64,000 nt of DNA from a virus, in IMG/VR virus record IMGVR_UViG_3300025133_005514, positions 9,075-73,074 of that record; one strand, given 5' to 3'. The notes beneath the pieces are model-generated. The model did no database searches, was not told the origin of the DNA, and worked only from the letters and a program-made list of their open reading frames with translations. The translations under genes and the position numbers were made by a program. Below are positions 1 to 64,000 of the stretch, piece by piece (within the stretch, counting starts at the first letter, position 1; every line of letters starts with the position of its first letter).

Positions 1-943
1 CTTCGCTCGCTGCCCAGACGCCTTCTTCGGCCTGTCGTTGGCGGCTCAGGTCATGCCCATCGCGGAGTGGGTCCAAGAGCTCGTCGTCAACGGCGTCGCT
101 GGCCTGAAGGCTGCGATGAACCTGAAGACGCTCTATAACCCCGACAAGCTCGGGGAGAACGGGAAGGCGCTGCTCGCGGCCCCCTACCCGTCGATGGTCC
201 CTATCAAGGACAAGCTCGGGGTCGGCAACGCTGTCGCCAACCTGGTGATGCCGGCGTTCCCCCAGGAGTTCCAGGGCACCCTGGGCCTGCTCAACGCGCT
301 CATCTCGCGCGTCTCTGGCAGCGATGAGGTGGTGCAGGGCGGTCGCTCAAGCGCGGGCTCCGCGACCGAGGTGGCGTTCCGCGCGTCGGTGCTGCAAGGG
401 CGCAGCCAGTACAACCTGAAGACGTTTGAGGGCTTCCTTCAGCGCGCGTTGCGGAAGGTACTGCAGATCATGCAGCAGTACTTCGAGTCCGAGCGTTGGG
501 TCCGCATCACCGGCGACGAGACGCCTGTCGCCTTCACCCGCTCTGACATCCGAGGCGAGTTCGACGTCGGCGTCCACGCTGGCAGCACGCGCCCGCGCAC
601 ACCGCAGGACGAGCGCCAGGCAGTCATCGGCTTCTTGGAGTACCTCGGCACTGCCGCGAACGCGATGCAGATGGCTGGCGTGCCGCCCGAGGTTATGGCT
701 TCAGTGTTCGGTAAGGTCGCTGACATCTGGGACCAGAACCTGCCCGCCCTCGTGGACTCATTCGCCTCGATGGCGAGCGGAGCTGTGGCGAGCGCCGCTC
801 CTCCTGGGATGGCGGGTCCACCTCCTGGCGATGTCGCCTCTGGATCAGCGGTTGGTCCCGGTGGCGAGTCGCTGAACGTCCCCGCCGCCGGCCGCCTGCA
901 GGCTGTCGCTCGGGAGGGCGGTCTTCCCCCAGGGGCTGTGTAG
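1..943 (+). CDS. Portal protein, C-terminal part (phage B), 5'-truncated
   Basis: Frame open from position 2. Motifs 'SGSDEVVQGG..SATEVA' and 'MQQYFESERWVRITG..GEFDVGVHAGST' match the portal at 31769-33706 ('SGVDVYQRGG..TATEVS', 'QYWDEPRHMRVIG..YDVNIEAGS') and P22/podoviral-type portals. Pro/Gly-rich tail. Confidence 0.85.
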   Translation, partial: FARCPDAFFGLSLAAQVMPIAEWVQELVVNGVAGLKAAMNLKTLYNPDKLGENGKALLAAPYPSMVPIKDKLGVGNAVANLVMPAFPQEFQGTLGLLNALISRVSGSDEVVQGGRSSAGSATEVAFRASVLQGRSQYNLKTFEGFLQRALRKVLQIMQQYFESERWVRITGDETPVAFTRSDIRGEFDVGVHAGSTRPRTPQDERQAVIGFLEYLGTAANAMQMAGVPPEVMASVFGKVADIWDQNLPALVDSFASMASGAVASAAPPGMAGPPPGDVASGSAVGPGGESLNVPAAGRLQAVAREGGLPPGAV

Positions 944-1774
944 GTGGCGAAGCCGCACATCGAGATTGGTGAGCTCCGCAAGTCTGGCCCCGTCGAGGTC
1001 GTGGCTGGGCGACTCTCCCAGTTGTGGCAGACACTGACCGGGGACGGGGTGAACATCAAGTCCACGGACTCGTCCCTTCCGTCGGGCGCGCTTCAGGTCT
1101 GGAAGTTCGGCCACAACGCGGCGGTGGGCACCTCCTACGAGACGATTTGGATCGTCGGCGGTCTCTACCCCTGGGGGTCGTGGAAGGCGTGGGATGACGC
1201 AACCGGCTCGGTCGTGACACTCAAGTCTACCGACGCTGCGGACACCTCCGTCGAGGTCGCGTGGGAGGGGCTCGGCGCCGACGGTGAGCTTGTCTCGGGA
1301 ACGACGACGACGGACGCTGTGGACGGGACCACGGGCGTAGCGGTCGCCACCAACCTCAACCGACTACATCGCGCGTATCGAGTCACCGCCGGCACATCGA
1401 CAGGCTCGCTCCAGCTCACAGTGGGTGGCACCGTCATCGCGCAGATTGAAACCGACCTCGCGGCGACCCAGTTGGGTCTGTACACCGTCCCGGCCGGGTA
1501 CACCGCCTACCTCCAGAGTCTGGACATCGCCGTGGACGACAACAGCGACGGACTCATCCAGTTGATGACTCGACCTGACGGGGACGCTTTCTACTCGCGC
1601 AGCGGGGGGCTTATGGTCAGCGGGGCGACGAGGATCAGCTACGCCAGCAGCGGATGGTCCTCGGGTCTTCCCTTTGTGGAAGGTACGGACATCGACGTGC
1701 GCGGGGTAAAGGTGTCCGGTGGCGGATCGCCCTTGATGTCGGTCAACTTCCACCTGGTATTGGATTCAGACTGA
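944..1774 (+). CDS. Conserved phage protein 'X' (left copy), beta-rich, probably virion-associated
   Basis: 276-aa ORF directly after the portal stop. 'KFGHNAAVGTSYETIW..GGLYPW' resembles a widespread uncharacterised phage protein motif. Core is duplicated at 59174-59992. Confidence 0.7.
   Translation: MAKPHIEIGELRKSGPVEVVAGRLSQLWQTLTGDGVNIKSTDSSLPSGALQVWKFGHNAAVGTSYETIWIVGGLYPWGSWKAWDDATGSVVTLKSTDAADTSVEVAWEGLGADGELVSGTTTTDAVDGTTGVAVATNLNRLHRAYRVTAGTSTGSLQLTVGGTVIAQIETDLAATQLGLYTVPAGYTAYLQSLDIAVDDNSDGLIQLMTRPDGDAFYSRSGGLMVSGATRISYASSGWSSGLPFVEGTDIDVRGVKVSGGGSPLMSVNFHLVLDSD
1087..1755 (+). repeat. 669-bp direct repeat, left copy
   Basis: Compared base by base with 59305-59973 (offset 58218). 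Three mismatches seen (1162 T/G, 1164 T/C, 1219 A/G). 1220-1755 is identical. Confidence 0.97.
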
Positions 1775-2088
1775 TGAACATCGACCCCAACAAAATCCTT
1801 CACGGAGCCATGGCTGCCGTGGTCGGCATCACCATCTCCTTCGTGTGGGAGGCGAACTCCCGGCTCGCCATCCTGGAGGATGACGTGGACGAGATGCTCG
1901 GCGTGGTGGAAGACCTCCACCCCCGGGGCACAGCTGCCCGTGGCGGGCCCCTCGCTCTCTTCCCCTTCGGCGGTAAGGACGACAGGTCCGAAGCCCGTCA
2001 GGAGCGGATGGAGGCCCTCAAGGAGAGAGCCCCGGTGGCTGACGATGACGACTCCGGGGATGATGACGACAGCGGAGGTTCGGAGTGA
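1774..2088 (+). CDS. Small membrane protein with coiled coil and acidic DDDDSG tail
   Basis: ATG overlaps upstream TGA (TGATG). One hydrophobic helix (AMAAVVGITISFVW). C-terminal DDDDSGDDDDSG. Confidence 0.65.
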   Translation: MNIDPNKILHGAMAAVVGITISFVWEANSRLAILEDDVDEMLGVVEDLHPRGTAARGGPLALFPFGGKDDRSEARQERMEALKERAPVADDDDSGDDDDSGGSE

Positions 2089-2456
2089 CTGACTACACCC
2101 TCATCGTGGCCATCGGCTGCGTCATTGCCGTTGCCAGTTACGGCCTGGTAGGGCAGCTGCTCAAGCCGATGCTTCGGCTGTGGGCCCGCATGAAGGCGCG
2201 CAAGGCTGGGCGAAAGCTCTACCCGGAGGAGGTGGAGTTGTTCAAGATCATGACCCAGAGCGGTGCCGTAGTTAGCGGCGGGCTCATGGGTGCTGGGCCC
2301 ATCTGGCCGGAGATGATTCCCTGGGCGATGGGTCCCTTGCTAGGGCTGGCCTTCGGCTCCCTCGCCATACCGCTCCACTCGGCTGTGAAGAAGGCGCTGC
2401 CCGAGAAGGTGGCCTCAGTCATCAGTGGCAAGAGCCCCAGAAAGTTGGACCTGTGA
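2085..2456 (+). CDS. Membrane protein, holin-like
   Basis: 123 aa, 2-3 hydrophobic segments, basic C-terminus, lysis-cassette context. Confidence 0.5.
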   Translation: MTDYTLIVAIGCVIAVASYGLVGQLLKPMLRLWARMKARKAGRKLYPEEVELFKIMTQSGAVVSGGLMGAGPIWPEMIPWAMGPLLGLAFGSLAIPLHSAVKKALPEKVASVISGKSPRKLDL

Positions 2457-2773
2457 GCCCCGATCCAATCAAGTCAGCCACCCCCTGGATGCTGGCCCTG
2501 CTGGTGGCCTGTGTCGGAATCGGGGTCGGCGTCACCTTGTTCATCCTGGGGCGTCAGGCTGAGGCTGTGGGTGCTGGCGCTGTGACGGTTGCTGCTGCTG
2601 CAAAGACCGTCCGCAAGACCAAGCGCTCCGCGAAGCAGCGGGACAAGGAGGAGCGGGCCGAGGTTGTGGACCTGCAAGAGCGGCTCGATAGCTCCAGCGC
2701 CAACGCGGACCTGGAAGCCATGCAGGAGAAGCTGAGGGCTAGGCGGGAAGGGGGCGACGATGGCGCTGCGTAG
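2453..2773 (+). CDS. Inner-membrane-anchored coiled-coil protein (i-spanin-like)
   Basis: N-terminal TM helix followed by a charged helical region. Overlaps the downstream lipoprotein gene. Confidence 0.5.
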   Translation: MSPDPIKSATPWMLALLVACVGIGVGVTLFILGRQAEAVGAGAVTVAAAAKTVRKTKRSAKQRDKEERAEVVDLQERLDSSSANADLEAMQEKLRARREGGDDGAA

Positions 2774-3194
2774 CTTGCTGCTGGTGCTGCTGCTCTGCTC
2801 GGGGTGCGGGCACGTCGCTCACAAGGGCCCCATCTGGAGCGCCGACTTCGCACGAGTCGATGTGCCCGAGGTCCCGGCTGTGCCGGAGGATGCTCCCGAG
2901 CCTGAGATCATGATGGAGGGCAGGGAGGCTCCCTTCACAGGGATGCTGCTGTCCCCGGAGGAGTTGGACTCCCTGCTCGTGGCTGCTGAGCAGCGTGAGG
3001 TTGTTGTCGAGGCTCTCGACCTGTCTTACCGGGGCAGAGCCCTGGACAGGGAGGAGGCTGAGGCGATCGTTGCCGCCCGGGAGCTACAGCTAGCCGAGGC
3101 TCGCAAGACCCAGGGCAGGATGTTTGCCGTAGGGATGGGGGCTGGCATTGCCGGCACCATGGCGGCGGTGCTGGCTATCGTTCTGGCGAAGTGA
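2760..3194 (+). CDS. Lipoprotein with C-terminal TM helix (spanin-like)
   Basis: Signal peptide with lipobox-like 'LLLCSGC', Pro-rich linker, C-terminal hydrophobic helix MFAVGMGAGIAGTMAAVLAIVLAK. Confidence 0.6.
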   Translation: MALRSLLLVLLLCSGCGHVAHKGPIWSADFARVDVPEVPAVPEDAPEPEIMMEGREAPFTGMLLSPEELDSLLVAAEQREVVVEALDLSYRGRALDREEAEAIVAARELQLAEARKTQGRMFAVGMGAGIAGTMAAVLAIVLAK

Positions 3195-3382
3195 CCGACA
3201 AGGACTTCCGCTGCTGGCTCGGCTCCGGCCTGTACCTGCTGCTCATGGTCTCGGTCGTGGTGTTCCTGACCCAGGTCCAGATCCCCCCGGAGAACCGCGA
3301 CATCATCGTGACGGTGATTGGCGTGATGGCCGGAGGGGTTGGGGCTGCGGTCAGCCGGTTTGTGGGTCGGAGGCAGGAGTAG
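3191..3382 (+). CDS. Small two-TM protein (holin-like)
   Basis: Two hydrophobic helices linked by 'IPPENRD'. GTGA overlap with upstream gene. Confidence 0.55.
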   Translation: MTDKDFRCWLGSGLYLLLMVSVVVFLTQVQIPPENRDIIVTVIGVMAGGVGAAVSRFVGRRQE

Positions 3383-3641
3383 GGGGCAGCCGGCTAAGGC
3401 CCAGTACCTGGACCTCCTTGTCCGTCAGCTTGGAGAGCGCTGTCTCTCGGATGACGTGGTCGTCGGCGTAGTCGGGGCACATGAATACCGCCTCGGTCAG
3501 GCATTTGTGACAGGCAGCCAACTCGGAAGGCCCTCGCTCACCGAGCCCCACGAGGGGGACTCCGGTGATCCCGCACATTCCGCACTCCGTCACCCTTGCG
3601 AGATAGAGCCTGATGTCGGGCTTGTGGGGTCGTCGTCTCAT
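3351..3641 (-). CDS. Hypothetical Zn-binding protein
   Basis: CxxC...CxxC pairs (CGMC, CHKC). Start uncertain. Confidence 0.45.
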   Translation of the reverse strand: MRRRPHKPDIRLYLARVTECGMCGITGVPLVGLGERGPSELAACHKCLTEAVFMCPDYADDHVIRETALSKLTDKEVQVLGLSRLPPTPASDPQTG

Positions 3642-3725
3642 ATCAGCCCACCCAAACGTAGCCCTGGGAGGGCACGTCCTCTGCTCGGTCCATCCATGAA
3701 ACGTGTCCACACCATCTCAAACCTC

Positions 3726-3920
3726 CTACGACCAAACGCGGTCGCCGCTGTACTTGTACAAACCTTCCTTCGGCTTGCTCGATCTGCGTAACCACTCTTC
3801 AAATCCACAAGCACACCGCCGCCTCCACCATGGAGGGGCGATGGCTGTCTCGGGGTCGTAGTCTCCGAACCGCTCCCAAGCTGTATAGCGGTGCTTGGTT
3901 CCGCTAAACCTGCATGTCAC
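3726..3920 (-). CDS. Small Cys-containing hypothetical protein
   Basis: GTG overlaps the HNH gene stop. 'RRCACG' motif. Confidence 0.4.
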   Translation of the reverse strand: MTCRFSGTKHRYTAWERFGDYDPETAIAPPWWRRRCACGFEEWLRRSSKPKEGLYKYSGDRVWS

Positions 3921-4474
3921 GGGATGTTCTTCCAGGTCTTCCGAACAACCACGGCCCAAATGTTGGAAGCAGAAACCCCGAAGCCCCGAGCTAGGTCGGC
4001 CCTGCTCGCCCCCAACGCTGAAAGCCTTCGAATCGTTCTGACGTCCTTTACAGAGAGCTTGGCCCTGTGGTGCCGACGGCCGCTAGCCTCGCGACCATGC
4101 TTGGTCCGGTCTGCGGCGTTCTCTTTGTGGGTTCCCCACTTAAGGTTGGTGGCGTGGTTGTTGGACGGGTCGCCATCAAGGTGGCGGCAAATCCGTCCAC
4201 CCCTGGCCTCCCCGCTGAACCCCTCCAGGACCAGGTGATGTATCTGCTTGCAGCGCCTTGTCCCACACCTGGACAGGTGGACGCGACCGTACCCCTTGAC
4301 CACGTCAGGCTTCAGTGTCCTCCCATACCTCTTTCGCTTAATTACGGAGCCCCATCGGCCCATGGCCATAACCTCTGAGGTCAGGCTCCTCACTCGTCCG
4401 CATGATGAAACCTCGTAAAGACCAACGTAGCCCTCCACCGGAACCCACTCTTCTGACTTGCAACAATCGGACAC
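3917..4474 (-). CDS. NUMOD4-HNH homing endonuclease with C-terminal HTH
   Basis: 'EEWVPVEGYVGLYEVSSCGRVRS' (NUMOD4), 'IHHLVLEGF..CRHLDGDPSNNHATNLKWGTHKEN' (HNH_3). GGAGG before GTG at 4474. Confidence 0.9.
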   Translation of the reverse strand: MSDCCKSEEWVPVEGYVGLYEVSSCGRVRSLTSEVMAMGRWGSVIKRKRYGRTLKPDVVKGYGRVHLSRCGTRRCKQIHHLVLEGFSGEARGGRICRHLDGDPSNNHATNLKWGTHKENAADRTKHGREASGRRHHRAKLSVKDVRTIRRLSALGASRADLARGFGVSASNIWAVVVRKTWKNIP

Positions 4475-4551
4475 AATCAACCTCCCGCTTCCTCTAAGGT
4501 ACCACATCATTTCAGGACGATTGTGGCACCCTAGTGGAAGCGGCAGGCCAT

Positions 4552-5031
4552 CTAGACGGAGCCCTCGGCTACGGCTTCCTGTGCCTTGACCAGGGCTCGG
4601 GCTGCCGCCCCGGTGAACCGAGGCTCTTGGAAGCCGCCGGCCTTTGTCTTGACGTACATGGGGTGGATAGACTTCACCCACTGGAGCGTCGTCTTCCTCG
4701 CCACGTTGGTCCTCAGTCCAATGTGATCAACCAGGTCCTGCATCGACAGGTTCCACGGAGCGCGCTCGCCGTCCTCCCACACGGTTCCGTCGGGACCGTT
4801 TAGGCCCTGGAGAACCTTGAGACGGAACAACCACTCATCGAGGTTGGCCTCCTCGATAGAGCCCAGGTCTACCGACATGGTCTTCCAGATGAGGAGGTCG
4901 GTGGTCGGGTTCATCCGGGTCCACACGCCCCCCTCACTCTTGAACCACTGGTCCCCCGGCTGCTCGGTTTCTACAGAGGTCTGCCAGACAACGGAGTCGG
5001 GCACGTCGGTCACGTTCCAGTTGAGACTCAT
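4552..5031 (-). CDS. Hypothetical protein
   Basis: Coherent ORF starting MSLNWNV within the minus-strand early operon. Confidence 0.65.
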   Translation of the reverse strand: MSLNWNVTDVPDSVVWQTSVETEQPGDQWFKSEGGVWTRMNPTTDLLIWKTMSVDLGSIEEANLDEWLFRLKVLQGLNGPDGTVWEDGERAPWNLSMQDLVDHIGLRTNVARKTTLQWVKSIHPMYVKTKAGGFQEPRFTGAAARALVKAQEAVAEGSV

Positions 5032-5035
5032 TCCA

Positions 5036-6091
5036 TCACCCAATCTCAAACACCGGCTCGTCCGACACCGGCTCACGCTTCTTCGGCCTGCTGCTCAGTC
5101 GGACCTTGCCGGTCTTGCTCTCGATGGACAGGGCGTCAATCTGCCACTCCCTCATCCAGGCCAGCACCAGACCGACCTCGTCCTTGAGGTAATCCATGCT
5201 GGACTCGTCCCGCTTCACCCGAGGCTTGGGCTGGGGCTTCAGGATGACCTGAGGCTCAGGCGGCAGGGGCAGCGGCCGAGACTTCATCTTGCCCACAGCC
5301 TCGTCAACCACCTTCGCCGCATCGAGTTCAGGAAGCGCCTTCTCTGGCTCCTGGGCGGGCTCCGGCTCCGAGGGCGGGGCCATACCCAGCTTGTGAGCTT
5401 CCGGCGTCACAGAGCCGTTCAGGCGGGCTCGGATATCAGCAACCCTTTCCGTCGCATCAGACAAGAGGACAGTCATCCTGTCCCAGGCCATGACACCTCG
5501 GGGCATCGGCATGGGCTCCACCGGGACCCTCGTGACCCTGGGTCCGACGTAGTTGGCGGGGTAGGTAGTGGAGCTACCCCCACGAGGGAGACCTCCCAGG
5601 CCCTGAGCCCTACGGCGGCGAGCCACCTGTCGGTTGATGCGCTTCGTGTCGGAAACCAGTCCGAAAGACTCGGCCGCCGAAGCAATGTCCCTTGACGTCG
5701 CATCGGGCCACGCATCCAGAGCGCCCTCAACCCACTCGGTCCAGCAGCGAAACAGCTGGGGCGGAGGGACTCGGGAGCCGGGAACGATGGCCCCGTGCTC
5801 AGCAAGCTCCTCAACCAAGGAGGCGGCACCCACAGACCGAACCAGAGTGTGGGCCTCCTTGTCGGACCTCCACCAGTCGTTGCAGACGTCGGTAGCCCGG
5901 TGGCTCGCAGCCCGAGGCACAACGACCACCACTCGGGCCCTCTTGGGGATGCGAGTCCTCTCGTTGGGGAAGACCTGTGTGGGGTTGAAGCCAAGCTCTT
6001 TGAGCCTGTTCATGTGGGACCTGCCGTACCGCTCCTTCGCAACCACGAAGATGGAGTCCGCAGGGACTGCTCTATACATTTGCTCTCGCAC
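5036..6091 (-). CDS. Hypothetical protein, N-terminal DUF2325-like alpha/beta domain
   Basis: 'ARVVVVVPRAASHRATD' resembles DUF2325. AAGGAG RBS upstream. Pro-rich linker. Confidence 0.6.
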   Translation of the reverse strand: MREQMYRAVPADSIFVVAKERYGRSHMNRLKELGFNPTQVFPNERTRIPKRARVVVVVPRAASHRATDVCNDWWRSDKEAHTLVRSVGAASLVEELAEHGAIVPGSRVPPPQLFRCWTEWVEGALDAWPDATSRDIASAAESFGLVSDTKRINRQVARRRRAQGLGGLPRGGSSTTYPANYVGPRVTRVPVEPMPMPRGVMAWDRMTVLLSDATERVADIRARLNGSVTPEAHKLGMAPPSEPEPAQEPEKALPELDAAKVVDEAVGKMKSRPLPLPPEPQVILKPQPKPRVKRDESSMDYLKDEVGLVLAWMREWQIDALSIESKTGKVRLSSRPKKREPVSDEPVFEIG

Positions 6092-6233
6092 TTTTCACTC
6101 CTTCGGTTAGCCCGGATTGACCCCCTTCAAGGCAGGGGGCCCATTCACCTTCCAGATAGGCATAGCCACTGAGGCCGTTACGAATGTCCCAACCACGGGG
6201 ACGGCTTACGGTGGGCTTAAGGATTCCCCGTGG

Positions 6234-6560
6234 CTACTTCGGAACCCCTTCGTCTGTGTACCTCCTTGTAAAATTCTCCCCAACGTCGGCGACGTAGGCC
6301 CATGCCGCCATCTTCGTCACCGCGTCGCTGAAGGACGTGAACTCCACACCCCCCATCTCTTCGAAGACCTCCGACTCGTTCGTCGTCCACATCAGCATCT
6401 TGTGAGCGGCGTGGGTGTAGATGACCCAATAGGAGCCGTCTGTGACCTCGTGTATGGCGTCGTAGGGGTCTGTCCCATGGTCGGAGACCATCTCCGCAGC
6501 TTCGTCAGCGTCAGTGGCGACTGAGGCCCAGTAGGACTGGGCGGTGTCTTTGTTCTCCAT
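6234..6560 (-). CDS. Acidic Ocr-like protein (candidate DNA mimic / anti-restriction)
   Basis: 108 aa, acidic. 'DPYDAIHEVTDGSYWVIYT' recalls T7 Ocr 'DLHDAIHMAADNAVPHYY'. Confidence 0.5.
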   Translation of the reverse strand: MENKDTAQSYWASVATDADEAAEMVSDHGTDPYDAIHEVTDGSYWVIYTHAAHKMLMWTTNESEVFEEMGGVEFTSFSDAVTKMAAWAYVADVGENFTRRYTDEGVPK

Positions 6561-6636
6561 GCCTACCTGCTGTGACTCTTGATGGTGGACCGCACCTCGG
6601 CAATGCGGTCTTGGATTTGCTGATTGATGTTCATCT

Positions 6637-7005
6637 CTACTCCTCGTTCATCACTACGAAGCTCCAGAACTCGTCATCGACGACGTAGTTGTGGACGACG
6701 ACCTCGCCGCTGCCGAAGTTGATCCCAACGGTTATGCCCTGGTCTTCGTAATAGTTGATCGACTCGATGACCCCCTCGGTTCCCACGGGGAGGCTCTGAG
6801 GAAGGCCGTCAGGCCCGTCGTCCTCGACAGCCTCCAGGGAGACAACCCTTGCCCCAACCTTGGGCATCCTACGGTTGGCAAGCAGGAGCAAGGACTCCTC
6901 AAGCAGTTCGCAGAGCGTGTCAGGGTCACCAATGGGGGGGAGGGGGTTGTTAGCGTCCCCACCACCAAAGGCGAGAAACTCAGCGGCCTTTCTCAGGAAG
7001 CTCAT
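6637..7005 (-). CDS. Acidic hypothetical protein
   Basis: TAATG coupling to upstream gene. SH3-like 'GTEGVIESI' segment. Confidence 0.65.
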   Translation of the reverse strand: MSFLRKAAEFLAFGGGDANNPLPPIGDPDTLCELLEESLLLLANRRMPKVGARVVSLEAVEDDGPDGLPQSLPVGTEGVIESINYYEDQGITVGINFGSGEVVVHNYVVDDEFWSFVVMNEE

Positions 7006-7406
7006 TACTCGCCCCCCTCGTTCATCAGGCTCAGGAAGTTCCGAGCAAGGTCCGCCAGCTTCTTGTCCGTGGCGATTCGGCCGACAAGCTTGCCGGTCTC
7101 CCCCTCCTCGTACAGTTCCTTGAGCAGCTTGATGGTGTCGTCGTCGGGCCCGATCGCTCCATACTCTCGGAGGGCGGTTATGACCGAGAGCACGGAGTCC
7201 TCAAGTAAGTAGCCCAAGAGTTCGACGAACTCGTCGGAGTCCATCTCGGCAGCAATCGTCGCAACCGACACGTCCACCGAGTTGACGGTGATGTAATCGG
7301 TGTCGTAGGTGGCGGTTACCGTGTTGTATTCGCCGAAGCAGGTGACCTCGATTTCGACGTCGTCGGCTTCCAGGTCCACGGACTCAAGGTCGTTGAAGGT
7401 GGGCAT
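7005..7406 (-). CDS. Highly acidic hypothetical protein
   Basis: AGGAG RBS. Very D/E-rich, 133 aa. Confidence 0.7.
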   Translation of the reverse strand: MPTFNDLESVDLEADDVEIEVTCFGEYNTVTATYDTDYITVNSVDVSVATIAAEMDSDEFVELLGYLLEDSVLSVITALREYGAIGPDDDTIKLLKELYEEGETGKLVGRIATDKKLADLARNFLSLMNEGGE

Positions 7407-7415
7407 CTCTATCTC

Positions 7416-7718
7416 CTATGCGTCGTGCTGTTCGTCGGGGCCGAGGCTGGATTGCCCTTCCCACACAGTCACGCTGTTGACGAAGACCTCCTGGCTCACG
7501 TCCATCCAGACACTCTCAGGAGAGTTCGTCTTGGGGAGCTTCACAAGCCAGTGGGTCCTCAGTACTCCGGGGGCAATCACAAGACTGAAGGTCAAGAGAT
7601 GGTTCCCGGAAAGGTCGAGCTTCCTTAGTAGGTCGGGGACTCTTAGAGCGCGGTCGCGTCCAGTTGAATCCCTCGCCATCAGCAGAAGCCCTTTCGTGTT
7701 CGTAATCGTCGCCCTCAT
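7416..7718 (-). CDS. Hypothetical protein, first gene of leftward early operon
   Basis: AAAGGA RBS. Lies just downstream of the promoter at 7745-7773. Confidence 0.6.
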   Translation of the reverse strand: MRATITNTKGLLLMARDSTGRDRALRVPDLLRKLDLSGNHLLTFSLVIAPGVLRTHWLVKLPKTNSPESVWMDVSQEVFVNSVTVWEGQSSLGPDEQHDA

Positions 7719-7744
7719 TGCCGGGCCGTCCTTTCGCTGCAACT

Positions 7745-7773
7745 AGCCTAAGCCCCGGCGTTCCGAGTGTCAA
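7745..7773 (-). promoter_or_regulatory. Sigma70-type promoter driving leftward early operon
   Basis: Minus strand TTGACA-17 nt-TAGGCT. Confidence 0.8.
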
Positions 7774-7920
7774 CCGGGAAGTTTAACTTTGTGCAAAAGC
7801 CGAGGAGTTTCGGGGGGTTGGCGGCTCGCCCGTGTACGCGACTTCCGCGAGGCGCATGTGCATATGCGTGCCTTCGCGTAGGCGCGTCGTGCCCGTGAGC
7901 GCGAGGCGATAGCCCCCCTT

Positions 7921-8285
7921 CCCTTCGTCTGTCCCTGCCCTCCCCGAAGGGGTGCAGCTAAAGACAAGGGTTAAGCGCGTTCACCTACTGCGGGTCTACC
8001 GACCGGCTCCTAGCGGGACGAAACTAGGAGCGCACGCAGAGACGGGCGTCCGACTGCGGCGGGGGCTTAGGTACCGCAGGTCTCCAGGGCGTGCGTAGCA
8101 CTTAGGCAACCCCGGACGCCGCCATCACCACTGGACCAGGGTCCTTAGTGAAGCGCTGACCAAATCATCCCGGGCTTCGGGGAGGTGGCAACCATTTGGT
8201 TTATGTGGTAACCGTGCGGATGCAACGTCCGCAAGAGCAGTCTTGCTCCGAACCCCCCGTCCAGTCAAGGCTAGGCGGGGGGTTC
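7921..8285 (+). ncRNA. Candidate large structured non-coding RNA (unknown family)
   Basis: Intergenic region tiled with nested stems: 7921-30/7962-70, 7974-84/8148-57, 8006-13/8024-31, 8031-37/8089-95, 8039-43/8080-84, 8054-59/8074-79, 8159-65/8194-8200, 8216-32, 8235-48, 8250-85. Possible pseudoknot 8045-52/8113-20. G-U pairs favour the + strand. Confidence 0.6.
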
Positions 8286-8507
8286 GTGTATCCGGGGGTG
8301 GAGGCGGGGCCTGCGGCATAAGTTTCGAGGCCGACATAGACCTGGCCCCAGCCCGCGCGCGTGTAGTCGTGGCGCAAAGCTCGCCAAATCGGCAAAAGGG
8401 CCAAAAACGCTGGACGTCTCGGCAGTGTACGCTGATTCTCAGTTGCCCCGCCGCTCTCGCCGGATTCACCGGAGGGGGGGTTTTTTACTCTGGACAAGGA
8501 TTTACTA

Positions 8508-9227
8508 GTGCTCCTTATCTCTTCTCTTCTCGTTGCCCTGTTGGGGCTCCTCTCTTTCAACATCTACAGGAAGGCCAACTCCACCGAGGATGCCTTCCTC
8601 AACCGGTTGGGGCAGTTCGTTCCTGACAAGTACGAATGGCCCGACCCCCTGTCCCTGACGGAGGTTGAGGAGGTCAACATGGCCTTGCTCACCTCCGACG
8701 CCACCGACGTTCCTGCCGCCTTCAGGCTCATCCTGAGGCTGCTCGACACCGTCGAGGACTTGGAGGCCGACTACGGCATCCAGGAGAGGGCCCACAAGGA
8801 CGAGGTCAAGCTCTTGACGGGGGTGCTGAAGCGGCGTAACGAACTGCTCGACTCCATCATGGAGGAGCGGACCACGGTGTTCACGGCGGTCAGCACGGCG
8901 AAGCAGGCTGTTGCTGAACTCCAGGACGATCTGGACAAGGCCGGTGACTACTTCATCAAGGCCATGATGGAGGCCCCCTCGACGACCCATCAGGCTGGCA
9001 TCACCGCCGATGCCCTGGAAGATCTCGACACCCTGGTTGGTCAGACCAACCGCGAAGGGGACGTCCTGAACCAGGCCGACGCCGACTTCTGGGCGATGCA
9101 CGACAGCTTGTCTCAGGCTGAGAGGGGAGAGATTGACAGCATCCTCCCCCTCCAGACCTGGGAGGACGACCTGCTCGACAGCCTCGACAGCGACCTGAAC
9201 GACTTCAACTTCTGGCCGATGGTTTAG
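8508..9227 (+). CDS. Membrane-anchored acidic coiled-coil protein
   Basis: AAGGA RBS, N-terminal TM helix, heptad-rich acidic body. Confidence 0.7.
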   Translation: MLLISSLLVALLGLLSFNIYRKANSTEDAFLNRLGQFVPDKYEWPDPLSLTEVEEVNMALLTSDATDVPAAFRLILRLLDTVEDLEADYGIQERAHKDEVKLLTGVLKRRNELLDSIMEERTTVFTAVSTAKQAVAELQDDLDKAGDYFIKAMMEAPSTTHQAGITADALEDLDTLVGQTNREGDVLNQADADFWAMHDSLSQAERGEIDSILPLQTWEDDLLDSLDSDLNDFNFWPMV

Positions 9228-9324
9228 CGGTCTGTGCTGCGAACAGCGGGGCGGGGATGTGCTTCGCTCCGCTGTTCCACTGCACAGACGGCAATCACGC
9301 CAACCAAAACTGGAGACTGAGGTT

Positions 9325-9507
9325 ATGGGAACTCTTGCAGACGAACTGTTGCGAGCCGTTGAGGGCGTCATCAACGATGCCCTTGTCAACGACGGCATCG
9401 ACGACCTCCCCGGAAGAGTGGACGACCTTGAGTGGAAGCTCAAGCGGGTGCAGAACACTGTCAAAGAGCTTGACGAGCTTCTTGCCGCCCTGAAGGTGGA
9501 GGACTGA
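9325..9507 (+). CDS. Small coiled-coil protein
   Basis: ATG at 9325 after GAGG. TGATG coupling to the ATPase. Confidence 0.6.
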   Translation: MGTLADELLRAVEGVINDALVNDGIDDLPGRVDDLEWKLKRVQNTVKELDELLAALKVED

Positions 9508-10364
9508 TGAACATCGACCTCCCCACCCTGGAGCGTCAGATTCGGGAGCAGGGCTATGTGCCTCGCCGCTCCGAACTCTTGATGCTGGCAGATGCACTGA
9601 CTGTTGACAGTCGTGTTGCCGGCATCCGCTCCGTCCTTCTTGAGGGGCTGCCCGGTACCGGCAAGTCGGCGTTTGCCGAGGTTGTTGCCTCGGTCCTTGG
9701 ATGCCCTTTGGTTGTCCATCAGCTTCATCAGTGGAGCGATGCTGACGACCTGTTTGTCGGTGTTGACGTCGCTGCTGCTGTCGGCGGCGAGGCTGACAAG
9801 GTCCGACAGGATGGCGTCCTTGCCGTCACCGCTCGTATGTCGGAGAAGGGCGCTGTCATTCTCCTTCTTGACGAGGTGGACAAGACCCATGAGCGGTGTG
9901 AAGCACTGCTGCTGGACTGGTTGCAGACGGGGCGAGTTCCGGTCAAGCCCGGTCACCACGTTCGCACCGTCATCAGCAACGTCATCGTCTTCCTGACCAG
10001 CAATGCTCAGAGGGACTTGAGCGATGCCCTGATGCGGCGCTGTGCCAGGGTCCAGATGGGGCTGCTCCCCTTCGATACCCAGGTCGGCATCATTTCCGGC
10101 AAGACCGGGCTCCCCAAGGGGTTCGTCAAGGTGACCTGGAAGGCGGCGATCCACATCGCTCAGTCCGAAGGGAACAAGGGGCTCTCCCTTCAGGAGGGGC
10201 ACCGACTGGTCGGAACCATCGTCCGGTTCGCTGAAACGATGGATGATATCAGGCTCATCCTCTCAAGCTGGGCTGCACGAACCCCCAAAGGCCGGAACAC
10301 GGCGGCAACGACTGACGTCTCTGCTGTCTGGTCCGAACTCAACAACGTCCGAAAGAGCGGGTAG
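9507..10364 (+). CDS. MoxR/CbbQ/NirQ-type AAA+ ATPase
   Basis: Walker A GLPGTGKS, Walker B LLLDEVDK, 'FLTSNAQRDLSDALMRR' (sensor 1 / Arg finger). Confidence 0.9.
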   Translation: MNIDLPTLERQIREQGYVPRRSELLMLADALTVDSRVAGIRSVLLEGLPGTGKSAFAEVVASVLGCPLVVHQLHQWSDADDLFVGVDVAAAVGGEADKVRQDGVLAVTARMSEKGAVILLLDEVDKTHERCEALLLDWLQTGRVPVKPGHHVRTVISNVIVFLTSNAQRDLSDALMRRCARVQMGLLPFDTQVGIISGKTGLPKGFVKVTWKAAIHIAQSEGNKGLSLQEGHRLVGTIVRFAETMDDIRLILSSWAARTPKGRNTAATTDVSAVWSELNNVRKSG

Positions 10365-10368
10365 GAAC

Positions 10369-11031
10369 ATGAACCAGAACGAATTCAACGACTTCATCAA
10401 CGATGCGTTGCATAGCCTCATGAGGGTAGCGGCTCCTCCCATCCCCGGCACGGAGTCCCTTGAGGACTTCACGGAGGAGGAGGCTCTGGACCTGGGGTTG
10501 CTGTTCGTCGGTGACGACCCCGACCCCTCGACCGGATGCGGAGAGAGCGCCCTCCGAACCCCCTTCCACACCCCCTCCAGCCCCATCGAGGATGCCATCG
10601 CTGTCAACCTTGTTGGCGACACCCACCCCGAGGAGTTCGAACGCTTCATGGAGCGGTTCGACGAGGCTCACAGCATCGCCCTGAGAGGTGACTACGTCTC
10701 CTTCCCCCATCTGACCCAAAGGGTGGACCTGGGCAACGGCACCTTCCGGGTCATCATGCCGTTCGTCGGCCATATCGAGCACGAAGAGGACGGTCCCCAC
10801 GACGACGAGTGTCAGTGGGTCCATGCAATGGACTTCGACCTGGGGGTTCTTCCTGCTTCCTGCTTTGAGCGGCTTGGGGACAACCCCGAGAGGCTCGCCG
10901 AGGCGAAGGCTGTGATGGCAGAGGTTGATGGCAACAAGGCTGTTGCCGATGCGATGACGAACATGGCCGAGGAGTACAGCCTTCCCGAAGGGGTCCCGAT
11001 GACCTTCGGGACCATCGTCGGCGACTGCTAG
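10369..11031 (+). CDS. Acidic hypothetical protein
   Basis: ATG at 10369. D/E-rich, 220 aa. Lies between AAA+ and vWA genes. Confidence 0.65.
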   Translation: MNQNEFNDFINDALHSLMRVAAPPIPGTESLEDFTEEEALDLGLLFVGDDPDPSTGCGESALRTPFHTPSSPIEDAIAVNLVGDTHPEEFERFMERFDEAHSIALRGDYVSFPHLTQRVDLGNGTFRVIMPFVGHIEHEEDGPHDDECQWVHAMDFDLGVLPASCFERLGDNPERLAEAKAVMAEVDGNKAVADAMTNMAEEYSLPEGVPMTFGTIVGDC

Positions 11032-11050
11032 CAGTCTTCCCTTTGCCGCA

Positions 11051-11085
11051 CTGCCCTGGGGCTTCTCTCCGGGGCTCCAGGGCAG
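11051..11085 (+). terminator. Intergenic stem-loop (terminator or processing site)
   Basis: CTGCCCTGGGGCTTC/GGGGCTCCAGGGCAG stem with G-U pairs, no U tract. Confidence 0.4.
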
Positions 11086-11119
11086 GCGATAGAGGGTAGG
11101 CAAAACAGGAAGGGAGAGG

Positions 11120-12823
11120 GTGATGAGCGAGCATAAGAAAATCTGGAAGCTCCGGGAGATTCAGTCTCTCCTTAGCAAGGGTCCGTCTACGGATTTTGGG
11201 TCCTGCTATCCGGCCTACTATGAGCCGACCACTGGGGAGCGGGTTTACCTTCCTCAACTCCGGGAAGCTGGCAACCCCTGGCCTGGAGGCAATTGTGAGC
11301 TGAGTGAGTACCTCCGCCGCATTGACCAGCGAATCAGCAAGTACGGACCGAACGCCGAGTACGAGGCCCACCGTCGTTGGGAGGAAGACCACGGCGACGA
11401 CAAGCCCATCAACCACAACGAGTCGAAGGGAGACAGCGATGAACAAGCCGATGAACTAAACAAGGGTGGAGGACAGGGCGAATCGCCAGAGAGCGGAGCG
11501 AACGCACAGTCAGAGACTTCTGCACAAGGACAGGGACAGTCCGAGGGCAGCGGCCAGACGATGGGCAAAAACGAAGCTTCCAACACCGGACACTCCGGTG
11601 GGCCCACAAGCAGTGGTGGGTCTGGCGAGGGGAATGGGCAGACAATGGGGCAGCCGTCGTCCAACGGCAGTCCAGGAAAGAGCCCAGGTAGTAGAGAAGG
11701 CCGCTCCAGCGACTCCGAGGGATTCGGAAAGCAGGGAGACAACGCCGGCCAGCCGAAATCATCCAACCAGTCAGACGGCCGACAAGGTGTCCAGACTGAG
11801 AAGAACCGAAGCTTTGGGGAGGGGGTTGATCGCCCCAGCTCCGAGGGCCGAGACAACACCCTTAAGGGTGGGTTGGACGACGACGGTAGGAGACGCGGTT
11901 TCCCAACCGTGAAAACTCTGGATCCAGGAGGGGACGCTTCGACACCCTTCTTTCCTTACGAGGGAACTCGGGGGCTGCATCAGACCATTGCGGAAAGCGA
12001 TGACTCTGGTGTGGCCCCCGCACCCACCTCCCGAATGGCTCTTGAGGAGTTTAAATCCCTCTTTGAAGCCATTCAGGAGGACGGTGGGTTGCACACAGCC
12101 CGAAGCATCAACAACAACCCCGGCGGCGTCACCCAAAGCATGATTGGGGACGCCTACGGATTCGCTGCCAGGATGCCCAAGAAGGATATTCGGAGGGTGA
12201 AGCAGCTTATCGACCGCATGTTCAAGTCCTTTGAGCAGGGCACCTTCGGTGAGTTCGTTCCCCGCATCGACCCCACCAAGCTGGTCAAGGAGCTTGTGGG
12301 TAAGAGCTACCGGCTTGGACGGTGCGCCGAGGAGTCTCAGGAGTCAGGGCTTAAGGTCCTCCTTGTGGATAACAGCGGGTCCTGCCACTCGATTTGCGGA
12401 CCGGCTATGGCGGCTTGTATCGAGCTTGCCAGGGCCGACCCTGACATCGTTATTTACGTCCACTCCAATGGGTGGGCCACAGGGGATGCCTACCGGGACG
12501 ACCTGATTGGTGTCAGGGCTCATGAGGTTGTAGGGATTCGGCGAGGACACGGCATTGACTCCATCGACCTGAAGGGTGTGAACATTGCCGGCGTCGTCGC
12601 CTTCGGGGACTGGGATGCGGTCGACCTCTATCAGCAGCTTGTAGAGGTGGCTCCGCTGATTTGGATCGACCCGTCGGACGATGCGAACGCTTGGCGAGGC
12701 GAATCCTGTCACTCAATCGTGGAACACAAGAACACCCTCTACATCCCTTGCATGGACTGGAGCGCCCCCCTGGGCTGGTCTGCGAAGGCGATTGACAAGG
12801 CTTTGGCTGAGTCGGGGAGGTGA
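11120..12823 (+). CDS. vWA-domain protein with long Gly/Ser/Gln disordered linker (MoxR partner, CobT-like architecture)
   Basis: MIDAS-like 'VLLVDNSGS' and later 'VVAFGDWD'. ~150-aa low-complexity linker. Confidence 0.8.
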   Translation: MMSEHKKIWKLREIQSLLSKGPSTDFGSCYPAYYEPTTGERVYLPQLREAGNPWPGGNCELSEYLRRIDQRISKYGPNAEYEAHRRWEEDHGDDKPINHNESKGDSDEQADELNKGGGQGESPESGANAQSETSAQGQGQSEGSGQTMGKNEASNTGHSGGPTSSGGSGEGNGQTMGQPSSNGSPGKSPGSREGRSSDSEGFGKQGDNAGQPKSSNQSDGRQGVQTEKNRSFGEGVDRPSSEGRDNTLKGGLDDDGRRRGFPTVKTLDPGGDASTPFFPYEGTRGLHQTIAESDDSGVAPAPTSRMALEEFKSLFEAIQEDGGLHTARSINNNPGGVTQSMIGDAYGFAARMPKKDIRRVKQLIDRMFKSFEQGTFGEFVPRIDPTKLVKELVGKSYRLGRCAEESQESGLKVLLVDNSGSCHSICGPAMAACIELARADPDIVIYVHSNGWATGDAYRDDLIGVRAHEVVGIRRGHGIDSIDLKGVNIAGVVAFGDWDAVDLYQQLVEVAPLIWIDPSDDANAWRGESCHSIVEHKNTLYIPCMDWSAPLGWSAKAIDKALAESGR

Positions 12824-12826
12824 CTT

Positions 12827-13069
12827 ATCGGGAAATTCCTATGGGATTCCGGCGGTTCCCTACCGTTTTCGCTACGGCAAGCTCTGTTGGGTGTCCAGTC
12901 CGCAAGACGGGCCGACAACCTTCAGATGATTTGCAGAGCGACCATAGAGGCTTACAAGATTGCTGAGATGTTCGGGTGCCAGCTTCGCTTCGTTGCCGGC
13001 CAACCACACTCAACCATCGTCAACATTACCGGCTCCGTCAACGGGACTTGGCTGCTCTACGAGGACTAG
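12827..13069 (+). CDS. Hypothetical protein with probable non-canonical ATC start
   Basis: Open frame continues from the vWA stop. GGAGGTGA-CTT-ATC has the same spacing as GGAGGTGA-GTA-ATG at 42620. Confidence 0.45.
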   Translation: MGKFLWDSGGSLPFSLRQALLGVQSARRADNLQMICRATIEAYKIAEMFGCQLRFVAGQPHSTIVNITGSVNGTWLLYED

Positions 13070-13145
13070 AACGACAACACACATCATAGAACGATTGAGG
13101 GCGGTTGGGGAGCCTGAGACTTGGGCGAAGGAAGGGGTTTAGGCC

Positions 13146-14138
13146 ATGTCATACAAAGAAGAAGCGCTTGGGAGTCTCCGTTACCTTAAGGAGCACATCT
13201 CCATGCTGGAGGATGAGGTTCTCTGCATCGAGGAAGGGGGCGACAACGTCGCTGAGGAGCTTGGGTTCGACGACCTTGACGACCTTAAGGACCAGTTGGG
13301 AAACATCTGTGGCAACAACTACGACAGCGCGGAGGCTGTGGAGCATCTCTGGAACACCATCAACAACCACGGCCTTCACTATGAGGCCGACCTGGTTAAC
13401 TGGCTTGACCATGAGGGCTGTGGAGATCACGCCGAGCCCGCCACCAACGACAACGACACCATCAAAGCCTTCCTCCGCAAGCTAGAGGGCAAAGGCATCC
13501 TCTTCGTCAACAACGACCTGGAGGAGTTCTCCTTCAAGAACTTGATGGACATTGCTGACGAGAGGGAGGCCGCCAAGGTCCCCGACCTGTTGACCGGCCT
13601 CCGAGCGACGGACGGCGGCTACCTGTGGAAGCTCCAGAAAGATGTGCTGTTCCCAAAGACTGACGGGGAGTTTGGACTCAACGGTTGTCCTGATGGGGTC
13701 CGGGTTGAGGTCGGCTTTGGGGCGCAGCCTCAGAACCCTTGCTGGACCGGTAATGTGGTCTACGTGATGAAAGAGGGGTCGCTTGTGAACGAGGCGACCG
13801 ACCAGCTTATGGGCCGGGGGGTCCCTGTTGTTGAGAAGTGGCGCTGGCTTCCCAGTGCTGGGCTGAAGCCCTCCGGCCAGCGACCATGTCTTCCCGACGG
13901 CAAGCTGTTCCAGGACGGGGAGTGGCTTGAGATGTTCTGGGATGAGGGATCCTGCCCCGGGAGGGGCAACGGTACCGCGTGCTTCTACCAGCCCGGTACC
14001 GGGAAGAGTCTTGGCTCCGACCTTTGTAGTTGGAGTACGGACATGGCCTTGTCCACCAACTGGCTTTGGGAGGTTGTCAGCCCAGACCGCGCAAAGGAGC
14101 TTCAAGCCCGGCTCGATGAGTTTGAAGCCGGCCGGTGA
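13146..14138 (+). CDS. Hypothetical protein (acidic N-terminal half, Trp/Cys-rich C-terminal half)
   Basis: 330-aa ORF with operon-like codon usage. Confidence 0.7.
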   Translation: MSYKEEALGSLRYLKEHISMLEDEVLCIEEGGDNVAEELGFDDLDDLKDQLGNICGNNYDSAEAVEHLWNTINNHGLHYEADLVNWLDHEGCGDHAEPATNDNDTIKAFLRKLEGKGILFVNNDLEEFSFKNLMDIADEREAAKVPDLLTGLRATDGGYLWKLQKDVLFPKTDGEFGLNGCPDGVRVEVGFGAQPQNPCWTGNVVYVMKEGSLVNEATDQLMGRGVPVVEKWRWLPSAGLKPSGQRPCLPDGKLFQDGEWLEMFWDEGSCPGRGNGTACFYQPGTGKSLGSDLCSWSTDMALSTNWLWEVVSPDRAKELQARLDEFEAGR

Positions 14139-14349
14139 CCTCCGAGCCTCCCCCGATGGGGGGCAGTGGGTTAAGGCATAAGTCTTGAGGCTTCTCCCCA
14201 GGAGCTTCCCCCAGCCTCCCTAACGGTTGAGGCTAGGAACACCCCAAAAACGCCGAATCCGGCTAAGTCCCCGGAATTCCGGCGGAAATCCGGTGTGTCA
14301 TGCTCGTTTCTCAACCGGCCCGAAGTTGGCCAAACCGGAGAAAACGAAA

Positions 14350-15042
14350 ATGGCGAAATCCCCTATCTACTGTGACGACATCCCCCAGGTTGGAGACTTC
14401 AGCGTCTCCGTCTCGACGTACAACCTGGACCGTGGCGTCTCCATCGTCCCCTCCCGTCACTACGTGACTCGGGACGGTCGGGCCGGAATGTCCTGGATGA
14501 CCGGAGGCAAGTACCCGCTCTCCATCGCCGATGCGAAGGTGGTGCGGGACCTGCTGATCAAGGCTTGCGCCGTCGCTGATACTCAGCAGGCGAAGGTCAA
14601 CGAGCGCCGCCGCCAGGAGGCGGAAGCGGTCACCCTTCAGCCTCAGGGCGCTTCCGGTCACACCGGAGCCGCTGGCCCCGTCAAGACTCCGGTGTGGTTC
14701 GCCGATCCGGTCAAGGGTCAGCCCGTCCAGACCACGCTGGACGCCGTCCCCGCTGGCGGTCAGTACATGGCCCTCGACCAGAAGGGCGGATGGCAGACGA
14801 AGCCTGCCCCCGTCGCCGCCCCCCCGGCGATGCCGCCGGCCATGCCGGGGATGCCGGCCGCTCCGGCCATGCCGACCGTCGCCGCCGTTCAGCCCGCTTC
14901 CTTCGACCCGATGCAGGTGAAAGGGAACGCGACCAACGTCATGAAGCGGCTCGCCCTGGATTCGTTCGGCGTCGCCCATGACGGTGTCAAGGGTGCAGCC
15001 CTGACGGCGCTCCTCAAGACCGCCCAGAAGGCGAACGCCTAA
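14350..15042 (+). CDS. Possible PC4-like ssDNA-binding protein with Pro/Ala-rich extension
   Basis: 'FSVSVSTYNLDRGVSI..RHYVTRDG..GGKYPLSIADAKVVRDLL' parallels the PC4/YdbC pattern. GGAG plus A-rich RBS, strongly biased codons. Confidence 0.5.
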   Translation: MAKSPIYCDDIPQVGDFSVSVSTYNLDRGVSIVPSRHYVTRDGRAGMSWMTGGKYPLSIADAKVVRDLLIKACAVADTQQAKVNERRRQEAEAVTLQPQGASGHTGAAGPVKTPVWFADPVKGQPVQTTLDAVPAGGQYMALDQKGGWQTKPAPVAAPPAMPPAMPGMPAAPAMPTVAAVQPASFDPMQVKGNATNVMKRLALDSFGVAHDGVKGAALTALLKTAQKANA

Positions 15043-15299
15043 TGGCCGCTCGTACCCACATCGCCGTCAACGTCTCCGACGTTCGTGACGATCACAAGGC
15101 GCTTAACGCGCTTTGCGTGGTCCCGTTGCTGTTGGCCGTTGCCTTCGAAGCTGTAGAGGATGCCGAGCGGCGGATGGTCGTCACCGCTGCCGCCGATGAC
15201 TCCGGGGCGGTCGCCGTCGAAGCGTTCAACCTGGGTTGGGCTTGCGCTTCCTACTGGGATGCCCGGAGCGAAGCCCTCATCGGTGGGGAGGGTTCCTAG
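15042..15299 (+). CDS. Hypothetical protein
   Basis: TAATG coupling. Confidence 0.55.
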   Translation: MAARTHIAVNVSDVRDDHKALNALCVVPLLLAVAFEAVEDAERRMVVTAAADDSGAVAVEAFNLGWACASYWDARSEALIGGEGS

Positions 15300-15405
15300 C
15301 GTGGTCGCCTTCGCTTCCCTCTGCATCGCCCTTGCCCTCGTCGGTTCGATGGACTGGTCCCGCACCGTTCCCGCCGATGAGTGACTGACGGGCCGACACC
15401 CCACG

Positions 15406-15451
15406 GCGAACCCCAGGATCGGCTTGACGGCTGGTCCTGGGGTTTCGCTTT
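15406..15451 (+). terminator. Intrinsic terminator ending rightward early operon
   Basis: GCGAA-CCCCAGGATCGGC / GCTGGTCCTGGGGTTTCGC stem followed by TTT. Confidence 0.7.
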
Positions 15452-16104
15452 GTGGCGGCAGCAACGGCCTACCAGTCCATCAAATGAGCAATGAATGCCG
15501 GTCCTGCTCCGGTCGCTTCCCAGCGGCCTACGACCCGGCTAGCGGCCTCCGCCGCATTCCGCCCCACAGTCCAGCCGACTGCTAACAGGCTTCCCCTACA
15601 GCGTTTCAGCTACTGCCGCCCAACATCACCGGGCCGGCTGCCCTACCTCCGTTTGCAGCTAACTACCCGTTTCTCAACGGTATTTGGCCCACGGCCAGGC
15701 CGTACTACTACGTAGTACGCTTTGCGGCCCTCTCAGCCGCCCTCTCAGCCGTCCGAGCCCTCCGGCCATGCCAGGACCTAGGCACGGCCCTGCAAAGCCA
15801 GGAGAGGCGACGCCAGCGGCCAGCAACAGCCGCTCTGAGCAAGGCGAGCAACCCCAGGAGCGAATAGGCGACGACAAGGGGGGCCGTTCCCCAGGTCCGG
15901 TGCTGCCCTGGACCGCCGGCCTGCCCTGCCCCTGACCCGCTGAGAGCCCACGTTCACCCCGTGCCTCCCCTACCTACCCCAAACGGCGATGCCCCTACCT
16001 ACTGCCCAACAGCGCCGACGCCCATCGTCCGCAGCCTGTCACCTTGTACCTGTATGGGGCTGGCTAGGAGCCGATCTGGGGACCCCTGTGCGAATCGATG
16101 ACCC

Positions 16105-16143
16105 ACCCCCCTGGGGGGGTCTGAATTCTATATATATTGATAC
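16105..16143. other. C6-T-G7 palindrome plus AT-rich tract in a long non-coding region (candidate packaging/terminus signal)
   Basis: ACCCCCCTGGGGGGGT followed by GAATTCTATATATATTGATAC, at the convergence of two operons. Confidence 0.4.
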
Positions 16144-16696
16144 GGTATGCCCCGCCGACCCTCACCACAAACGCCCTACATAGCCCCTGTCGGCTCGTTG
16201 GTGGGCTATCTGTAGCTGGTTGTGGCTGCTCCGCGCTGCTCTGGGGCCGGCAGCTGCTGCGATGACTTGTTGCTGCAACATCACGGGGGGAACACAGAGG
16301 TCCTCCCCCCCTAATCCCCCCCTCATCGGGGAAATTAACTTAGTTCGGTGCTAAGTAGCGGGACTCCACCGGGGCTGGTGGGACTGGCCGGCAGCTGTGC
16401 ATGTGGTGCAGCTGATCGGCCGACCTCACCCCCGGGGGGGTTGTTGGGACGGTACTAGTGGGGGTGCCGGAAGTTAATTGTGTCACTCATCTGCCACCCT
16501 CCAGCCGCTTAACCCGCCGCTTCGACGTGTGCGGGTCGGGCAGCCCGCAGAAGCTCGACGCGATGCAACGGGGGATGCGCTGCTTCGAGAGCCGAACCTA
16601 CTTCCGCGAATGGCTTCGCGAGGTCCTCGAACACCCCAAATTCGCAGCCAGTCCCTAGCAGCCGGGGGAGCGTGAACTCCTCGATCGCTAAATTCC

Positions 16697-16948
16697 TCAG
16701 AGGTCCTCGTGTTCGAACGGGTCCACCTCGGCAGCCGTAGCCTCAGTCGGTACGGGGGCGGGCTCCAACCATCGGGCGAGCCGCTCCGTGCATTTGGCGC
16801 ACAGGTCAACGCGGATGGTTTCGGGAGCTATGTCGCCCCTGTGGTCGCCGCGCATCACCGGAAGGTCCAGACACATCCACCCAGACCTGCGGTCCGGGGG
16901 GCTCTGCTGCGCTTCGCAGCGGTCGCATCGCAGAACTTGAATCCTCAT
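16697..16948 (-). CDS. Small Zn-finger hypothetical protein
   Basis: CDRC...DLCAKC. ATGA overlap with ruvC. Confidence 0.65.
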   Translation of the reverse strand: MRIQVLRCDRCEAQQSPPDRRSGWMCLDLPVMRGDHRGDIAPETIRVDLCAKCTERLARWLEPAPVPTEATAAEVDPFEHEDL

Positions 16949-17406
16949 CCCACCAATTCCTCTCGCAAGTGCTCCGCAATCCACAGAGCGTCAGCCTCGT
17001 TGTCGTCGGATGGGTCCACACCCCATCGCTCTTTTGCGGCTTCAATCATCCGCTCCTTGTTGGCGTTGCCCTTGCCGGTAGCCAGCTTCTTCACCGAGCC
17101 GACGGGGCGGGCGGAGTACGCCTGCTCTCTGGCCTCGCACGCGCTGGTGATGACGGCGACGATCCCGCCATAGACGTGCGCTGCTGAGGTGCCCGCGTGT
17201 CGCCTGATCTCCTCGTAACCGACGACGGCGTCGGGGTAGGCGTCCAGAAGTTCGCTGAGGTAGCGGCGGGCGCGCAGGTAGCGCATTCCGCCACCCTCGT
17301 GCCGCCTGGACGACAGGTCCCACACGCCAGAGCCCAGCCTAGCTCCAGCCTTGCCGAGCACGGCCCAGCCGCACTTGGTGCCTGGGTCGATGCCGATGAC
17401 GATCAC
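16945..17406 (-). CDS. ruvC: RuvC-like Holliday junction resolvase
   Basis: 'IVIGIDPGTKCGWAV', 'YEE', 'VKKLATGKGNANKERM', 'DDNEADALWI'. Confidence 0.9.
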   Translation of the reverse strand: MIVIGIDPGTKCGWAVLGKAGARLGSGVWDLSSRRHEGGGMRYLRARRYLSELLDAYPDAVVGYEEIRRHAGTSAAHVYGGIVAVITSACEAREQAYSARPVGSVKKLATGKGNANKERMIEAAKERWGVDPSDDNEADALWIAEHLREELVG

Positions 17407-17476
17407 GGCGCCGCCCACGCCTGCCGCACGAGCGCCAGAAGGCACCCGAGGGTCGCGGGGTCTGAGAGGTCGGGGG

Positions 17477-17674
17477 TCATGACAGAGCCTTCCTAGTAGC
17501 AATGCGGCAGCGCCGGCAGCTGACTTCGTCCTTCGTCTCTGTGTCTGCCATGGCTCCCTTGTGGACAACGTCCAGACCGCAAGCTGTCTTGAACAGTCCC
17601 AACCTGCCAGAGGTGGCGAGGTGGACCTTCTTGCGGCCGTGGAAGCGGTAGCGGCGGGGCTTGAGGAGGCTCAC
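17477..17674 (-). CDS. Small Cys/His Zn-binding protein
   Basis: H..TACG..VSCRRC. Overlapping start/stop with neighbours. Confidence 0.55.
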   Translation of the reverse strand: MSLLKPRRYRFHGRKKVHLATSGRLGLFKTACGLDVVHKGAMADTETKDEVSCRRCRIATRKALS

Positions 17675-17841
17675 GGGACTGCCTCAATCCGATCACATCG
17701 GTAGGAGGCGTCGTCCAAAACCACCTTCCCCAAGAGGTCGCAGTCCTTTTTGGTAGCACTGTGGGCTGCGTCTACTCCGGCCCCAATGCCCAGCGCGGCC
17801 ATCAGAAGACCCACCAGCGAAAGCAGGACGATGTCGTTCAC
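17671..17841 (-). CDS. Small membrane protein
   Basis: Translated by hand: MNDIVLLSLVGLLMAALGIGAGV...; GTGA overlaps at both ends. Confidence 0.5.
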   Translation of the reverse strand: MNDIVLLSLVGLLMAALGIGAGVDAAHSATKKDCDLLGKVVLDDASYRCDRIEAVP

Positions 17842-18104
17842 GCCACCCCCCTAGCGCCGCCCAACACCGGGGTCAGACCGATGTCAGGCGGCTTGCCGGA
17901 CCCGGCGCGGTCCGACGTTTCTAGGCGGTAGACGGCGACGCCATCCTCGTAGGTCTTGCTGACGTCCCAGCCGGCGTAGCGGATGTACTTCAGGTGGCGG
18001 CTCACAGCGCGGTCGCTCAGCCCGAGCACCTCCCGCATCGTGACCCTCGCGGCTCCGTTCTGGAGCATTCGGAGGATGTACAAGGTCTTCACGGTCGGGC
18101 TCAT
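17838..18104 (-). CDS. Winged-HTH DNA-binding protein
   Basis: 'MREVLGLSDRAVSRHLKYIRYAGWDV' (HTH_11-like). Confidence 0.75.
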   Translation of the reverse strand: MSPTVKTLYILRMLQNGAARVTMREVLGLSDRAVSRHLKYIRYAGWDVSKTYEDGVAVYRLETSDRAGSGKPPDIGLTPVLGGARGVA

Positions 18105-18319
18105 CGCTGCCTCCTGTGCCACATGGTTCGACCCTCCTTGAGCCGGTCCTTACCCTCCTTGGTCTGCGCCACACAGATGGGGCAAGGGAAGGTGAGGCGG
18201 TGGGACTGGCACTGCTTGGTGCGAATCTCTTCGCACTGCCGGCAGACGCCGTGCTGCCCCAGGGGCAGGCAGCAGTCGGGCTCGGGACAGAGTTTCCTAT
18301 CGCGGGCTTCGAACTTCAT
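18101..18319 (-). CDS. Cys-rich small protein
   Basis: Eight Cys in 72 aa. ATGA overlaps. Confidence 0.5.
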   Translation of the reverse strand: MKFEARDRKLCPEPDCCLPLGQHGVCRQCEEIRTKQCQSHRLTFPCPICVAQTKEGKDRLKEGRTMWHRRQR

Positions 18320-18885
18320 CGCGGCACCACCTCCAGCCTGGCTTGTGAGCGAATCCCCCACATCTCTATTCCCCGCCTCCAGACAAACCAGGCGTAGTCG
18401 GTCGCGTCGGTCTTGCCGTCGCCGGTAAAGCTGGGCCTGCGAGCCATCACAATCACGCGCTCCAGTGCGGAGTCAGGACCCACAAGGTCAATGCGCTTGG
18501 TGCTGCTCCCGAGGAAGTTCAAGCGAAGCAGGGCACAAACCACCCCACCCACCTCAACCGCGTCCAGGGCCTTCCGCACGAATTCTGCGGCCATCTTGTA
18601 AGGGGGGTTCATCACCACCGCCGACTGGTCGCTGAGGTCCTGAACCAGGAAGTCTCCCGCCCTTGAGCAGATACCCGGGGACGCCGGAGGTGGTTCGGTG
18701 TCGTAGGCGTTCACGGCGTGACCGTGGTTGTTGAGAACCTTGGCGATTGCCAGAGTCCCACACCCTGCGTCCAGCACACAGTGCGGCAGATGCACCCTGG
18801 AGAGGAGCACTTCGGTACACCAGGCTGGTGTTTCAAAGAAGTCGCGGCCTTGGCCTCCGCGTGGATTACGACCTGCCGCGCTCAC
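18316..18885 (-). CDS. Amino (N6A/N4C) DNA methyltransferase
   Basis: 'DFFETPAW', SAM motif 'VLDAGCG', catalytic 'MNPPY', 'YAWFVW'. Confidence 0.85.
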   Translation of the reverse strand: MSAAGRNPRGGQGRDFFETPAWCTEVLLSRVHLPHCVLDAGCGTLAIAKVLNNHGHAVNAYDTEPPPASPGICSRAGDFLVQDLSDQSAVVMNPPYKMAAEFVRKALDAVEVGGVVCALLRLNFLGSSTKRIDLVGPDSALERVIVMARRPSFTGDGKTDATDYAWFVWRRGIEMWGIRSQARLEVVPR

Positions 18886-19067
18886 GGAGCCCCCGAATCT
18901 TTGCCAGGGCGTCCATCGCCCTACGGTTGGCTGCGGCCCAGTCCTTCACCAGCCGGTCCTCTGGTGGTGGCGGGGCCCCTGCGGCCACCTCCGTCGCGAT
19001 GACGGAGGCGAGCGCGCTGGCTTCGCTGGAGGCTCTGGCGTAGTTGTTGTAGTCGCCCAGGTCCGGC

Positions 19068-20114
19068 CTAGAAGTGGGGGGCATCGTCGTCCCCCAGCGG
19101 AGCGTCGTCCGGCGGCCCGTCACCACCGGGCGGCATCTCGGCCTGCTTCATCAGCCACTCCTCCATCTGCACGATGAGGTCGTTGCCCTCGTCCAGCTTG
19201 ATGGACGGAATGCGGCGGCGGCCCACCACGGCGTCCCAGGCGGCGCGGCGGTTGGACCGGTAGCCGTTGAGCTTGGCGTGGAGGGTGACGAGGCCGTTGC
19301 CGCTGGGCTCCGCGTCCACCTCGATGGGCTCGACGTCCATCACCTTGTCGGCCGGGTGTCCGGGGGCCAGCAGGCTGCTGCCAGCGGACGGCATGACTCG
19401 GCGGTCCTCCGACGTCAGCGCGGAGTTCAGGTCCTCCCCGCCCTCGGTGGCGATGGGGAGCATCTTGACCAGCCGGCGCACGGCCGTCTTCTTCGCCATC
19501 TCCGGGTAGTGGTCGCGCCAGGGGCCCCACTCTCCCTTGCTCTGCGTGTTCCGCATGATGCGGTTGACCTCGCCGACGCTCATGACGGTGAACTGGTAGC
19601 TCATGCCGTCCTTGAAGCGGGCGATGGCGTAGACGCGGGTGATGCGCCCCCGGTCCTCGTCGGTGGACGGGATGTGCTTCAGCTTCTCGTCCAGCCCCAA
19701 CTCGTACTCGAAGAAGTCCTTCTCGTACACGCACTCAGCCGTGAGGGTGGCCACCTCGCCGGCCCGCCGAACGAGGCTGATGAGCCCCCGGTAGCCGATG
19801 ATGAGGGTGCACTCGCTGACCCGCTTCTTCTTGTTGTAGTGCGGCACCAGGTACGCCTGACCCAGGGCTCCGCCGGACGGGTCGAGTCCGTACTTCGCGG
19901 CCTCCAGCACCGACAGCAGGAAGCTCTGCGGGTCGCACTCCTGAAGCTTGGGGTTCTGCTTCCAGCAGGCAACAGCGATGCGCTGGAGCTTGTCGGCGGT
20001 GAGGTGGCGCGTAGCGACCTCGGTGAGGGCGGTGGTGATCGCCGGGGACTTGATGCGCTCCAGGAGCGCCTGCTCGCGGTCCCGCTTGGCGGGGACTTGC
20101 ACTCGTTCAGCCAT
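19068..20114 (-). CDS. recT: RecT-family single-strand annealing protein
   Basis: 'NPKLQECDPQSF', 'LGQAYLVP', 'IIGYRGLISL', 'GPWRDHYPEMAKKTAVRRLVKMLP'. Confidence 0.95.
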   Translation of the reverse strand: MAERVQVPAKRDREQALLERIKSPAITTALTEVATRHLTADKLQRIAVACWKQNPKLQECDPQSFLLSVLEAAKYGLDPSGGALGQAYLVPHYNKKKRVSECTLIIGYRGLISLVRRAGEVATLTAECVYEKDFFEYELGLDEKLKHIPSTDEDRGRITRVYAIARFKDGMSYQFTVMSVGEVNRIMRNTQSKGEWGPWRDHYPEMAKKTAVRRLVKMLPIATEGGEDLNSALTSEDRRVMPSAGSSLLAPGHPADKVMDVEPIEVDAEPSGNGLVTLHAKLNGYRSNRRAAWDAVVGRRRIPSIKLDEGNDLIVQMEEWLMKQAEMPPGGDGPPDDAPLGDDDAPHF

Positions 20115-20116
20115 TT

Positions 20117-21250
20117 CTACTTCTCCTTGGGAAGGGTGATGAGATTCTGTCGGTCAACGTGCTTGAGGTGTTCTTCTGCGATTCCCTGAGCCTTGGGGGG
20201 TAGGGCCTCCAGCCATGCTGCGAGCCCGCCGGACTTCGGCCGCTTCGGCTCGAACGTCTCGGAGAAGTCGGCCCCCTCCTCCAGCGCTGCTGCGGCGATG
20301 GCCTGCCAGAGGTGGCCCCGGACCTCCTTGTCCACGTTCTTTCGGCTCCAGGTTCGGCCGGGGACGCGGTTCATGCCGAGGGTGGTTCCGTCCTCAAGCT
20401 CCAGAGGAGAGGTGCGCTCGCGGAGGCGGGCCATCAGGTCGTCCTTGGCCATGCTGGTCACGTGCTTGAGCAGCTGCCATCGGCGGTACAGGAGTTCGTC
20501 ATCCTGGGTGCCGTAGGTCATGTCACCAACCACCTCGGCCCCCTCCTGCGCCATGCAGTGGGTCCGGTACGGGCACCGCCCGCAGTGCTCGCCGGGGCGG
20601 AAGTCTCGCCCCAACTCCTCGTGCGGCACCTTGTCCCGCTGCACGCAGGCGGCAAACAGCGCCTGGGCCCTCTTGTGGAACCAGTCGGCCGGCTTCGCAA
20701 TCTGCTGCCCGACCTTGAACCGGAGGTTCCAGTAGGTGAACACAACCTTGCCCACGGTCAGGTACTGGGCAACGGCCGAGCCGTAGGAGATAGCCTGAGG
20801 CTCGTTGTCCAGGTTGTTGTCGCTGGTCAGGCCCTGGGCCGTCTTCCAGTCGTCCACCATGGCGACACCCATGTCCGACCTGAAGCCGTCCGGGGTCACC
20901 GAGTAGTAGGTGCCGCTGGTGGGCTCCTCCTCGGTCCAATCCTCCACGACGCCCTTGTTGCCGATGCGGCCGTAGAGGGTTCGCTCGATGAAGTCGTTGT
21001 GGATACCGAGCAGCCCCATGTCGGCCGCGTTCTCGTACAGCTTCTCGCTGTCCCGCAACTCCACCACGGACAGGGAGGAGGGCGGCTCCGGCTGGTCGAT
21101 ACCCAACCCGTTCGCCTCCACCTTGTGGTGGACGTGTCGGCCTACCCCGTACCCAGACCAGTCGTCCGAGGGCTTGAGGCCGAGCCTCTGCCACAGGGAG
21201 CTTCGGGGGCACAGAGAGTCCCACTTCACAGTTGTGCTTCGCCACCTCAC
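20117..21250 (-). CDS. PD-(D/E)XK exonuclease, Cas4/AddB-like with Fe-S cysteines (RecT partner)
   Basis: 'PDG..DDWKT..Q.ISY'. N-terminal LCP and C-terminal CGRCPYRTHC. GTG start overlaps upstream stop. Confidence 0.8.
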   Translation of the reverse strand: MRWRSTTVKWDSLCPRSSLWQRLGLKPSDDWSGYGVGRHVHHKVEANGLGIDQPEPPSSLSVVELRDSEKLYENAADMGLLGIHNDFIERTLYGRIGNKGVVEDWTEEEPTSGTYYSVTPDGFRSDMGVAMVDDWKTAQGLTSDNNLDNEPQAISYGSAVAQYLTVGKVVFTYWNLRFKVGQQIAKPADWFHKRAQALFAACVQRDKVPHEELGRDFRPGEHCGRCPYRTHCMAQEGAEVVGDMTYGTQDDELLYRRWQLLKHVTSMAKDDLMARLRERTSPLELEDGTTLGMNRVPGRTWSRKNVDKEVRGHLWQAIAAAALEEGADFSETFEPKRPKSGGLAAWLEALPPKAQGIAEEHLKHVDRQNLITLPKEK

Positions 21251-21486
21251 TGAACCAACCCCACTACCTTCTCTACGAAGTCTGCAATCTTCATGTCGCC
21301 TCGTTCGATGTGGTTCCATTTGCCCTTGCCGTGAGGGCGGTAGGAAGCGCTCTCGTCGGCCACCACGGCCACGCGCTCGTTGTCGCTGTAGCGCTTGATG
21401 ATGGTCGTCGGCCCCTCGGCCAGAGCCCAGAACTTGTTCGGGATGACGTCCTCGACGTAGACGTATGTGCGTCCGCCAGCCATCAC
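21247..21486 (-). CDS. Hypothetical protein
   Basis: GGAG RBS, coupled to neighbours. Confidence 0.55.
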   Translation of the reverse strand: MMAGGRTYVYVEDVIPNKFWALAEGPTTIIKRYSDNERVAVVADESASYRPHGKGKWNHIERGDMKIADFVEKVVGLVQ

Positions 21487-21656
21487 TCCTCCCTCATTCG
21501 TTCGGCGAATCGGCGCAGTTGGTCGTATCCGTCAAGGAGGTCGCGCAGGGCGCGTTCCAGCGAGTGGCCGAAGTTGTGGATTCCCCAGCCCCGCTGCTCC
21601 AGCAGGAGCAATGCGGCCAACACGTCCTCCTCCTCGGGAGGCGGCGCGGGCATCAT
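21483..21656 (-). CDS. Small hypothetical protein
   Basis: ATGA coupling to the exonuclease stop. Confidence 0.45.
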   Translation of the reverse strand: MMPAPPPEEEDVLAALLLLEQRGWGIHNFGHSLERALRDLLDGYDQLRRFAERMREE

Positions 21657-22291
21657 GGGGTCCACCCGTTGCGCTCGGCTTCGATAGCGACCGCAACCAT
21701 GGCCTCCTGGAGAGCGTCCTCCTGGGCTCGGTGAGCCTGGGAACCCCAGCGAATCTCGTGCCCCCTGCCGTTGAGGTAGGAGATGGTCTCCGTGAGAGAC
21801 GGCCACTTCCATTCCGCACCCTTCGCCTTGGCCCACTCAGGCGCGGGGGGCAGAGCGCCGGCCGGTCCCATGATTCCCATCGCGGCCTCCATGATGCACT
21901 CACCCGGGACGGTTTTCGTCCTGTCGAAAATGTCCCACGGGGAGGCTCCGAGGAAGCGGAAGTCGAAGGCTTGATTGAAGGCCCGAAGCTTCAGGTCGCC
22001 GCCGTAGCGGACCGCGATGCGCTCGACCCATTCAGCCAACCGTTCGGCTGCGGCCTCCTCTTCCAAGCCCTCCTCAAGGACCTGCTCCCGGCTGATGCCG
22101 GTGATTTCGAAGGCTCGCTTGGCCTTGGGGTCGTATAGGACGTCCTTGTCGTGCTTCACGAAGAAGCCGATGGGGTTCTTGACGAGCCCCTCCCCAGTAA
22201 CAACGACGGCTCCCACCTCGACAATCACAGGCTCGTAGCCGCTCTTGGGGAGACCTGTTGTTTCGGTATCGATACAGACGAACGGAATCAT
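21653..22291 (-). CDS. DEDDh 3'-5' exonuclease (DnaQ-like)
   Basis: 'IDTETTGL', 'AFNQAFDFRFL', 'AHRAQEDA'. Confidence 0.92.
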   Translation of the reverse strand: MIPFVCIDTETTGLPKSGYEPVIVEVGAVVVTGEGLVKNPIGFFVKHDKDVLYDPKAKRAFEITGISREQVLEEGLEEEAAAERLAEWVERIAVRYGGDLKLRAFNQAFDFRFLGASPWDIFDRTKTVPGECIMEAAMGIMGPAGALPPAPEWAKAKGAEWKWPSLTETISYLNGRGHEIRWGSQAHRAQEDALQEAMVAVAIEAERNGWTP

Positions 22292-23100
22292 TCTTTCTCC
22301 CGGGTTGCGAGCGGGTGCCTAAGGGCTTCTTCTGCCTCGTGGGGCGAAATAGCTGGCCCCGACACTCGGGCCCTCCACGTCCTCCCCTGCTTAACGTCTC
22401 GGATGGTTCTTTCTGAGACACCCATCCGGCGGGCGAGAGCATTGTTTGGCTCTCCTGAGCTTCTTATTTCACTCACAGCCTTCCAGGCAAGCTTGGCCGT
22501 ACCCCTGTGGTGGCCTCGGTTTCTGATCATGTCTGCCATATTTTCGGCCTGGGTTCCCCATCGGAGGTTTTCGACACTGTTGTTCAACGGGTCATCATCC
22601 CAGTGGCGGGCGACGTACCCCTCTGGCCTGGGGCCAACGAACACGTTAAGGACCGCGATGTGAGACCTGAGATACGCGCTCTTAATGCGTCTGCCATGCA
22701 CAACCACGGCCAGTCCAACCCCGGGGTAGCGCCCGCGAAGAGAAAGCTTGCGTACCACCCCCCTTGTCATCCTGGTTCGCTCTCCAGATTTGTGGTGGAC
22801 GAACCTAACCCGCCTGGGAAGCGACTTGAACCGCCCAAGGTCCGAGACCTCGTACACCCCCAGAAAGCCAGGCACAGGTCGCCACCTCTCTCGCTCCTCC
22901 GCCCGCTCGTAACACGCGAGGCAGAGCCCTTGCAGCGGCCGGCAAAGCGGGCTGTGGTTGATTGGATCTTCCTCGTTAGGTTGGCCGCAGGTTTTACAGG
23001 ACGGGGTACCCTCTACCGTGGGCATAGCGAACCTCCTTTGTTCGTCGCCTGCGCGCTGGACCTGGTCGTACAGCGGCGCGGGGTGTCCACACAAAATCAT
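22288..23100 (-). CDS. NUMOD4-HNH endonuclease with N-terminal Zn finger and C-terminal HTH
   Basis: 'ERWRPVPGFLGVYEVSDLGR', 'RHWDDDPLNNSVENLRWGTQAEN', 'ALARRMGVSERTIRDVK'. Confidence 0.88.
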   Translation of the reverse strand: MILCGHPAPLYDQVQRAGDEQRRFAMPTVEGTPSCKTCGQPNEEDPINHSPLCRPLQGLCLACYERAEERERWRPVPGFLGVYEVSDLGRFKSLPRRVRFVHHKSGERTRMTRGVVRKLSLRGRYPGVGLAVVVHGRRIKSAYLRSHIAVLNVFVGPRPEGYVARHWDDDPLNNSVENLRWGTQAENMADMIRNRGHHRGTAKLAWKAVSEIRSSGEPNNALARRMGVSERTIRDVKQGRTWRARVSGPAISPHEAEEALRHPLATREKE

Positions 23101-23101
23101 G

Positions 23102-23362
23102 TCACTTCCCCTCTGTCCACCTAAACCAGCACGGGGCGCAAAACGGAACGTCGGCCAGGTGTGGGAAGCCCAGGTGTCGCTGCCTGATGGCTGCGGGGGC
23201 TGAGCACAGGTGGCACAAGATTTCCCCGTACTCGTTCAACTCCTGGACCGCCATGCGGACGTGCTCCTGCGGCCAACGCGGGTGTGGACCCGTGATTGAC
23301 GCGCTTACACGCGGGGGCGCTGGGGGCGTGTGGGTGCCGGACTTCGTCGTCATGTGCTCCAC
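23102..23362 (-). CDS. Small Zn-binding hypothetical protein
   Basis: CHLC...CAPC. First gene after the promoter at 23375-23403. Confidence 0.5.
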   Translation of the reverse strand: MEHMTTKSGTHTPPAPPRVSASITGPHPRWPQEHVRMAVQELNEYGEILCHLCSAPAAIRQRHLGFPHLADVPFCAPCWFRWTEGK

Positions 23363-23374
23363 CTTTCGTCAGCT

Positions 23375-23403
23375 AAGTTACAGGGCGGTTAACCCGGTTG
23401 CAA
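23375..23403 (-). promoter_or_regulatory. Leftward promoter (recombination operon)
   Basis: Minus strand TTGCAA-17 nt-TAACTT. Confidence 0.65.
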
Positions 23404-23421
23404 GCCTCGTGGTTGAATTTG

Positions 23422-23430
23422 TGGTAGAAT
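23422..23430 (+). promoter_or_regulatory. Rightward extended -10 promoter (replication operon)
   Basis: TGgTAGAAT in an AT-rich divergent intergenic region. Confidence 0.65.
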
Positions 23431-23504
23431 TAGTTTGCAAACGCTGGACGCGAAGCCTTTTTTAATTTGCGGTTGCTCGGAGGCTTGTGTGGGCGTAGCT
23501 TGCA

Positions 23505-23612
23505 CGGGCTGTTGCGAAAGCGACGGCTCGGCCCGCCTGGGTTTCTGCTCTGCCCTCGCCCCCTCCCAGGGGGGCGGGGCTACGCGGAAAAAGCGGGAAG
23601 CAGAAACGGCGG
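23505..23612 (+). ncRNA. Structured 5' leader (or small RNA) upstream of replication initiator
   Basis: 11-bp stem with 3 G-U pairs capped by GAAA (23505-23530). Three-way junction closed by 23533-49/23599-612. Confidence 0.5.
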
Positions 23613-23671
23613 AGACCTTCTCCACCGACCATGAATTCGGAAGCCGCCAAGCGGCAGTGGAGAAGTGCGCC

Positions 23672-24760
23672 ATGGGAAACGGCCGTTGGGTCAGACTCGA
23701 TTACACCTACTACACGGATGGGAAGCTCCAGAAAGCCGGATGGGAGGCTGTGGCCCTCTGGCCGGTTATTCTCGCCAGACTCGGCGAGGGCGAGGGAGTT
23801 AGGGAGGAGGACGACTTCGACCAGAACCTTCTCGCCAGGATTACCGGGTTCCCAGAGAAGCTGGTTAGCAAGGGCTTGGCTGGCCTGACGCGCGTCGGCC
23901 TGCTCGCACACGGCTCCATCCGTAAGCGCGGCGGAGCGGCTGGCGGACGCGAGGTTTCAGGGATTATCACCCCCGCGTGGCGTTCGTACCACCCCGGGGC
24001 CGGGAGCGTAAAAGTAGAGAACAGGGGCGACGTCAGCGTTTCGTCCAGCACGGTGCCTTTCGCGGGACGGGAACGCGGGACGGGAACGCGGGACGTTACG
24101 GACGATACGAACGTTACGGACGTTACGAAGGAACCTTCGGTTCTTGGTCCAGACGCTCTCCGAGCTATCCAGGACCAGGCGATTAAAGAACTCGTTGAGT
24201 TCATCATCGAGACGTGGTCAGACCGAACCCTCGGCAAGCCGGAGACCTTCGTGAAGTGGGTCCAGACCAACGCCCTGGCGAACCCCGGCGTAGACCTCCT
24301 GGCCGAAGCTCAGGCGGCGGCAGCCTGGGAACTCTCCAACCCCTCAAAGAAGAAGAAGCAGATCCGCCGGTTCTTGGGCAGCTGGTGGAGCAGGGCTCAG
24401 GACCGAGGTGGGAGCCGCCCACGGACCCAGCCGAAGGAGCAGCCCATCGAGATAAACCCGCACAGCGGACTCCCGGCCTTCAAACACCCCGACCCCAACA
24501 TCGCAACCCCGGTGAGCCGCCACCCTGATGGGGTCTGGTGCCCCAACGAGTCCGAGATGAAGCGGCACCAGCCGTGGCGGGAAGCGTTCCGTGGGGTGAT
24601 TGCCGAAGGGATGGCTAAGGGGAACGGGGACTTCGATGGCTACAACGACACCCAGTACATCGAAGCTCTGGGCAAGCTGAACGCTCGCCCGATGGCAAGG
24701 GAGCTTCGGTACGCCATCGATCACTTCATGACCGAGTACAAAGAGGAGGCCGGGCTGTGA
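23672..24760 (+). CDS. Replication initiator / replisome organiser
   Basis: 'WVRLDYTYYTDGKL' N-terminus, wHTH 'LARITGFPEKLVSKGLAGL', internal tandem repeats, directly upstream of primase-helicase. Confidence 0.7.
   Translation: MGNGRWVRLDYTYYTDGKLQKAGWEAVALWPVILARLGEGEGVREEDDFDQNLLARITGFPEKLVSKGLAGLTRVGLLAHGSIRKRGGAAGGREVSGIITPAWRSYHPGAGSVKVENRGDVSVSSSTVPFAGRERGTGTRDVTDDTNVTDVTKEPSVLGPDALRAIQDQAIKELVEFIIETWSDRTLGKPETFVKWVQTNALANPGVDLLAEAQAAAAWELSNPSKKKKQIRRFLGSWWSRAQDRGGSRPRTQPKEQPIEINPHSGLPAFKHPDPNIATPVSRHPDGVWCPNESEMKRHQPWREAFRGVIAEGMAKGNGDFDGYNDTQYIEALGKLNARPMARELRYAIDHFMTEYKEEAGL
24061..24130 (+). repeat. Tandem repeats inside initiator gene (candidate iterons/origin)
   Basis: CGCGGGACGGGAA x2.7, then 9-mers TTACGGACG/ATACGAACG/TTACGGACG/TTACGAAG. 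Confidence 0.7.
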
Positions 24761-26712
24761 CCCTGCGAGCAGAAGACCCACGGCTGGCTGAAGCCAAGAG
24801 CAAGTGCATCCGCGAGGTTGCGGCAGCCCTCGGGCTGGACGTGACCCAGAACGGGAAGAAGGCGTACCACCCCGGAGGAAGGGGTCCCGGAGGCCGGTCC
24901 CCGAGCATCACCTTCGGCGTCAAAAACATGACGGAGGTGTGGCACTGCTTCCGCGACGGCAGCGGCGGCGACGTCATCGAACTCGTGAAGCACTTCAAGG
25001 ACTACGACTTCAAAATGGCGGTGGACTGGCTGGCTGGACCGCTTCCCGAGCCCATCAAGGTTCGGACCTACGGAGCGCTTGAGGAAGCGCCGCCCGAGCC
25101 CACGTTCGCCGAACGGACCGCAGCCTGCGCCGCCTTCTACAACGCCCTCCCCAAGCTGGATCACTTCGGCTCGATGTGGCTGCTCACGGAGCGGGGCATC
25201 TCCGCAGACACCGTTGCGAAGTTCGGAATCCGGTACGTGGACGACGACCACACCGACGAGGCCATGGGACAGGCGCTTCGGGCTACCGACTGCAAGGTGG
25301 TCTCAGCCCTGGGCCTGGGGAAGCTGTCGAGCAAGACCGACAAGATGTACGGCAGGTTCCGGGGGTACTGGCTGGTCATCCCCTACTTCGGCATCGACTC
25401 CGGCGGCCCGACAAAGATTGGCCACCTCCAGTTCCGGCGGGTCCACCGCAGCGGGAAGAAGGCTGAGGGATACGAGAAGTGGCGGCACACCAGCGGGACC
25501 GTGCCCTGGCCCTGGAACATCGACGCCGTCTCGACCCTGGCCGAGGGCGACAAGCTCTGGTTCGTTGAGGGCGCCCTGGACGGCATGAGGCTGGAGCAGG
25601 AGGACGTCGCCGCCATCGGCGTCCCCGGGGTCCACTGGTTGACCGATGTGAAGACGCAGAGGCTGGTGGAGATTCTCCCTGACGGAGTTGACGGGGTTGA
25701 GGCGTTCGATTGGGACGACGCCGGCCGCGAAGCTGGCCCCAAGCTGGTGGACAAGATGCAGGAGGCCGGGCTCAGGATGAGCAAGGTCGTGTGGCCCGAC
25801 ACCTGGGAGGGGGACTGGTGCGAGGCGTTCATGTCGCCGGACGAGCCCAAGCCAGAGGTTGTGGACTGCCCACCGAAGCTGCGGGTTATCTCTGGCCCTG
25901 AGCCTGGGGATGACATGTCGGTCAGCCTGGGGGATGTGTTTCTAGGGTCCACCCAGCGGCACATGGCGACCGACCAGCAGACCAAGCCATGGAGGTCTGG
26001 GATCAAGTCGATCGACGCAAGGTTTGCCCCGGAGCGGGGAGACACGGTGGTAATCGCCGGCCGTCCGGCGGCAGGCAAGACGCACACCATGATGTCGCTG
26101 GCCTATGCCAGCGCTGCTGCCGGGTACTCCAAGCCGGGGATTGTCAGCATCGAGATGAGCCGCAGACAGCTGGGCAAGCGAACCATGTGCGCCACCCTCG
26201 GCCTGACCAACACGGACAACATCGGCAGCAGCCAGGCCATGATGGACAAGGTTGCGCTGGCGGCAGCCGAGATGCCGGACGTCAGGGTGTGGTTCTCTGG
26301 CAGGTCACTGGACGACGTGGTTGACGCCCTGACCTCGTTGGCCCGCCGTGGCTGCGACGTGGTGATGGTGGACTACCTCCAGTACATCAAGTCCACCGAG
26401 TCGAACCGGTACGAGTCCCTGGACCTGGTGAGCAAGACCCTGAAGTCCACCTTCAAGCGGCTGAACATTCTCGGCATCGTAGGGGCCCAGTTGAAGCGTG
26501 GGTCTACCGGGGTGGACCGCAGGCCGACCATCGATGACATCAAGGGCTGCGGAAGCATCGAGGAGGACGCCGACCACATCCTCCTCCTGGATGTGCCGGA
26601 CCCGAACAACCCCTCGCTCAAGCGGCTCAACCTGGCCAAGAACAAGAATGGGGAGCCGGCTGAGTTCGCACTCATCACCCCCTACCCCTTCGGATGGATG
26701 GTGGGAGAATGA
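24757..26712 (+). CDS. Primase-helicase fusion (TOPRIM + DnaB-like)
   Basis: TOPRIM 'FVEGALDG..AFDWDDAG'; SF4 helicase 'IAGRPAAGKT', 'SIEM', 'VDYLQ', 'AQLKR', 'GSIEEDAD', 'AKNKNG'. Confidence 0.93.
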   Translation: MTLRAEDPRLAEAKSKCIREVAAALGLDVTQNGKKAYHPGGRGPGGRSPSITFGVKNMTEVWHCFRDGSGGDVIELVKHFKDYDFKMAVDWLAGPLPEPIKVRTYGALEEAPPEPTFAERTAACAAFYNALPKLDHFGSMWLLTERGISADTVAKFGIRYVDDDHTDEAMGQALRATDCKVVSALGLGKLSSKTDKMYGRFRGYWLVIPYFGIDSGGPTKIGHLQFRRVHRSGKKAEGYEKWRHTSGTVPWPWNIDAVSTLAEGDKLWFVEGALDGMRLEQEDVAAIGVPGVHWLTDVKTQRLVEILPDGVDGVEAFDWDDAGREAGPKLVDKMQEAGLRMSKVVWPDTWEGDWCEAFMSPDEPKPEVVDCPPKLRVISGPEPGDDMSVSLGDVFLGSTQRHMATDQQTKPWRSGIKSIDARFAPERGDTVVIAGRPAAGKTHTMMSLAYASAAAGYSKPGIVSIEMSRRQLGKRTMCATLGLTNTDNIGSSQAMMDKVALAAAEMPDVRVWFSGRSLDDVVDALTSLARRGCDVVMVDYLQYIKSTESNRYESLDLVSKTLKSTFKRLNILGIVGAQLKRGSTGVDRRPTIDDIKGCGSIEEDADHILLLDVPDPNNPSLKRLNLAKNKNGEPAEFALITPYPFGWMVGE

Positions 26713-26892
26713 CCATGATGGAAGAATGGGAAGGCGTTGTAGCCACGCTGCCGTGGATTCGGAAGTTCGCGATGGGGATGATGTGCCCGTTGCACGGAGC
26801 CATGCCTGACGAGCGCTGCGCCCCCGACCTGAAGTGCTGCTGGATGCGGGTTGAGTACGCCGAGTTGGTCATCCACGCGGACCTGGTTGGGG

Positions 26893-26922
26893 TTGACGAG
26901 GTGGGTGACTAGACCGTATGGT
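26893..26922 (+). promoter_or_regulatory. Promoter for HTH gene (probably leaderless)
   Basis: TTGACG-18 nt-TATGGT ending 6 nt before the ATG at 26929. No SD sequence. Confidence 0.55.
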
Positions 26923-26928
26923 TAACTT

Positions 26929-27216
26929 ATGGAATTCGGCGAACTGTTCAGAGCAAGACGGAAGCTGGCGGGGTGGACCCTGAGGGACGTGAGTTCGGCC
27001 CTGGGAATCAGTTCGGCCTACGTCTCCATGGTCGAGCGGGGGCTCAAGCTCCCCATGAGCGACGACCTCCTGGTCACCATGGCGAAGACCTGGGGCACAG
27101 ACCCTGGCGAGCTAATCCAGGCAGCCGGCGCAGCCCGTGGGTTCTTCCGGGTTCCGGCTGACGGCGACGACCACAACGAGAAGATGGCCAGAGCCGTCAT
27201 GAGGTGCATTGCATGA
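26929..27216 (+). CDS. XRE-family HTH transcription regulator
   Basis: 'FGELFRARRKLAGWTLRDVSSALGISSAYVSMVERG'. Confidence 0.9.
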   Translation: MEFGELFRARRKLAGWTLRDVSSALGISSAYVSMVERGLKLPMSDDLLVTMAKTWGTDPGELIQAAGAARGFFRVPADGDDHNEKMARAVMRCIA

Positions 27217-27422
27217 TCAAGCCGGTAGCTGGCGAGGTATGGACCGACGGCAAGACGGACAAGGTTCTGATGCACGTCACCCACTTGGAAGGCCCCTCGG
27301 GTGAGTCCTGGCGGGTTGGTTGGGGTGACGGCGCTGTATTCCGCTACTGGCCTCCCGAGGCTGTGAAGGGTAGAAAGCGTGCAGAAGCCTGGCCCCCGAA
27401 GGGCTGGACCAAGCGAGGTTAG
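27213..27422 (+). CDS. Hypothetical protein
   Basis: ATGA coupling, Trp-rich. Confidence 0.5.
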   Translation: MIKPVAGEVWTDGKTDKVLMHVTHLEGPSGESWRVGWGDGAVFRYWPPEAVKGRKRAEAWPPKGWTKRG

Positions 27423-27424
27423 CG

Positions 27425-27739
27425 ATGTTCGACCCGACCGAGATGACCGTGAAAGAAGCCATCCCAGCCCTTGAGGGGTTGAGCCAGGAGGACCTCCTCG
27501 GCGTTCGGATGGCAGAGATGGCCGGCAAGGACCGGGTCTCCCTGATTCGGGAGATTGACGAGCACCTTGAGGCGCTGATCGATGACCTCGTTGAGATCGT
27601 GGCCGAGGACCTCATCGACCCCGAGCCAGTCAAGGTGGTCGAGGTTGTGCCCACCATCTCGGTCAAGGACTGGTTCCGGCTGCCCAAGAGCCACCGGAAG
27701 ATGTGGATTCGGGACGGCCGGACCTTCCGCAAGCGGTAG
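27425..27739 (+). CDS. Small helical protein
   Basis: 'MTVKEAIPALEGLSQEDLLGVRMAEMAGKDRVSLI' resembles a common short phage helical motif. GAGG RBS. Confidence 0.6.
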   Translation: MFDPTEMTVKEAIPALEGLSQEDLLGVRMAEMAGKDRVSLIREIDEHLEALIDDLVEIVAEDLIDPEPVKVVEVVPTISVKDWFRLPKSHRKMWIRDGRTFRKR

Positions 27740-28654
27740 GTGACCACGGTTGTCGATCTCTTCGCTGGCGTCGGCGGGTTCACCCACGGGGCTAAAGAAG
27801 CGGGGGCGACCTGCCTGACGGCTGTAGAGCTTGCTCCAGCAGCAGCCGAGTACCACCACCTGAACCACCCCGAGGTGGACGCTGTGGAGGCAGACCTCTC
27901 CTCCTTCAGGGTGGACCGCCTGCCGGCTCACGACATCCTTCTGGCATCACCGCCTTGCACCGGCTTCACCCCGGCACGTGGGGCAGACAAGGCGGGGCAC
28001 CAAGCCGCCAGGAAGCTATCCTGGGCCTGCGTGAAGGCCCTGAAGGCCCACCGCCCACCAGCAGCGATTGTCGAGAACGTCCCAGAGTTCCTCCGCTGGT
28101 CAGAGTTCCCAGCGTGGGAGACCGCCTGCGTCAGGCTTGGGTACTCAGTCTCGGGACACCTGGTGGACTCCGCCAGGTTTGGCGTTCCCCAGAACAGGGT
28201 TAGGGCCATCCTGGTTCTCACGCGGACCAAGGCCAGGCTGAGGCTCAAGGAGCCGGACCTCGCAAGAGTGTCAGCCGACCAGGCACTGAACTGGCACAAG
28301 GGGAGGTGGATCAGCTGGAAGTCGAAGCCGCTGAACCAGAGGGTTATGGACCAGATAGACTACGGACGTAGTCGCGGGTGGTTCAGGTTCCTCGCCCCCT
28401 ACTACGGCTCTGGCTCCGGCCGTAGGGCTAGGTCCCCGAGCCTTCCGGTTGGGACCATCACCTCGTTCGACGGGTGGCGTCTGGTGTACGGGGAGCACTC
28501 CCGGATGATGACCCGGTCTGAGTACATCCTGGTTGCAGGGTTTCCTGAGAGCTACGTTTTACCGAACCGGAAGAACGATGTCGTTACGATGGTGGGTAAG
28601 GCCATTACCCCAGCGGTTGCGAAGTGGGCTTGTGAGGGGGTGATGAGTGCGTAG
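27740..28654 (+). CDS. C5 cytosine DNA methyltransferase
   Basis: 'DLFAGVGG', 'ASPPCTGF', 'VENVPEF', 'GVPQNRVR'. Confidence 0.95.
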   Translation: MTTVVDLFAGVGGFTHGAKEAGATCLTAVELAPAAAEYHHLNHPEVDAVEADLSSFRVDRLPAHDILLASPPCTGFTPARGADKAGHQAARKLSWACVKALKAHRPPAAIVENVPEFLRWSEFPAWETACVRLGYSVSGHLVDSARFGVPQNRVRAILVLTRTKARLRLKEPDLARVSADQALNWHKGRWISWKSKPLNQRVMDQIDYGRSRGWFRFLAPYYGSGSGRRARSPSLPVGTITSFDGWRLVYGEHSRMMTRSEYILVAGFPESYVLPNRKNDVVTMVGKAITPAVAKWACEGVMSA

Positions 28655-29267
28655 CAGCAGACGAGTCGGCGGAGCAAGAACCTGGGCCACAGCCGCCCAG
28701 GCTGAAGACCATCAGCGCGAAGCTCTCAAGCAGAAGCGCGGTGGCTCACACGGCCGGACACAGAGCGTTGTCCCAGAATTCAGAGATGAGAACGATCGCT
28801 ACCTTTGGGAGCTAGCTCGCTGGAGGGCCGGCTCCTTTATCCGTGTCGGCTTCTGTAGCGCCTCAGGATGGATGGGGTCTGACGAGCGAGTCTATGTTGG
28901 GCACCCGGTTCACCCCGGGGCCCCCGTGTTTGAGGACCCCGACTGCTTCAAGGCGTTCAAGGCAGCGAATGCTGCCGGGTACATCGGCTGCACCCAGGTG
29001 GCCAACGCTGCCCCCTTCCGCATCACGAAGTACGAGGTCCGCAAGGTCATCCAGTCGAACCTGGACAAGTTGAACGTCGGGTTCGTCCGCTACCCGCACA
29101 AGATGAACAGGTCCAAAGTGTGGGTCTGCACCTTCCTGCATGAGGATGAGGTGGCGGACTTCCTGGCTTCGTTCAGGGAGTACGCGGCTGCGTCCATCAA
29201 GAAGATGAGCGCCGGGTTGGTGCCGTTCAAGCAGGACCTGATGAGGAACTTCCGGGAGATCAAATGA
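28647..29267 (+). CDS. Hypothetical protein upstream of TerL
   Basis: 206-aa ORF coupled to both neighbours. Occupies the TerS position but has no recognisable TerS motif. Confidence 0.55.
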   Translation: MRSSRRVGGARTWATAAQAEDHQREALKQKRGGSHGRTQSVVPEFRDENDRYLWELARWRAGSFIRVGFCSASGWMGSDERVYVGHPVHPGAPVFEDPDCFKAFKAANAAGYIGCTQVANAAPFRITKYEVRKVIQSNLDKLNVGFVRYPHKMNRSKVWVCTFLHEDEVADFLASFREYAAASIKKMSAGLVPFKQDLMRNFREIK

Positions 29268-31192
29268 GCATCAAGAAGGGCGAGAAGGAAGACCCAGCAG
29301 CGGACATCCTCACTTCGGGCGACTACGACAACTTCACCCAGTTCGCTGAGGAGTACCTCAAGATTCAGACGAAGGCCGGCAAGCTCAAGCCGTTCAAGCT
29401 GAACCGGAGTCAGGTCATCCGGGAGACCCTCATCACTGAGATGGAGGAGGCCGGGCTGCCGGTGCGAGTGTGGGAAGCGAAGGCCCGCCAGCTGGGCTGC
29501 TCCACCCACGTCCAGGGCCGGATGTTCTGGAAGACCATCACCAACTACGACGAGGGTGCAATCGTTGCTGCCCACGCAGACCCGGCGGTACGGCAGGTCT
29601 TCACGAAGTCGAAGGTGTTCTACGACTTCCTGCCGGACCACATGAAGCCGATGACTCGGTACAACAACCTGTACGAGCTGGACTTCCGGGCCTCCAAAGG
29701 TAGCGGCGGTCTGCGGTCCAGGTTCGCTGTTACGACGGCGCGAGCGGTTGACGACATGCGCGGGTTCACGGCGCGTCAGGTTCACGCCTCAGAGGTAGCG
29801 TTCTTCAACGACCCCGAGTCCTTCTTCTTGGCGCTGCTTCAGGCGGTACCGGACGAGCCGGGCACCATGATCTACAGCGAGTCCACCTGTAGGGGCTCGG
29901 GTGACTTCCACCACAGCACCTACATCAACGCCAACGTGTGGTGGGACGAGATTCCGCCCTGGATGCCGCTGAAGCGGGCCTACCCCGGCCACCCAGACAG
30001 CACCTGGTACGCGCTGTTCACGCCCTGGTTCCTGATGGAGGAGTACACCAGGGACCTCCCGATGCCGGAAGCCGAGTACAGGCTGACGCTGGATCACGAT
30101 GAGGTTGAGCTTCTGGAGCGGTTTGAGAGCTACGTCTCTCTGGAGAATCTCCAGTGGCGCAGAGAGACGCTCATCAGCAAGTGCGGCGGTTCGCTCGACC
30201 GGTTCCGTCAGGAGTACCCCAGCACGGACAAGGAGGCGTACTCCGCCACCGGCAGTCCGGCGTTTGATGGTAGGCACGTGGAGGCCGTTCAGGACCGTCA
30301 CGGCTGCTGGTGCAGGGTCTGCAAGCCCCGGGGTCGGGTGGACCCTGGGACCACCGACTGCCCCGAGCATGAGTGGTACGACATCGTTGACGCGGCGGAC
30401 ACCGAGCGAGGCAGACACCGGCTGTTTACCAGCTTCAAGCCCGAGCTAATCGACGCCATGCCGGGCCAGGGGTCTATGTCGGTTTGGAGGCACCCGGAGA
30501 GCAGCAAGCGCTACGTCATCGGGGCCGACATCAGCAACGGGTCGCACGGCGGTGACTGGGACGTGGCCTCGGTGTTTGAACTGTCGAACATGGAGCAGGT
30601 AGCTGAGTGGCGCGGCAAGGCCGACCTGGATATCTACGCCGAGATTCTGCTGATGCTGGCCCTGCGCTACAACAACGCCCAGCTGGCCCCCGAAATCAAC
30701 AACATGGGCGGCGGCATCGTCGCGATGCTTCGGCAGACCCAGTACTGGAACTTCTACCGGAGGCGGATCACCGACTCGCTGCGCGGGCCGACGTCACAGC
30801 TTGGCTGGAGCACGAACAAGCGGACCAAGCCCGAGATGGTGGGCTTGATGCAGAAGGCCCTGAAGGATGGGTACATCAAGATCCGGTCCCAGATGGCCCT
30901 GACAGAGATGCGGGCCTACCGGATGAACATCAGCAGAGATGCGTCCGGTGGCGACACACGGGTGGACATGTCTGCCCCTCCAGGCAAGCACGACGATGCC
31001 CTCATCGCCACGATGATCAGCAACGCGGTAGCCCACCACACCCCAGGGCACGGAGCAGCGCTGCCGAAGGCTGATCGGCCTCAGGCTTCGTCGGACCACA
31101 ACCAGTGGACTGCGGACATGTGGGACAAGTACGAGAAGGCGCCGCAGTCCATGGCGGTCCGCCGGCTCAAGCGAGCTATGCGGAAACTGTGA
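29264..31192 (+). CDS. terL: Terminase large subunit
   Basis: 'PFKLNRSQ', 'KARQLGCST', 'HASEVAF', 'SESTCRG', 'FRQEYPS', nuclease 'YVIGADISNG', 'KHDDALIA'. Confidence 0.95.
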   Translation: MSIKKGEKEDPAADILTSGDYDNFTQFAEEYLKIQTKAGKLKPFKLNRSQVIRETLITEMEEAGLPVRVWEAKARQLGCSTHVQGRMFWKTITNYDEGAIVAAHADPAVRQVFTKSKVFYDFLPDHMKPMTRYNNLYELDFRASKGSGGLRSRFAVTTARAVDDMRGFTARQVHASEVAFFNDPESFFLALLQAVPDEPGTMIYSESTCRGSGDFHHSTYINANVWWDEIPPWMPLKRAYPGHPDSTWYALFTPWFLMEEYTRDLPMPEAEYRLTLDHDEVELLERFESYVSLENLQWRRETLISKCGGSLDRFRQEYPSTDKEAYSATGSPAFDGRHVEAVQDRHGCWCRVCKPRGRVDPGTTDCPEHEWYDIVDAADTERGRHRLFTSFKPELIDAMPGQGSMSVWRHPESSKRYVIGADISNGSHGGDWDVASVFELSNMEQVAEWRGKADLDIYAEILLMLALRYNNAQLAPEINNMGGGIVAMLRQTQYWNFYRRRITDSLRGPTSQLGWSTNKRTKPEMVGLMQKALKDGYIKIRSQMALTEMRAYRMNISRDASGGDTRVDMSAPPGKHDDALIATMISNAVAHHTPGHGAALPKADRPQASSDHNQWTADMWDKYEKAPQSMAVRRLKRAMRKL

Positions 31193-31769
31193 CGACCCGG
31201 TATTCCCGGGGCTGGCCGGTAGCCTCCAGGGCTCCGCTGCGGGACAGGTAGGAGATGGCTCCCCTGGCTTGGCCGCCGGTCAACTTCGTGCTGGCAACCA
31301 CATCTCGGTAGCTGACGATGCCGTCGTTCTCCTTCACAGCCCACCTCAGCACGGTCTCGGAGGGTTTTTCGAAGAGGCCGGTGCGCTTGTCAACGTGGAT
31401 GATCTCCCCGTCGGCGTCCACCTTGATGACCTTGCCGACCTTGCCCTTGCGGGGGGAGGGGTCGTCGCCGTCGTCGTGGACGTGGGTCCCAACATGGGCT
31501 GTCTGCCGGTCGCGCTCCTCCTTGCCGTAGAACTTCTTGCCCTTTAGCCCGGGGGTAGCGGTACGGCCCCACCATCCACGGGGGGTGATGTCCTTGGGGG
31601 CCCCATCAGCCGGCCACCATCTCTTGCTGGTAGCAACCTGGCCGCAGGTTCCGCACTGCGTGTCCCTGAAGCCGTCCTTCTTGGACTGCATGTACAGGTA
31701 GGCAGAGGTGTTGAGTTCCCACGCTGCGCCGCAGGAGGAGAAGGAGCAGATCATCGGGTAGATGGGCAT
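31176..31769 (-). CDS. FmdB-like zinc-ribbon protein with C-terminal winged helix
   Basis: 'MPIYPMIC..SCG...QCGTCG'. C-terminal 'VSYRDVVASTKLTGGQARGAISYLSRSG'. TGATG coupling to portal. Confidence 0.75.
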   Translation of the reverse strand: MPIYPMICSFSSCGAAWELNTSAYLYMQSKKDGFRDTQCGTCGQVATSKRWWPADGAPKDITPRGWWGRTATPGLKGKKFYGKEERDRQTAHVGTHVHDDGDDPSPRKGKVGKVIKVDADGEIIHVDKRTGLFEKPSETVLRWAVKENDGIVSYRDVVASTKLTGGQARGAISYLSRSGALEATGQPREYRVVTVSA

Positions 31770-33706
31770 CAGAAGTTTCCTCCGAAGGGTCCGCCACCGC
31801 CGCCGGCACCGGAGATTGGAACAGCCTGACCAGCCCCCGGACGGGGTCCTCCACCAGCCAACTCAGCCTCGCTCGGGGCCGGGAGACCCGGTCCACCACC
31901 ACCTGAAGCACCAGCGGTGCCGGCGTTAACCAGCTGACCCAGCGGCGACATGAGCCCGCTGTTGGCCTGCCAGAGCGAGAAAGCCTTCTCCAGGTAAGAG
32001 CGCACCGTCTGGTCGTCAACCATGCCCAGTTGCGCCAACTGACCGAAGGTCTCCAGGGTCTTGTCGATGGTGGAGAGCAAGCCGATGTAAGCCTGGGCCT
32101 CCTCAGCCGGGTCCTTGCCGATGGCGCTGCCGGCCTCGATGTTGACGTCGTAGGAGGAGCCAACCTTGGACGAGTCGAAGGTCTCAAAGCCCTCCTGCCC
32201 AGACTCCCCGATGACCCGCATGTGCCGAGGCTCATCCCAGTACTGGGCAACCACGGACAGGAGCACGCGGGAGATGTCCTCCATAAACTGCTCAACAGCA
32301 GCGAGCCGAACGCCGGCACGGCTGTTGGAGCCCTGAGCAGCAACGGACACCTCGGTAGCCGTGGTGCCCTTCCGGCCCACGCCGCCCCGCTGGTAGACGT
32401 CTACGCCCGACAGTTCGTACATCATGCGCTGAAGGCCCTGAAGGACCGTCATGGTGGTGCTGGGCGGCGGAGCCTCAGGCAGGAGCATGACCACCTTGCG
32501 GATGTCGTCCGTGGCCACCGGAAGCTCGGCAACCTCCAGGTCGATGCCGCTCTCCAGTAGCGCAGTCAGCTGCCCGCCTTCCAGGGCTCCCTGGAGGGCG
32601 ACGAACTTGCGCTTGCTGGACCTCTCGTGGTGGTTGAGCAGGTAGTTCCACTCCGTGTTCAGGCGGCTGCTCGGCTCCTGGATGATGGCCAGGTCGGCTG
32701 CGGTGGTGGTGTACAGCTTCCCGGGGATGCGAACGAAGGACAGGGTTCGGTAGGGGTAGCCGCTGATGTCCATCGGGTCGTTGATGTGTCGGAGCACGCA
32801 GTCCTTCGGGGACAGCCCATCCCGGGGCTTCACAATCCAGAGGATGCGGCGCTGCATCGTGTCCTTGACACGGGCCCAGTAGCGAATCTCGTAGACCATG
32901 ACGTGGTCGGCCGCTGTGTCGGGCTGACTGTGTCGGTTGTGAGGGTCGTTCCCGGCCAGGGAGGTGGGGATGGAGTCCATCACCCAGGAGTCGGCCTCCA
33001 AAGCCTTGGGCACCTTGAACCGTCCGTCGTTCCGAAGGTCGTCAAGCATGAAGGGGATGCGCTCGGCGACCCAGGGGGCCTTGCGGAGCTTGTCGTAGCC
33101 CAGAGGGACCAGCAGGTTCCAGGGGGCGATGCGGTTGAAGACCGGCATGTCGTCCTCGGAGTCCGAGGCGATGGGAATGTCCACCTCTGCCATCATCCGA
33201 AGCAGGGTTCGCCGCTGCTGGTCGTCCAGCTGGGTCTCTTCAGTCCCCTGAGTCGGACCGCGTTCGTACTCATCAGCCATCAGGAAGGCGTCACTGTCGT
33301 CGTAGCTGACCTTGCCCACACCTAGGTTGAACAGAAGGGCGTCCAAAGCGGCCTCCTGTGTGGTCTCCAGAGCCCGAATCTCCCGCCACACGTAGTTCAC
33401 GGTGGCCTCTGCCACCTTGGCGGTCTCCTCGTCACCCGGTCGGCGAGGCTTTGCCCGGATGTACGGGTTGGTTGAGACGATTGAGGGCAGGAGGGAGTTG
33501 GCCGTAGCCAGCAGGAAGTTGAAGTTGACCCCGCTCTCCGGCGTCACCAGCGAGTTGCGGTCGTGCTCCTTGAGACCCTCGTAGTCGGACAAGATGTCCC
33601 GCCAACGGGGGAGAATCTCCTCGTCAAGGAAGTCTTCGACAGCGCTAATCTTCTCGGCCCAAGCCGAGACTTCGCTTTCCGCAATGGGCATCTTTCTCTG
33701 TGTCAT
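31769..33706 (-). CDS. Portal protein (phage A), encoded on the opposite strand
   Basis: 645 aa. 'NPYIRAKPRRPGDEETAKVAEATVNYVW', 'DALLFNLGVGKV', 'TATEV'. P22/podoviral type. AGGAG RBS. Confidence 0.9.
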   Translation of the reverse strand: MTQRKMPIAESEVSAWAEKISAVEDFLDEEILPRWRDILSDYEGLKEHDRNSLVTPESGVNFNFLLATANSLLPSIVSTNPYIRAKPRRPGDEETAKVAEATVNYVWREIRALETTQEAALDALLFNLGVGKVSYDDSDAFLMADEYERGPTQGTEETQLDDQQRRTLLRMMAEVDIPIASDSEDDMPVFNRIAPWNLLVPLGYDKLRKAPWVAERIPFMLDDLRNDGRFKVPKALEADSWVMDSIPTSLAGNDPHNRHSQPDTAADHVMVYEIRYWARVKDTMQRRILWIVKPRDGLSPKDCVLRHINDPMDISGYPYRTLSFVRIPGKLYTTTAADLAIIQEPSSRLNTEWNYLLNHHERSSKRKFVALQGALEGGQLTALLESGIDLEVAELPVATDDIRKVVMLLPEAPPPSTTMTVLQGLQRMMYELSGVDVYQRGGVGRKGTTATEVSVAAQGSNSRAGVRLAAVEQFMEDISRVLLSVVAQYWDEPRHMRVIGESGQEGFETFDSSKVGSSYDVNIEAGSAIGKDPAEEAQAYIGLLSTIDKTLETFGQLAQLGMVDDQTVRSYLEKAFSLWQANSGLMSPLGQLVNAGTAGASGGGGPGLPAPSEAELAGGGPRPGAGQAVPISGAGGGGGPFGGNF

Positions 33707-33719
33707 CTACGACTCCTGC

Positions 33720-33769
33720 TTGACAACGGGTGTGTGTTTTACCCTAACTAGGATTAGTCGCTGTGCGAA
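33720..33769. promoter_or_regulatory. Divergent promoter region between portal and scaffold
   Basis: Minus strand TTCGCA-17 nt-TAGGGT (33769-33741). Plus strand TTGACA (33720) and TAGGAT (33749). Confidence 0.5.
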
Positions 33770-33799
33770 TGGGTCGTCAGCGACAAAGGGAGATCGGAA

Positions 33800-34582
33800 A
33801 TGACCGAGGCGGTTACCGACAACTTCGACGAGGCCCTTGGCAACGAGGACAACCCCGACGAGGCCGGCACTGACATCACGGACGAGACACCTGACGACAC
33901 GGAAGGAGAACCGGATTATTCCGATCCGGTAGCTTGGCTAGACACCCAGGACAACGTCCCGGATGAGGTCAAGCAAGCGGTCAAGAATGGGTTCCTGCGG
34001 CGAAGCGATTACTCGCAGAAGACGCAGGCGCTAGCGAAGAAGCGTGACCTTGTTGACGAAATCCTGCTTCAGCGGGAAGCCGGCAAGGACAAGCCTCAGC
34101 CCCAGGTTGAGGAGAAGCCCCCGCCTTCATTGAAGGAGGGAGCCACGCCCGAAGAGGTGATTGACCATTACGTGCAGCAGGCCGTCCAGGCCAAGCTTGA
34201 AGCCCTCGGTATCAACAATACCGTCGAGCAGATGAAGCCCCTGGTAGACAAGCAGCGCGTTGTGGACGCTTACCGCGACTACGCAAGCGAGAACCCCGAC
34301 CAGGACCACGCCACCCTTTCCGCAGCCGTCGGGCAAGTTCTCGACACCGATCCCGAGCTTGAACAGCTAGCCATTACGAACCCGCGAGCAGCGGTTCGTG
34401 CAGCAGCGCGCATCGCTTCTGCCGAACTCCGGGTCGCGAAGAGTAGGGCCAGCAAGAAGCGAAAGAGGGCTACAGCACCAGCTTCAGCCAGAGCTTCTAC
34501 GTCTCGGGTAGCTACGGGGGGCAAGCGATTGACCCCCCTGGAAGCCGCGACGCAGGCTCTGAAGGAGCAGGGAGCCCTCTAG
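33800..34582 (+). CDS. Capsid scaffolding protein (phage A)
   Basis: Acidic N-terminus, 'SDYSQKTQALA' scaffold motif, directly upstream of MCP. Confidence 0.85.
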   Translation: MTEAVTDNFDEALGNEDNPDEAGTDITDETPDDTEGEPDYSDPVAWLDTQDNVPDEVKQAVKNGFLRRSDYSQKTQALAKKRDLVDEILLQREAGKDKPQPQVEEKPPPSLKEGATPEEVIDHYVQQAVQAKLEALGINNTVEQMKPLVDKQRVVDAYRDYASENPDQDHATLSAAVGQVLDTDPELEQLAITNPRAAVRAAARIASAELRVAKSRASKKRKRATAPASARASTSRVATGGKRLTPLEAATQALKEQGAL

Positions 34583-34594
34583 GGAGTCTGAAAA

Positions 34595-35668
34595 TTGGCC
34601 GCCGTTACCGCCTCAATTGAGTTTGATCGGGTTTACTCGACAACTCTCGCTGTCCAGCGCGACGACGTCGCGATGGAGATCGTCCAGTCCAACCCCCTCC
34701 TCTGGCACATGTACCGCCAGGGCGCAGTCCAGTACGACGGTGGAACGGAAGTTCGCCAGCCGGTCGTCCTGGAAGAGACCGCCAACATCTCGGCGATCTC
34801 GACCTACGAGACCTTCGGCACCACGCCGGAAGACGGGCCCGACACGGCTCGCTACCCGACCTGGTACAAGAACCGCGCCTCCATCGTCCTGGACAACACC
34901 GAGTTGGCCCAGAACCGTGGCGCGTCTCAGATCGTCTCGCTCCTGAACAGCAAGCTCGCGATTGCGAAGATCAGCATGATCAACGACATCGCCCGCCAGC
35001 TGTACGCTGACAACTCCGCCCTCCCCAAGGAGATCAACGGCCTTCAGTCGGACTTCCTGGAGTTTTCGGCCGAGGCCGCTCAGACCGGCACGGTCGGCGG
35101 CATCAGCAAGGCTGGCTACGCCAACTGGCGCAACCGCTACCAGCAGATCACCGCCTTCGGGACGGACGGACTGGACCAGTGGGAGCAGCTGTACATGGAG
35201 TGCTCGCAGCGGGGTACGCACCCCGACATCATCCTGACCGACCCCGCCGTCTACCGCTTCTTCAAGCGGACGGTCGCGGCCAACCAGGCTGAGCGCGACA
35301 ACGCCATGTGGGACCAGGGTTTCCACAACCTCCTCTTCGAAGGTACGCCCGTCGTGCCCGACTACGAGTTGGACGGAACCGGTCAGACGTACATGCTGAC
35401 CACGACCGGAAAGCGCGGAGTCAACGACTTCAACCTGAAGCCCGAGTACTTCACGGTCCCCGGCAAGAACCCGCTGGCCAAGGGCAAGCACACCGGCATC
35501 GGCCTCGGCCTCGCGATTCTGTCGCAGGACGATTTCCGCATGACGGACTTCATGACCCCGCCCAACGCTGACACCATCCTCGCCCACTGCTACCTGTCGT
35601 GCATGTTGGTCACTGCGTCCGAAGGACGTCAGGGCTGCTCGGACTTCAGCGGCACCGTCCAGTTCTAG
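34595..35668 (+). CDS. Major capsid protein (phage A)
   Basis: 357 aa, TTG start with GGGAG RBS, highly biased codons. 'NPLLWHM', 'INGLQ', 'PDIILTD', 'GFHNLLFEGTPVVPD'. Confidence 0.9.
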   Translation: MAAVTASIEFDRVYSTTLAVQRDDVAMEIVQSNPLLWHMYRQGAVQYDGGTEVRQPVVLEETANISAISTYETFGTTPEDGPDTARYPTWYKNRASIVLDNTELAQNRGASQIVSLLNSKLAIAKISMINDIARQLYADNSALPKEINGLQSDFLEFSAEAAQTGTVGGISKAGYANWRNRYQQITAFGTDGLDQWEQLYMECSQRGTHPDIILTDPAVYRFFKRTVAANQAERDNAMWDQGFHNLLFEGTPVVPDYELDGTGQTYMLTTTGKRGVNDFNLKPEYFTVPGKNPLAKGKHTGIGLGLAILSQDDFRMTDFMTPPNADTILAHCYLSCMLVTASEGRQGCSDFSGTVQF

Positions 35669-35677
35669 GAGGACAAA

Positions 35678-36298
35678 ATGAGCTACACAGACATTGGGTC
35701 TTACCCGCAGCGAATTGACGCTGTGGTCATCTGGAACCCCACCACGAGCACCGACCTCCTCTACCGGGGCGACGTTGTGCAGATCGAGGCGGAGACCATC
35801 GCCAACCTGGACGGCGCGAACGCGCAGGTTCCGGTGGTCGATTCGTCCTCGCCCGAGACGCTCAACATGATGTGCGGAGTTGTCCTCGGCACGGCGAAGA
35901 AGTTCACCTACCGCGACCAGGAAGAGGTCCCGGTTCGGGTTCTCGGCGTTGTCGAGGCCCTGGTGGACGGCGGAACCGTGGATGTGGATCCGCAGGACCA
36001 CCTGTACATTCAGGACGCCTTGCACGGCCTCATCGCGAAGGCGGCTGAGCCGGACCTGGTTACGCCGGCTCCGGCGGCCCTCGCGGCCTCGGTCCCCACC
36101 GACCTCAGCACGACGATCACGGCCGTCACCGAGATCATGACCGACATCGACGCGATGAATCTGATCCTCCAGGACCTCATGGACATGAAGGTCTGCAAGG
36201 CGATTGCAATTGACGAGGACGACGACGCCGTTGGGACCCGCTCCGGCGCGGCCTCGACGCTCTCGACCGTCTTCTTCAACGGCATCGCCCAGTTCTAG
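35678..36298 (+). CDS. Capsid decoration/cement protein
   Basis: Directly after MCP, beta-rich ('GDVV..GVV..VRVLGVVEALV'). Confidence 0.7.
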   Translation: MSYTDIGSYPQRIDAVVIWNPTTSTDLLYRGDVVQIEAETIANLDGANAQVPVVDSSSPETLNMMCGVVLGTAKKFTYRDQEEVPVRVLGVVEALVDGGTVDVDPQDHLYIQDALHGLIAKAAEPDLVTPAPAALAASVPTDLSTTITAVTEIMTDIDAMNLILQDLMDMKVCKAIAIDEDDDAVGTRSGAASTLSTVFFNGIAQF

Positions 36299-36307
36299 GA
36301 GGACTCC

Positions 36308-36730
36308 ATGGTCGCTATCCCACAGCACATCGATCGGCAGGTCTCAGAGACCCGTCCGCACGGTGTGTCCATCCTCCAGGACTTCGCAGTCCACCTCCAG
36401 TTCGACGTGGACGGGGTCTTCATCCCGCTCCTGTTGGCCCTGGATTCGGACTACTACATCGAAGAAGCCTGGTTCCTGCCAAGCGAGGTGGCTGATGCCA
36501 CCACGGTCACGCTGACCCTGAAACAGTACCTCGCGGCTGCTGACCAGAGTCTGGACCTGATGAGTTCGGCGGTTGCTTCGACGGCCTTCGTCATCAACGT
36601 CCCCGTGGACTTGGGAGTTGACCAGAACCAGACCCTGGTTGACGGCAACTACCTGTGCATGGACGTTGCCGTTGCCACGGGCGGCGACATCTCCGGCGTC
36701 GTTCAGGTCCGCTACCGCCGCAAGGCGTAA
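36308..36730 (+). CDS. Small beta-sandwich virion protein
   Basis: AGGAGG RBS. Positional equivalent of 63371-63907. Confidence 0.65.
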   Translation: MVAIPQHIDRQVSETRPHGVSILQDFAVHLQFDVDGVFIPLLLALDSDYYIEEAWFLPSEVADATTVTLTLKQYLAAADQSLDLMSSAVASTAFVINVPVDLGVDQNQTLVDGNYLCMDVAVATGGDISGVVQVRYRRKA

Positions 36731-36740
36731 AGAACGGGGG

Positions 36741-36815
36741 GCCCGGCTGTCCTCTGTGCCGCTCCTCACCCCACCGGGGAGCGGCAGGTCCCCCATCCTC
36801 CGGGGACAGCCGGGC
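36741..36815 (+). terminator. Long stem-loop after capsid genes
   Basis: GCCCGGCTGTCC/GGACAGCCGGGC 12-bp outer stem; TGCCGCTCC/GGAGCGGCA inner stem. Confidence 0.6.
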
Positions 36816-36843
36816 TAACCCCATCCTCCGCTAGGATGGCCGC

Positions 36844-38070
36844 ATGATCCGTTCTGAGATCCGAACAGCCCTCCAGCGCAGACGCTCTGATTACAGCCAC
36901 ACAGCTGCACAGCTGAACGACTGGATCGACCAAACCGAGCGGGACATGTACTCGCGCCGGGCATGGTCCTTTCTCCGCAGAGAGGTCACCCTCGCCTGCC
37001 ACCCTAAGGACGACACCTCCTACACTGCCGCAGTGGTGGGCTCCATCACGAACCAGGGGACCACGTTCACCATTACCGCAGCCAACGTGTCCCCAACCAC
37101 CTGGGGCAAGCGGCTGCTGATTGATGGACGCATCTACCGGGTTGTGAACATCCGAACCAGCGGCTCCAACCGGGTGTGCCGGATTGACCGGCCCTTCGAG
37201 TCGGCGACCGACAGCTACGCCGCAACCATCATCTACGACGAGGTGGCACTGCCGGCGGACTGCGAGTCCCTAATGCACGTCACCCTGGTGAACGCCAACG
37301 CTTCACCTCTGAACATCACGTCCATCGCTCCCCAGCAGATGGCCTTCGGGGACAAGGATGTATTTGGTCAGCCGACCACCTGTTCCATCGTGCGACGTCA
37401 GCCCATCCCGGCCCCGCTCGCAGCGCCCACCCTGGCGGATGACGCCACGGGCTCAACCCCCGCTGCCGGCGTCTACACCTACTGGGTCGCCTACCGGGAC
37501 CACCAGACCGGCGCTGTCTCCGCGTTGTCGCCCTCAGGGTCGGTCACGGCTGCTGGGGGCCAGGTGGACGTTACGCACGCTGGACGGCAGGATTTCTACC
37601 TGAACTTGTACCGGTCCCGCGCCGGAGGCTCTGTCCCCTACCTGGTGACCGAGTACAACGAGACGGCGCTGTCCACAGAGGCTGACGTCGTTGCGAACGA
37701 GGAGCTTCGTGGCAGGGCCCACGAGGGTGGCACCTCGGTGTGGATGGGGCTGTACCCGGCCCCCGACTCCACCTACGCCTTGAACATCATCTACCAGGCT
37801 GAGGGCAAGCCTCAGAGCGAGGACGACCAGGTCCCTCTGTTCGGGCCGAGCTTCTGCTCTGTTCTGTTGGACGGGGCTGAGATGATGATGCTGTCGGCTC
37901 ACGACGAGCAGGGGCGGGCCCAGTCCGCTCAGCAGCGGTACGAGCTAGGCATCCAGCGGATGATTGCCCGCGACCGCTCGGACAAGCACCACACCGCAGT
38001 GATTGGCGGTAGGTCCAGGGTGCGGGGACGCCAGACTGCGTGGTACGGCGCAGTCCTGCCGGAGGTCTAA
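36844..38070 (+). CDS. Podoviral head-tail adaptor with inserted beta domains
   Basis: 'EIRTALQRRR..LNDWID..RAWSFL' N-terminus; 'LYPAPDSTY' and helical C-terminus. Confidence 0.75.
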   Translation: MIRSEIRTALQRRRSDYSHTAAQLNDWIDQTERDMYSRRAWSFLRREVTLACHPKDDTSYTAAVVGSITNQGTTFTITAANVSPTTWGKRLLIDGRIYRVVNIRTSGSNRVCRIDRPFESATDSYAATIIYDEVALPADCESLMHVTLVNANASPLNITSIAPQQMAFGDKDVFGQPTTCSIVRRQPIPAPLAAPTLADDATGSTPAAGVYTYWVAYRDHQTGAVSALSPSGSVTAAGGQVDVTHAGRQDFYLNLYRSRAGGSVPYLVTEYNETALSTEADVVANEELRGRAHEGGTSVWMGLYPAPDSTYALNIIYQAEGKPQSEDDQVPLFGPSFCSVLLDGAEMMMLSAHDEQGRAQSAQQRYELGIQRMIARDRSDKHHTAVIGGRSRVRGRQTAWYGAVLPEV

Positions 38071-40059
38071 GTGGCCAAGGCCAAGGGCAAGAGTCAGGTT
38101 TTTGAAGCCCTCAACCTTGGCATCGACACCCGTGTCTTCCAGCCGGAAGGCAGGGCGTCGGACGCTCAGGGCGTTGTGTTCTCCCAGAATGGGGAACTGG
38201 TCAAGGCCAGGGGGATTCAGCCGTTCGTAGGGACCTGGGACACCACCCCGAACCCCTTCACCACCAACCCGGTGGTTGGGCTGGGCGTCTTCAATCACCA
38301 CGGCCAGACCGACATCCTGGTGAACTACGACGACACCATCGCCGTGCTTCGGCAGGACGGGCTCACCTCCGGGACGTACACCAGCGTCAGCGGCAGGTTT
38401 GTGGCGACCAGGCCCCGGGACGCCCACCGCTTCATTCAGTCCGGCGACATCTGCATCATCACCAACGGCATGGACGAGAACCTGAAGTGGGACGGAGAGA
38501 AGTTCACCCCGCTGGGCATCTCGGCCACACCCCCTCCGCCCTCGGTCATTACCGACGCTGACGGCAAGCTCTGGACCGGCGGCGACCGCACGGGCGAGTT
38601 CTGGGAGGGGCGGTACATAGAGGGCAACATCGACGCCAACACCAAGTACCTGTACCGGCTGACCTGGGTGAACGACAAGGGCCAGGAGTCCGAGGGCGGG
38701 AACGAGAGCAACGCGGCGATCGACGGGGCTGAGGACGACGTCACGCCGGGTGACGAGGTTTCCCACCACGTCATCCTGGTGGCGGAGCTAGCTTCTACCC
38801 CTCCCACAGCGGACATCGTCGGCCGAGCCCTCTACCGGAGCACCGACTCTGGGCAGACCTGGTCGTTCATCGCGTACCTGCCGGGCACCTCCACCAACCA
38901 CTACTGGGACTACACCCAGCCCGGGACAGAGGCCCCCCTCCTCCTGCCCATCGCCGGAACGAACAAGCCGCCCCCGGTGGTGAAGTGGGCGTTCCCGTTC
39001 CGTACTCGCACCTACTACGGCGGGGACGTGGACAACCCCACGCTCCTGTTCTACTCCCGGCAGGACGGGATGAAGGAGGCTGTCTCTGCGGCCAACTTCA
39101 TCGACACAGGCGGCAGCGATGGCGAGTCCATCTCAGGCTGGGCCCTAGCCCGGGACTTCGCACTTATCTTCCGGCAGCGCAGCATCTTCATGCTGACGCA
39201 CGACAAGTCCGAACTGCCCATCCTGACGCCGATTTACCACGGTGCTGGAGCGGTCTCTGACCGGGCCATCGCGACCTTCGACGGCAAGGTCTACTTCATG
39301 TCGGAGGACGGCATCTACGTCACCGACGGAAGCAAGACCAGCCGCATGAGTGCTGAGTTGGACAAGAAGGTTCAGCGGCTGCCACGAGCCACCCTTGCCG
39401 ACACGGTCGCCTGGACAGACACCCGCAACCGGATGGTCATGTTCAGCGTGTGCCCGGGACCCGGCGTGGAGAACTCTGAGGTGTGGGCCATCTACACCGA
39501 CACAGGGGCCTTCACCCGCCTCACCGACATGGGTGTGTACTCAGCCATCCACTACCGCGAGGAGACGCTCGTCGGCTTCGACAGCGACCTACCCTACCCG
39601 CTCAACGACGTTGGGATGTGGGACGTTCAGGGGACGGTCAGGGCTGACGGTTACCCCGGAGCCTTTGAAACACGGTGGCTGACGCTGGGGGACCCCGAGG
39701 CTGGCAAGGATGTCTGGCGGGTTGACGTCATCTACGTCCAGACCGGCGACATCACCATGACCGTGGGGTGGTCCACGGACTGGGACGACCGTACCACCGC
39801 CGGGACCGACACCCTCGACCTCGCTGACGCTGACGCGACCATCTGGAACGAGGGCAGCTGGGGCACCGGCACCTGGGACAAGGCCAGGGTTCGCATCGCA
39901 CGGGTGGACGTGACCGACGCCTTCGATATCAAGTGCATCCGCTTCAAGCTCTCCACACCCACCTCAACCAAGGGCTCCACCCCCTTCCGGCTGGTTGCCC
40001 TCCGCATCCACTACGCCGACCACGGCATCCGGGACTACGGAACGGACCTGCCGACATGA
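38071..40059 (+). CDS. Tail nozzle / DNA stabilisation protein (beta-propeller)
   Basis: 662 aa after adaptor. 'PTLLFYS', 'GAVSDRAI', 'VYFMSEDGIY'. Confidence 0.8.
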   Translation: MAKAKGKSQVFEALNLGIDTRVFQPEGRASDAQGVVFSQNGELVKARGIQPFVGTWDTTPNPFTTNPVVGLGVFNHHGQTDILVNYDDTIAVLRQDGLTSGTYTSVSGRFVATRPRDAHRFIQSGDICIITNGMDENLKWDGEKFTPLGISATPPPPSVITDADGKLWTGGDRTGEFWEGRYIEGNIDANTKYLYRLTWVNDKGQESEGGNESNAAIDGAEDDVTPGDEVSHHVILVAELASTPPTADIVGRALYRSTDSGQTWSFIAYLPGTSTNHYWDYTQPGTEAPLLLPIAGTNKPPPVVKWAFPFRTRTYYGGDVDNPTLLFYSRQDGMKEAVSAANFIDTGGSDGESISGWALARDFALIFRQRSIFMLTHDKSELPILTPIYHGAGAVSDRAIATFDGKVYFMSEDGIYVTDGSKTSRMSAELDKKVQRLPRATLADTVAWTDTRNRMVMFSVCPGPGVENSEVWAIYTDTGAFTRLTDMGVYSAIHYREETLVGFDSDLPYPLNDVGMWDVQGTVRADGYPGAFETRWLTLGDPEAGKDVWRVDVIYVQTGDITMTVGWSTDWDDRTTAGTDTLDLADADATIWNEGSWGTGTWDKARVRIARVDVTDAFDIKCIRFKLSTPTSTKGSTPFRLVALRIHYADHGIRDYGTDLPT

Positions 40060-40253
40060 TGCAGAAGTTGCTGGAGCGGGCCGAAACGGCCATCGCAGAA
40101 CTGGACCTCGGGGTCAGGTACTCGCTGTTCGCCACGGAGCCCCTCATCCCGTTGAACCAGGCCCTGGCCCAGACGGGCGGGGCTAGGATGACGGAGCTAG
40201 ACGAAGGGCAGCTGGCAAGGGCTGTGCGGTTCCTGGAGGGCGAGGTCGAATGA
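40056..40253 (+). CDS. Small hypothetical protein
   Basis: ATGA coupling at both ends. Confidence 0.5.
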   Translation: MMQKLLERAETAIAELDLGVRYSLFATEPLIPLNQALAQTGGARMTELDEGQLARAVRFLEGEVE

Positions 40254-40825
40254 GGTACGTCCGCAAAGAGGTGTTCAGCGACGACATGCTCGGCGACGCC
40301 GACGCCTTGATGCGCGAGTTCTACAGGGCGCAGGGAGCCATCCACGACATCGATCAGGACATGATTGCCGACACCGTCGTCAACCCGGGACACCTGGTCC
40401 GCCCCTCCGCGTCGCTCCGTGGGGCCACGGTCACGCACGACTCGGGAGGCAGCCTCCTGGCCGTACAGACCAACGCGCTGACCATCTCTTCGGTGGAGAC
40501 AACCTGGGTCTCCAACGCCACCCCCGTCTCGTTCACCTCCTACGCTCAGGGGAGGTTTCGGGTGATTGCTGACGGCCAGTACAGCGGAGGTGTGGGACCC
40601 GCCAAGTTCGACGTGCGAGTCATCGTGGACGGCAGGCCGGGCAGGGTTGTGACCTTCAGCCTTCCCGACTTCGGGGCAGCGGCTCCCGACTGCGGGTTCT
40701 TCATCGACGACAGCTTCCTGCTCACGCCAGGGGCGCACGAAGCCTACGTCCAGGTAAGGGAGCGGTCGGCTGCTGCCGGGTCTGTCAGCGAGGTTGACCT
40801 CTACGTGATTGGGATCGTCCGATGA
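40250..40825 (+). CDS. Tail-associated protein 1
   Basis: Short helical N-terminus plus beta C-terminal domain. Confidence 0.6.
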   Translation: MRYVRKEVFSDDMLGDADALMREFYRAQGAIHDIDQDMIADTVVNPGHLVRPSASLRGATVTHDSGGSLLAVQTNALTISSVETTWVSNATPVSFTSYAQGRFRVIADGQYSGGVGPAKFDVRVIVDGRPGRVVTFSLPDFGAAAPDCGFFIDDSFLLTPGAHEAYVQVRERSAAAGSVSEVDLYVIGIVR

Positions 40826-41346
40826 CCTACCCGCTCACCAACGACATCAAGCCCGGGGATGCGCTCACGGCTTCGGACCTGGACACCAATTTCGACGACA
40901 TGTTCACGATGACGGATAGCATCCAGACCCACCAGTTCCGTCCCGGGTCTGTGGTGTACCGGACTGTGTCTGTTGCGGTGGACGCTTACAAAACCATCCA
41001 GCAGGTAGACCAGGGCGCGGGGACCATCACTGCGGCTGGCTTCGTAACTGCCGACACAGCCTTCGACCTGTTCGACGGTGAGGGCGTTCTGGTCATCGCC
41101 AGGGCCAGGATTAAGGCTTCGGGGGCCTCCTCAAACTGCACCCTGGGCATCACGGTAGCCGGGGCCAGCGTCACCTCCAGGCTGTGGTCGTTCGCCGCCA
41201 ACACCATCATGACCGGCACCATCGGCTGGTACTACGAGTTCGTGGACGCCACAGCCAACCACGAGAACATCCGGCTTGAGGTGGTTAGCGGGTCCGCCTT
41301 CGAAGTTACGAGTGGAACAATCACCGTCATGGGCGTGAACCGATGA
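40822..41346 (+). CDS. Tail-associated protein 2
   Basis: 'PGDALTASDLDTNFDD' anchor-like motif. Confidence 0.6.
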   Translation: MTYPLTNDIKPGDALTASDLDTNFDDMFTMTDSIQTHQFRPGSVVYRTVSVAVDAYKTIQQVDQGAGTITAAGFVTADTAFDLFDGEGVLVIARARIKASGASSNCTLGITVAGASVTSRLWSFAANTIMTGTIGWYYEFVDATANHENIRLEVVSGSAFEVTSGTITVMGVNR

Positions 41347-42014
41347 GTAGCTACTCAACGCCAGCCCTGGGAGCCACGTTCGACCCGGCCGAGGTCCAGA
41401 GCCTGTTCGACGACTTCGAAACAGCGATCAACGACCTCGATGCGAACAACTTCGCCAAGTCCACGAACATCTCGTTCAGGGAGATTCACCCCGGGGCACT
41501 GGTGAAGGAGCACGTCTCGGAAGGAGAGGGGGCGGCCGTTATGTTGGCGACGGTCCCGGGGACCACCACAGCCAGCCCGTTCCCCGACCACGGGGGCGAC
41601 TTCGATATCCCCGACACGGGAATCTCCTTCTTCGCGGACGAGGTGACCAACTGCGAATGGGAGTCGGTTGTCTCTGTTGAGAAGGTCCGAACAGACGGCC
41701 TGTGGGACGACGCAACAGCCCCAGGGACGGTGACGCTGAACGCTGTGTTGAGCGTCTATCTCAACGGAACAGTGATCAACACACCCAACCTCACGGTCTC
41801 AAACAACTACATTGAACTCACGGTGCCTGATCACGCCGGGTTTACACTTCAGGCTCAGGGCGTGGCCACCCTGGTCGAGGGCTTGAACACATTCCACGCC
41901 ACCCTAAGTCTGTCAGGGACAACTACCGGGAACACCCCCACGGGTAAGGACGACTACTTTGTTCAGTTCTTGGTATTGGGTAGGCTGAATCGCGTCACGG
42001 TGGTTCGGAGGTAA
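41343..42014 (+). CDS. Tail-associated protein 3
   Basis: 'GATFDPAEVQSLFDDFETAINDLDANN' anchor-like motif. Confidence 0.6.
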   Translation: MSSYSTPALGATFDPAEVQSLFDDFETAINDLDANNFAKSTNISFREIHPGALVKEHVSEGEGAAVMLATVPGTTTASPFPDHGGDFDIPDTGISFFADEVTNCEWESVVSVEKVRTDGLWDDATAPGTVTLNAVLSVYLNGTVINTPNLTVSNNYIELTVPDHAGFTLQAQGVATLVEGLNTFHATLSLSGTTTGNTPTGKDDYFVQFLVLGRLNRVTVVRR

Positions 42015-42017
42015 CTA

Positions 42018-42620
42018 ATGGCTGCTTGGGGCATGAGTAAGGAACTAAGCTCCGCGTTCGGCCCCAGTGCCGACCGTGGCTTCAACCCGCAGGACGAAGA
42101 CCTCCTTCGTCGTGAGTCTGTGGCTCGGGAGGTTGGGCGAAACCAGCTTCTCCAGGGCGCAGAGGCCCGACGAGGTGCCCCGGTAGCCATGCCGGGGATG
42201 GTTCGCGGGGCCGACCTCCAGCGGCAGAACTCCTTCCAGGCATCCCTCGCTGGCGCGATGGCTGGCGTTGGCCACCGGGCCGCATCAGCCCGGACGCAGC
42301 AGATGTTGCAAGACCGAGCCGCCTTCGTGGACGCCAAGCTCCGGGAGCGGCGGGCCTACGAGATGGCGTTGGCCCAGGCCCAGCAGCGAGCGGCTCAGTA
42401 CGTCGGCGCTGTGGGGCGTCGAACGGTCGGAGGAGTCCGGGACTACATGTACGAGAACCCGCCCGAGGGCCACTCCTCCATGCCGGACGGCCGGTGGGTC
42501 AGGACCCCCACTGTAACGCCGGAGGGAACCTCCGAGGAAATCTGGGGACCGTCCAACCAGTACCCGGCCTCCATCCAGAGAACGGACGAGGAGTTGAGGA
42601 CGCTTTGGGGAGGTGAGTAA
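42018..42620 (+). CDS. Putative ejection (internal virion) protein
   Basis: Ala/Gln/Gly-rich helical protein in the ejectosome position. Confidence 0.55.
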   Translation: MAAWGMSKELSSAFGPSADRGFNPQDEDLLRRESVAREVGRNQLLQGAEARRGAPVAMPGMVRGADLQRQNSFQASLAGAMAGVGHRAASARTQQMLQDRAAFVDAKLRERRAYEMALAQAQQRAAQYVGAVGRRTVGGVRDYMYENPPEGHSSMPDGRWVRTPTVTPEGTSEEIWGPSNQYPASIQRTDEELRTLWGGE

Positions 42621-43420
42621 TGGGCGCGAACCAGCAAGTCACCAGGGAGTACGCCTGGAGAGCTTCGGACCCCGAGCAGGGCGGGACCTTTGCCGGCGCG
42701 TTGCACAACGCCGAAACCGGAGCCTACCTAGCTGACCCTCAGCAAATTTACGACTGGTACGTCCGGCCAGAGCTTCAGTCTGAGTACCGACGGGCCCTCA
42801 GCGCTGGCCAAGGTCTGCACGAGAATGCCATGAAGGCGGCCAGGTTCCAGAACCAGAAACGATCCGGCTCTCTCGGGATTGGCGGGGCAGCGAGCGCAGC
42901 GCTTGAGGCTGGGTTTGATGATGAGGCAGGGCGACGGCTCTCAGACGCTAAGACCCAGGCGCGAGGTCAGTTTGAGACCTGGTTGTCCGACCCGGCGCGG
43001 CTCTCCAAGCTGCGCGAGTACGAGTCCAGGGTGTACGAAGGTTTGAACCGCAAGGAGCGCGAGGCCAGGTCCATCAACCAGGGCATCTCCCTCGCCGGGA
43101 ACACCATCGGCGGTATCTTCTCCGCCATCCCGGGCCTCAACCTCATCGGCTCCGGCATCCAGATGGGCGAAGCTCTGCGTACCGGCATCACCTCAGCGGT
43201 CATTGACTCTGAGGCTAGAAAGGGCAGGCGGCAAGCTAGCCGCAGGCTTTCAGGCGACCTGAAGCAGGCTGACTTCAAGTTCGGCAACATTGGCTCGGGC
43301 CCCCAGGGTTACAACCTCCAGACATCTGGAGCGGCAACCCCGCGCAAGGCGAGCAGCTTGTTCAAGGATGACTTCGAAGAGGCGCTCCCGGGCTCCCAGA
43401 ACCTGTACGGCGGCTACTAG
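42620..43420 (+). CDS. Putative ejection protein
   Basis: Helical, with a Gly-rich hydrophobic hairpin (AGNTIGGIFSAIPGLNLIG). Confidence 0.55.
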   Translation: MGANQQVTREYAWRASDPEQGGTFAGALHNAETGAYLADPQQIYDWYVRPELQSEYRRALSAGQGLHENAMKAARFQNQKRSGSLGIGGAASAALEAGFDDEAGRRLSDAKTQARGQFETWLSDPARLSKLREYESRVYEGLNRKEREARSINQGISLAGNTIGGIFSAIPGLNLIGSGIQMGEALRTGITSAVIDSEARKGRRQASRRLSGDLKQADFKFGNIGSGPQGYNLQTSGAATPRKASSLFKDDFEEALPGSQNLYGGY

Positions 43421-45859
43421 ATGGGCAACTTCTACGGAGACGGAGCCAGCAAGTACGGCCCCTCGCTGGGCGCAGGCGGTGCCTTTGAGGGTGCCCTGAG
43501 CGGCATCGCTTTCGGCGAGCGGCTGATCGAGGCCGAGCTTCGTCGCAAGGCCATGCGCCAGAAGATGGTCCAGGACCAGCAGCGCCTCGGCTACGAGCAC
43601 GACCGTCTCATCATGGAGAAGGAGAAGCAGGACATGCTCCTCGCTTCCCTCGTGGGAGGGGCGGGGCAGCCTGACGCCTTGGACCAGATTCTGGGACAGT
43701 CGGGAGGCGGCGGAGGCGGCCGTTCGGGTGGTAAGCGAACCATTCAGGGCCGTGGTGGCTCTGCCGGCTCAGACGGATGGGTTGACTCCCGCACCGGACT
43801 AGAGCGTGGCGCTCCCACCCCGGAGGAGGTTGGGCGCAGGGCCGAGGCCCAGCACACCCTCTCCACCGTCGGGCACGGTGAAGACATGCGCGTTCCGCGT
43901 ATGGAGCGGGACCGAATCACTGCCGGCGAGGCCGAAGTTCGGAACCGTGAGCTTGAGGAAGCCTTGGCGGCTAGGGACGCTTTCCAGCCCCGGAGCAAGG
44001 ACTACTTGAGCGAAGAAGACAAGCTGTGGCGTAACGCCGACACGGCCGAAGCCCCCCGCTCCTACGAGGAGGCGGTGGCTGGCTCTGGGTACGGCGTTGC
44101 TGGTGAGTCTGTCCGAGGTGGCGGGCTTGAGGGGGAGCGCGTCCCGATGTCGGACGACGCTCTCCGCGACGCAGCGCTTCTGCTCGCCGAGGCTGAAGCC
44201 AACCGAGAGAGCGAGCTTGCCACTGCCGTTGCGGCCGAAGGCCAGATCCCAATCAAGGAGGACCAGCCGGTCGCCTCAGCTGGTGGCAGAGCCCGCGACG
44301 CCAAGCACGAGGAACTCATGGCGACCATCGCGGCCGACGACTTCGACCCCTACCGCCTGGAGGGCGAGAACCAGCCCATGTCACCGCTGGGCGAAGCTCT
44401 GTACGAGGGGCAGCTGGCTGCTGGTGCGGCCGGACGGCCCAGGTCCGCAGACCCGCAGACGGAGATTCAGAAGGCCCTCGGCCACCGCAACGTGGGTGCC
44501 GAGAAGCTCGGGTACGAGCCCTCCAAGGTCTTGTCGCAGGGCGAGATTGCGATGCTGAAGATTCCCCGCGTCGCCAAGATGTTCGGCCTCCGCCCGGACG
44601 AGGTTGACGGCCTGATTCAGGACAACGACGCCTTCCGCACTGCGCTGTCTCGTGACATTGCCGAGCAGGAAATCCCCGAAGATCGTAGCGAGCGACTCAC
44701 CGTCTTCAGGAACCTGATTGAACAGGTCAACGTGGACCCGAAGACGGGCAAGCCCCGCATGTCGGACGAACAGATGGACCGGTTCGCCGAGGGGTTGATG
44801 AACGCCCCGACCGAGGTGGCCAACAAGGCCATCAAGAGCCTGGAGACCACCGTGGGCACCCTGGAGAAGGCCCTCGCCAACGTCCAGGTGTCGATCAACC
44901 CGAACGAGCGGGCCCGCATTGCGAAGGACATGTTTGGGGAGACGGTCCGAGAAATGCGGACCTACGCCGCCGAGATGACGGACCTGGACCAGAAGCTGGC
45001 AGACCCGACGATCAGCGCAGAGGACAAGGCAGAAATTCGGGGCAGACTCGTTACGCTTCAGGACAAGTACGACAAGGCTGAAGCCTCCCGCATCGGCCTT
45101 GAGGCTCTCGCCTACAGCCTCCTCGGCGGCAAGGTGCCCACCGGGTACTTCGACGTGTCGGACGACGGTGGGGATGGCGACGCCGGCGATGGCCGAACCC
45201 TGAACGACGAAACCTTCGGAGCCGTCACGGAGCAGGAGGCTGGGTTCATTCGTCGAGCCCGAGCCGGAGACTTCTCTGACGAGCAGATCCAGGCGGAACT
45301 CAGCAAGAAGCGCGGTGAGGCCGTCGAAATCATCGTGCCCCCCGAACTGAGCGACGCGGAGATTGAGGCGATGCCGAAGGCTGAACGTCCCGCCGGACGC
45401 AAGCTGCCGGAGTCCTACACGGCTCCCCAGCCGACGCCACCGGAGGAGACCGTCATCGGCAAGACCAGGGCCAGTCTGGTTGACCGACACAAGCCGACCG
45501 TGACACGTCGCAAGGCGGAGCTTCCGGTTCTCTCGGAGCGGCTCCAGGGTGCAGCAGCTAGCTCCAACGTGGAGGAGGCTCGGTCGGTTGAGATGGCGGC
45601 GGCCGACGCCCTGACGGAACTTCAGCGAATCCAGGGCGAGGCGATGCGTACCACCGGCCTGCCGTTCACGGGCGATCTGTCCAAGTCGATCGGGGAAGCC
45701 CGAGACCTGCTGGAGCGAGCCAGGCGAACCAGGGAGGCCCTGGGTGGCGGCGATATGGGTGCCGTCAGGTCGGGGGATGACGACCCGCTCCCGTTCGGCG
45801 AGGACCTGGAGCGAGCGGCCAAGGGCGTCCTCCCTGACTTCATGGTGCCGGACCTGTAG
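43421..45859 (+). CDS. Putative ejection protein (812 aa)
   Basis: Gly-rich N-terminus, long acidic helical body, precedes giant protein. Confidence 0.65.
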   Translation: MGNFYGDGASKYGPSLGAGGAFEGALSGIAFGERLIEAELRRKAMRQKMVQDQQRLGYEHDRLIMEKEKQDMLLASLVGGAGQPDALDQILGQSGGGGGGRSGGKRTIQGRGGSAGSDGWVDSRTGLERGAPTPEEVGRRAEAQHTLSTVGHGEDMRVPRMERDRITAGEAEVRNRELEEALAARDAFQPRSKDYLSEEDKLWRNADTAEAPRSYEEAVAGSGYGVAGESVRGGGLEGERVPMSDDALRDAALLLAEAEANRESELATAVAAEGQIPIKEDQPVASAGGRARDAKHEELMATIAADDFDPYRLEGENQPMSPLGEALYEGQLAAGAAGRPRSADPQTEIQKALGHRNVGAEKLGYEPSKVLSQGEIAMLKIPRVAKMFGLRPDEVDGLIQDNDAFRTALSRDIAEQEIPEDRSERLTVFRNLIEQVNVDPKTGKPRMSDEQMDRFAEGLMNAPTEVANKAIKSLETTVGTLEKALANVQVSINPNERARIAKDMFGETVREMRTYAAEMTDLDQKLADPTISAEDKAEIRGRLVTLQDKYDKAEASRIGLEALAYSLLGGKVPTGYFDVSDDGGDGDAGDGRTLNDETFGAVTEQEAGFIRRARAGDFSDEQIQAELSKKRGEAVEIIVPPELSDAEIEAMPKAERPAGRKLPESYTAPQPTPPEETVIGKTRASLVDRHKPTVTRRKAELPVLSERLQGAAASSNVEEARSVEMAAADALTELQRIQGEAMRTTGLPFTGDLSKSIGEARDLLERARRTREALGGGDMGAVRSGDDDPLPFGEDLERAAKGVLPDFMVPDL

Positions 45860-48800
45860 TGCCCAACATCGAGGATATGTGGGAGGAGACAGCCACCCCA
45901 CAGCTGCCGACCACGGAGTTGGCCATCGACCCCACCCCGATGGGAGGCACCGGAAACATCGGCGACCTGTGGGACGAGCCGGAGGCGGCAGAACCCCGGG
46001 CGGAGCGCCGCCCCCCTCGCCAGAGACCTGAACCCAGGGCGGCACAGGCGCGGGAAATCGGCGACCTGTGGGACGAGCCAGATACGCCGGCTCAGGTGCC
46101 TGCTCCAGAGTACGGCGACGACCCGCCCGACACCCTGGACGACTCCATCCTCACGGACTCGCTGCCCATCATCGAGCCGGAGAAGCGTCAGCCCGCCAGC
46201 CAGGCGTGGGTCCAGGCCCGCACCAAGTACAACCGCCTCCACAGCCCCGTGGAGAAGGTGGAGGTCCTCGACGCCTGGATGTCGGAGTACCTGCCGGCGG
46301 AGCGCAGGCGGGCGTACAAGGAGGCTGGCGAGCCGGGGGAGCTGCACGGTCTGTGGAAGTTCCTGGACCGTGTGGACAAGTGGACTGACCGCATGTCCAG
46401 GGCTGGGCCCATCGCCCTGTGGGAGGCCCGCAAGAAGTATTTCGAGACCGGCGAGTACGTCGGACCCAAGGAGATGTGGGGCCTCCTCCAGGACTCCTGG
46501 CGGAACGACCGGGGCGACCTGGAAGACGGCACCCGGGCCCTGAAGGCCCTGAAGTCGTACACCTCCAGCATCATCGGGATGCCGGGGGCCACCATGAGGG
46601 GTATGTCGGAGGCCGACTTCCTCGCTCAGATCGAGGCAGACACCGAGGCCGACTTTGCCTCCATGGCCTCATGGATCGACAAGAGCGGCATCGGTCGGCC
46701 CATCACCTCGGTTGGCATGGCTGGCCTGGCTGTCGGCTCTCAGCTGATTTGGGGAGGTGAGAACTTCAAGTCCATGATGGAGGCCCGCAGCGCCATGATG
46801 GAGCAGGAGGCTTACGCCTCAGGCGAGGCCATCATCGGGTTCGTGGGCCTGGCTACGATCAGCCACCTCAACGCCCTCGGCGGCAAAGGCATCGCCAAGA
46901 CGGTGGGCACCAGGGGCACCCGCTTCGGCAGCGACGTCGTCACCCACTCCCTCGCCCAGGAGAAGGCGACCCTCAAGGGAATCATGGACGCCCAGGGCGG
47001 CATCCTGGACAAGGGGATGATCTCCCTGCGTGAAGCCTCAGAGGCCGGCGACTCGATCGACCCTGCCATGGGGCGCATCATCGAGACTCTGGCTGACGAC
47101 CCCGTCCTGGACGTTGTGGCCAAGCAGGAGGTGGACGAGTACCTCACCGAGCTTGCTGAACTGACCCGCGTCAGGGACGAGATGGTTGCTGCCGGCGGCG
47201 ATGCTGGGGCGGCGGATGCCAGCCTCGCCAGCCTTCAGGCCGACATGATCGAGAAGCTGTCGGGCCACGTTGACTCCTACAAGCAGCGCGCTCCCGCAAG
47301 GATGGAGGCGAACGTCACGGCCCAGGTCGAGGCTCGCTACCTGGATGCGGTGGACACCGCCTTCCGGCACGAGGTGCCGCTGTACGGGGCCGAGTCCATC
47401 AACGTCCTAAACAAGCTCAAGCACGGCGCTGTGTTCGAGGCCGCTCTGGACGGCGCTGCTGAGGCCGTGGGCCTGTCCCGGGCCGAGCTTCTGGCCAAGA
47501 CCAAGAGCGGCGACAACGTCATTCTGTCCGAAGCCCTGGGTGCCATGGGCGTCAACGCTGGGGACCTGCCGGGCCACGAACTGAAGGCCGAGGCTCTGTG
47601 GGCTGAGTTGATGCGGCAGGGGCACCGCGACAAGAAGCTGCTCAAGGACATCGACTTCAAGCTGACCGGCGAGGTTGACGAGTACGGACACCTGGTCGTT
47701 CGACCCGAGGACGTGAAGATCACCTGGCAGACCCCGGCGGAAGCGAAGGCCGAGCTTCTCGAAGCCGGCATGGTGATGCCCAAGGACAGCGCTATCGGCC
47801 GAGCCATGGCTGCTCCGGGCCAGGAGTTGATCGAAGCTGTCGCGAAGGTGTCGGGCAGGGGTGACGAGTTCGCCAGGACCCAAGCGTTCCGCCAGCACAA
47901 GATGCTGTCTGCCAGCGATGCTCTGGGCCACAAGATGGCCTACGCCGCGTTGTCGAAGTTCCCGCCGTTTGTCGAAGCCATCACCCGCAACGCATGGTCC
48001 ATCGGCAGCCCCCGCAAGGTGACCCACTTCTACGGTGGCACCGAGGCTGCGGTTAGGGGAACTCCTCGCCCCAAGATTCTGTCCCGTCGCAGCATCCTGC
48101 ACCCGGCGAAGTTCGCTCGGATGGAGGCCAGGACCCGGGCCCAGCACGTCACCCGTGGCGTGGACCGCGAGCGTCTCGGCCTGTTCGTGCAGCGCGTGTT
48201 GGCCATCTCGAAGGACCCCAGGATTCAGAACCTGGCTGTCCTGTACCGGGAGATGGGCTGGACGGACGAGCTTACGGAGCAGCAGATCATCGCTCTGGCC
48301 CACCTGGAACGGGTGGAGCACATCGTCTCGCAGTCCGACCTCGGCCGGAACCTGGACGAGATTGCGATGGACACGGCCAACGTGTCGGACGACGAGATGC
48401 GGTCCATCATCTCCGGCCTTCGGACGGTGCTGGACCCTGATTCTCCGAACCCCAATCGCCCCGCCGCGTTCCCCGACACAGCGCTGGCCGGCGAGGATCA
48501 CCTCCAGGGCATCACAGCCATCGTAGGAAGCGTCGTAGACGAGCTTGAAGATGCCTACCGCAACGGAGGAGCAAAGAAGCGCAAGAAGGCTCTGAGGGCC
48601 GTTGCTGTGCAGACCGGTGTTATCCGCCGCGCTCTGACGGATGTGCTGACGAAGGAGCACGAACTCAGCCGCATGATCAAGGGCTGGGAGCAGGCGGCTC
48701 CGATGTTGGAGGAGGGGAAGGAGCTTCGCACCCTCCGCAAGTCTCTGCTCGGCGCTGTTCGCGGGAAGTGGGACGAGGACGCTCCGCTGGAGGATGTGGT

Positions 48801-51800
48801 CCGCCGTATCCAGGAGCTTCAGGCCAGCTACGACAGCAAGTACGGCGCTGTCCACGGGGAGCTTGCTGCTCTGCGGACTGGTCTGCCGCCCGGCGGCAAG
48901 TCCACCTGGGCCCAGCACCGAACCAACCTCCGCGACAGCATGGCCGCGAGGTTCGGGGACGAGCAGGTTGACGAGCTTGTCATGCCGCTGCTGGACCAGC
49001 GCGCGAAGACATGGGCTTCGTACCACGGCGTTCACCCGGACCAGGCCGACGCCTGGTACGCCAAGACCATCCGCGACTTCCAGACTGCCGAGACTTACGA
49101 CGCCTGGGACAAGGGTCAGCGGGCTACCGGCCACAACACCGAACTCAGCGCGGAGACCTCAGGCGGCATGTACAGCGCCCTGGAGGTGAAGCTCCAGGAC
49201 TTCCCGAAGCCGAAGGCCACGGTTCAGGAGGTACTCGGGTTCCTTCGGAAGCAGGGAGTGAAGCAGGAAGAGTTGGACGACATGTCCTTCTTCGCCTCGC
49301 TGGACCCCGGGACGAAGGTGACCAAGGCCGAAATGCTGGAGGAGTTTGAGCGCAGCCAGCGTCCGTGGACCGAGCACATCCGCACTGACAACGTCGCCGT
49401 CAAGACCGCCAAAGAACGGCAGCTAGCCTCAGAGCTTGAGGTTTTGAACAAGCGCATCGCCGAACTGGAGAAGGAGGCCGACCCGGTTGACAACATTATG
49501 GCCCTGCTCGGCGGCCCCGAAGAGGGTGACGAACTGACCCCTCTGTACCGCCAGCGAGATCGGCTAGCCGCTGACCTGCGGAACGAAGCGTCTGTCGCCA
49601 CAGAGAGTCGCAGGTTCGAGGATGTGTTCAGGAGCGAGGTTGCAGAGGAGGTTGGCGACAGCCTCTCCTGGGTCGAGCGCATCTCGCCAAGCTCAGGCCC
49701 ACCAGACCTGTTCGGCGACATGTCTGCCGGCGGTTTCGAGGTTCGGTACGTGCATCGCGGGAACGCGTTCGGGGAGACCCTCTCTGCGGTGGATGAGCCT
49801 GACGCCTTCGCCGCGTTCGACGGGCTTATGCAGGGGCGTGATCGGTACGACCACAAGCCGGCCCAAGATCGCACCACCCGATCGAAAAACGCCTGGACCC
49901 GAGAGGGGGACCCGGATGGCGGCACCGGCTACACGGAGCGTGTCTACACCCTCGACGAACTGAAGGAGGGGGAGGAGACCTTCACGACCGGCCACTTCGT
50001 CACGGACGAGAACGTCTTTCTGCACATCCGGTACGACTTCGTGACCGGCGCAGACGGGAAGAAGGAGCTTCGTCTGATTGAGGTCCAGAGCGATTTGCAC
50101 CAGAAGGGGCGGAGCACTGGGTACGGACCTACCAGGTATGAGACGCCGGACGACATCAACTCCAGACTGGATGACATCAGGTCGGACCCAGACTTTAGTC
50201 AGCTAACCCGATTTGAGCAGGGAGAGTGGGCCAGAGTCACCTCCGATGAGATGTTCGACCACCTGGATGCCATGGGGGACTTTGAAGACGCTGGGTCCAT
50301 CTTCGACGTTTTGGTTGATCAGCTAGACATGACCCTCGACACCCAGGCCAGGAATGCCACCAAGCGACTGGTCGCCAAGTACAGCCGGCCAGGCACCGGT
50401 AAAACCAATAAGGGCCTCCCCTCGGCCCCCTTCAAAAAGTCCTGGCGAGCCTTCGCCCTGAAGCAGGCTGTGAAGGCCGCTGTGGAGGAAGGTGCGGAAC
50501 GTGTGTTGTGGCTGTCCGGGGATGAGGTAACCCGCGCCCGCAGCGCCAACGCCAACCTCGCCCGCATCACTTACGACGAGGAGCTGCCGAGGGCTGCGAA
50601 GAAGCTCTACAAGCGGCACGGAGCCAGGCCCCGCAGGGGTCGGCCCGCGTTGGGCGGGATCAAAGAGAGGCTCCGAGGGGAGGGGATCGACATCAGGCCC
50701 GAGGACAAGTTCATCCTGATGGAGGATGGTTCGTCCGAGATTTACTCCGTGGCTAAGAGCAGGGACGAAGCCGTTCGGCACCACGACGAAGCGTTCCGTG
50801 TGGATATCGACGCTCCCGAGGGGGCTATTGAAATCATGCCCCTGGAGGAGGGGTTGGCCAGGTGGGCGAAGGCTAACGGCATCCCCTCAAGCCCTGTGGG
50901 TAACCACATCCTCGACCTCACCCCCGAACTCAGGGCGTCCGTCTCAGACAAGGGGCAGACACTCTATAGCGCTGCCTTTGACGACTTCAAGGCGGTCCAG
51001 TCCGACGTCATCCGCGCCATCGGCGACACGGAGGACCTGCTCCGGGACATCGAAGCCCAGGTGGCGAAGCTGGCCCCCTACGAAGCCAGAGCCAAGACCG
51101 CACGCAAGAAGGTGGACCTGAAGAGGGCCGCGATTGGTGCAGTCCGCGAAGCCCGGGAGATGCGGGCAGCGGTTGCGAAGGCTCGTGCTGCTCGGGGTGG
51201 CCTCTCTCTGGAGGGGTCGGAGGCTGGCGCGGGCCAGCTTTCCCTGGAGCGAGCCGGACCCGGCGGTCTGTCCATGGAGGGCCCCGGAGCAGACCCCAGG
51301 CCCACCGCAAGGAGCGAGGCTGAGCGACTGACGTCGCCGCTCTCGGACGAAGAGACGGCTATCCGCCAGGTTGAGGACAAGTTGCTCGATGCGGCCGAGG
51401 CCGAGGCTCGGATGCTCGGAGCCGACGTTCTCAAGAGCGTTCCCACCGACGTTAGGGACAAGGTCGCAGACCTCTACAAGCAGCGGGTTGCCCAGAGGCG
51501 CTCAATCCAGGAACTTCAGCGCAAGGAGGCCCAGCGCTTGGTTGACGCTATCCCTGGGTTGGACGGACAGGTTGATTACGTCTCGGTGTTTACCCATCGT
51601 ATGGGCTTACGGCAGGGGGAGCTTGGGGAGGTCGTCGTCAGGCTGAACGGTGAACACGTCGCCATCCCGACCCGAGATATCGAGGCTGCCGGGCTTGGCG
51701 GGGTTGGCGACAACTTGGTCACGTACTCAGAGCTTCAGACCAAGTCGATGTACGCCATCCGTGATGCCAACGACTCCATCGAATCCTTGCGATCCGCCTC

Positions 51801-54800
51801 CCTCAGCAGGGCCGACCTCCAGTTCCAGGGCAACACCAGCGGCGTTCGGGGTGTCCACGAGTCCATGGGCGACCTGTCACAGAAGACCATTGCGGCCTTC
51901 GCCTCCGCCGATATCAACACGTTGATCCACGAACTCGGCCACCTCATGCGCCGGGACATCCCCCTCACGGACCTCAACGTGCTCAGCAGCTGGGTCAACG
52001 CGAACCCGAAGGTCAAGCAGATGGGCACGGTCACCACCGTGGGTGGCAAGTGGGTGGGCCTGGACAAGAAGGGCAAGAAGAACGACGCCGTCCTTCAAGC
52101 AGCTGAAGAGATGTTCGCCGAAGGCTTCGTGCAGTACCTGAAGAAGGGCAAGGCTCCGGTCAAGGAGTTGGAGACGGCCTTCGCCAGGGCGAAGCAGTGG
52201 TTGCGGGACATCTTCACCGCGATCGTCTCGCTGCGGCTAGATGGCAAGCGTCGCAAGAGGCCGCTCAACATCAACGTCGAGCTTGGCCACGGCGCTATCG
52301 AGGCGATGGACAACCTGTTCATCCCGCTGGAGGGCAAGGCTGCGAAGGCTGCCGCTGCGAAGCGGGGCGGCAAGGCGAAGGCTCTGTCGGACTACCGTGC
52401 TGCTGAGGCTGCTCGGAAGGTTGAGATTGAGGCTCGTCCCGTCACAGAAGCGAAGGCGTTCAGCAAGATTGAGGACTTCAAGAACTCTCCGAACCGTGGG
52501 CGAGGTGAAGCGGCCAAGGTCAGGATCATGGCCAAGACCGGCTCCCAGGTGTTCGAGGAGATCATCGAGCGGCTCCCCGTGGTGGGTGACGAACTCAAGG
52601 AGGCGTTCGCCAAGGCCCTGCTGTTCGGTTCGAAGATCGACCTCCCCGAGGGTGGGACCTGGTTGGACACGATCCGAACCGCTGACATCGACACCTCCAG
52701 CGTGTCCGCCTTCAACAGCGGCGACTACGGCAAGGCTCTCAGAACCTCCTTGCTGGGCGGCAGGGCTGATAGGGTCGCGAAGATCGAAGGCTTCCTGAAC
52801 GACCTCAGGAAGGCGGCTGTGGACCTAGAGGACGCCCTCAAGACCGGCTCCGACCTCCCGCCCCTGGAGGTGGCTCCGTCCATCGCTACGGCTGTTGGCG
52901 CGAAGTCCCAGGTCTCCACCATCTGGCGGCAGTTGGCCGAGGAGCAGCTGCCCTGGCTGGACCAGGTCCTCAAGGACAACCAGGCTTCGGTCAAGCAGAC
53001 GATGGACCGGGCGAACCTGGAGGCCAAGGCTATGGCTGCGGCCACGGCTGACCAGGAGGTTGCCGAGCTTCTGGCCCGAGCCGTCGCCAACCAGGACTAC
53101 GGCGAGGTCCAGAAGCTGGTTGCCCAGAGCATGGAGGCTGGCCGCAAGGGCGTGAAGCGCAACCGCAGCAAGTTCGCCCACGAGAAGAAGCCCGTGGAGG
53201 GAGACCTCAAGCAGCTGGACGACATGCTCAAGTCGCCCGAGGCGATCAAGGACCTTGAGGTCACGATGGACTGGCTGGGCTGGAACACGGACAGCCCCCA
53301 GAAGATGTGGGACGCCCTGCGACACGGCAAGGAGTTCTCGGCCTCCCACAAGGCCCGCATGAAGGAGTACCGAACGCGGGTGCTGAAGTCGTGGAGGGAC
53401 CACGAGACCGCCCGCCAGTTCAAGACCCTGACCAAGCGCGAGCAGGAGATGGTCAAGCGTGTCCTGAAGAACCCGGCCATGTACCGCATCCCGGACGGGC
53501 TGAGCCCGGAGGTTGCGAAGAAGGCTGCCGCCCGTGGCATGAAGCGAACGGTCGGCGAAGACCTGGACCCGAAGGCTCTGGAGATCGCAGAGGTCCTGGA
53601 CGAGTTCTTTGAGGGCTACCTCCAGAAGCTGCGTCACGAGCACGGCGGGCTGGCCAACTTCGACAAGGATGAGTTCCTCACCCGGGTCGATGTCGCCGCC
53701 TACGTCCCCCACATCCTCACCTCGATGGCCCGAGACAAGGTGCAGAGGCTCAAGAACGCCGGGACCCTCCCCAAGAACTTTGACCCCATGTTCCTGGAGC
53801 GTCGCGGCATCAAGGGGACGATCGAGGCTATTAACGACCAGATGCGCCGCAGCCTGGCTACCTCAGCGCTCCGGTCCAAGGTCAAGGCTGGGAAGCTGGA
53901 CGCCGCTGCGTTCGGGTTGGACGGACCAGCCATGCGGCACGCTGCTGAGAACAACACGCTGTCCGAGCTTCTGACCCCCGAGGTCTACGACCAACTGGTC
54001 AACGAGATGATTGAGACCTTGGACGTGGGCCAGGGGTTCGACTTCTTCGAGGTCGAGCCGATGCTCCTGATGGAGCACTACGCCACCCAGGTGGACCGCT
54101 CCCTGTCTGACGCCTCCTACCTCCGGGACATGATGGAGATGTTCCCGATGGGGCGGAAGTTCTCCGAGATGGACCAGGCGAACGCTGCGACGGGCAGGCC
54201 GGGCGAGTTGGTGGAGATGGCTGCGGAGGCTGCTGGCTACAGCAAGCTGTCGCACAACGACTACCTCGCCACGCTGGCCAACCTGAAGCTGCCGAAGCAG
54301 CTGCGTAAGTACGGCGAGTACATCCGGGGCCAGATTGTCCAGGGCAAGAGCCCGAACGAAATCATGCGGCTGCTGCACGAGCAGGGCGTGACGGTGGACC
54401 TGGAGTGGATTGCCTCCTTCCGGGCTCCGCCCGTGTACCTGCCCATCCCGGTGGTTGAGTACCTCCAGTGGATCAACCGTCCCGACAAGGGTGGCGCTGG
54501 GACGGAGTTTCTCGACGGCATCCTGTCCTGGGCCAAGGGCATGGCGACGGTGTCATCCCTCGCTCACATCTCGATGAACGTCTTCGGCAACATCCTGTCG
54601 GTCATGCAGCTGGCCACGCTGAAGGACCTGCGTCCGAAGAACCTGATGAAGGCGTTCACCATCTTCGCCAAGCGCCCGCCGGACCACCCCTCCTGGGGGC
54701 AGATGATCACGCTGGGCGACAAGACGATGTCCGCGAAGGACTGGCGTACCAGGCTCCAGTTCGGTGGCGCGCTGGACGTGCCTGGACAGAGCGCGTTCCG

Positions 54801-56331
54801 GGAGGAGATGCTTGGCAGAGCCCTCGTCAGCCCGGCCTCCGACGAGGCTGGCGTGGGCAAGCGGATGGTTGGAGCGGTCGGAGGAGCGGCAGTTGGAGCG
54901 GCCATCGGTGGCGCTGTGGGTGGCGTGCCAGGGGCTATGGCCGGCGGGTTCCTGGGGCAGTGGCCGGGCGCTGCCCTGGGTCAGGCAGTCACGGCAGGCA
55001 CTGGTCTCAAGGGTGTCGGCGGCGTGGTTGGCGAGGACGTTGAGAAGCTCCTCACCGCCTTCGCGGAGATGAAGGGCAAGGACAGGGTCAAGCTCCCCTG
55101 GATGGACGAGAAGCGCTTCCGCAAGGGCGGCAAGGCTACGAAGCGGTTCGTCCAGTACGGCGGTGAGTACCTGTCTGGCGCTGGGGCTGGCGCTGTGATT
55201 GGCAGCACCCTGGGCCCGATGGGGACGGCGTTCGGTGCCATCGTCGGAGGTCTGACCTTCCCGTCGTACATGCGCCTGATGTCGGACATGAACACCTCGG
55301 CGGAGCAGATGAGTCGGGCGGCCCTGGCTGTCGCTCGACTGGATGCTGGCGACTCCTTTGATGAATCGATGCTTGCGGTCGATCGGGCTCTCCGCAACTA
55401 CAGCTACATCGGCCCCATCGAGAAGACCTACCTCCGCCGCCTACTGTTCTTCAGCACCTGGGAACTGGGCAACATGCGGTTCCAGGTGGAGCAGCTGTTC
55501 AAGAACCCGTGGCAAGCCAAGCGCATCCAGACTTTCCTCAACGGGTTGTACAAGAAGGACTTCACGGAGGAGGAGCTTCAGTCTCTGCCGGAGTACTTGC
55601 GTTGGCAGGTCGTGCTGCGGACGGGCGCTTCAAAGGTCCTGACCTTGCGGGGTGTGCCTCAGACCTCCGCCCTGGAGTTCGCCACGAAGTGGAAGGATGT
55701 GCCGACGGGAGTGCTTCAGCGGCTGCGGCCCGACCTGCTCACCGCCCTGGAGTTCACCATCGGCCAGGAGTCCGTCTACTACGGCCGAGGCTGGGACGAA
55801 CTCACGAACGTGCGCCAGCTGAAGATGGCTCCGCCCTTGCTGAAGTCGATTGCCGGAGTCCCCTCCATGGATGCCGACGATGAGATGGACCAGCCTCACG
55901 AGGTCTCGGTATGGAAGGACGGCAAGAGGGTGGGCACCAAGCTGGACTACAGGACCCACAGCCCACGCAACTTCTACATCATGCAGAAGCTGCCGGGCTG
56001 GCGCGTGCTGCGGGAGTACATGTCCTTGGTGACCGACTCGTTCCAGAGCCGCGCCCTGGATGCTGGCGACGCTGACGCTGGGGCCACCCCGGAAGAGAGG
56101 TTGCTGTACTTCGGCCTGGGGTTCCGTCCTCAGAACGTGGACTGGGAGACCCAGCAGATGTACATGCAGAAGCGGTTCATCGCCCGTCTCCTGGAGCAGG
56201 CTGAGTACTACAACAAGAACACCACCATGAACTTCACGAAGCTGGGCAAGGGCCTGGACGCTCCGGGCGAGTTGATCACCCCGGAACAGCAGGACGAGAT
56301 TGACAGACTGGAGGAGTTGGGCTTGGAGTAG
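45859..56331 (+). CDS. Giant (3490 aa) internal virion / polyvalent protein with zincin-like metallopeptidase motif
   Basis: 'YSALE..GVKQEEL', 'LIEVQSDLHQKGR', 'APFKKSW' polyvalent-protein motifs; 'TLIHELGH..EEMFAEGF' HExxH; C-terminal glycine zippers. Confidence 0.85.
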   Translation: MPNIEDMWEETATPQLPTTELAIDPTPMGGTGNIGDLWDEPEAAEPRAERRPPRQRPEPRAAQAREIGDLWDEPDTPAQVPAPEYGDDPPDTLDDSILTDSLPIIEPEKRQPASQAWVQARTKYNRLHSPVEKVEVLDAWMSEYLPAERRRAYKEAGEPGELHGLWKFLDRVDKWTDRMSRAGPIALWEARKKYFETGEYVGPKEMWGLLQDSWRNDRGDLEDGTRALKALKSYTSSIIGMPGATMRGMSEADFLAQIEADTEADFASMASWIDKSGIGRPITSVGMAGLAVGSQLIWGGENFKSMMEARSAMMEQEAYASGEAIIGFVGLATISHLNALGGKGIAKTVGTRGTRFGSDVVTHSLAQEKATLKGIMDAQGGILDKGMISLREASEAGDSIDPAMGRIIETLADDPVLDVVAKQEVDEYLTELAELTRVRDEMVAAGGDAGAADASLASLQADMIEKLSGHVDSYKQRAPARMEANVTAQVEARYLDAVDTAFRHEVPLYGAESINVLNKLKHGAVFEAALDGAAEAVGLSRAELLAKTKSGDNVILSEALGAMGVNAGDLPGHELKAEALWAELMRQGHRDKKLLKDIDFKLTGEVDEYGHLVVRPEDVKITWQTPAEAKAELLEAGMVMPKDSAIGRAMAAPGQELIEAVAKVSGRGDEFARTQAFRQHKMLSASDALGHKMAYAALSKFPPFVEAITRNAWSIGSPRKVTHFYGGTEAAVRGTPRPKILSRRSILHPAKFARMEARTRAQHVTRGVDRERLGLFVQRVLAISKDPRIQNLAVLYREMGWTDELTEQQIIALAHLERVEHIVSQSDLGRNLDEIAMDTANVSDDEMRSIISGLRTVLDPDSPNPNRPAAFPDTALAGEDHLQGITAIVGSVVDELEDAYRNGGAKKRKKALRAVAVQTGVIRRALTDVLTKEHELSRMIKGWEQAAPMLEEGKELRTLRKSLLGAVRGKWDEDAPLEDVVRRIQELQASYDSKYGAVHGELAALRTGLPPGGKSTWAQHRTNLRDSMAARFGDEQVDELVMPLLDQRAKTWASYHGVHPDQADAWYAKTIRDFQTAETYDAWDKGQRATGHNTELSAETSGGMYSALEVKLQDFPKPKATVQEVLGFLRKQGVKQEELDDMSFFASLDPGTKVTKAEMLEEFERSQRPWTEHIRTDNVAVKTAKERQLASELEVLNKRIAELEKEADPVDNIMALLGGPEEGDELTPLYRQRDRLAADLRNEASVATESRRFEDVFRSEVAEEVGDSLSWVERISPSSGPPDLFGDMSAGGFEVRYVHRGNAFGETLSAVDEPDAFAAFDGLMQGRDRYDHKPAQDRTTRSKNAWTREGDPDGGTGYTERVYTLDELKEGEETFTTGHFVTDENVFLHIRYDFVTGADGKKELRLIEVQSDLHQKGRSTGYGPTRYETPDDINSRLDDIRSDPDFSQLTRFEQGEWARVTSDEMFDHLDAMGDFEDAGSIFDVLVDQLDMTLDTQARNATKRLVAKYSRPGTGKTNKGLPSAPFKKSWRAFALKQAVKAAVEEGAERVLWLSGDEVTRARSANANLARITYDEELPRAAKKLYKRHGARPRRGRPALGGIKERLRGEGIDIRPEDKFILMEDGSSEIYSVAKSRDEAVRHHDEAFRVDIDAPEGAIEIMPLEEGLARWAKANGIPSSPVGNHILDLTPELRASVSDKGQTLYSAAFDDFKAVQSDVIRAIGDTEDLLRDIEAQVAKLAPYEARAKTARKKVDLKRAAIGAVREAREMRAAVAKARAARGGLSLEGSEAGAGQLSLERAGPGGLSMEGPGADPRPTARSEAERLTSPLSDEETAIRQVEDKLLDAAEAEARMLGADVLKSVPTDVRDKVADLYKQRVAQRRSIQELQRKEAQRLVDAIPGLDGQVDYVSVFTHRMGLRQGELGEVVVRLNGEHVAIPTRDIEAAGLGGVGDNLVTYSELQTKSMYAIRDANDSIESLRSASLSRADLQFQGNTSGVRGVHESMGDLSQKTIAAFASADINTLIHELGHLMRRDIPLTDLNVLSSWVNANPKVKQMGTVTTVGGKWVGLDKKGKKNDAVLQAAEEMFAEGFVQYLKKGKAPVKELETAFARAKQWLRDIFTAIVSLRLDGKRRKRPLNINVELGHGAIEAMDNLFIPLEGKAAKAAAAKRGGKAKALSDYRAAEAARKVEIEARPVTEAKAFSKIEDFKNSPNRGRGEAAKVRIMAKTGSQVFEEIIERLPVVGDELKEAFAKALLFGSKIDLPEGGTWLDTIRTADIDTSSVSAFNSGDYGKALRTSLLGGRADRVAKIEGFLNDLRKAAVDLEDALKTGSDLPPLEVAPSIATAVGAKSQVSTIWRQLAEEQLPWLDQVLKDNQASVKQTMDRANLEAKAMAAATADQEVAELLARAVANQDYGEVQKLVAQSMEAGRKGVKRNRSKFAHEKKPVEGDLKQLDDMLKSPEAIKDLEVTMDWLGWNTDSPQKMWDALRHGKEFSASHKARMKEYRTRVLKSWRDHETARQFKTLTKREQEMVKRVLKNPAMYRIPDGLSPEVAKKAAARGMKRTVGEDLDPKALEIAEVLDEFFEGYLQKLRHEHGGLANFDKDEFLTRVDVAAYVPHILTSMARDKVQRLKNAGTLPKNFDPMFLERRGIKGTIEAINDQMRRSLATSALRSKVKAGKLDAAAFGLDGPAMRHAAENNTLSELLTPEVYDQLVNEMIETLDVGQGFDFFEVEPMLLMEHYATQVDRSLSDASYLRDMMEMFPMGRKFSEMDQANAATGRPGELVEMAAEAAGYSKLSHNDYLATLANLKLPKQLRKYGEYIRGQIVQGKSPNEIMRLLHEQGVTVDLEWIASFRAPPVYLPIPVVEYLQWINRPDKGGAGTEFLDGILSWAKGMATVSSLAHISMNVFGNILSVMQLATLKDLRPKNLMKAFTIFAKRPPDHPSWGQMITLGDKTMSAKDWRTRLQFGGALDVPGQSAFREEMLGRALVSPASDEAGVGKRMVGAVGGAAVGAAIGGAVGGVPGAMAGGFLGQWPGAALGQAVTAGTGLKGVGGVVGEDVEKLLTAFAEMKGKDRVKLPWMDEKRFRKGGKATKRFVQYGGEYLSGAGAGAVIGSTLGPMGTAFGAIVGGLTFPSYMRLMSDMNTSAEQMSRAALAVARLDAGDSFDESMLAVDRALRNYSYIGPIEKTYLRRLLFFSTWELGNMRFQVEQLFKNPWQAKRIQTFLNGLYKKDFTEEELQSLPEYLRWQVVLRTGASKVLTLRGVPQTSALEFATKWKDVPTGVLQRLRPDLLTALEFTIGQESVYYGRGWDELTNVRQLKMAPPLLKSIAGVPSMDADDEMDQPHEVSVWKDGKRVGTKLDYRTHSPRNFYIMQKLPGWRVLREYMSLVTDSFQSRALDAGDADAGATPEERLLYFGLGFRPQNVDWETQQMYMQKRFIARLLEQAEYYNKNTTMNFTKLGKGLDAPGELITPEQQDEIDRLEELGLE

Positions 56332-56408
56332 TGCTAGGGTCAGGCAACACACCTCATAGACTCACTCGGCCTGCACCGTAGGGCTGGGATAAGGAGCGAA
56401 GGACGGAC

Positions 56409-56807
56409 ATGACATACGCAATGACCCCCATCCTGTTCTCGTCGGACGACATCTCCTACTCGGAGATCCTGGTCTCCAACACAGAGAAGGTCTCGGCCGG
56501 CGAGGGGACGTTCCAGCGAGGAGCCTCCGACATCACAGGCAAGTGCGCCTACTTCGGCTTGCGTGTTCGCAAGACCAGCGGCGGGGCCAGCACTGACGTC
56601 TTCCGGGTCTACCGGGCTGGGACGTTGGCCGCGCCGACAAATCTGGCCCACGAGTTCTCCGCCACCTGGGCGGCGAACGGCGAAGAGGCTTACGACCAAA
56701 TCCCCATCCCCGCTCCGCTGGACGGCGCAGCCATTGTCACGGCTGAGTCGGACACGGGTGCGACCCACGAGTACACCTTCACAGCTGACTTCCAGGTGAC
56801 GGCATAA
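56409..56807 (+). CDS. Small beta-rich protein
   Basis: AAGGA RBS. Extended -10-like TGcTAGGGT at 56332-56340 upstream. Confidence 0.6.
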   Translation: MTYAMTPILFSSDDISYSEILVSNTEKVSAGEGTFQRGASDITGKCAYFGLRVRKTSGGASTDVFRVYRAGTLAAPTNLAHEFSATWAANGEEAYDQIPIPAPLDGAAIVTAESDTGATHEYTFTADFQVTA

Positions 56808-57529
56808 TGGCTACGGCGACCCGGGCCTACCCCCTGTCGGCTGGCGGGGGTGGAGGCGGCCCGTCAGCCGTCACGCTCACACGCTCTGCGGCCAACGCCA
56901 CCATGACTGTGGTGGGCGGGCTGATCGACGACGGCTTGCTTGCAGGCTTCACGGTCCACAACGAGGACCGGATGACATCCCTCATCGGCGACGGGGCGGA
57001 GGAGATCCTCCAAATCAACAAGGGCGGCAGCCACGCCCACTGTCCCGGGGCCACAGCCACGGCGCACGCGCTCTACGGCTTCTGCGCCGGCATCGAGGGC
57101 GTTGGAGACTTCAGCGTCAAGGTTCGCATGAAGGCTGACCCGGACGCTGGCTGGGGCGGCGGAGGCGTGGGGGCGTGGCGCTACCCGACCTCGGGACAGG
57201 ACTACCGGCACATAATCTCGGGAGCGAACACCACAAACCACCACGCGCACAGCACGGTCGAGAACACGGTGTTCCTGAACGTCAACGGCTCAGCCGTCGA
57301 TGAGACATCGTTCCTCTGGTACGAGGTCAAGCGCGTTGGGGAACTGATCTCCTGCGGCACCTCGGCTGACAACGAGACGTGGGACTACGCCCCGTTCGAT
57401 GAGCAGGACCGAGACATTCTCGGCAACCAGGTCTTCATCGGCGTCATGGCCGGCAAGTACAACGGCGGTCCTGACACGATCGATATCGTGATGACCGACC
57501 TAATCCTCACCTACACGGCGCCGGGCTGA
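56807..57529 (+). CDS. Lectin/ConA-like beta-sandwich protein (possible receptor-binding)
   Basis: Gly6 linker. 'GDFSVKVRM', 'WYEVKRVGELISCGTSADNETW', 'QVFIGVMA'. Confidence 0.55.
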   Translation: MATATRAYPLSAGGGGGGPSAVTLTRSAANATMTVVGGLIDDGLLAGFTVHNEDRMTSLIGDGAEEILQINKGGSHAHCPGATATAHALYGFCAGIEGVGDFSVKVRMKADPDAGWGGGGVGAWRYPTSGQDYRHIISGANTTNHHAHSTVENTVFLNVNGSAVDETSFLWYEVKRVGELISCGTSADNETWDYAPFDEQDRDILGNQVFIGVMAGKYNGGPDTIDIVMTDLILTYTAPG

Positions 57530-57990
57530 TGATCCTCATCGTCAACGATGATCCCGCGCTCACCCAAGTCCTTGTGGGCATCCTGTCCGACGTAGACAGC
57601 CTCACCGTGGCAGACACCCATGACGAGGCCATGATGCTGGCCCAGGATGCTGGCACCATCCTGTACGACCTCGGACTACCCGACGTGGTGGACGACAAGA
57701 TTGGGGCGCTGCGGCAACTGGTGGACACGTCCCCCCTGACCCCGGTGATCGTGATTACCGGCGAGGACCTGACCGACGCAGCCATTGCGGCTGGCGCAAC
57801 CGACGTCATCCACAAACCCTTCACCAGAGAGGCCCTGCTGGAGAGGCTCAAGGTTTCGACATCAGCCAGCTACCGAACTGGGGTGGTCGGCCTCGCTGTG
57901 ACGGGGCTTTTCAACCGGGCTGTGGGCACCTTCTGCGGTGACTTCGGGCCACTGGGGGATTCGGTTATCGACACCCTGCCCCTAGGGTAG
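57529..57990 (+). CDS. Stand-alone response-regulator receiver domain protein
   Basis: 'ILIVNDD', phosphoacceptor 'LYDLGLPD', 'VIVITG', 'GATDVIHKPF'. Confidence 0.88.
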   Translation: MILIVNDDPALTQVLVGILSDVDSLTVADTHDEAMMLAQDAGTILYDLGLPDVVDDKIGALRQLVDTSPLTPVIVITGEDLTDAAIAAGATDVIHKPFTREALLERLKVSTSASYRTGVVGLAVTGLFNRAVGTFCGDFGPLGDSVIDTLPLG

Positions 57991-57995
57991 GCGCC

Positions 57996-58352
57996 ATGCC
58001 CTCAGACAGCCGACAGCCGCCCCCCGCAGGGGGATGGCGCAAACCCCAGGGGCTCCTCCCTCCGGCCGTTGCCTCCGAGATTCTCAGAGAGTTCGGCGAC
58101 GGGCTGGCCCGTGTCGAGCGGCATCTTGTCGCTGCTCACGTAGAACCCCTTACCAAGGAGGTCCACAAGCTCGCGGACATCGTGATGAAGCTAAAGAGGA
58201 TCGAGGACGAGCGGGCCATGGAGGCCAAGCTCCGGGCCAAGATTGAGGCGAGACCAAAGTGGATGACCTACGCAATCGAGAAGGCCATCACGCTCGGCGT
58301 CGGTGGTCTGCTGGTGTTGCTCGGACTCGGTTTGAAAGCGTGGCTGGGGTAG
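57996..58352 (+). CDS. Coiled-coil protein with C-terminal TM (XhlA/holin-associated type)
   Basis: Heptad region, then ITLGVGGLLVLLGLGL. Upstream of endolysin. Confidence 0.55.
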   Translation: MPSDSRQPPPAGGWRKPQGLLPPAVASEILREFGDGLARVERHLVAAHVEPLTKEVHKLADIVMKLKRIEDERAMEAKLRAKIEARPKWMTYAIEKAITLGVGGLLVLLGLGLKAWLG

Positions 58353-58562
58353 GGCGGTTCATGAATCGCAAGCAGGGCACGGCCTTCGCTATCCTGCTCG
58401 TGACCGAGGCCCTCATCCCCATAGAGAGGTTGGGGCGATGACCCTCCTTGAGATAGAGGCTAGGTGCTCCCTCGTTCTCGCCGGTATGCTCTGGGTGCTG
58501 GGCCTTTGCAAGCTCAGCTTCGCCCTTGCCAGCCACGCTGATGACCTTGGGAGGTTGCTCTG

Positions 58563-59174
58563 ATGTTCGACCAGCTGGACCACCTTGAACTCCTCAAGGA
58601 AGCCAACGCCAACCGGGACAACCCGGACTGGCCCTCGGCCGACTACGACGGGGACGGAGAGAGGGACCTCGCCTACCTAGGCCCGGTGTCCAGGGATGCC
58701 TTGTTCGGACCGCTTGAGTGGGTGCCGGTGGAGGGCTCCAGTAGTTCCATCGAAATCACCAACGGCTGGCGCAAGAGCCTGGTGACTGTAGTGGTGCCGC
58801 AACTGGTTGGCCTGGACTGCTACGGCAACGAGTTCAGCGGCAAGGTCCGCATCCACAAGCTGGTGGCCGACCAGTTGCTCGGCTTCTTTGACGAGGTGGA
58901 GAAGGCCGGACTCAAGAGCCTGCTCAAAAGCTGGGGCGGCAGCTTCGTTCCTCGCCGCATCCGAGACAGAGACAGCTTGAGCAACCACGCTTACGGCGTT
59001 GCGTTCGACCTCAACATGAAGTGGAACGGGTTGGGCAAGGTGCCGGCCCTGGCGGGGGAGGCCGGGACGGTGCGCCCTCTGGTTCCCATCGCCTCGCGGT
59101 GGGGGTTGTACTGGGGCGGGCACTACAACAGTCGTAGCGATGGAATGCACTTCGAATTCGTAGAGGTAGTCTAG
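58563..59174 (+). CDS. Endolysin, peptidase M15 family
   Basis: 'SWGGSFVPR', 'SNHAYGVAFD' (SxHxxGxAxD), 'WGG..DGMHFE'. Confidence 0.92.
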   Translation: MFDQLDHLELLKEANANRDNPDWPSADYDGDGERDLAYLGPVSRDALFGPLEWVPVEGSSSSIEITNGWRKSLVTVVVPQLVGLDCYGNEFSGKVRIHKLVADQLLGFFDEVEKAGLKSLLKSWGGSFVPRRIRDRDSLSNHAYGVAFDLNMKWNGLGKVPALAGEAGTVRPLVPIASRWGLYWGGHYNSRSDGMHFEFVEVV

Positions 59175-59992
59175 TGCCCGAAGACGCCACCGAGCCGGGG
59201 CTCCTTCGCGCGCAGGTCCGTCGCCTTGTGGATGAGTTGCGCGGCATCCGTCGTAAGATCCACGGCACCCTCACTGTAGAGACGCAGGACAAGCTCCCAG
59301 CCGCCGCGCTTCAGGTCTGGAAGTTCGGCCACAACGCGGCGGTGGGCACCTCCTACGAGACGATTTGGATCGTCGGCGGGCCCTACCCCTGGGGGTCGTG
59401 GAAGGCGTGGGATGACGCAACCGGCTCGGTCGTGACGCTCAAGTCTACCGACGCTGCGGACACCTCCGTCGAGGTCGCGTGGGAGGGGCTCGGCGCCGAC
59501 GGTGAGCTTGTCTCGGGAACGACGACGACGGACGCTGTGGACGGGACCACGGGCGTAGCGGTCGCCACCAACCTCAACCGACTACATCGCGCGTATCGAG
59601 TCACCGCCGGCACATCGACAGGCTCGCTCCAGCTCACAGTGGGTGGCACCGTCATCGCGCAGATTGAAACCGACCTCGCGGCGACCCAGTTGGGTCTGTA
59701 CACCGTCCCGGCCGGGTACACCGCCTACCTCCAGAGTCTGGACATCGCCGTGGACGACAACAGCGACGGACTCATCCAGTTGATGACTCGACCTGACGGG
59801 GACGCTTTCTACTCGCGCAGCGGGGGGCTTATGGTCAGCGGGGCGACGAGGATCAGCTACGCCAGCAGCGGATGGTCCTCGGGTCTTCCCTTTGTGGAAG
59901 GTACGGACATCGACGTGCGCGGGGTAAAGGTGTCCGGTGGCGGATCGCCCTTGATGTCGGTCAACTTCCACCTCGCCCTGGAGCCGTCCTGA
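59174..59992 (+). CDS. Conserved phage protein 'X' (right copy, different N- and C-termini)
   Basis: Core near-identical to 944-1774. Confidence 0.7.
   Translation: MPEDATEPGLLRAQVRRLVDELRGIRRKIHGTLTVETQDKLPAAALQVWKFGHNAAVGTSYETIWIVGGPYPWGSWKAWDDATGSVVTLKSTDAADTSVEVAWEGLGADGELVSGTTTTDAVDGTTGVAVATNLNRLHRAYRVTAGTSTGSLQLTVGGTVIAQIETDLAATQLGLYTVPAGYTAYLQSLDIAVDDNSDGLIQLMTRPDGDAFYSRSGGLMVSGATRISYASSGWSSGLPFVEGTDIDVRGVKVSGGGSPLMSVNFHLALEPS
59305..59973 (+). repeat. 669-bp direct repeat, right copy
   Basis: See 1087-1755. Confidence 0.97.
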
Positions 59993-60648
59993 TGCCCATC
60001 TACACCATGAACTGCGTGCGCGACACGCACACCTTCACCGTGCCCATGTCCGTCCCCCTCTTCCGCGCCCGCCGCGACGAGGCGAAGGAGAACAAGGGTC
60101 TCTTCAAGCACATCCAATGCCCGCGATGCAAGCGCAAAGGGACGTGCGTCCACGACGCCATTGGGGACATGCGGACGCAGGCGACGCACGACGGAAACTA
60201 CACGTTCTACGACAACGCTCCGGACGCCATCCTGCGAGGCGAGCGCGAGCGCACGGTCTCCAACACCGAGGCCAAGGCGCTGATGAAGGAGTTCGGACTC
60301 GCGGACGCGGGCAAGGAGGGCAAGCGCGAGTTCCCCCCGGAGGGCTCGGAGCGCGAGGCGATCAAGCAGCGGTGGGCCACAGAGACCGTGGAGCGGGAGG
60401 AGCGCGAGCGCCTCGAGCGCGTGCGCCTGGCCGCCGAGAAGCTCCTCGCACCGGAGCCCACTGATACACACGAATGTGAGTTGGTGGTTGACAGTGAGGA
60501 GCCTCCTGTTGATACGATTGCTGCGTTGTCGTGGAAGAAGCTCCGACGGAAGGCGCGAAGCCTGAAGGTGGAGAATTGGATGCGACTCAAGCGTCCTGGC
60601 TTGGAGGCAGCGGTCAGGACAAAGCTTGCAGAGCAAGTTGCCAAGTAG
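59992..60648 (+). CDS. FmdB-like zinc-ribbon protein with C-terminal Rho_N-like motif (phage B)
   Basis: 'MPIYTMNC..H...QCPRC'; C-terminal 'LSWKKLRRKARSLKVENWMRLKRPGLEAAV'. Confidence 0.7.
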   Translation: MPIYTMNCVRDTHTFTVPMSVPLFRARRDEAKENKGLFKHIQCPRCKRKGTCVHDAIGDMRTQATHDGNYTFYDNAPDAILRGERERTVSNTEAKALMKEFGLADAGKEGKREFPPEGSEREAIKQRWATETVEREERERLERVRLAAEKLLAPEPTDTHECELVVDSEEPPVDTIAALSWKKLRRKARSLKVENWMRLKRPGLEAAVRTKLAEQVAK

Positions 60649-60657
60649 CGAGCAGAG

Positions 60658-61632
60658 ATGACGGACGAGGGAATCGCCATCGGCACCGAGGCACCGACGA
60701 CAGAGGGGGGCGAAGCCGCTCTCGATCTGCCCGTTGAGGCCGCGACCGATGGGACGGCTCCGGAGTTGGCATCGGCGCTCGCCGACGACCAGTCAGAATC
60801 CTTCTGGAGCGGTGATGTCACCGACCTCGAGGGCGACGACCTGGCCCGGTACAAGAGCTTCCAAAGCGACTACACGAAGAAGACGATGTCCTTGGCCGAG
60901 CAGCGCAAGTCGCTCGAGTCCGAGGGTTCGGCGATGCGTGATGAGCTGAAGAAGCAACAAGCCGACCTTCAGCAGTTGGCGGTTCAGTTGCAAGCGCGAC
61001 TGGCGGCTGACGGGACTGGCGATCGTGGCGGGCAGCCTGAGAGGGTTGACGCGATGGTAGATCTCCGCAAGGAGTTCGACAGCCGAGTCCAGCGAGGTGA
61101 GGGCTTCGATGCGATGGTGGACCTCGTCAACACCCTTTCGGGTCAGACGAGCGACGCTCTCATGTCGGAGCGCGAGAAGACGTTGCAGGCAAGGATCGAC
61201 GAGTTGGAGGGACGCTTCTCCACGGTCGAAACCGGTCTCGCGCCCCAGCGACAGCGGGATGCGATCAACCGAGCCTTTGACGACCTTCGCGCCAATCAGT
61301 ACCGAGGCGAGTTCGATTCCCCCAAGGTGCGGCAAGAGATCATCAAACAGTTGGATGCCCCTGACGAGATCGTCAGCGACCTCCTTGAGGCCGGGAACGT
61401 CAAAGCGGCGATCTCTCTCCTCGGGGAACGTGCCATCCGCCAGGTCCGAGAGGGCCAGGTGGTGGAACGAGCCAGACGCCGAACCGAGGCATCCTCACCC
61501 GACAGCCCTGCTGCGGGCCAATCCACCGACGCACCGAGGCGCAAGTCTGACTACGCTTCGACGGTTGACTGGCTCCGCGACAAGTTCTCCCAGCCCGAGT
61601 ACCGGGACCTGGGCGAGCGGCTGAAGGGATGA
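60658..61632 (+). CDS. Capsid scaffolding protein (phage B)
   Basis: 'YKSFQSDYTKKTMSLAEQRK', coiled coils, upstream of MCP. Confidence 0.85.
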   Translation: MTDEGIAIGTEAPTTEGGEAALDLPVEAATDGTAPELASALADDQSESFWSGDVTDLEGDDLARYKSFQSDYTKKTMSLAEQRKSLESEGSAMRDELKKQQADLQQLAVQLQARLAADGTGDRGGQPERVDAMVDLRKEFDSRVQRGEGFDAMVDLVNTLSGQTSDALMSEREKTLQARIDELEGRFSTVETGLAPQRQRDAINRAFDDLRANQYRGEFDSPKVRQEIIKQLDAPDEIVSDLLEAGNVKAAISLLGERAIRQVREGQVVERARRRTEASSPDSPAAGQSTDAPRRKSDYASTVDWLRDKFSQPEYRDLGERLKG

Positions 61633-61664
61633 TGATCGCCTCCTGACTCAACCAGGAGAAGACC

Positions 61665-62756
61665 GTGTCCGCACCCTACTCAACCACCCTCTCGGACTAC
61701 ACCAAGGCTTTCACGCTGGCGTGGCAGGACTCTTGGGGCGACCTCACTTGGCTGATCCTCGATCAGTCCCCGCTGCTGCACTACTGGTACAGCACCGGCG
61801 CCATCCACATGTCGGCCGCTCGCGCTGCGGAGCTCCCCTTCGCGCACGACGAGTCGCCCAACGTCCAGACCTACTCGGGTACCGAGGTGCTCAACAGCGC
61901 CGACTCCGAGTTCGTCAAGCCGTTCATCTACGACCAGTGGGGCCAGGTGTCCTGCCAGTCGGTCGTTCCCACCGACAAGGTGGACCTGAACGCCGATGCG
62001 ACGACGCAGATCGCGAACATGCTGGATGTTGAAGTCCAGCAGTGCGCCATCACGATGCGGAACTTCATCGAGACGCAGCTCCACTCGGCGCGTGTCGCGA
62101 GCACCGACATCGACGGCATCCGTGGTGCGCTCGAGTTCGCCACGCCGGCGGCTCAGGCTGCGACGGCGACGAGCGTCGGCAACGTCGCGAAGAACGCCGA
62201 CTACCACTTCAACCAGTACGGGCAGATCCCCGGCGGCTTCATGGCTAACGGCATCCCTGCCTGGACGACGCTGTACCGACAGTGCTCGCGCTGGGGCAGC
62301 CGTCCCGACTTCATGCCCGTGGACGAGGACGTCTACGACGGGTACGAGGAGTGGTGCGGTCCCGAGCGGGCCCTCATCGACGAGGCGATGGGCAGCGCCG
62401 GCTTCGACAACCTGCGCTTCAAGGGCGCTCGGGTCGTGCCGGACTACAACATCACCGCCAACTCGGGCGAGGGCTTCATGCTCAACCTCGCCAAGAAGGC
62501 TCCGTCGAGCGAGTCGGGACACGGGTTCAAGCCCGAGTTCCTCGACCCGGTCAAGGGCAAGTCGGTCGGTCGCACGAGCACCGGCAAGACGAACCTCTGG
62601 ATCAACAAGAACGCCCACTTCTACATGGACGAGTGGCGCATGCCGCCGGACCAGTGGGCCCTCATGTCCAAGTGCAAGTTCCACGCGATCATCGCCTGGA
62701 CCGACCTTCGGGAGCACGGAACCTTCGACTTCGCCGCTGGCAACTACGTCGCCTAG
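61665..62756 (+). CDS. Major capsid protein (phage B)
   Basis: Same family as 34595-35668 ('SPLLHYW', 'CSRWGSRPDF', 'GFDNLRFKGARVVPDY') but diverged. AGGAG RBS. Confidence 0.9.
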   Translation: MSAPYSTTLSDYTKAFTLAWQDSWGDLTWLILDQSPLLHYWYSTGAIHMSAARAAELPFAHDESPNVQTYSGTEVLNSADSEFVKPFIYDQWGQVSCQSVVPTDKVDLNADATTQIANMLDVEVQQCAITMRNFIETQLHSARVASTDIDGIRGALEFATPAAQAATATSVGNVAKNADYHFNQYGQIPGGFMANGIPAWTTLYRQCSRWGSRPDFMPVDEDVYDGYEEWCGPERALIDEAMGSAGFDNLRFKGARVVPDYNITANSGEGFMLNLAKKAPSSESGHGFKPEFLDPVKGKSVGRTSTGKTNLWINKNAHFYMDEWRMPPDQWALMSKCKFHAIIAWTDLREHGTFDFAAGNYVA

Positions 62757-62780
62757 TAGGCGAGAACTGGAGACAAGAAC

Positions 62781-63284
62781 ATGAGTATCGGAGTTGGAAA
62801 CCCTCGCACGATGCAGGTTCGGAACCAGGTCGTGGGCGCTTCGGCGAACCTCGACGTGGCTCTGGGCGACGTCGTTGCCTTCGACGCCACGATGGACTCT
62901 CACCGCGTTCCCGACGTGGACGATGTGCAGAACCTCACCGCCGACACCTCCTGGGAGATCGGCGTCGTCACGGCGGCGCAGGGCATCCCCTTCGGTGGCT
63001 ACGGTCCCGTCGCGACTGGTGGGATCATCCCCGCTGTTGTGGCACAGGACAGCTCGGACGCTGTCGCGGTGGGCGATCTGCTCGCTGTGGACACGACCAC
63101 GGACGTGCTGCGCTTCATCAAGGCGACGCTCGCCACGGACGGCGTGGTCGATGTGACCGACCTCACGGAGACGGCGCACTACATGTTGGACATCCGAGCT
63201 CGGGCGATGGAGGCCGGGACCACTGGTTCCGGTGAGGAGACGCTCGACGTGAAGATCATCAACAACCCCGTCAACTTCGGTTGA
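62781..63284 (+). CDS. Capsid decoration/cement protein (phage B)
   Basis: 'GDVVAFD..IGVV..VAVGDLL', after MCP. Confidence 0.7.
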   Translation: MSIGVGNPRTMQVRNQVVGASANLDVALGDVVAFDATMDSHRVPDVDDVQNLTADTSWEIGVVTAAQGIPFGGYGPVATGGIIPAVVAQDSSDAVAVGDLLAVDTTTDVLRFIKATLATDGVVDVTDLTETAHYMLDIRARAMEAGTTGSGEETLDVKIINNPVNFG

Positions 63285-63291
63285 TGACCAA

Positions 63292-63327
63292 CCGGCACCC
63301 CCTCGGAATCTTCCGGGGGGACGCCGG
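63292..63327 (+). terminator. Stem-loop after capsid genes (phage B)
   Basis: CCGGC-ACCCCCTCGGAA/TTCCGGGGGG-AC-GCCGG. Confidence 0.5.
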
Positions 63328-63370
63328 GGCCGGTCCTCGCAAGAGCCCCTGCCCCAAGGAGAAGTAGAAG

Positions 63371-63907
63371 ATGGCCAGCACCTCCCCCCAGGCGGGACTC
63401 CGCCACAAGAGCATCTGGGACGCACAGCGTCACGGTCAGCAGGTTCGCGGCACGGGGCTCGTCCCGATGGCGTCCGTGAGCTTCACCGGTCCCGACACCA
63501 CGTCCGACGACGCGGACGAGTACCTGTTCGCAGCCAGCACCTTCGCCCTCTGCGGCGAGTGGCAGCCGGTCCTGTGTCAGGTCGTGTGCAGCGACACCTT
63601 CGCCACCGACGTGGCCGGCGCCGTCATCGACGTGCGGAACATCGGCACGGACGGTACGGGCACCACGAACCTGTCGGCCTCCGGGTTCAGCAACGTGTCC
63701 AGTGCCATCACGGCGGACACGGTGTTCAACGTGCCCATCGAAGGTCCCGGCAACGCGACGCCCACCGCCGTGTTCGTGGACGAGAACGAGGTGCTGGTGT
63801 TGCACTTCGAGCAGACGGGCGCCGGCGTGGACTACAGCGGCGCCATCTTCCACGTCACGCTCTACGGCATCCAGTCTCCCCCGTCCCGGTCTGCCTTCCA
63901 GCAGTAG
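63371..63907 (+). CDS. Small beta-sandwich virion protein (phage B)
   Basis: AAGGAG RBS. Syntenic with 36308-36730. Confidence 0.65.
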   Translation: MASTSPQAGLRHKSIWDAQRHGQQVRGTGLVPMASVSFTGPDTTSDDADEYLFAASTFALCGEWQPVLCQVVCSDTFATDVAGAVIDVRNIGTDGTGTTNLSASGFSNVSSAITADTVFNVPIEGPGNATPTAVFVDENEVLVLHFEQTGAGVDYSGAIFHVTLYGIQSPPSRSAFQQ

Positions 63908-63929
63908 CCCAACCTGAGAGGAGGGCCCT

Positions 63930-64000
63930 ATGGACCTCGCAACGCTCAGGGCTCGCCTCGGTAGGCGCGTGGGTTTCGACGGCAACACAGCTCGGCTCGA
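63930..64000 (+). CDS. Start of probable head-tail adaptor (phage B), truncated
   Basis: GGAGG RBS. MDLATLRARLGRRVG parallels MIRSEIRTALQRRR at 36844. Confidence 0.55.
   Translation, partial: MDLATLRARLGRRVGFDGNTARL

What the first reader, a model, noticed from the sequence alone, without database searches (positions are those of the whole stretch)
1087..59973. A whole 58.2-kb phage genome nested inside another phage's head operon via a 669-bp shared gene
Seen: a 669-bp direct repeat (3 mismatches, last 536 bp identical) bounds a complete phage gene set. Excising through it restores both parents. Phage B becomes portal-X-Zn ribbon-scaffold-MCP, and phage A's circle becomes endolysin-X-holin/spanin-like genes. 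No integrase was seen, but A encodes RecT, an exonuclease and RuvC. Inference: either a real single-crossover cointegrate of two co-infecting phages, or an assembly chimera across a repeat longer than the reads. The chimera is at least as likely.
Basis: partly seen in the sequence, partly recalled or inferred. Interest (0 to 1): 0.75.

Follow-up and report, generated by a model that had tools for sequence, protein, structure and literature searches.

The report
Two phages joined by assembler
A complete 58-kb phage genome seems to sit inside another phage's head genes, but this is most likely an assembly artefact: the two marine phages share one near-identical 669-base piece of a gene.

Summary
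Window 1087-1755 and 59305-59973 are a 669-bp direct repeat with 3 mismatches (1162, 1164, 1219) and 536 identical final bases. It is the only repeat in the 73,074-bp contig. The 57.5 kb between the copies (phage A) has its own terminase, portal, scaffold, capsid, tail, lysis and replication genes. The flanks (phage B) carry a second, distantly related head module, 25-29% identical in protein.

The nesting is most likely not a real molecule.
- An independent metagenome contig (L001) runs B-left, X, B-right at 99.4-99.6% identity with no insert.
- A 16.5-kb Logan contig of run X4 does the same.
- In the probable source run the graph breaks exactly at the repeat edges. B-left and B-right have depths 51.7 and 51.8, and three A contigs 41.1-42.5.
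- The A:B depth ratio differs among the four runs laid.

Caveats: no A-X-A contig was seen. Two other assemblies hold an X protein with the A-type start and the B-type end. No single molecule was tested.

What is real: a closed 58,218-bp phage A genome, a partial phage B, and a recently exchanged jelly-roll domain of an uncharacterised phage protein (phrog_8198).

Chimera about 0.8. Interest is low.

The parts
1..943 (+). Phage B portal gene, C-terminal part (the gene starts 997 bases before the window)
   Evidence: Pfam SU10_portal E 1.7e-11 and P22_portal 3.1e-8. PHROG portal families. 24.6% identical to the phage A portal.
944..1774 (+). X1: B-type N-terminus, shared core and A-type last 5 residues. 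As assembled this is probably a chimeric reading frame.
   Evidence: phrog_8198 E 1.5e-31. Translation. This C-terminus occurs in 1 of the 8 members of its 90% cluster, the window's own.
1087..1755 (+). Repeat copy 1 (shared core of X), carrying the B-type letters at 1162, 1164 and 1219
   Evidence: It is identical to L001 over all 669 bp. It forms a separate 669-bp unitig of depth 77 in run X1.
1756..59304 (.). Unique part of phage A. With one core copy it closes into a 58,218-bp unit.
   Evidence: Logan contigs of this part have depth 41.1-42.5 in run X1.
1774..2088 (+). 104-aa protein with one hydrophobic segment. Its ATG overlaps the X1 stop codon.
   Evidence: Translation. No PHROG family.
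2085..2773 (+). Two small genes: 2085-2456 with several hydrophobic segments (holin-like by inference) and 2453-2773 with a weak Rz-like spanin hit
   Evidence: translation. (phrog_1403, E 0.0039 only).
16945..21319 (-). Recombination genes of A: RuvC-like 16945-17568, RecT 19068-20114, exonuclease 20117-21319
   Evidence: PHROG E 3.9e-27 and 1.1e-65, and 1.7e-6.
29264..31192 (+). Phage A large terminase
   Evidence: PHROG terminase families. 29% identical over 625 aa to the B terminase, E 1e-69.
31769..33706 (-). Phage A portal, on the opposite strand to its neighbours
   Evidence: phrog_1216 E 1.5e-16..
33800..35668 (+). Phage A scaffold-like gene (33800-34582) and major capsid gene (34595-35668)
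   Evidence: phrog_3927 E 3.3e-6 and phrog_9953 E 1.6e-42.
58563..59174 (+). Phage A endolysin (M15 peptidase)
   Evidence: Pfam Peptidase_M15_4 E 6.9e-15. PHROG endolysin families.
59174..59992 (+). X2: A-type N-terminus, shared core and B-type last 5 residues
   Evidence: phrog_8198 E 1.7e-29. Translation.
59305..59973 (+). Repeat copy 2, carrying the A-type letters at the three variable sites
59992..60648 (+). Phage B 218-aa protein with one CxxC. Its ATG overlaps the X2 stop codon.
   Evidence: No PHROG or Pfam family. Collinear with L001.
60658..62756 (+). Phage B scaffold-like gene (60658-61632) and major capsid gene (61665-62756)
   Evidence: phrog_3927 E 2.6e-7. phrog_9953 E 1.6e-16. 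27% identical to the A capsid protein.

Best explanation
The contig is an assembly chimera of two separate marine phages. Phage A is a complete genome that closes on itself at 58,218 bp. Phage B is known only in part, about 23.7 kb.

Both phages carry a homologue of the same uncharacterised jelly-roll gene X. The 669 bases that encode its folded domain are 99.6% identical between them, which points to a recent natural recombination between phages of one community. That stretch has a 536-bp identical run, longer than short reads can bridge.

In the assembly graph the core is therefore one shared node with two ways in and two ways out. The assembler walked B-left, core, all round A, core again, and out to B-right. 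That is the one path that uses every edge of this graph.

Shown here: the repeat, the two gene sets, the graph breaks at the repeat edges, the paired depths, and the B-X-B form in other data. Inferred: that A exists as A-X-A, and how the assembler chose its path.
For: 1. Independent B-X-B. Metagenome contig L001 aligns to contig bases 540-10829 (up to window 1755) and then straight on to window 59305-63282. Identity is 99.4% and 99.6%, with no A sequence. Its core and 150-bp flanks equal B-left plus copy 1 and B-right.

2. In run X4 one 16,491-bp Logan contig (depth 9.98) covers window 1-1755 and runs on into the B-right letters. A is present there only as three pieces of 200-566 bp at depth 2.2-3.6.

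3. In run X1 (share 1.00, possibly the source sample) the contigs stop within 30 bases of the repeat edges. Depths are B-left 51.7 (9457 bp), B-right 51.8 (4057 bp), A-left 42.3 (713 bp), A-right 41.1 (1531 bp) and 42.5 (11,091 bp). The core is a separate 669-bp unitig at depth 77. The depth steps at both edges and pairs parent with parent.

4. The A:B depth ratio differs between runs:
- about 0.8 in X1
- about 0.4-0.7 in X2 (A 4.7-8.6 against B 12-13)
- about 0.2-0.35 in X4

5. Of the 8 proteins in X's 90% cluster, 3 full-length ones (P0001, P0101, P0102) have the B start and the B end. Contigs of 17,519 and 11,733 bp that hold them also hold B-right genes.

6. Tetranucleotide signatures of B-left and B-right pieces correlate at 0.82-0.87 with each other, against 0.52-0.83 with the 14 A pieces.

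7. X relatives sit in both kinds of context in other viral contigs, so each phage can own its X. Only 4 of 80 loci were inspected:
- L028: TerL, portal, X, then a protease-like gene and, two genes further on, the MCP
- L058: TerL, X, portal
- L018: a tail-fibre gene about 1 kb upstream of X

8. Repeat-driven chimeric contigs and unitigs shared between mosaic phages are described in print. I read passages only of PMC3901335 and PMC10104058.
Against: No contig or protein with the A start and the A end (A-X-A) was found. 0 of the 8 cluster members have it.

Two proteins from other assemblies, P0105 (1503-bp contig) and P0106 (1504-bp contig), have the A start and the B end, the same recombinant type as X2, with 1-2 residue differences. 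I could not fetch their contigs. They may be the same artefact, if assemblers follow the deeper B exit. They may be a longer natural exchange tract. Or they may be a real A-left to B-right joint.

In the four runs laid, B depth is equal to or above A depth. That also fits a model in which every A sits inside a B and some B is free.

Logan contigs cannot span a 536-bp identical stretch, so no single molecule was observed. Depth is one mean figure per contig. Run X1 may be the source sample and is then not independent.
Confidence: 0.82

Rival explanations
1. A real cointegrate. In cells infected by both phages, one homologous crossover in the shared X core, perhaps helped by A's RecT, exonuclease and RuvC, put the whole circular A genome into B. 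That molecule was abundant enough to be assembled.
For: The structure is exactly what a single crossover between a circle and a line gives. A encodes RecT, an exonuclease and a RuvC-like resolvase. Proteins with the A start and B end occur in two other assemblies (P0105, P0106). B depth is at or above A depth in all four runs laid.
Against: B-left and B-right are about 10 depth units above A in run X1, and the ratio changes between runs, so at least part of B lacks A. B-X-B is assembled in independent data. The joint molecule would be at least 58.2 + 23.7 = 81.9 kb. Both phages have capsid, portal and terminase genes of similar size, so such a molecule could hardly be packaged as a unit (inference). 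Homologous crossovers reverse easily, so a population in which every A is inserted is unlikely (inference). Nothing seen needs this reading.
Confidence: 0.08
2. One large phage genome that truly carries two copies of X and two head modules.
For: All of it lies on one contig, and both X copies are open frames.
Against: Depths of the A and B parts differ in runs X1, X2 and X4. B is found without A in L001 and in run X4. Two full and distantly related terminase, portal and capsid sets in one phage have no precedent that I know of (recalled, not searched).
Confidence: 0.02
3. Site-specific integration of A into B, as a prophage or satellite would integrate, with the repeat acting as an attachment site.
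For: A direct repeat bounds the inserted unit.
Against: None of the 53 A ORFs scanned against PHROGs matched an integrase or recombinase family. The repeat is 669 bp of coding sequence for a whole protein domain, not a short core site.
Confidence: 0.01

Closest known systems
Inter-genome chimeric contigs caused by a shared repeat in metagenome or virome assembly
   Same: The joints fall exactly on the edges of a near-identical stretch that short reads cannot bridge. The shared stretch is one graph node with two entries and two exits, and the depths of the flanks pair up by parent. Passages in PMC3901335 report chimeric contigs at all taxonomic levels in simulated viromes. Passages in PMC10104058 describe unitigs shared between mosaic phage genomes (passages only).
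   Different: Here a whole closed genome is looped into the walk rather than two fragments being joined end to end. The product therefore mimics an insertion with perfect 'target duplication'.
Cointegrates formed by homologous recombination between replicons (Campbell-type single crossover)
   Same: Same topology: a circle inserted into another replicon and bounded by direct copies of the shared segment.
   Different: The stoichiometry of the flanks is unequal and varies between samples, and the parental B joint is present. No spanning molecule was seen.
Mosaic exchange of surface-protein domains between phages (modular evolution of phage genomes)
   Same: A phage-specific N-terminal segment of about 47 residues is followed by a shared folded domain. 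The identical DNA (residues 49-271) coincides with the confident beta-sandwich part of the model (46-276). That mosaic phages exchange modules is recalled knowledge and is also stated in PMC10104058 passages.
   Different: The function of X is unknown (phrog_8198). It lies in the head module in B and next to the lysis genes in A. Structural matches are generic jelly rolls at Z 9.5 or less.

Membership tests
Repeat-induced assembly chimera | The joints coincide with the edges of a near-identical repeat that reads cannot bridge | tested here: met
   The repeat is 1087-1755 and 59305-59973 with a 536-bp identical run. Logan contigs of runs X1-X3 end or start within 30 bases of 1087 and 1755. The read length of the original assembly is not known to me.
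Repeat-induced assembly chimera | Depth steps at the repeat edges and pairs the flanks by parent | tested here: met
   Run X1: B-left 51.7, B-right 51.8, A-left 42.3, A-right 41.1 and 42.5, core 77. Depth is a mean per contig.
Repeat-induced assembly chimera | Both parental joints exist in independent data | tested here: inconclusive
   B-X-B is present in L001 and in the 16,491-bp contig of run X4. A-X-A was not seen: 0 of 8 cluster members.
Repeat-induced assembly chimera | The recombinant joints are absent from independent data | tested here: inconclusive
   The B-start plus A-end form occurs only in the window. The A-start plus B-end form occurs in P0105 and P0106 from other assemblies.
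Homologous-recombination cointegrate | All four flanks are in equal amount, and in a fixed ratio across samples | tested here: not met
   51.7 and 51.8 against 41.1-42.5 in run X1. The ratio is about 0.4-0.7 in X2 and about 0.2-0.35 in X4. A mixture of cointegrate with free B is not excluded.
Homologous-recombination cointegrate | Single molecules span both recombinant joints | not testable with these tools
   Only Logan contigs were available for the runs laid. They cannot bridge 536 identical bases.
Site-specific (integrase) insertion | An integrase or recombinase gene in the inserted element | tested here: not met
   None of the 53 A ORFs scanned against PHROGs hit such a family at E<=0.01 or 0.001. 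Small ORFs were not all scanned.
phrog_8198 (uncharacterised phage protein family) | A significant full-length profile match | tested here: met
   X1 E 1.5e-31 (residues 47-272) and X2 E 1.7e-29. 98 relatives in the protein collection. At least 552 relatives in viral contigs.

The most novel reading that the evidence does not exclude
The joint is a real molecule. Two marine phages share under 30% protein identity in terminase, portal and capsid genes, yet they infect the same cells and recombine through the identical core of a jelly-roll surface-protein gene. The metagenome would then have caught the Campbell-type cointegrate that mediates such domain swaps. The A-start/B-end proteins in two other assemblies would be traces of the same joint.
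Probability: 0.08. Interest if true: 0.55.

Novelty: not a real feature. Interest (0 to 1): 0.15.

Why it matters
The nested genome itself should not be taken as biology. The practical gains are these:
- The 73-kb record should be split into a complete, closed 58,218-bp phage A and a partial phage B.
- The two X reading frames on the contig are probably swapped at their last five codons.
- Counts that treat this contig as one virus, such as 'two terminases' or 'two portals', are misled.

One real point is left. Two co-occurring phages are otherwise about 25-29% identical in hallmark proteins, yet they share a 669-bp stretch at 99.6% identity. That stretch encodes exactly the folded domain of a widespread but uncharacterised phage protein. 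This is a clean example of very recent domain exchange, and it hints that the two phages share a host.

Tried and rejected
Searches that gave little or nothing:
- Near and distant DNA searches of the phage collection with B-left (window 1-1086) and with A (window 36000-60000) found nothing.
- A close-relative scan of viral contigs with X2 found nothing.
- A profile scan of one-genome-per-species contigs found only 6 distant X relatives on small MAG contigs and gave no host clue.
- tblastn of 33 A and B proteins against the 80 viral loci holding X relatives hit only terminases, in 4 loci. Context therefore had to be read from PHROG scans of 10 neighbour proteins in 4 loci.

The function of X stays open:
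- Foldseek against the PDB gave only low TM scores (0.19 or less) to birnavirus VP2 and PHM.
- VIA-align gave Z 9.5 or less to generic jelly rolls such as the HFTV1 turret, STIV A223, XepA and phage cement proteins. That is barely above the tool's stated background of 7-8.
- The protein Atlas returned only unnamed viral clusters.

A cluster look-up of ten neighbour proteins found no long independent A contig across X. The only other sizeable one found is 21,670 bp and holds a portal variant.

Depth alone cannot rule out 'all A inserted plus free B', so I do not claim that it does.

Supplementary files of the two papers were not opened. They might hold further examples of looped-in genomes.


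Full report
WHAT IS THERE

The window is bases 9075-73074 of a single linear 73,074-bp contig with no N and no terminal overlap. A register comparison shows that window 1087-1755 equals 59305-59973 (669 bp, spacing 58,218). The only mismatches are at 1162, 1164 and 1219, so the last 536 bp are identical. Identity drops to background at once on both sides. Self-blastn of the whole contig finds no other repeat.

THE GENE THAT HOLDS THE REPEAT

The repeat lies inside two copies of one gene: X1 at 944-1774 (276 aa) and X2 at 59174-59992 (272 aa). They are 97% identical over 234 residues. Their first ~47 residues do not align, and their last five residues differ. Both match phrog_8198, a family of unknown function (E 1.5e-31 and 1.7e-29), and no Pfam family.

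An AlphaFold2 model was built from 76 aligned relatives (mean pLDDT 88.4). Residues 1-45 have low confidence, and residues 46-276 form a confident all-beta sandwich. The identical DNA (residues 49-271) therefore codes for exactly the folded domain.

Structure searches give only generic jelly-roll matches, and function stays open:
- Foldseek TM scores are 0.19 or less.
- VIA-align Z is 9.5 or less, to virion turret and cement proteins and to XepA.
- The protein Atlas gives unnamed viral clusters only.

The family is common: 98 relatives in the protein collection and at least 552 in viral contigs.

TWO GENE SETS

The 57.5 kb between the copies (phage A) encodes the following:
- two HNH endonucleases and an AAA ATPase
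- a RuvC-like resolvase (16945-17568, E 3.9e-27), RecT (19068-20114, E 1.1e-65) and an exonuclease (20117-21319, E 1.7e-6)
- methyltransferases and a primase/helicase
- TerL (29264-31192) and a portal on the minus strand (31769-33706)
- a scaffold-like protein (33800-34582) and the MCP (34595-35668, E 1.6e-42)
- tail and virion proteins and a 3490-aa ORF
- an M15 endolysin (58563-59174)

None of the 53 A ORFs scanned matched an integrase.

The flanks (phage B) carry the following:
- TerL (contig 6080-8086, E 5.2e-23) and a portal (ending at window 943)
- after X2, a 218-aa protein with one CxxC and no family match
- a scaffold-like protein (60658-61632) and the MCP (61665-62756, E 1.6e-16)

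A and B are relatives, but distant ones. TerL is 29% identical, the portal 24.6% and the MCP 26.9%. There are therefore two phages on the contig, not one.

IS THE JOINT REAL?

Four lines of evidence say that it probably is not.

(i) An independent metagenome contig of 22,993 bp (locus L001) aligns to contig 540-10829 (up to window 1755) and then directly to window 59305-63282. Identity is 99.4% and 99.6%, and there is no A sequence. Its core is identical to copy 1, and its 150-bp flanks match B-left and B-right perfectly.

(ii) The run search listed 24 runs. I laid the Logan contigs of the four with the largest shares, X1-X4, on window 1-6000.
- In run X4 one 16,491-bp contig (depth 9.98) covers 1-1755 and runs on into B-right letters. 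A is present there only as three pieces of 200-566 bp at depth 2.2-3.6.
- In run X1 (share 1.00, possibly the source, so not independent) the contigs break within 30 bases of 1087 and 1755. The core is a separate 669-bp unitig of depth 77. B-left has depth 51.7 and B-right 51.8. A-left has 42.3 and A-right 41.1 and 42.5.
- In run X2, B is at 12-13 and A at 4.7-8.6. One 4563-bp contig goes from the core into B-right.

So depth steps at both repeat edges, pairs the flanks by parent, and varies in ratio between samples.

(iii) Of the 8 proteins in X's 90% cluster, three full-length ones (P0001, P0101, P0102) have the B start and the B end. Contigs of 17,519 and 11,733 bp that hold them also hold B-right genes.

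(iv) Tetranucleotide signatures of the B-left and B-right pieces correlate at 0.82-0.87 with each other, against 0.52-0.83 with the 14 A pieces.

In this graph the only walk that uses every edge is B-left, core, A loop, core, B-right, and that is exactly the contig. That an assembler chose this walk is my inference. Repeat-driven chimeras and shared unitigs in phage graphs are described in PMC3901335 and PMC10104058 (passages only).

WHAT SPEAKS AGAINST THE CHIMERA READING

- No A-X-A contig or protein was found (0 of 8 cluster members).
- Two proteins from other assemblies (P0105 and P0106, on contigs of 1503 and 1504 bp) have the A start and the B end, like X2, with 1-2 residue differences. 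They may be the same artefact, since a greedy assembler leaving the core follows the deeper B exit, as Logan did in run X2. They may be a longer natural exchange tract. Or they may be a true A-left/B-right joint.
- In all four runs laid, B depth is at or above A depth. That also fits 'every A inside a B, plus free B'.
- Contigs cannot bridge 536 identical bases, so no single molecule was observed.

Against the cointegrate I add an inference. Known B is about 23.7 kb (22,993 bp of L001's contig plus 718 bp). The joint molecule would then be at least 81.9 kb, hard to package in a capsid made for about 58 kb. I put the chimera at 0.82, a real cointegrate at 0.08, and the other readings at 0.03 together. 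The remainder stays unassigned.

WHAT IS REAL AND HOW IT AROSE

Both phages own an X gene.
- The A-type 3' end after 1755 is a diverged but recognisable X end. Relatives P0002 and P0003 end in a similar way.
- Each downstream gene starts at an ATG that overlaps the X stop codon.
- X relatives elsewhere sit in head modules and near a tail-fibre gene. L028 has TerL, portal, X, then a protease-like gene and, two genes further on, the MCP. L058 has TerL, X, portal. L018 has a tail-fibre gene about 1 kb upstream of X. Only 4 of 80 loci were inspected.

The most likely history is a recent homologous exchange of the domain-coding part of X between two phages of one community. That exchange left a 669-bp near-identical tract with sharp edges, which then misled the assembler.

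Phage A closes at 58,218 bp and looks complete. Phage B is partial.

VERDICT

The nested genome is most probably an artefact, the shared domain is ordinary phage mosaicism, and interest is low.

Noticed in passing
window 31176-33706 (- strand): Phage A's portal gene and a 197-aa ORF (31176-31769) lie on the opposite strand to the terminase before them and the scaffold and capsid genes after them. This is an inverted cassette inside the head module.
   Followed up: partly
window 45859-56331 (+): A single 3490-aa ORF in phage A's tail region. It has only weak PHROG hits: phrog_9880 (E 1.2e-16, unknown function) and a tape-measure family (E 2.8e-8).
   Followed up: no
window 57529-57990 (+): A stand-alone response-regulator receiver domain (Pfam PF00072, E 1.6e-12) lies among phage A's late genes, two genes upstream of the endolysin.
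   Followed up: partly
window 3917-4681 (-) and 22288-23100 (-): Two HNH endonuclease paralogues in phage A, 37% identical. The second lies next to a gene that hits 'DNA polymerase exonuclease subunit' (21653-22291).
   Followed up: no
window 3227-3265: In run X1 a 39-bp unitig here has depth 184, about four times its flanks (41-42.5). It breaks the A contigs, so this short stretch is shared with other genomes in that sample.
   Followed up: no
L002 (contig bases 438-4116, before the window): Just upstream of phage B's terminase lie sugar-pathway genes: a UDP-GlcNAc 2-epimerase fragment, NeuB (E 5.5e-39), a hexapeptide acetyltransferase with an HTH tail, and a cytidylyltransferase. The same order is present in L001.
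   Followed up: partly
window 7743-8507: A stretch of about 765 bp between divergent gene blocks of phage A has no ORF with the coding GC3 pattern. I did not examine it for RNA structure.
   Followed up: no
L001 1-405 against contig bases 135-539: The first 405 bases of L001 do not align with the corresponding part of the window's contig, although the next 10.3 kb are 99.4% identical. This is a local replacement in phage B's sugar-gene region.
   Followed up: no
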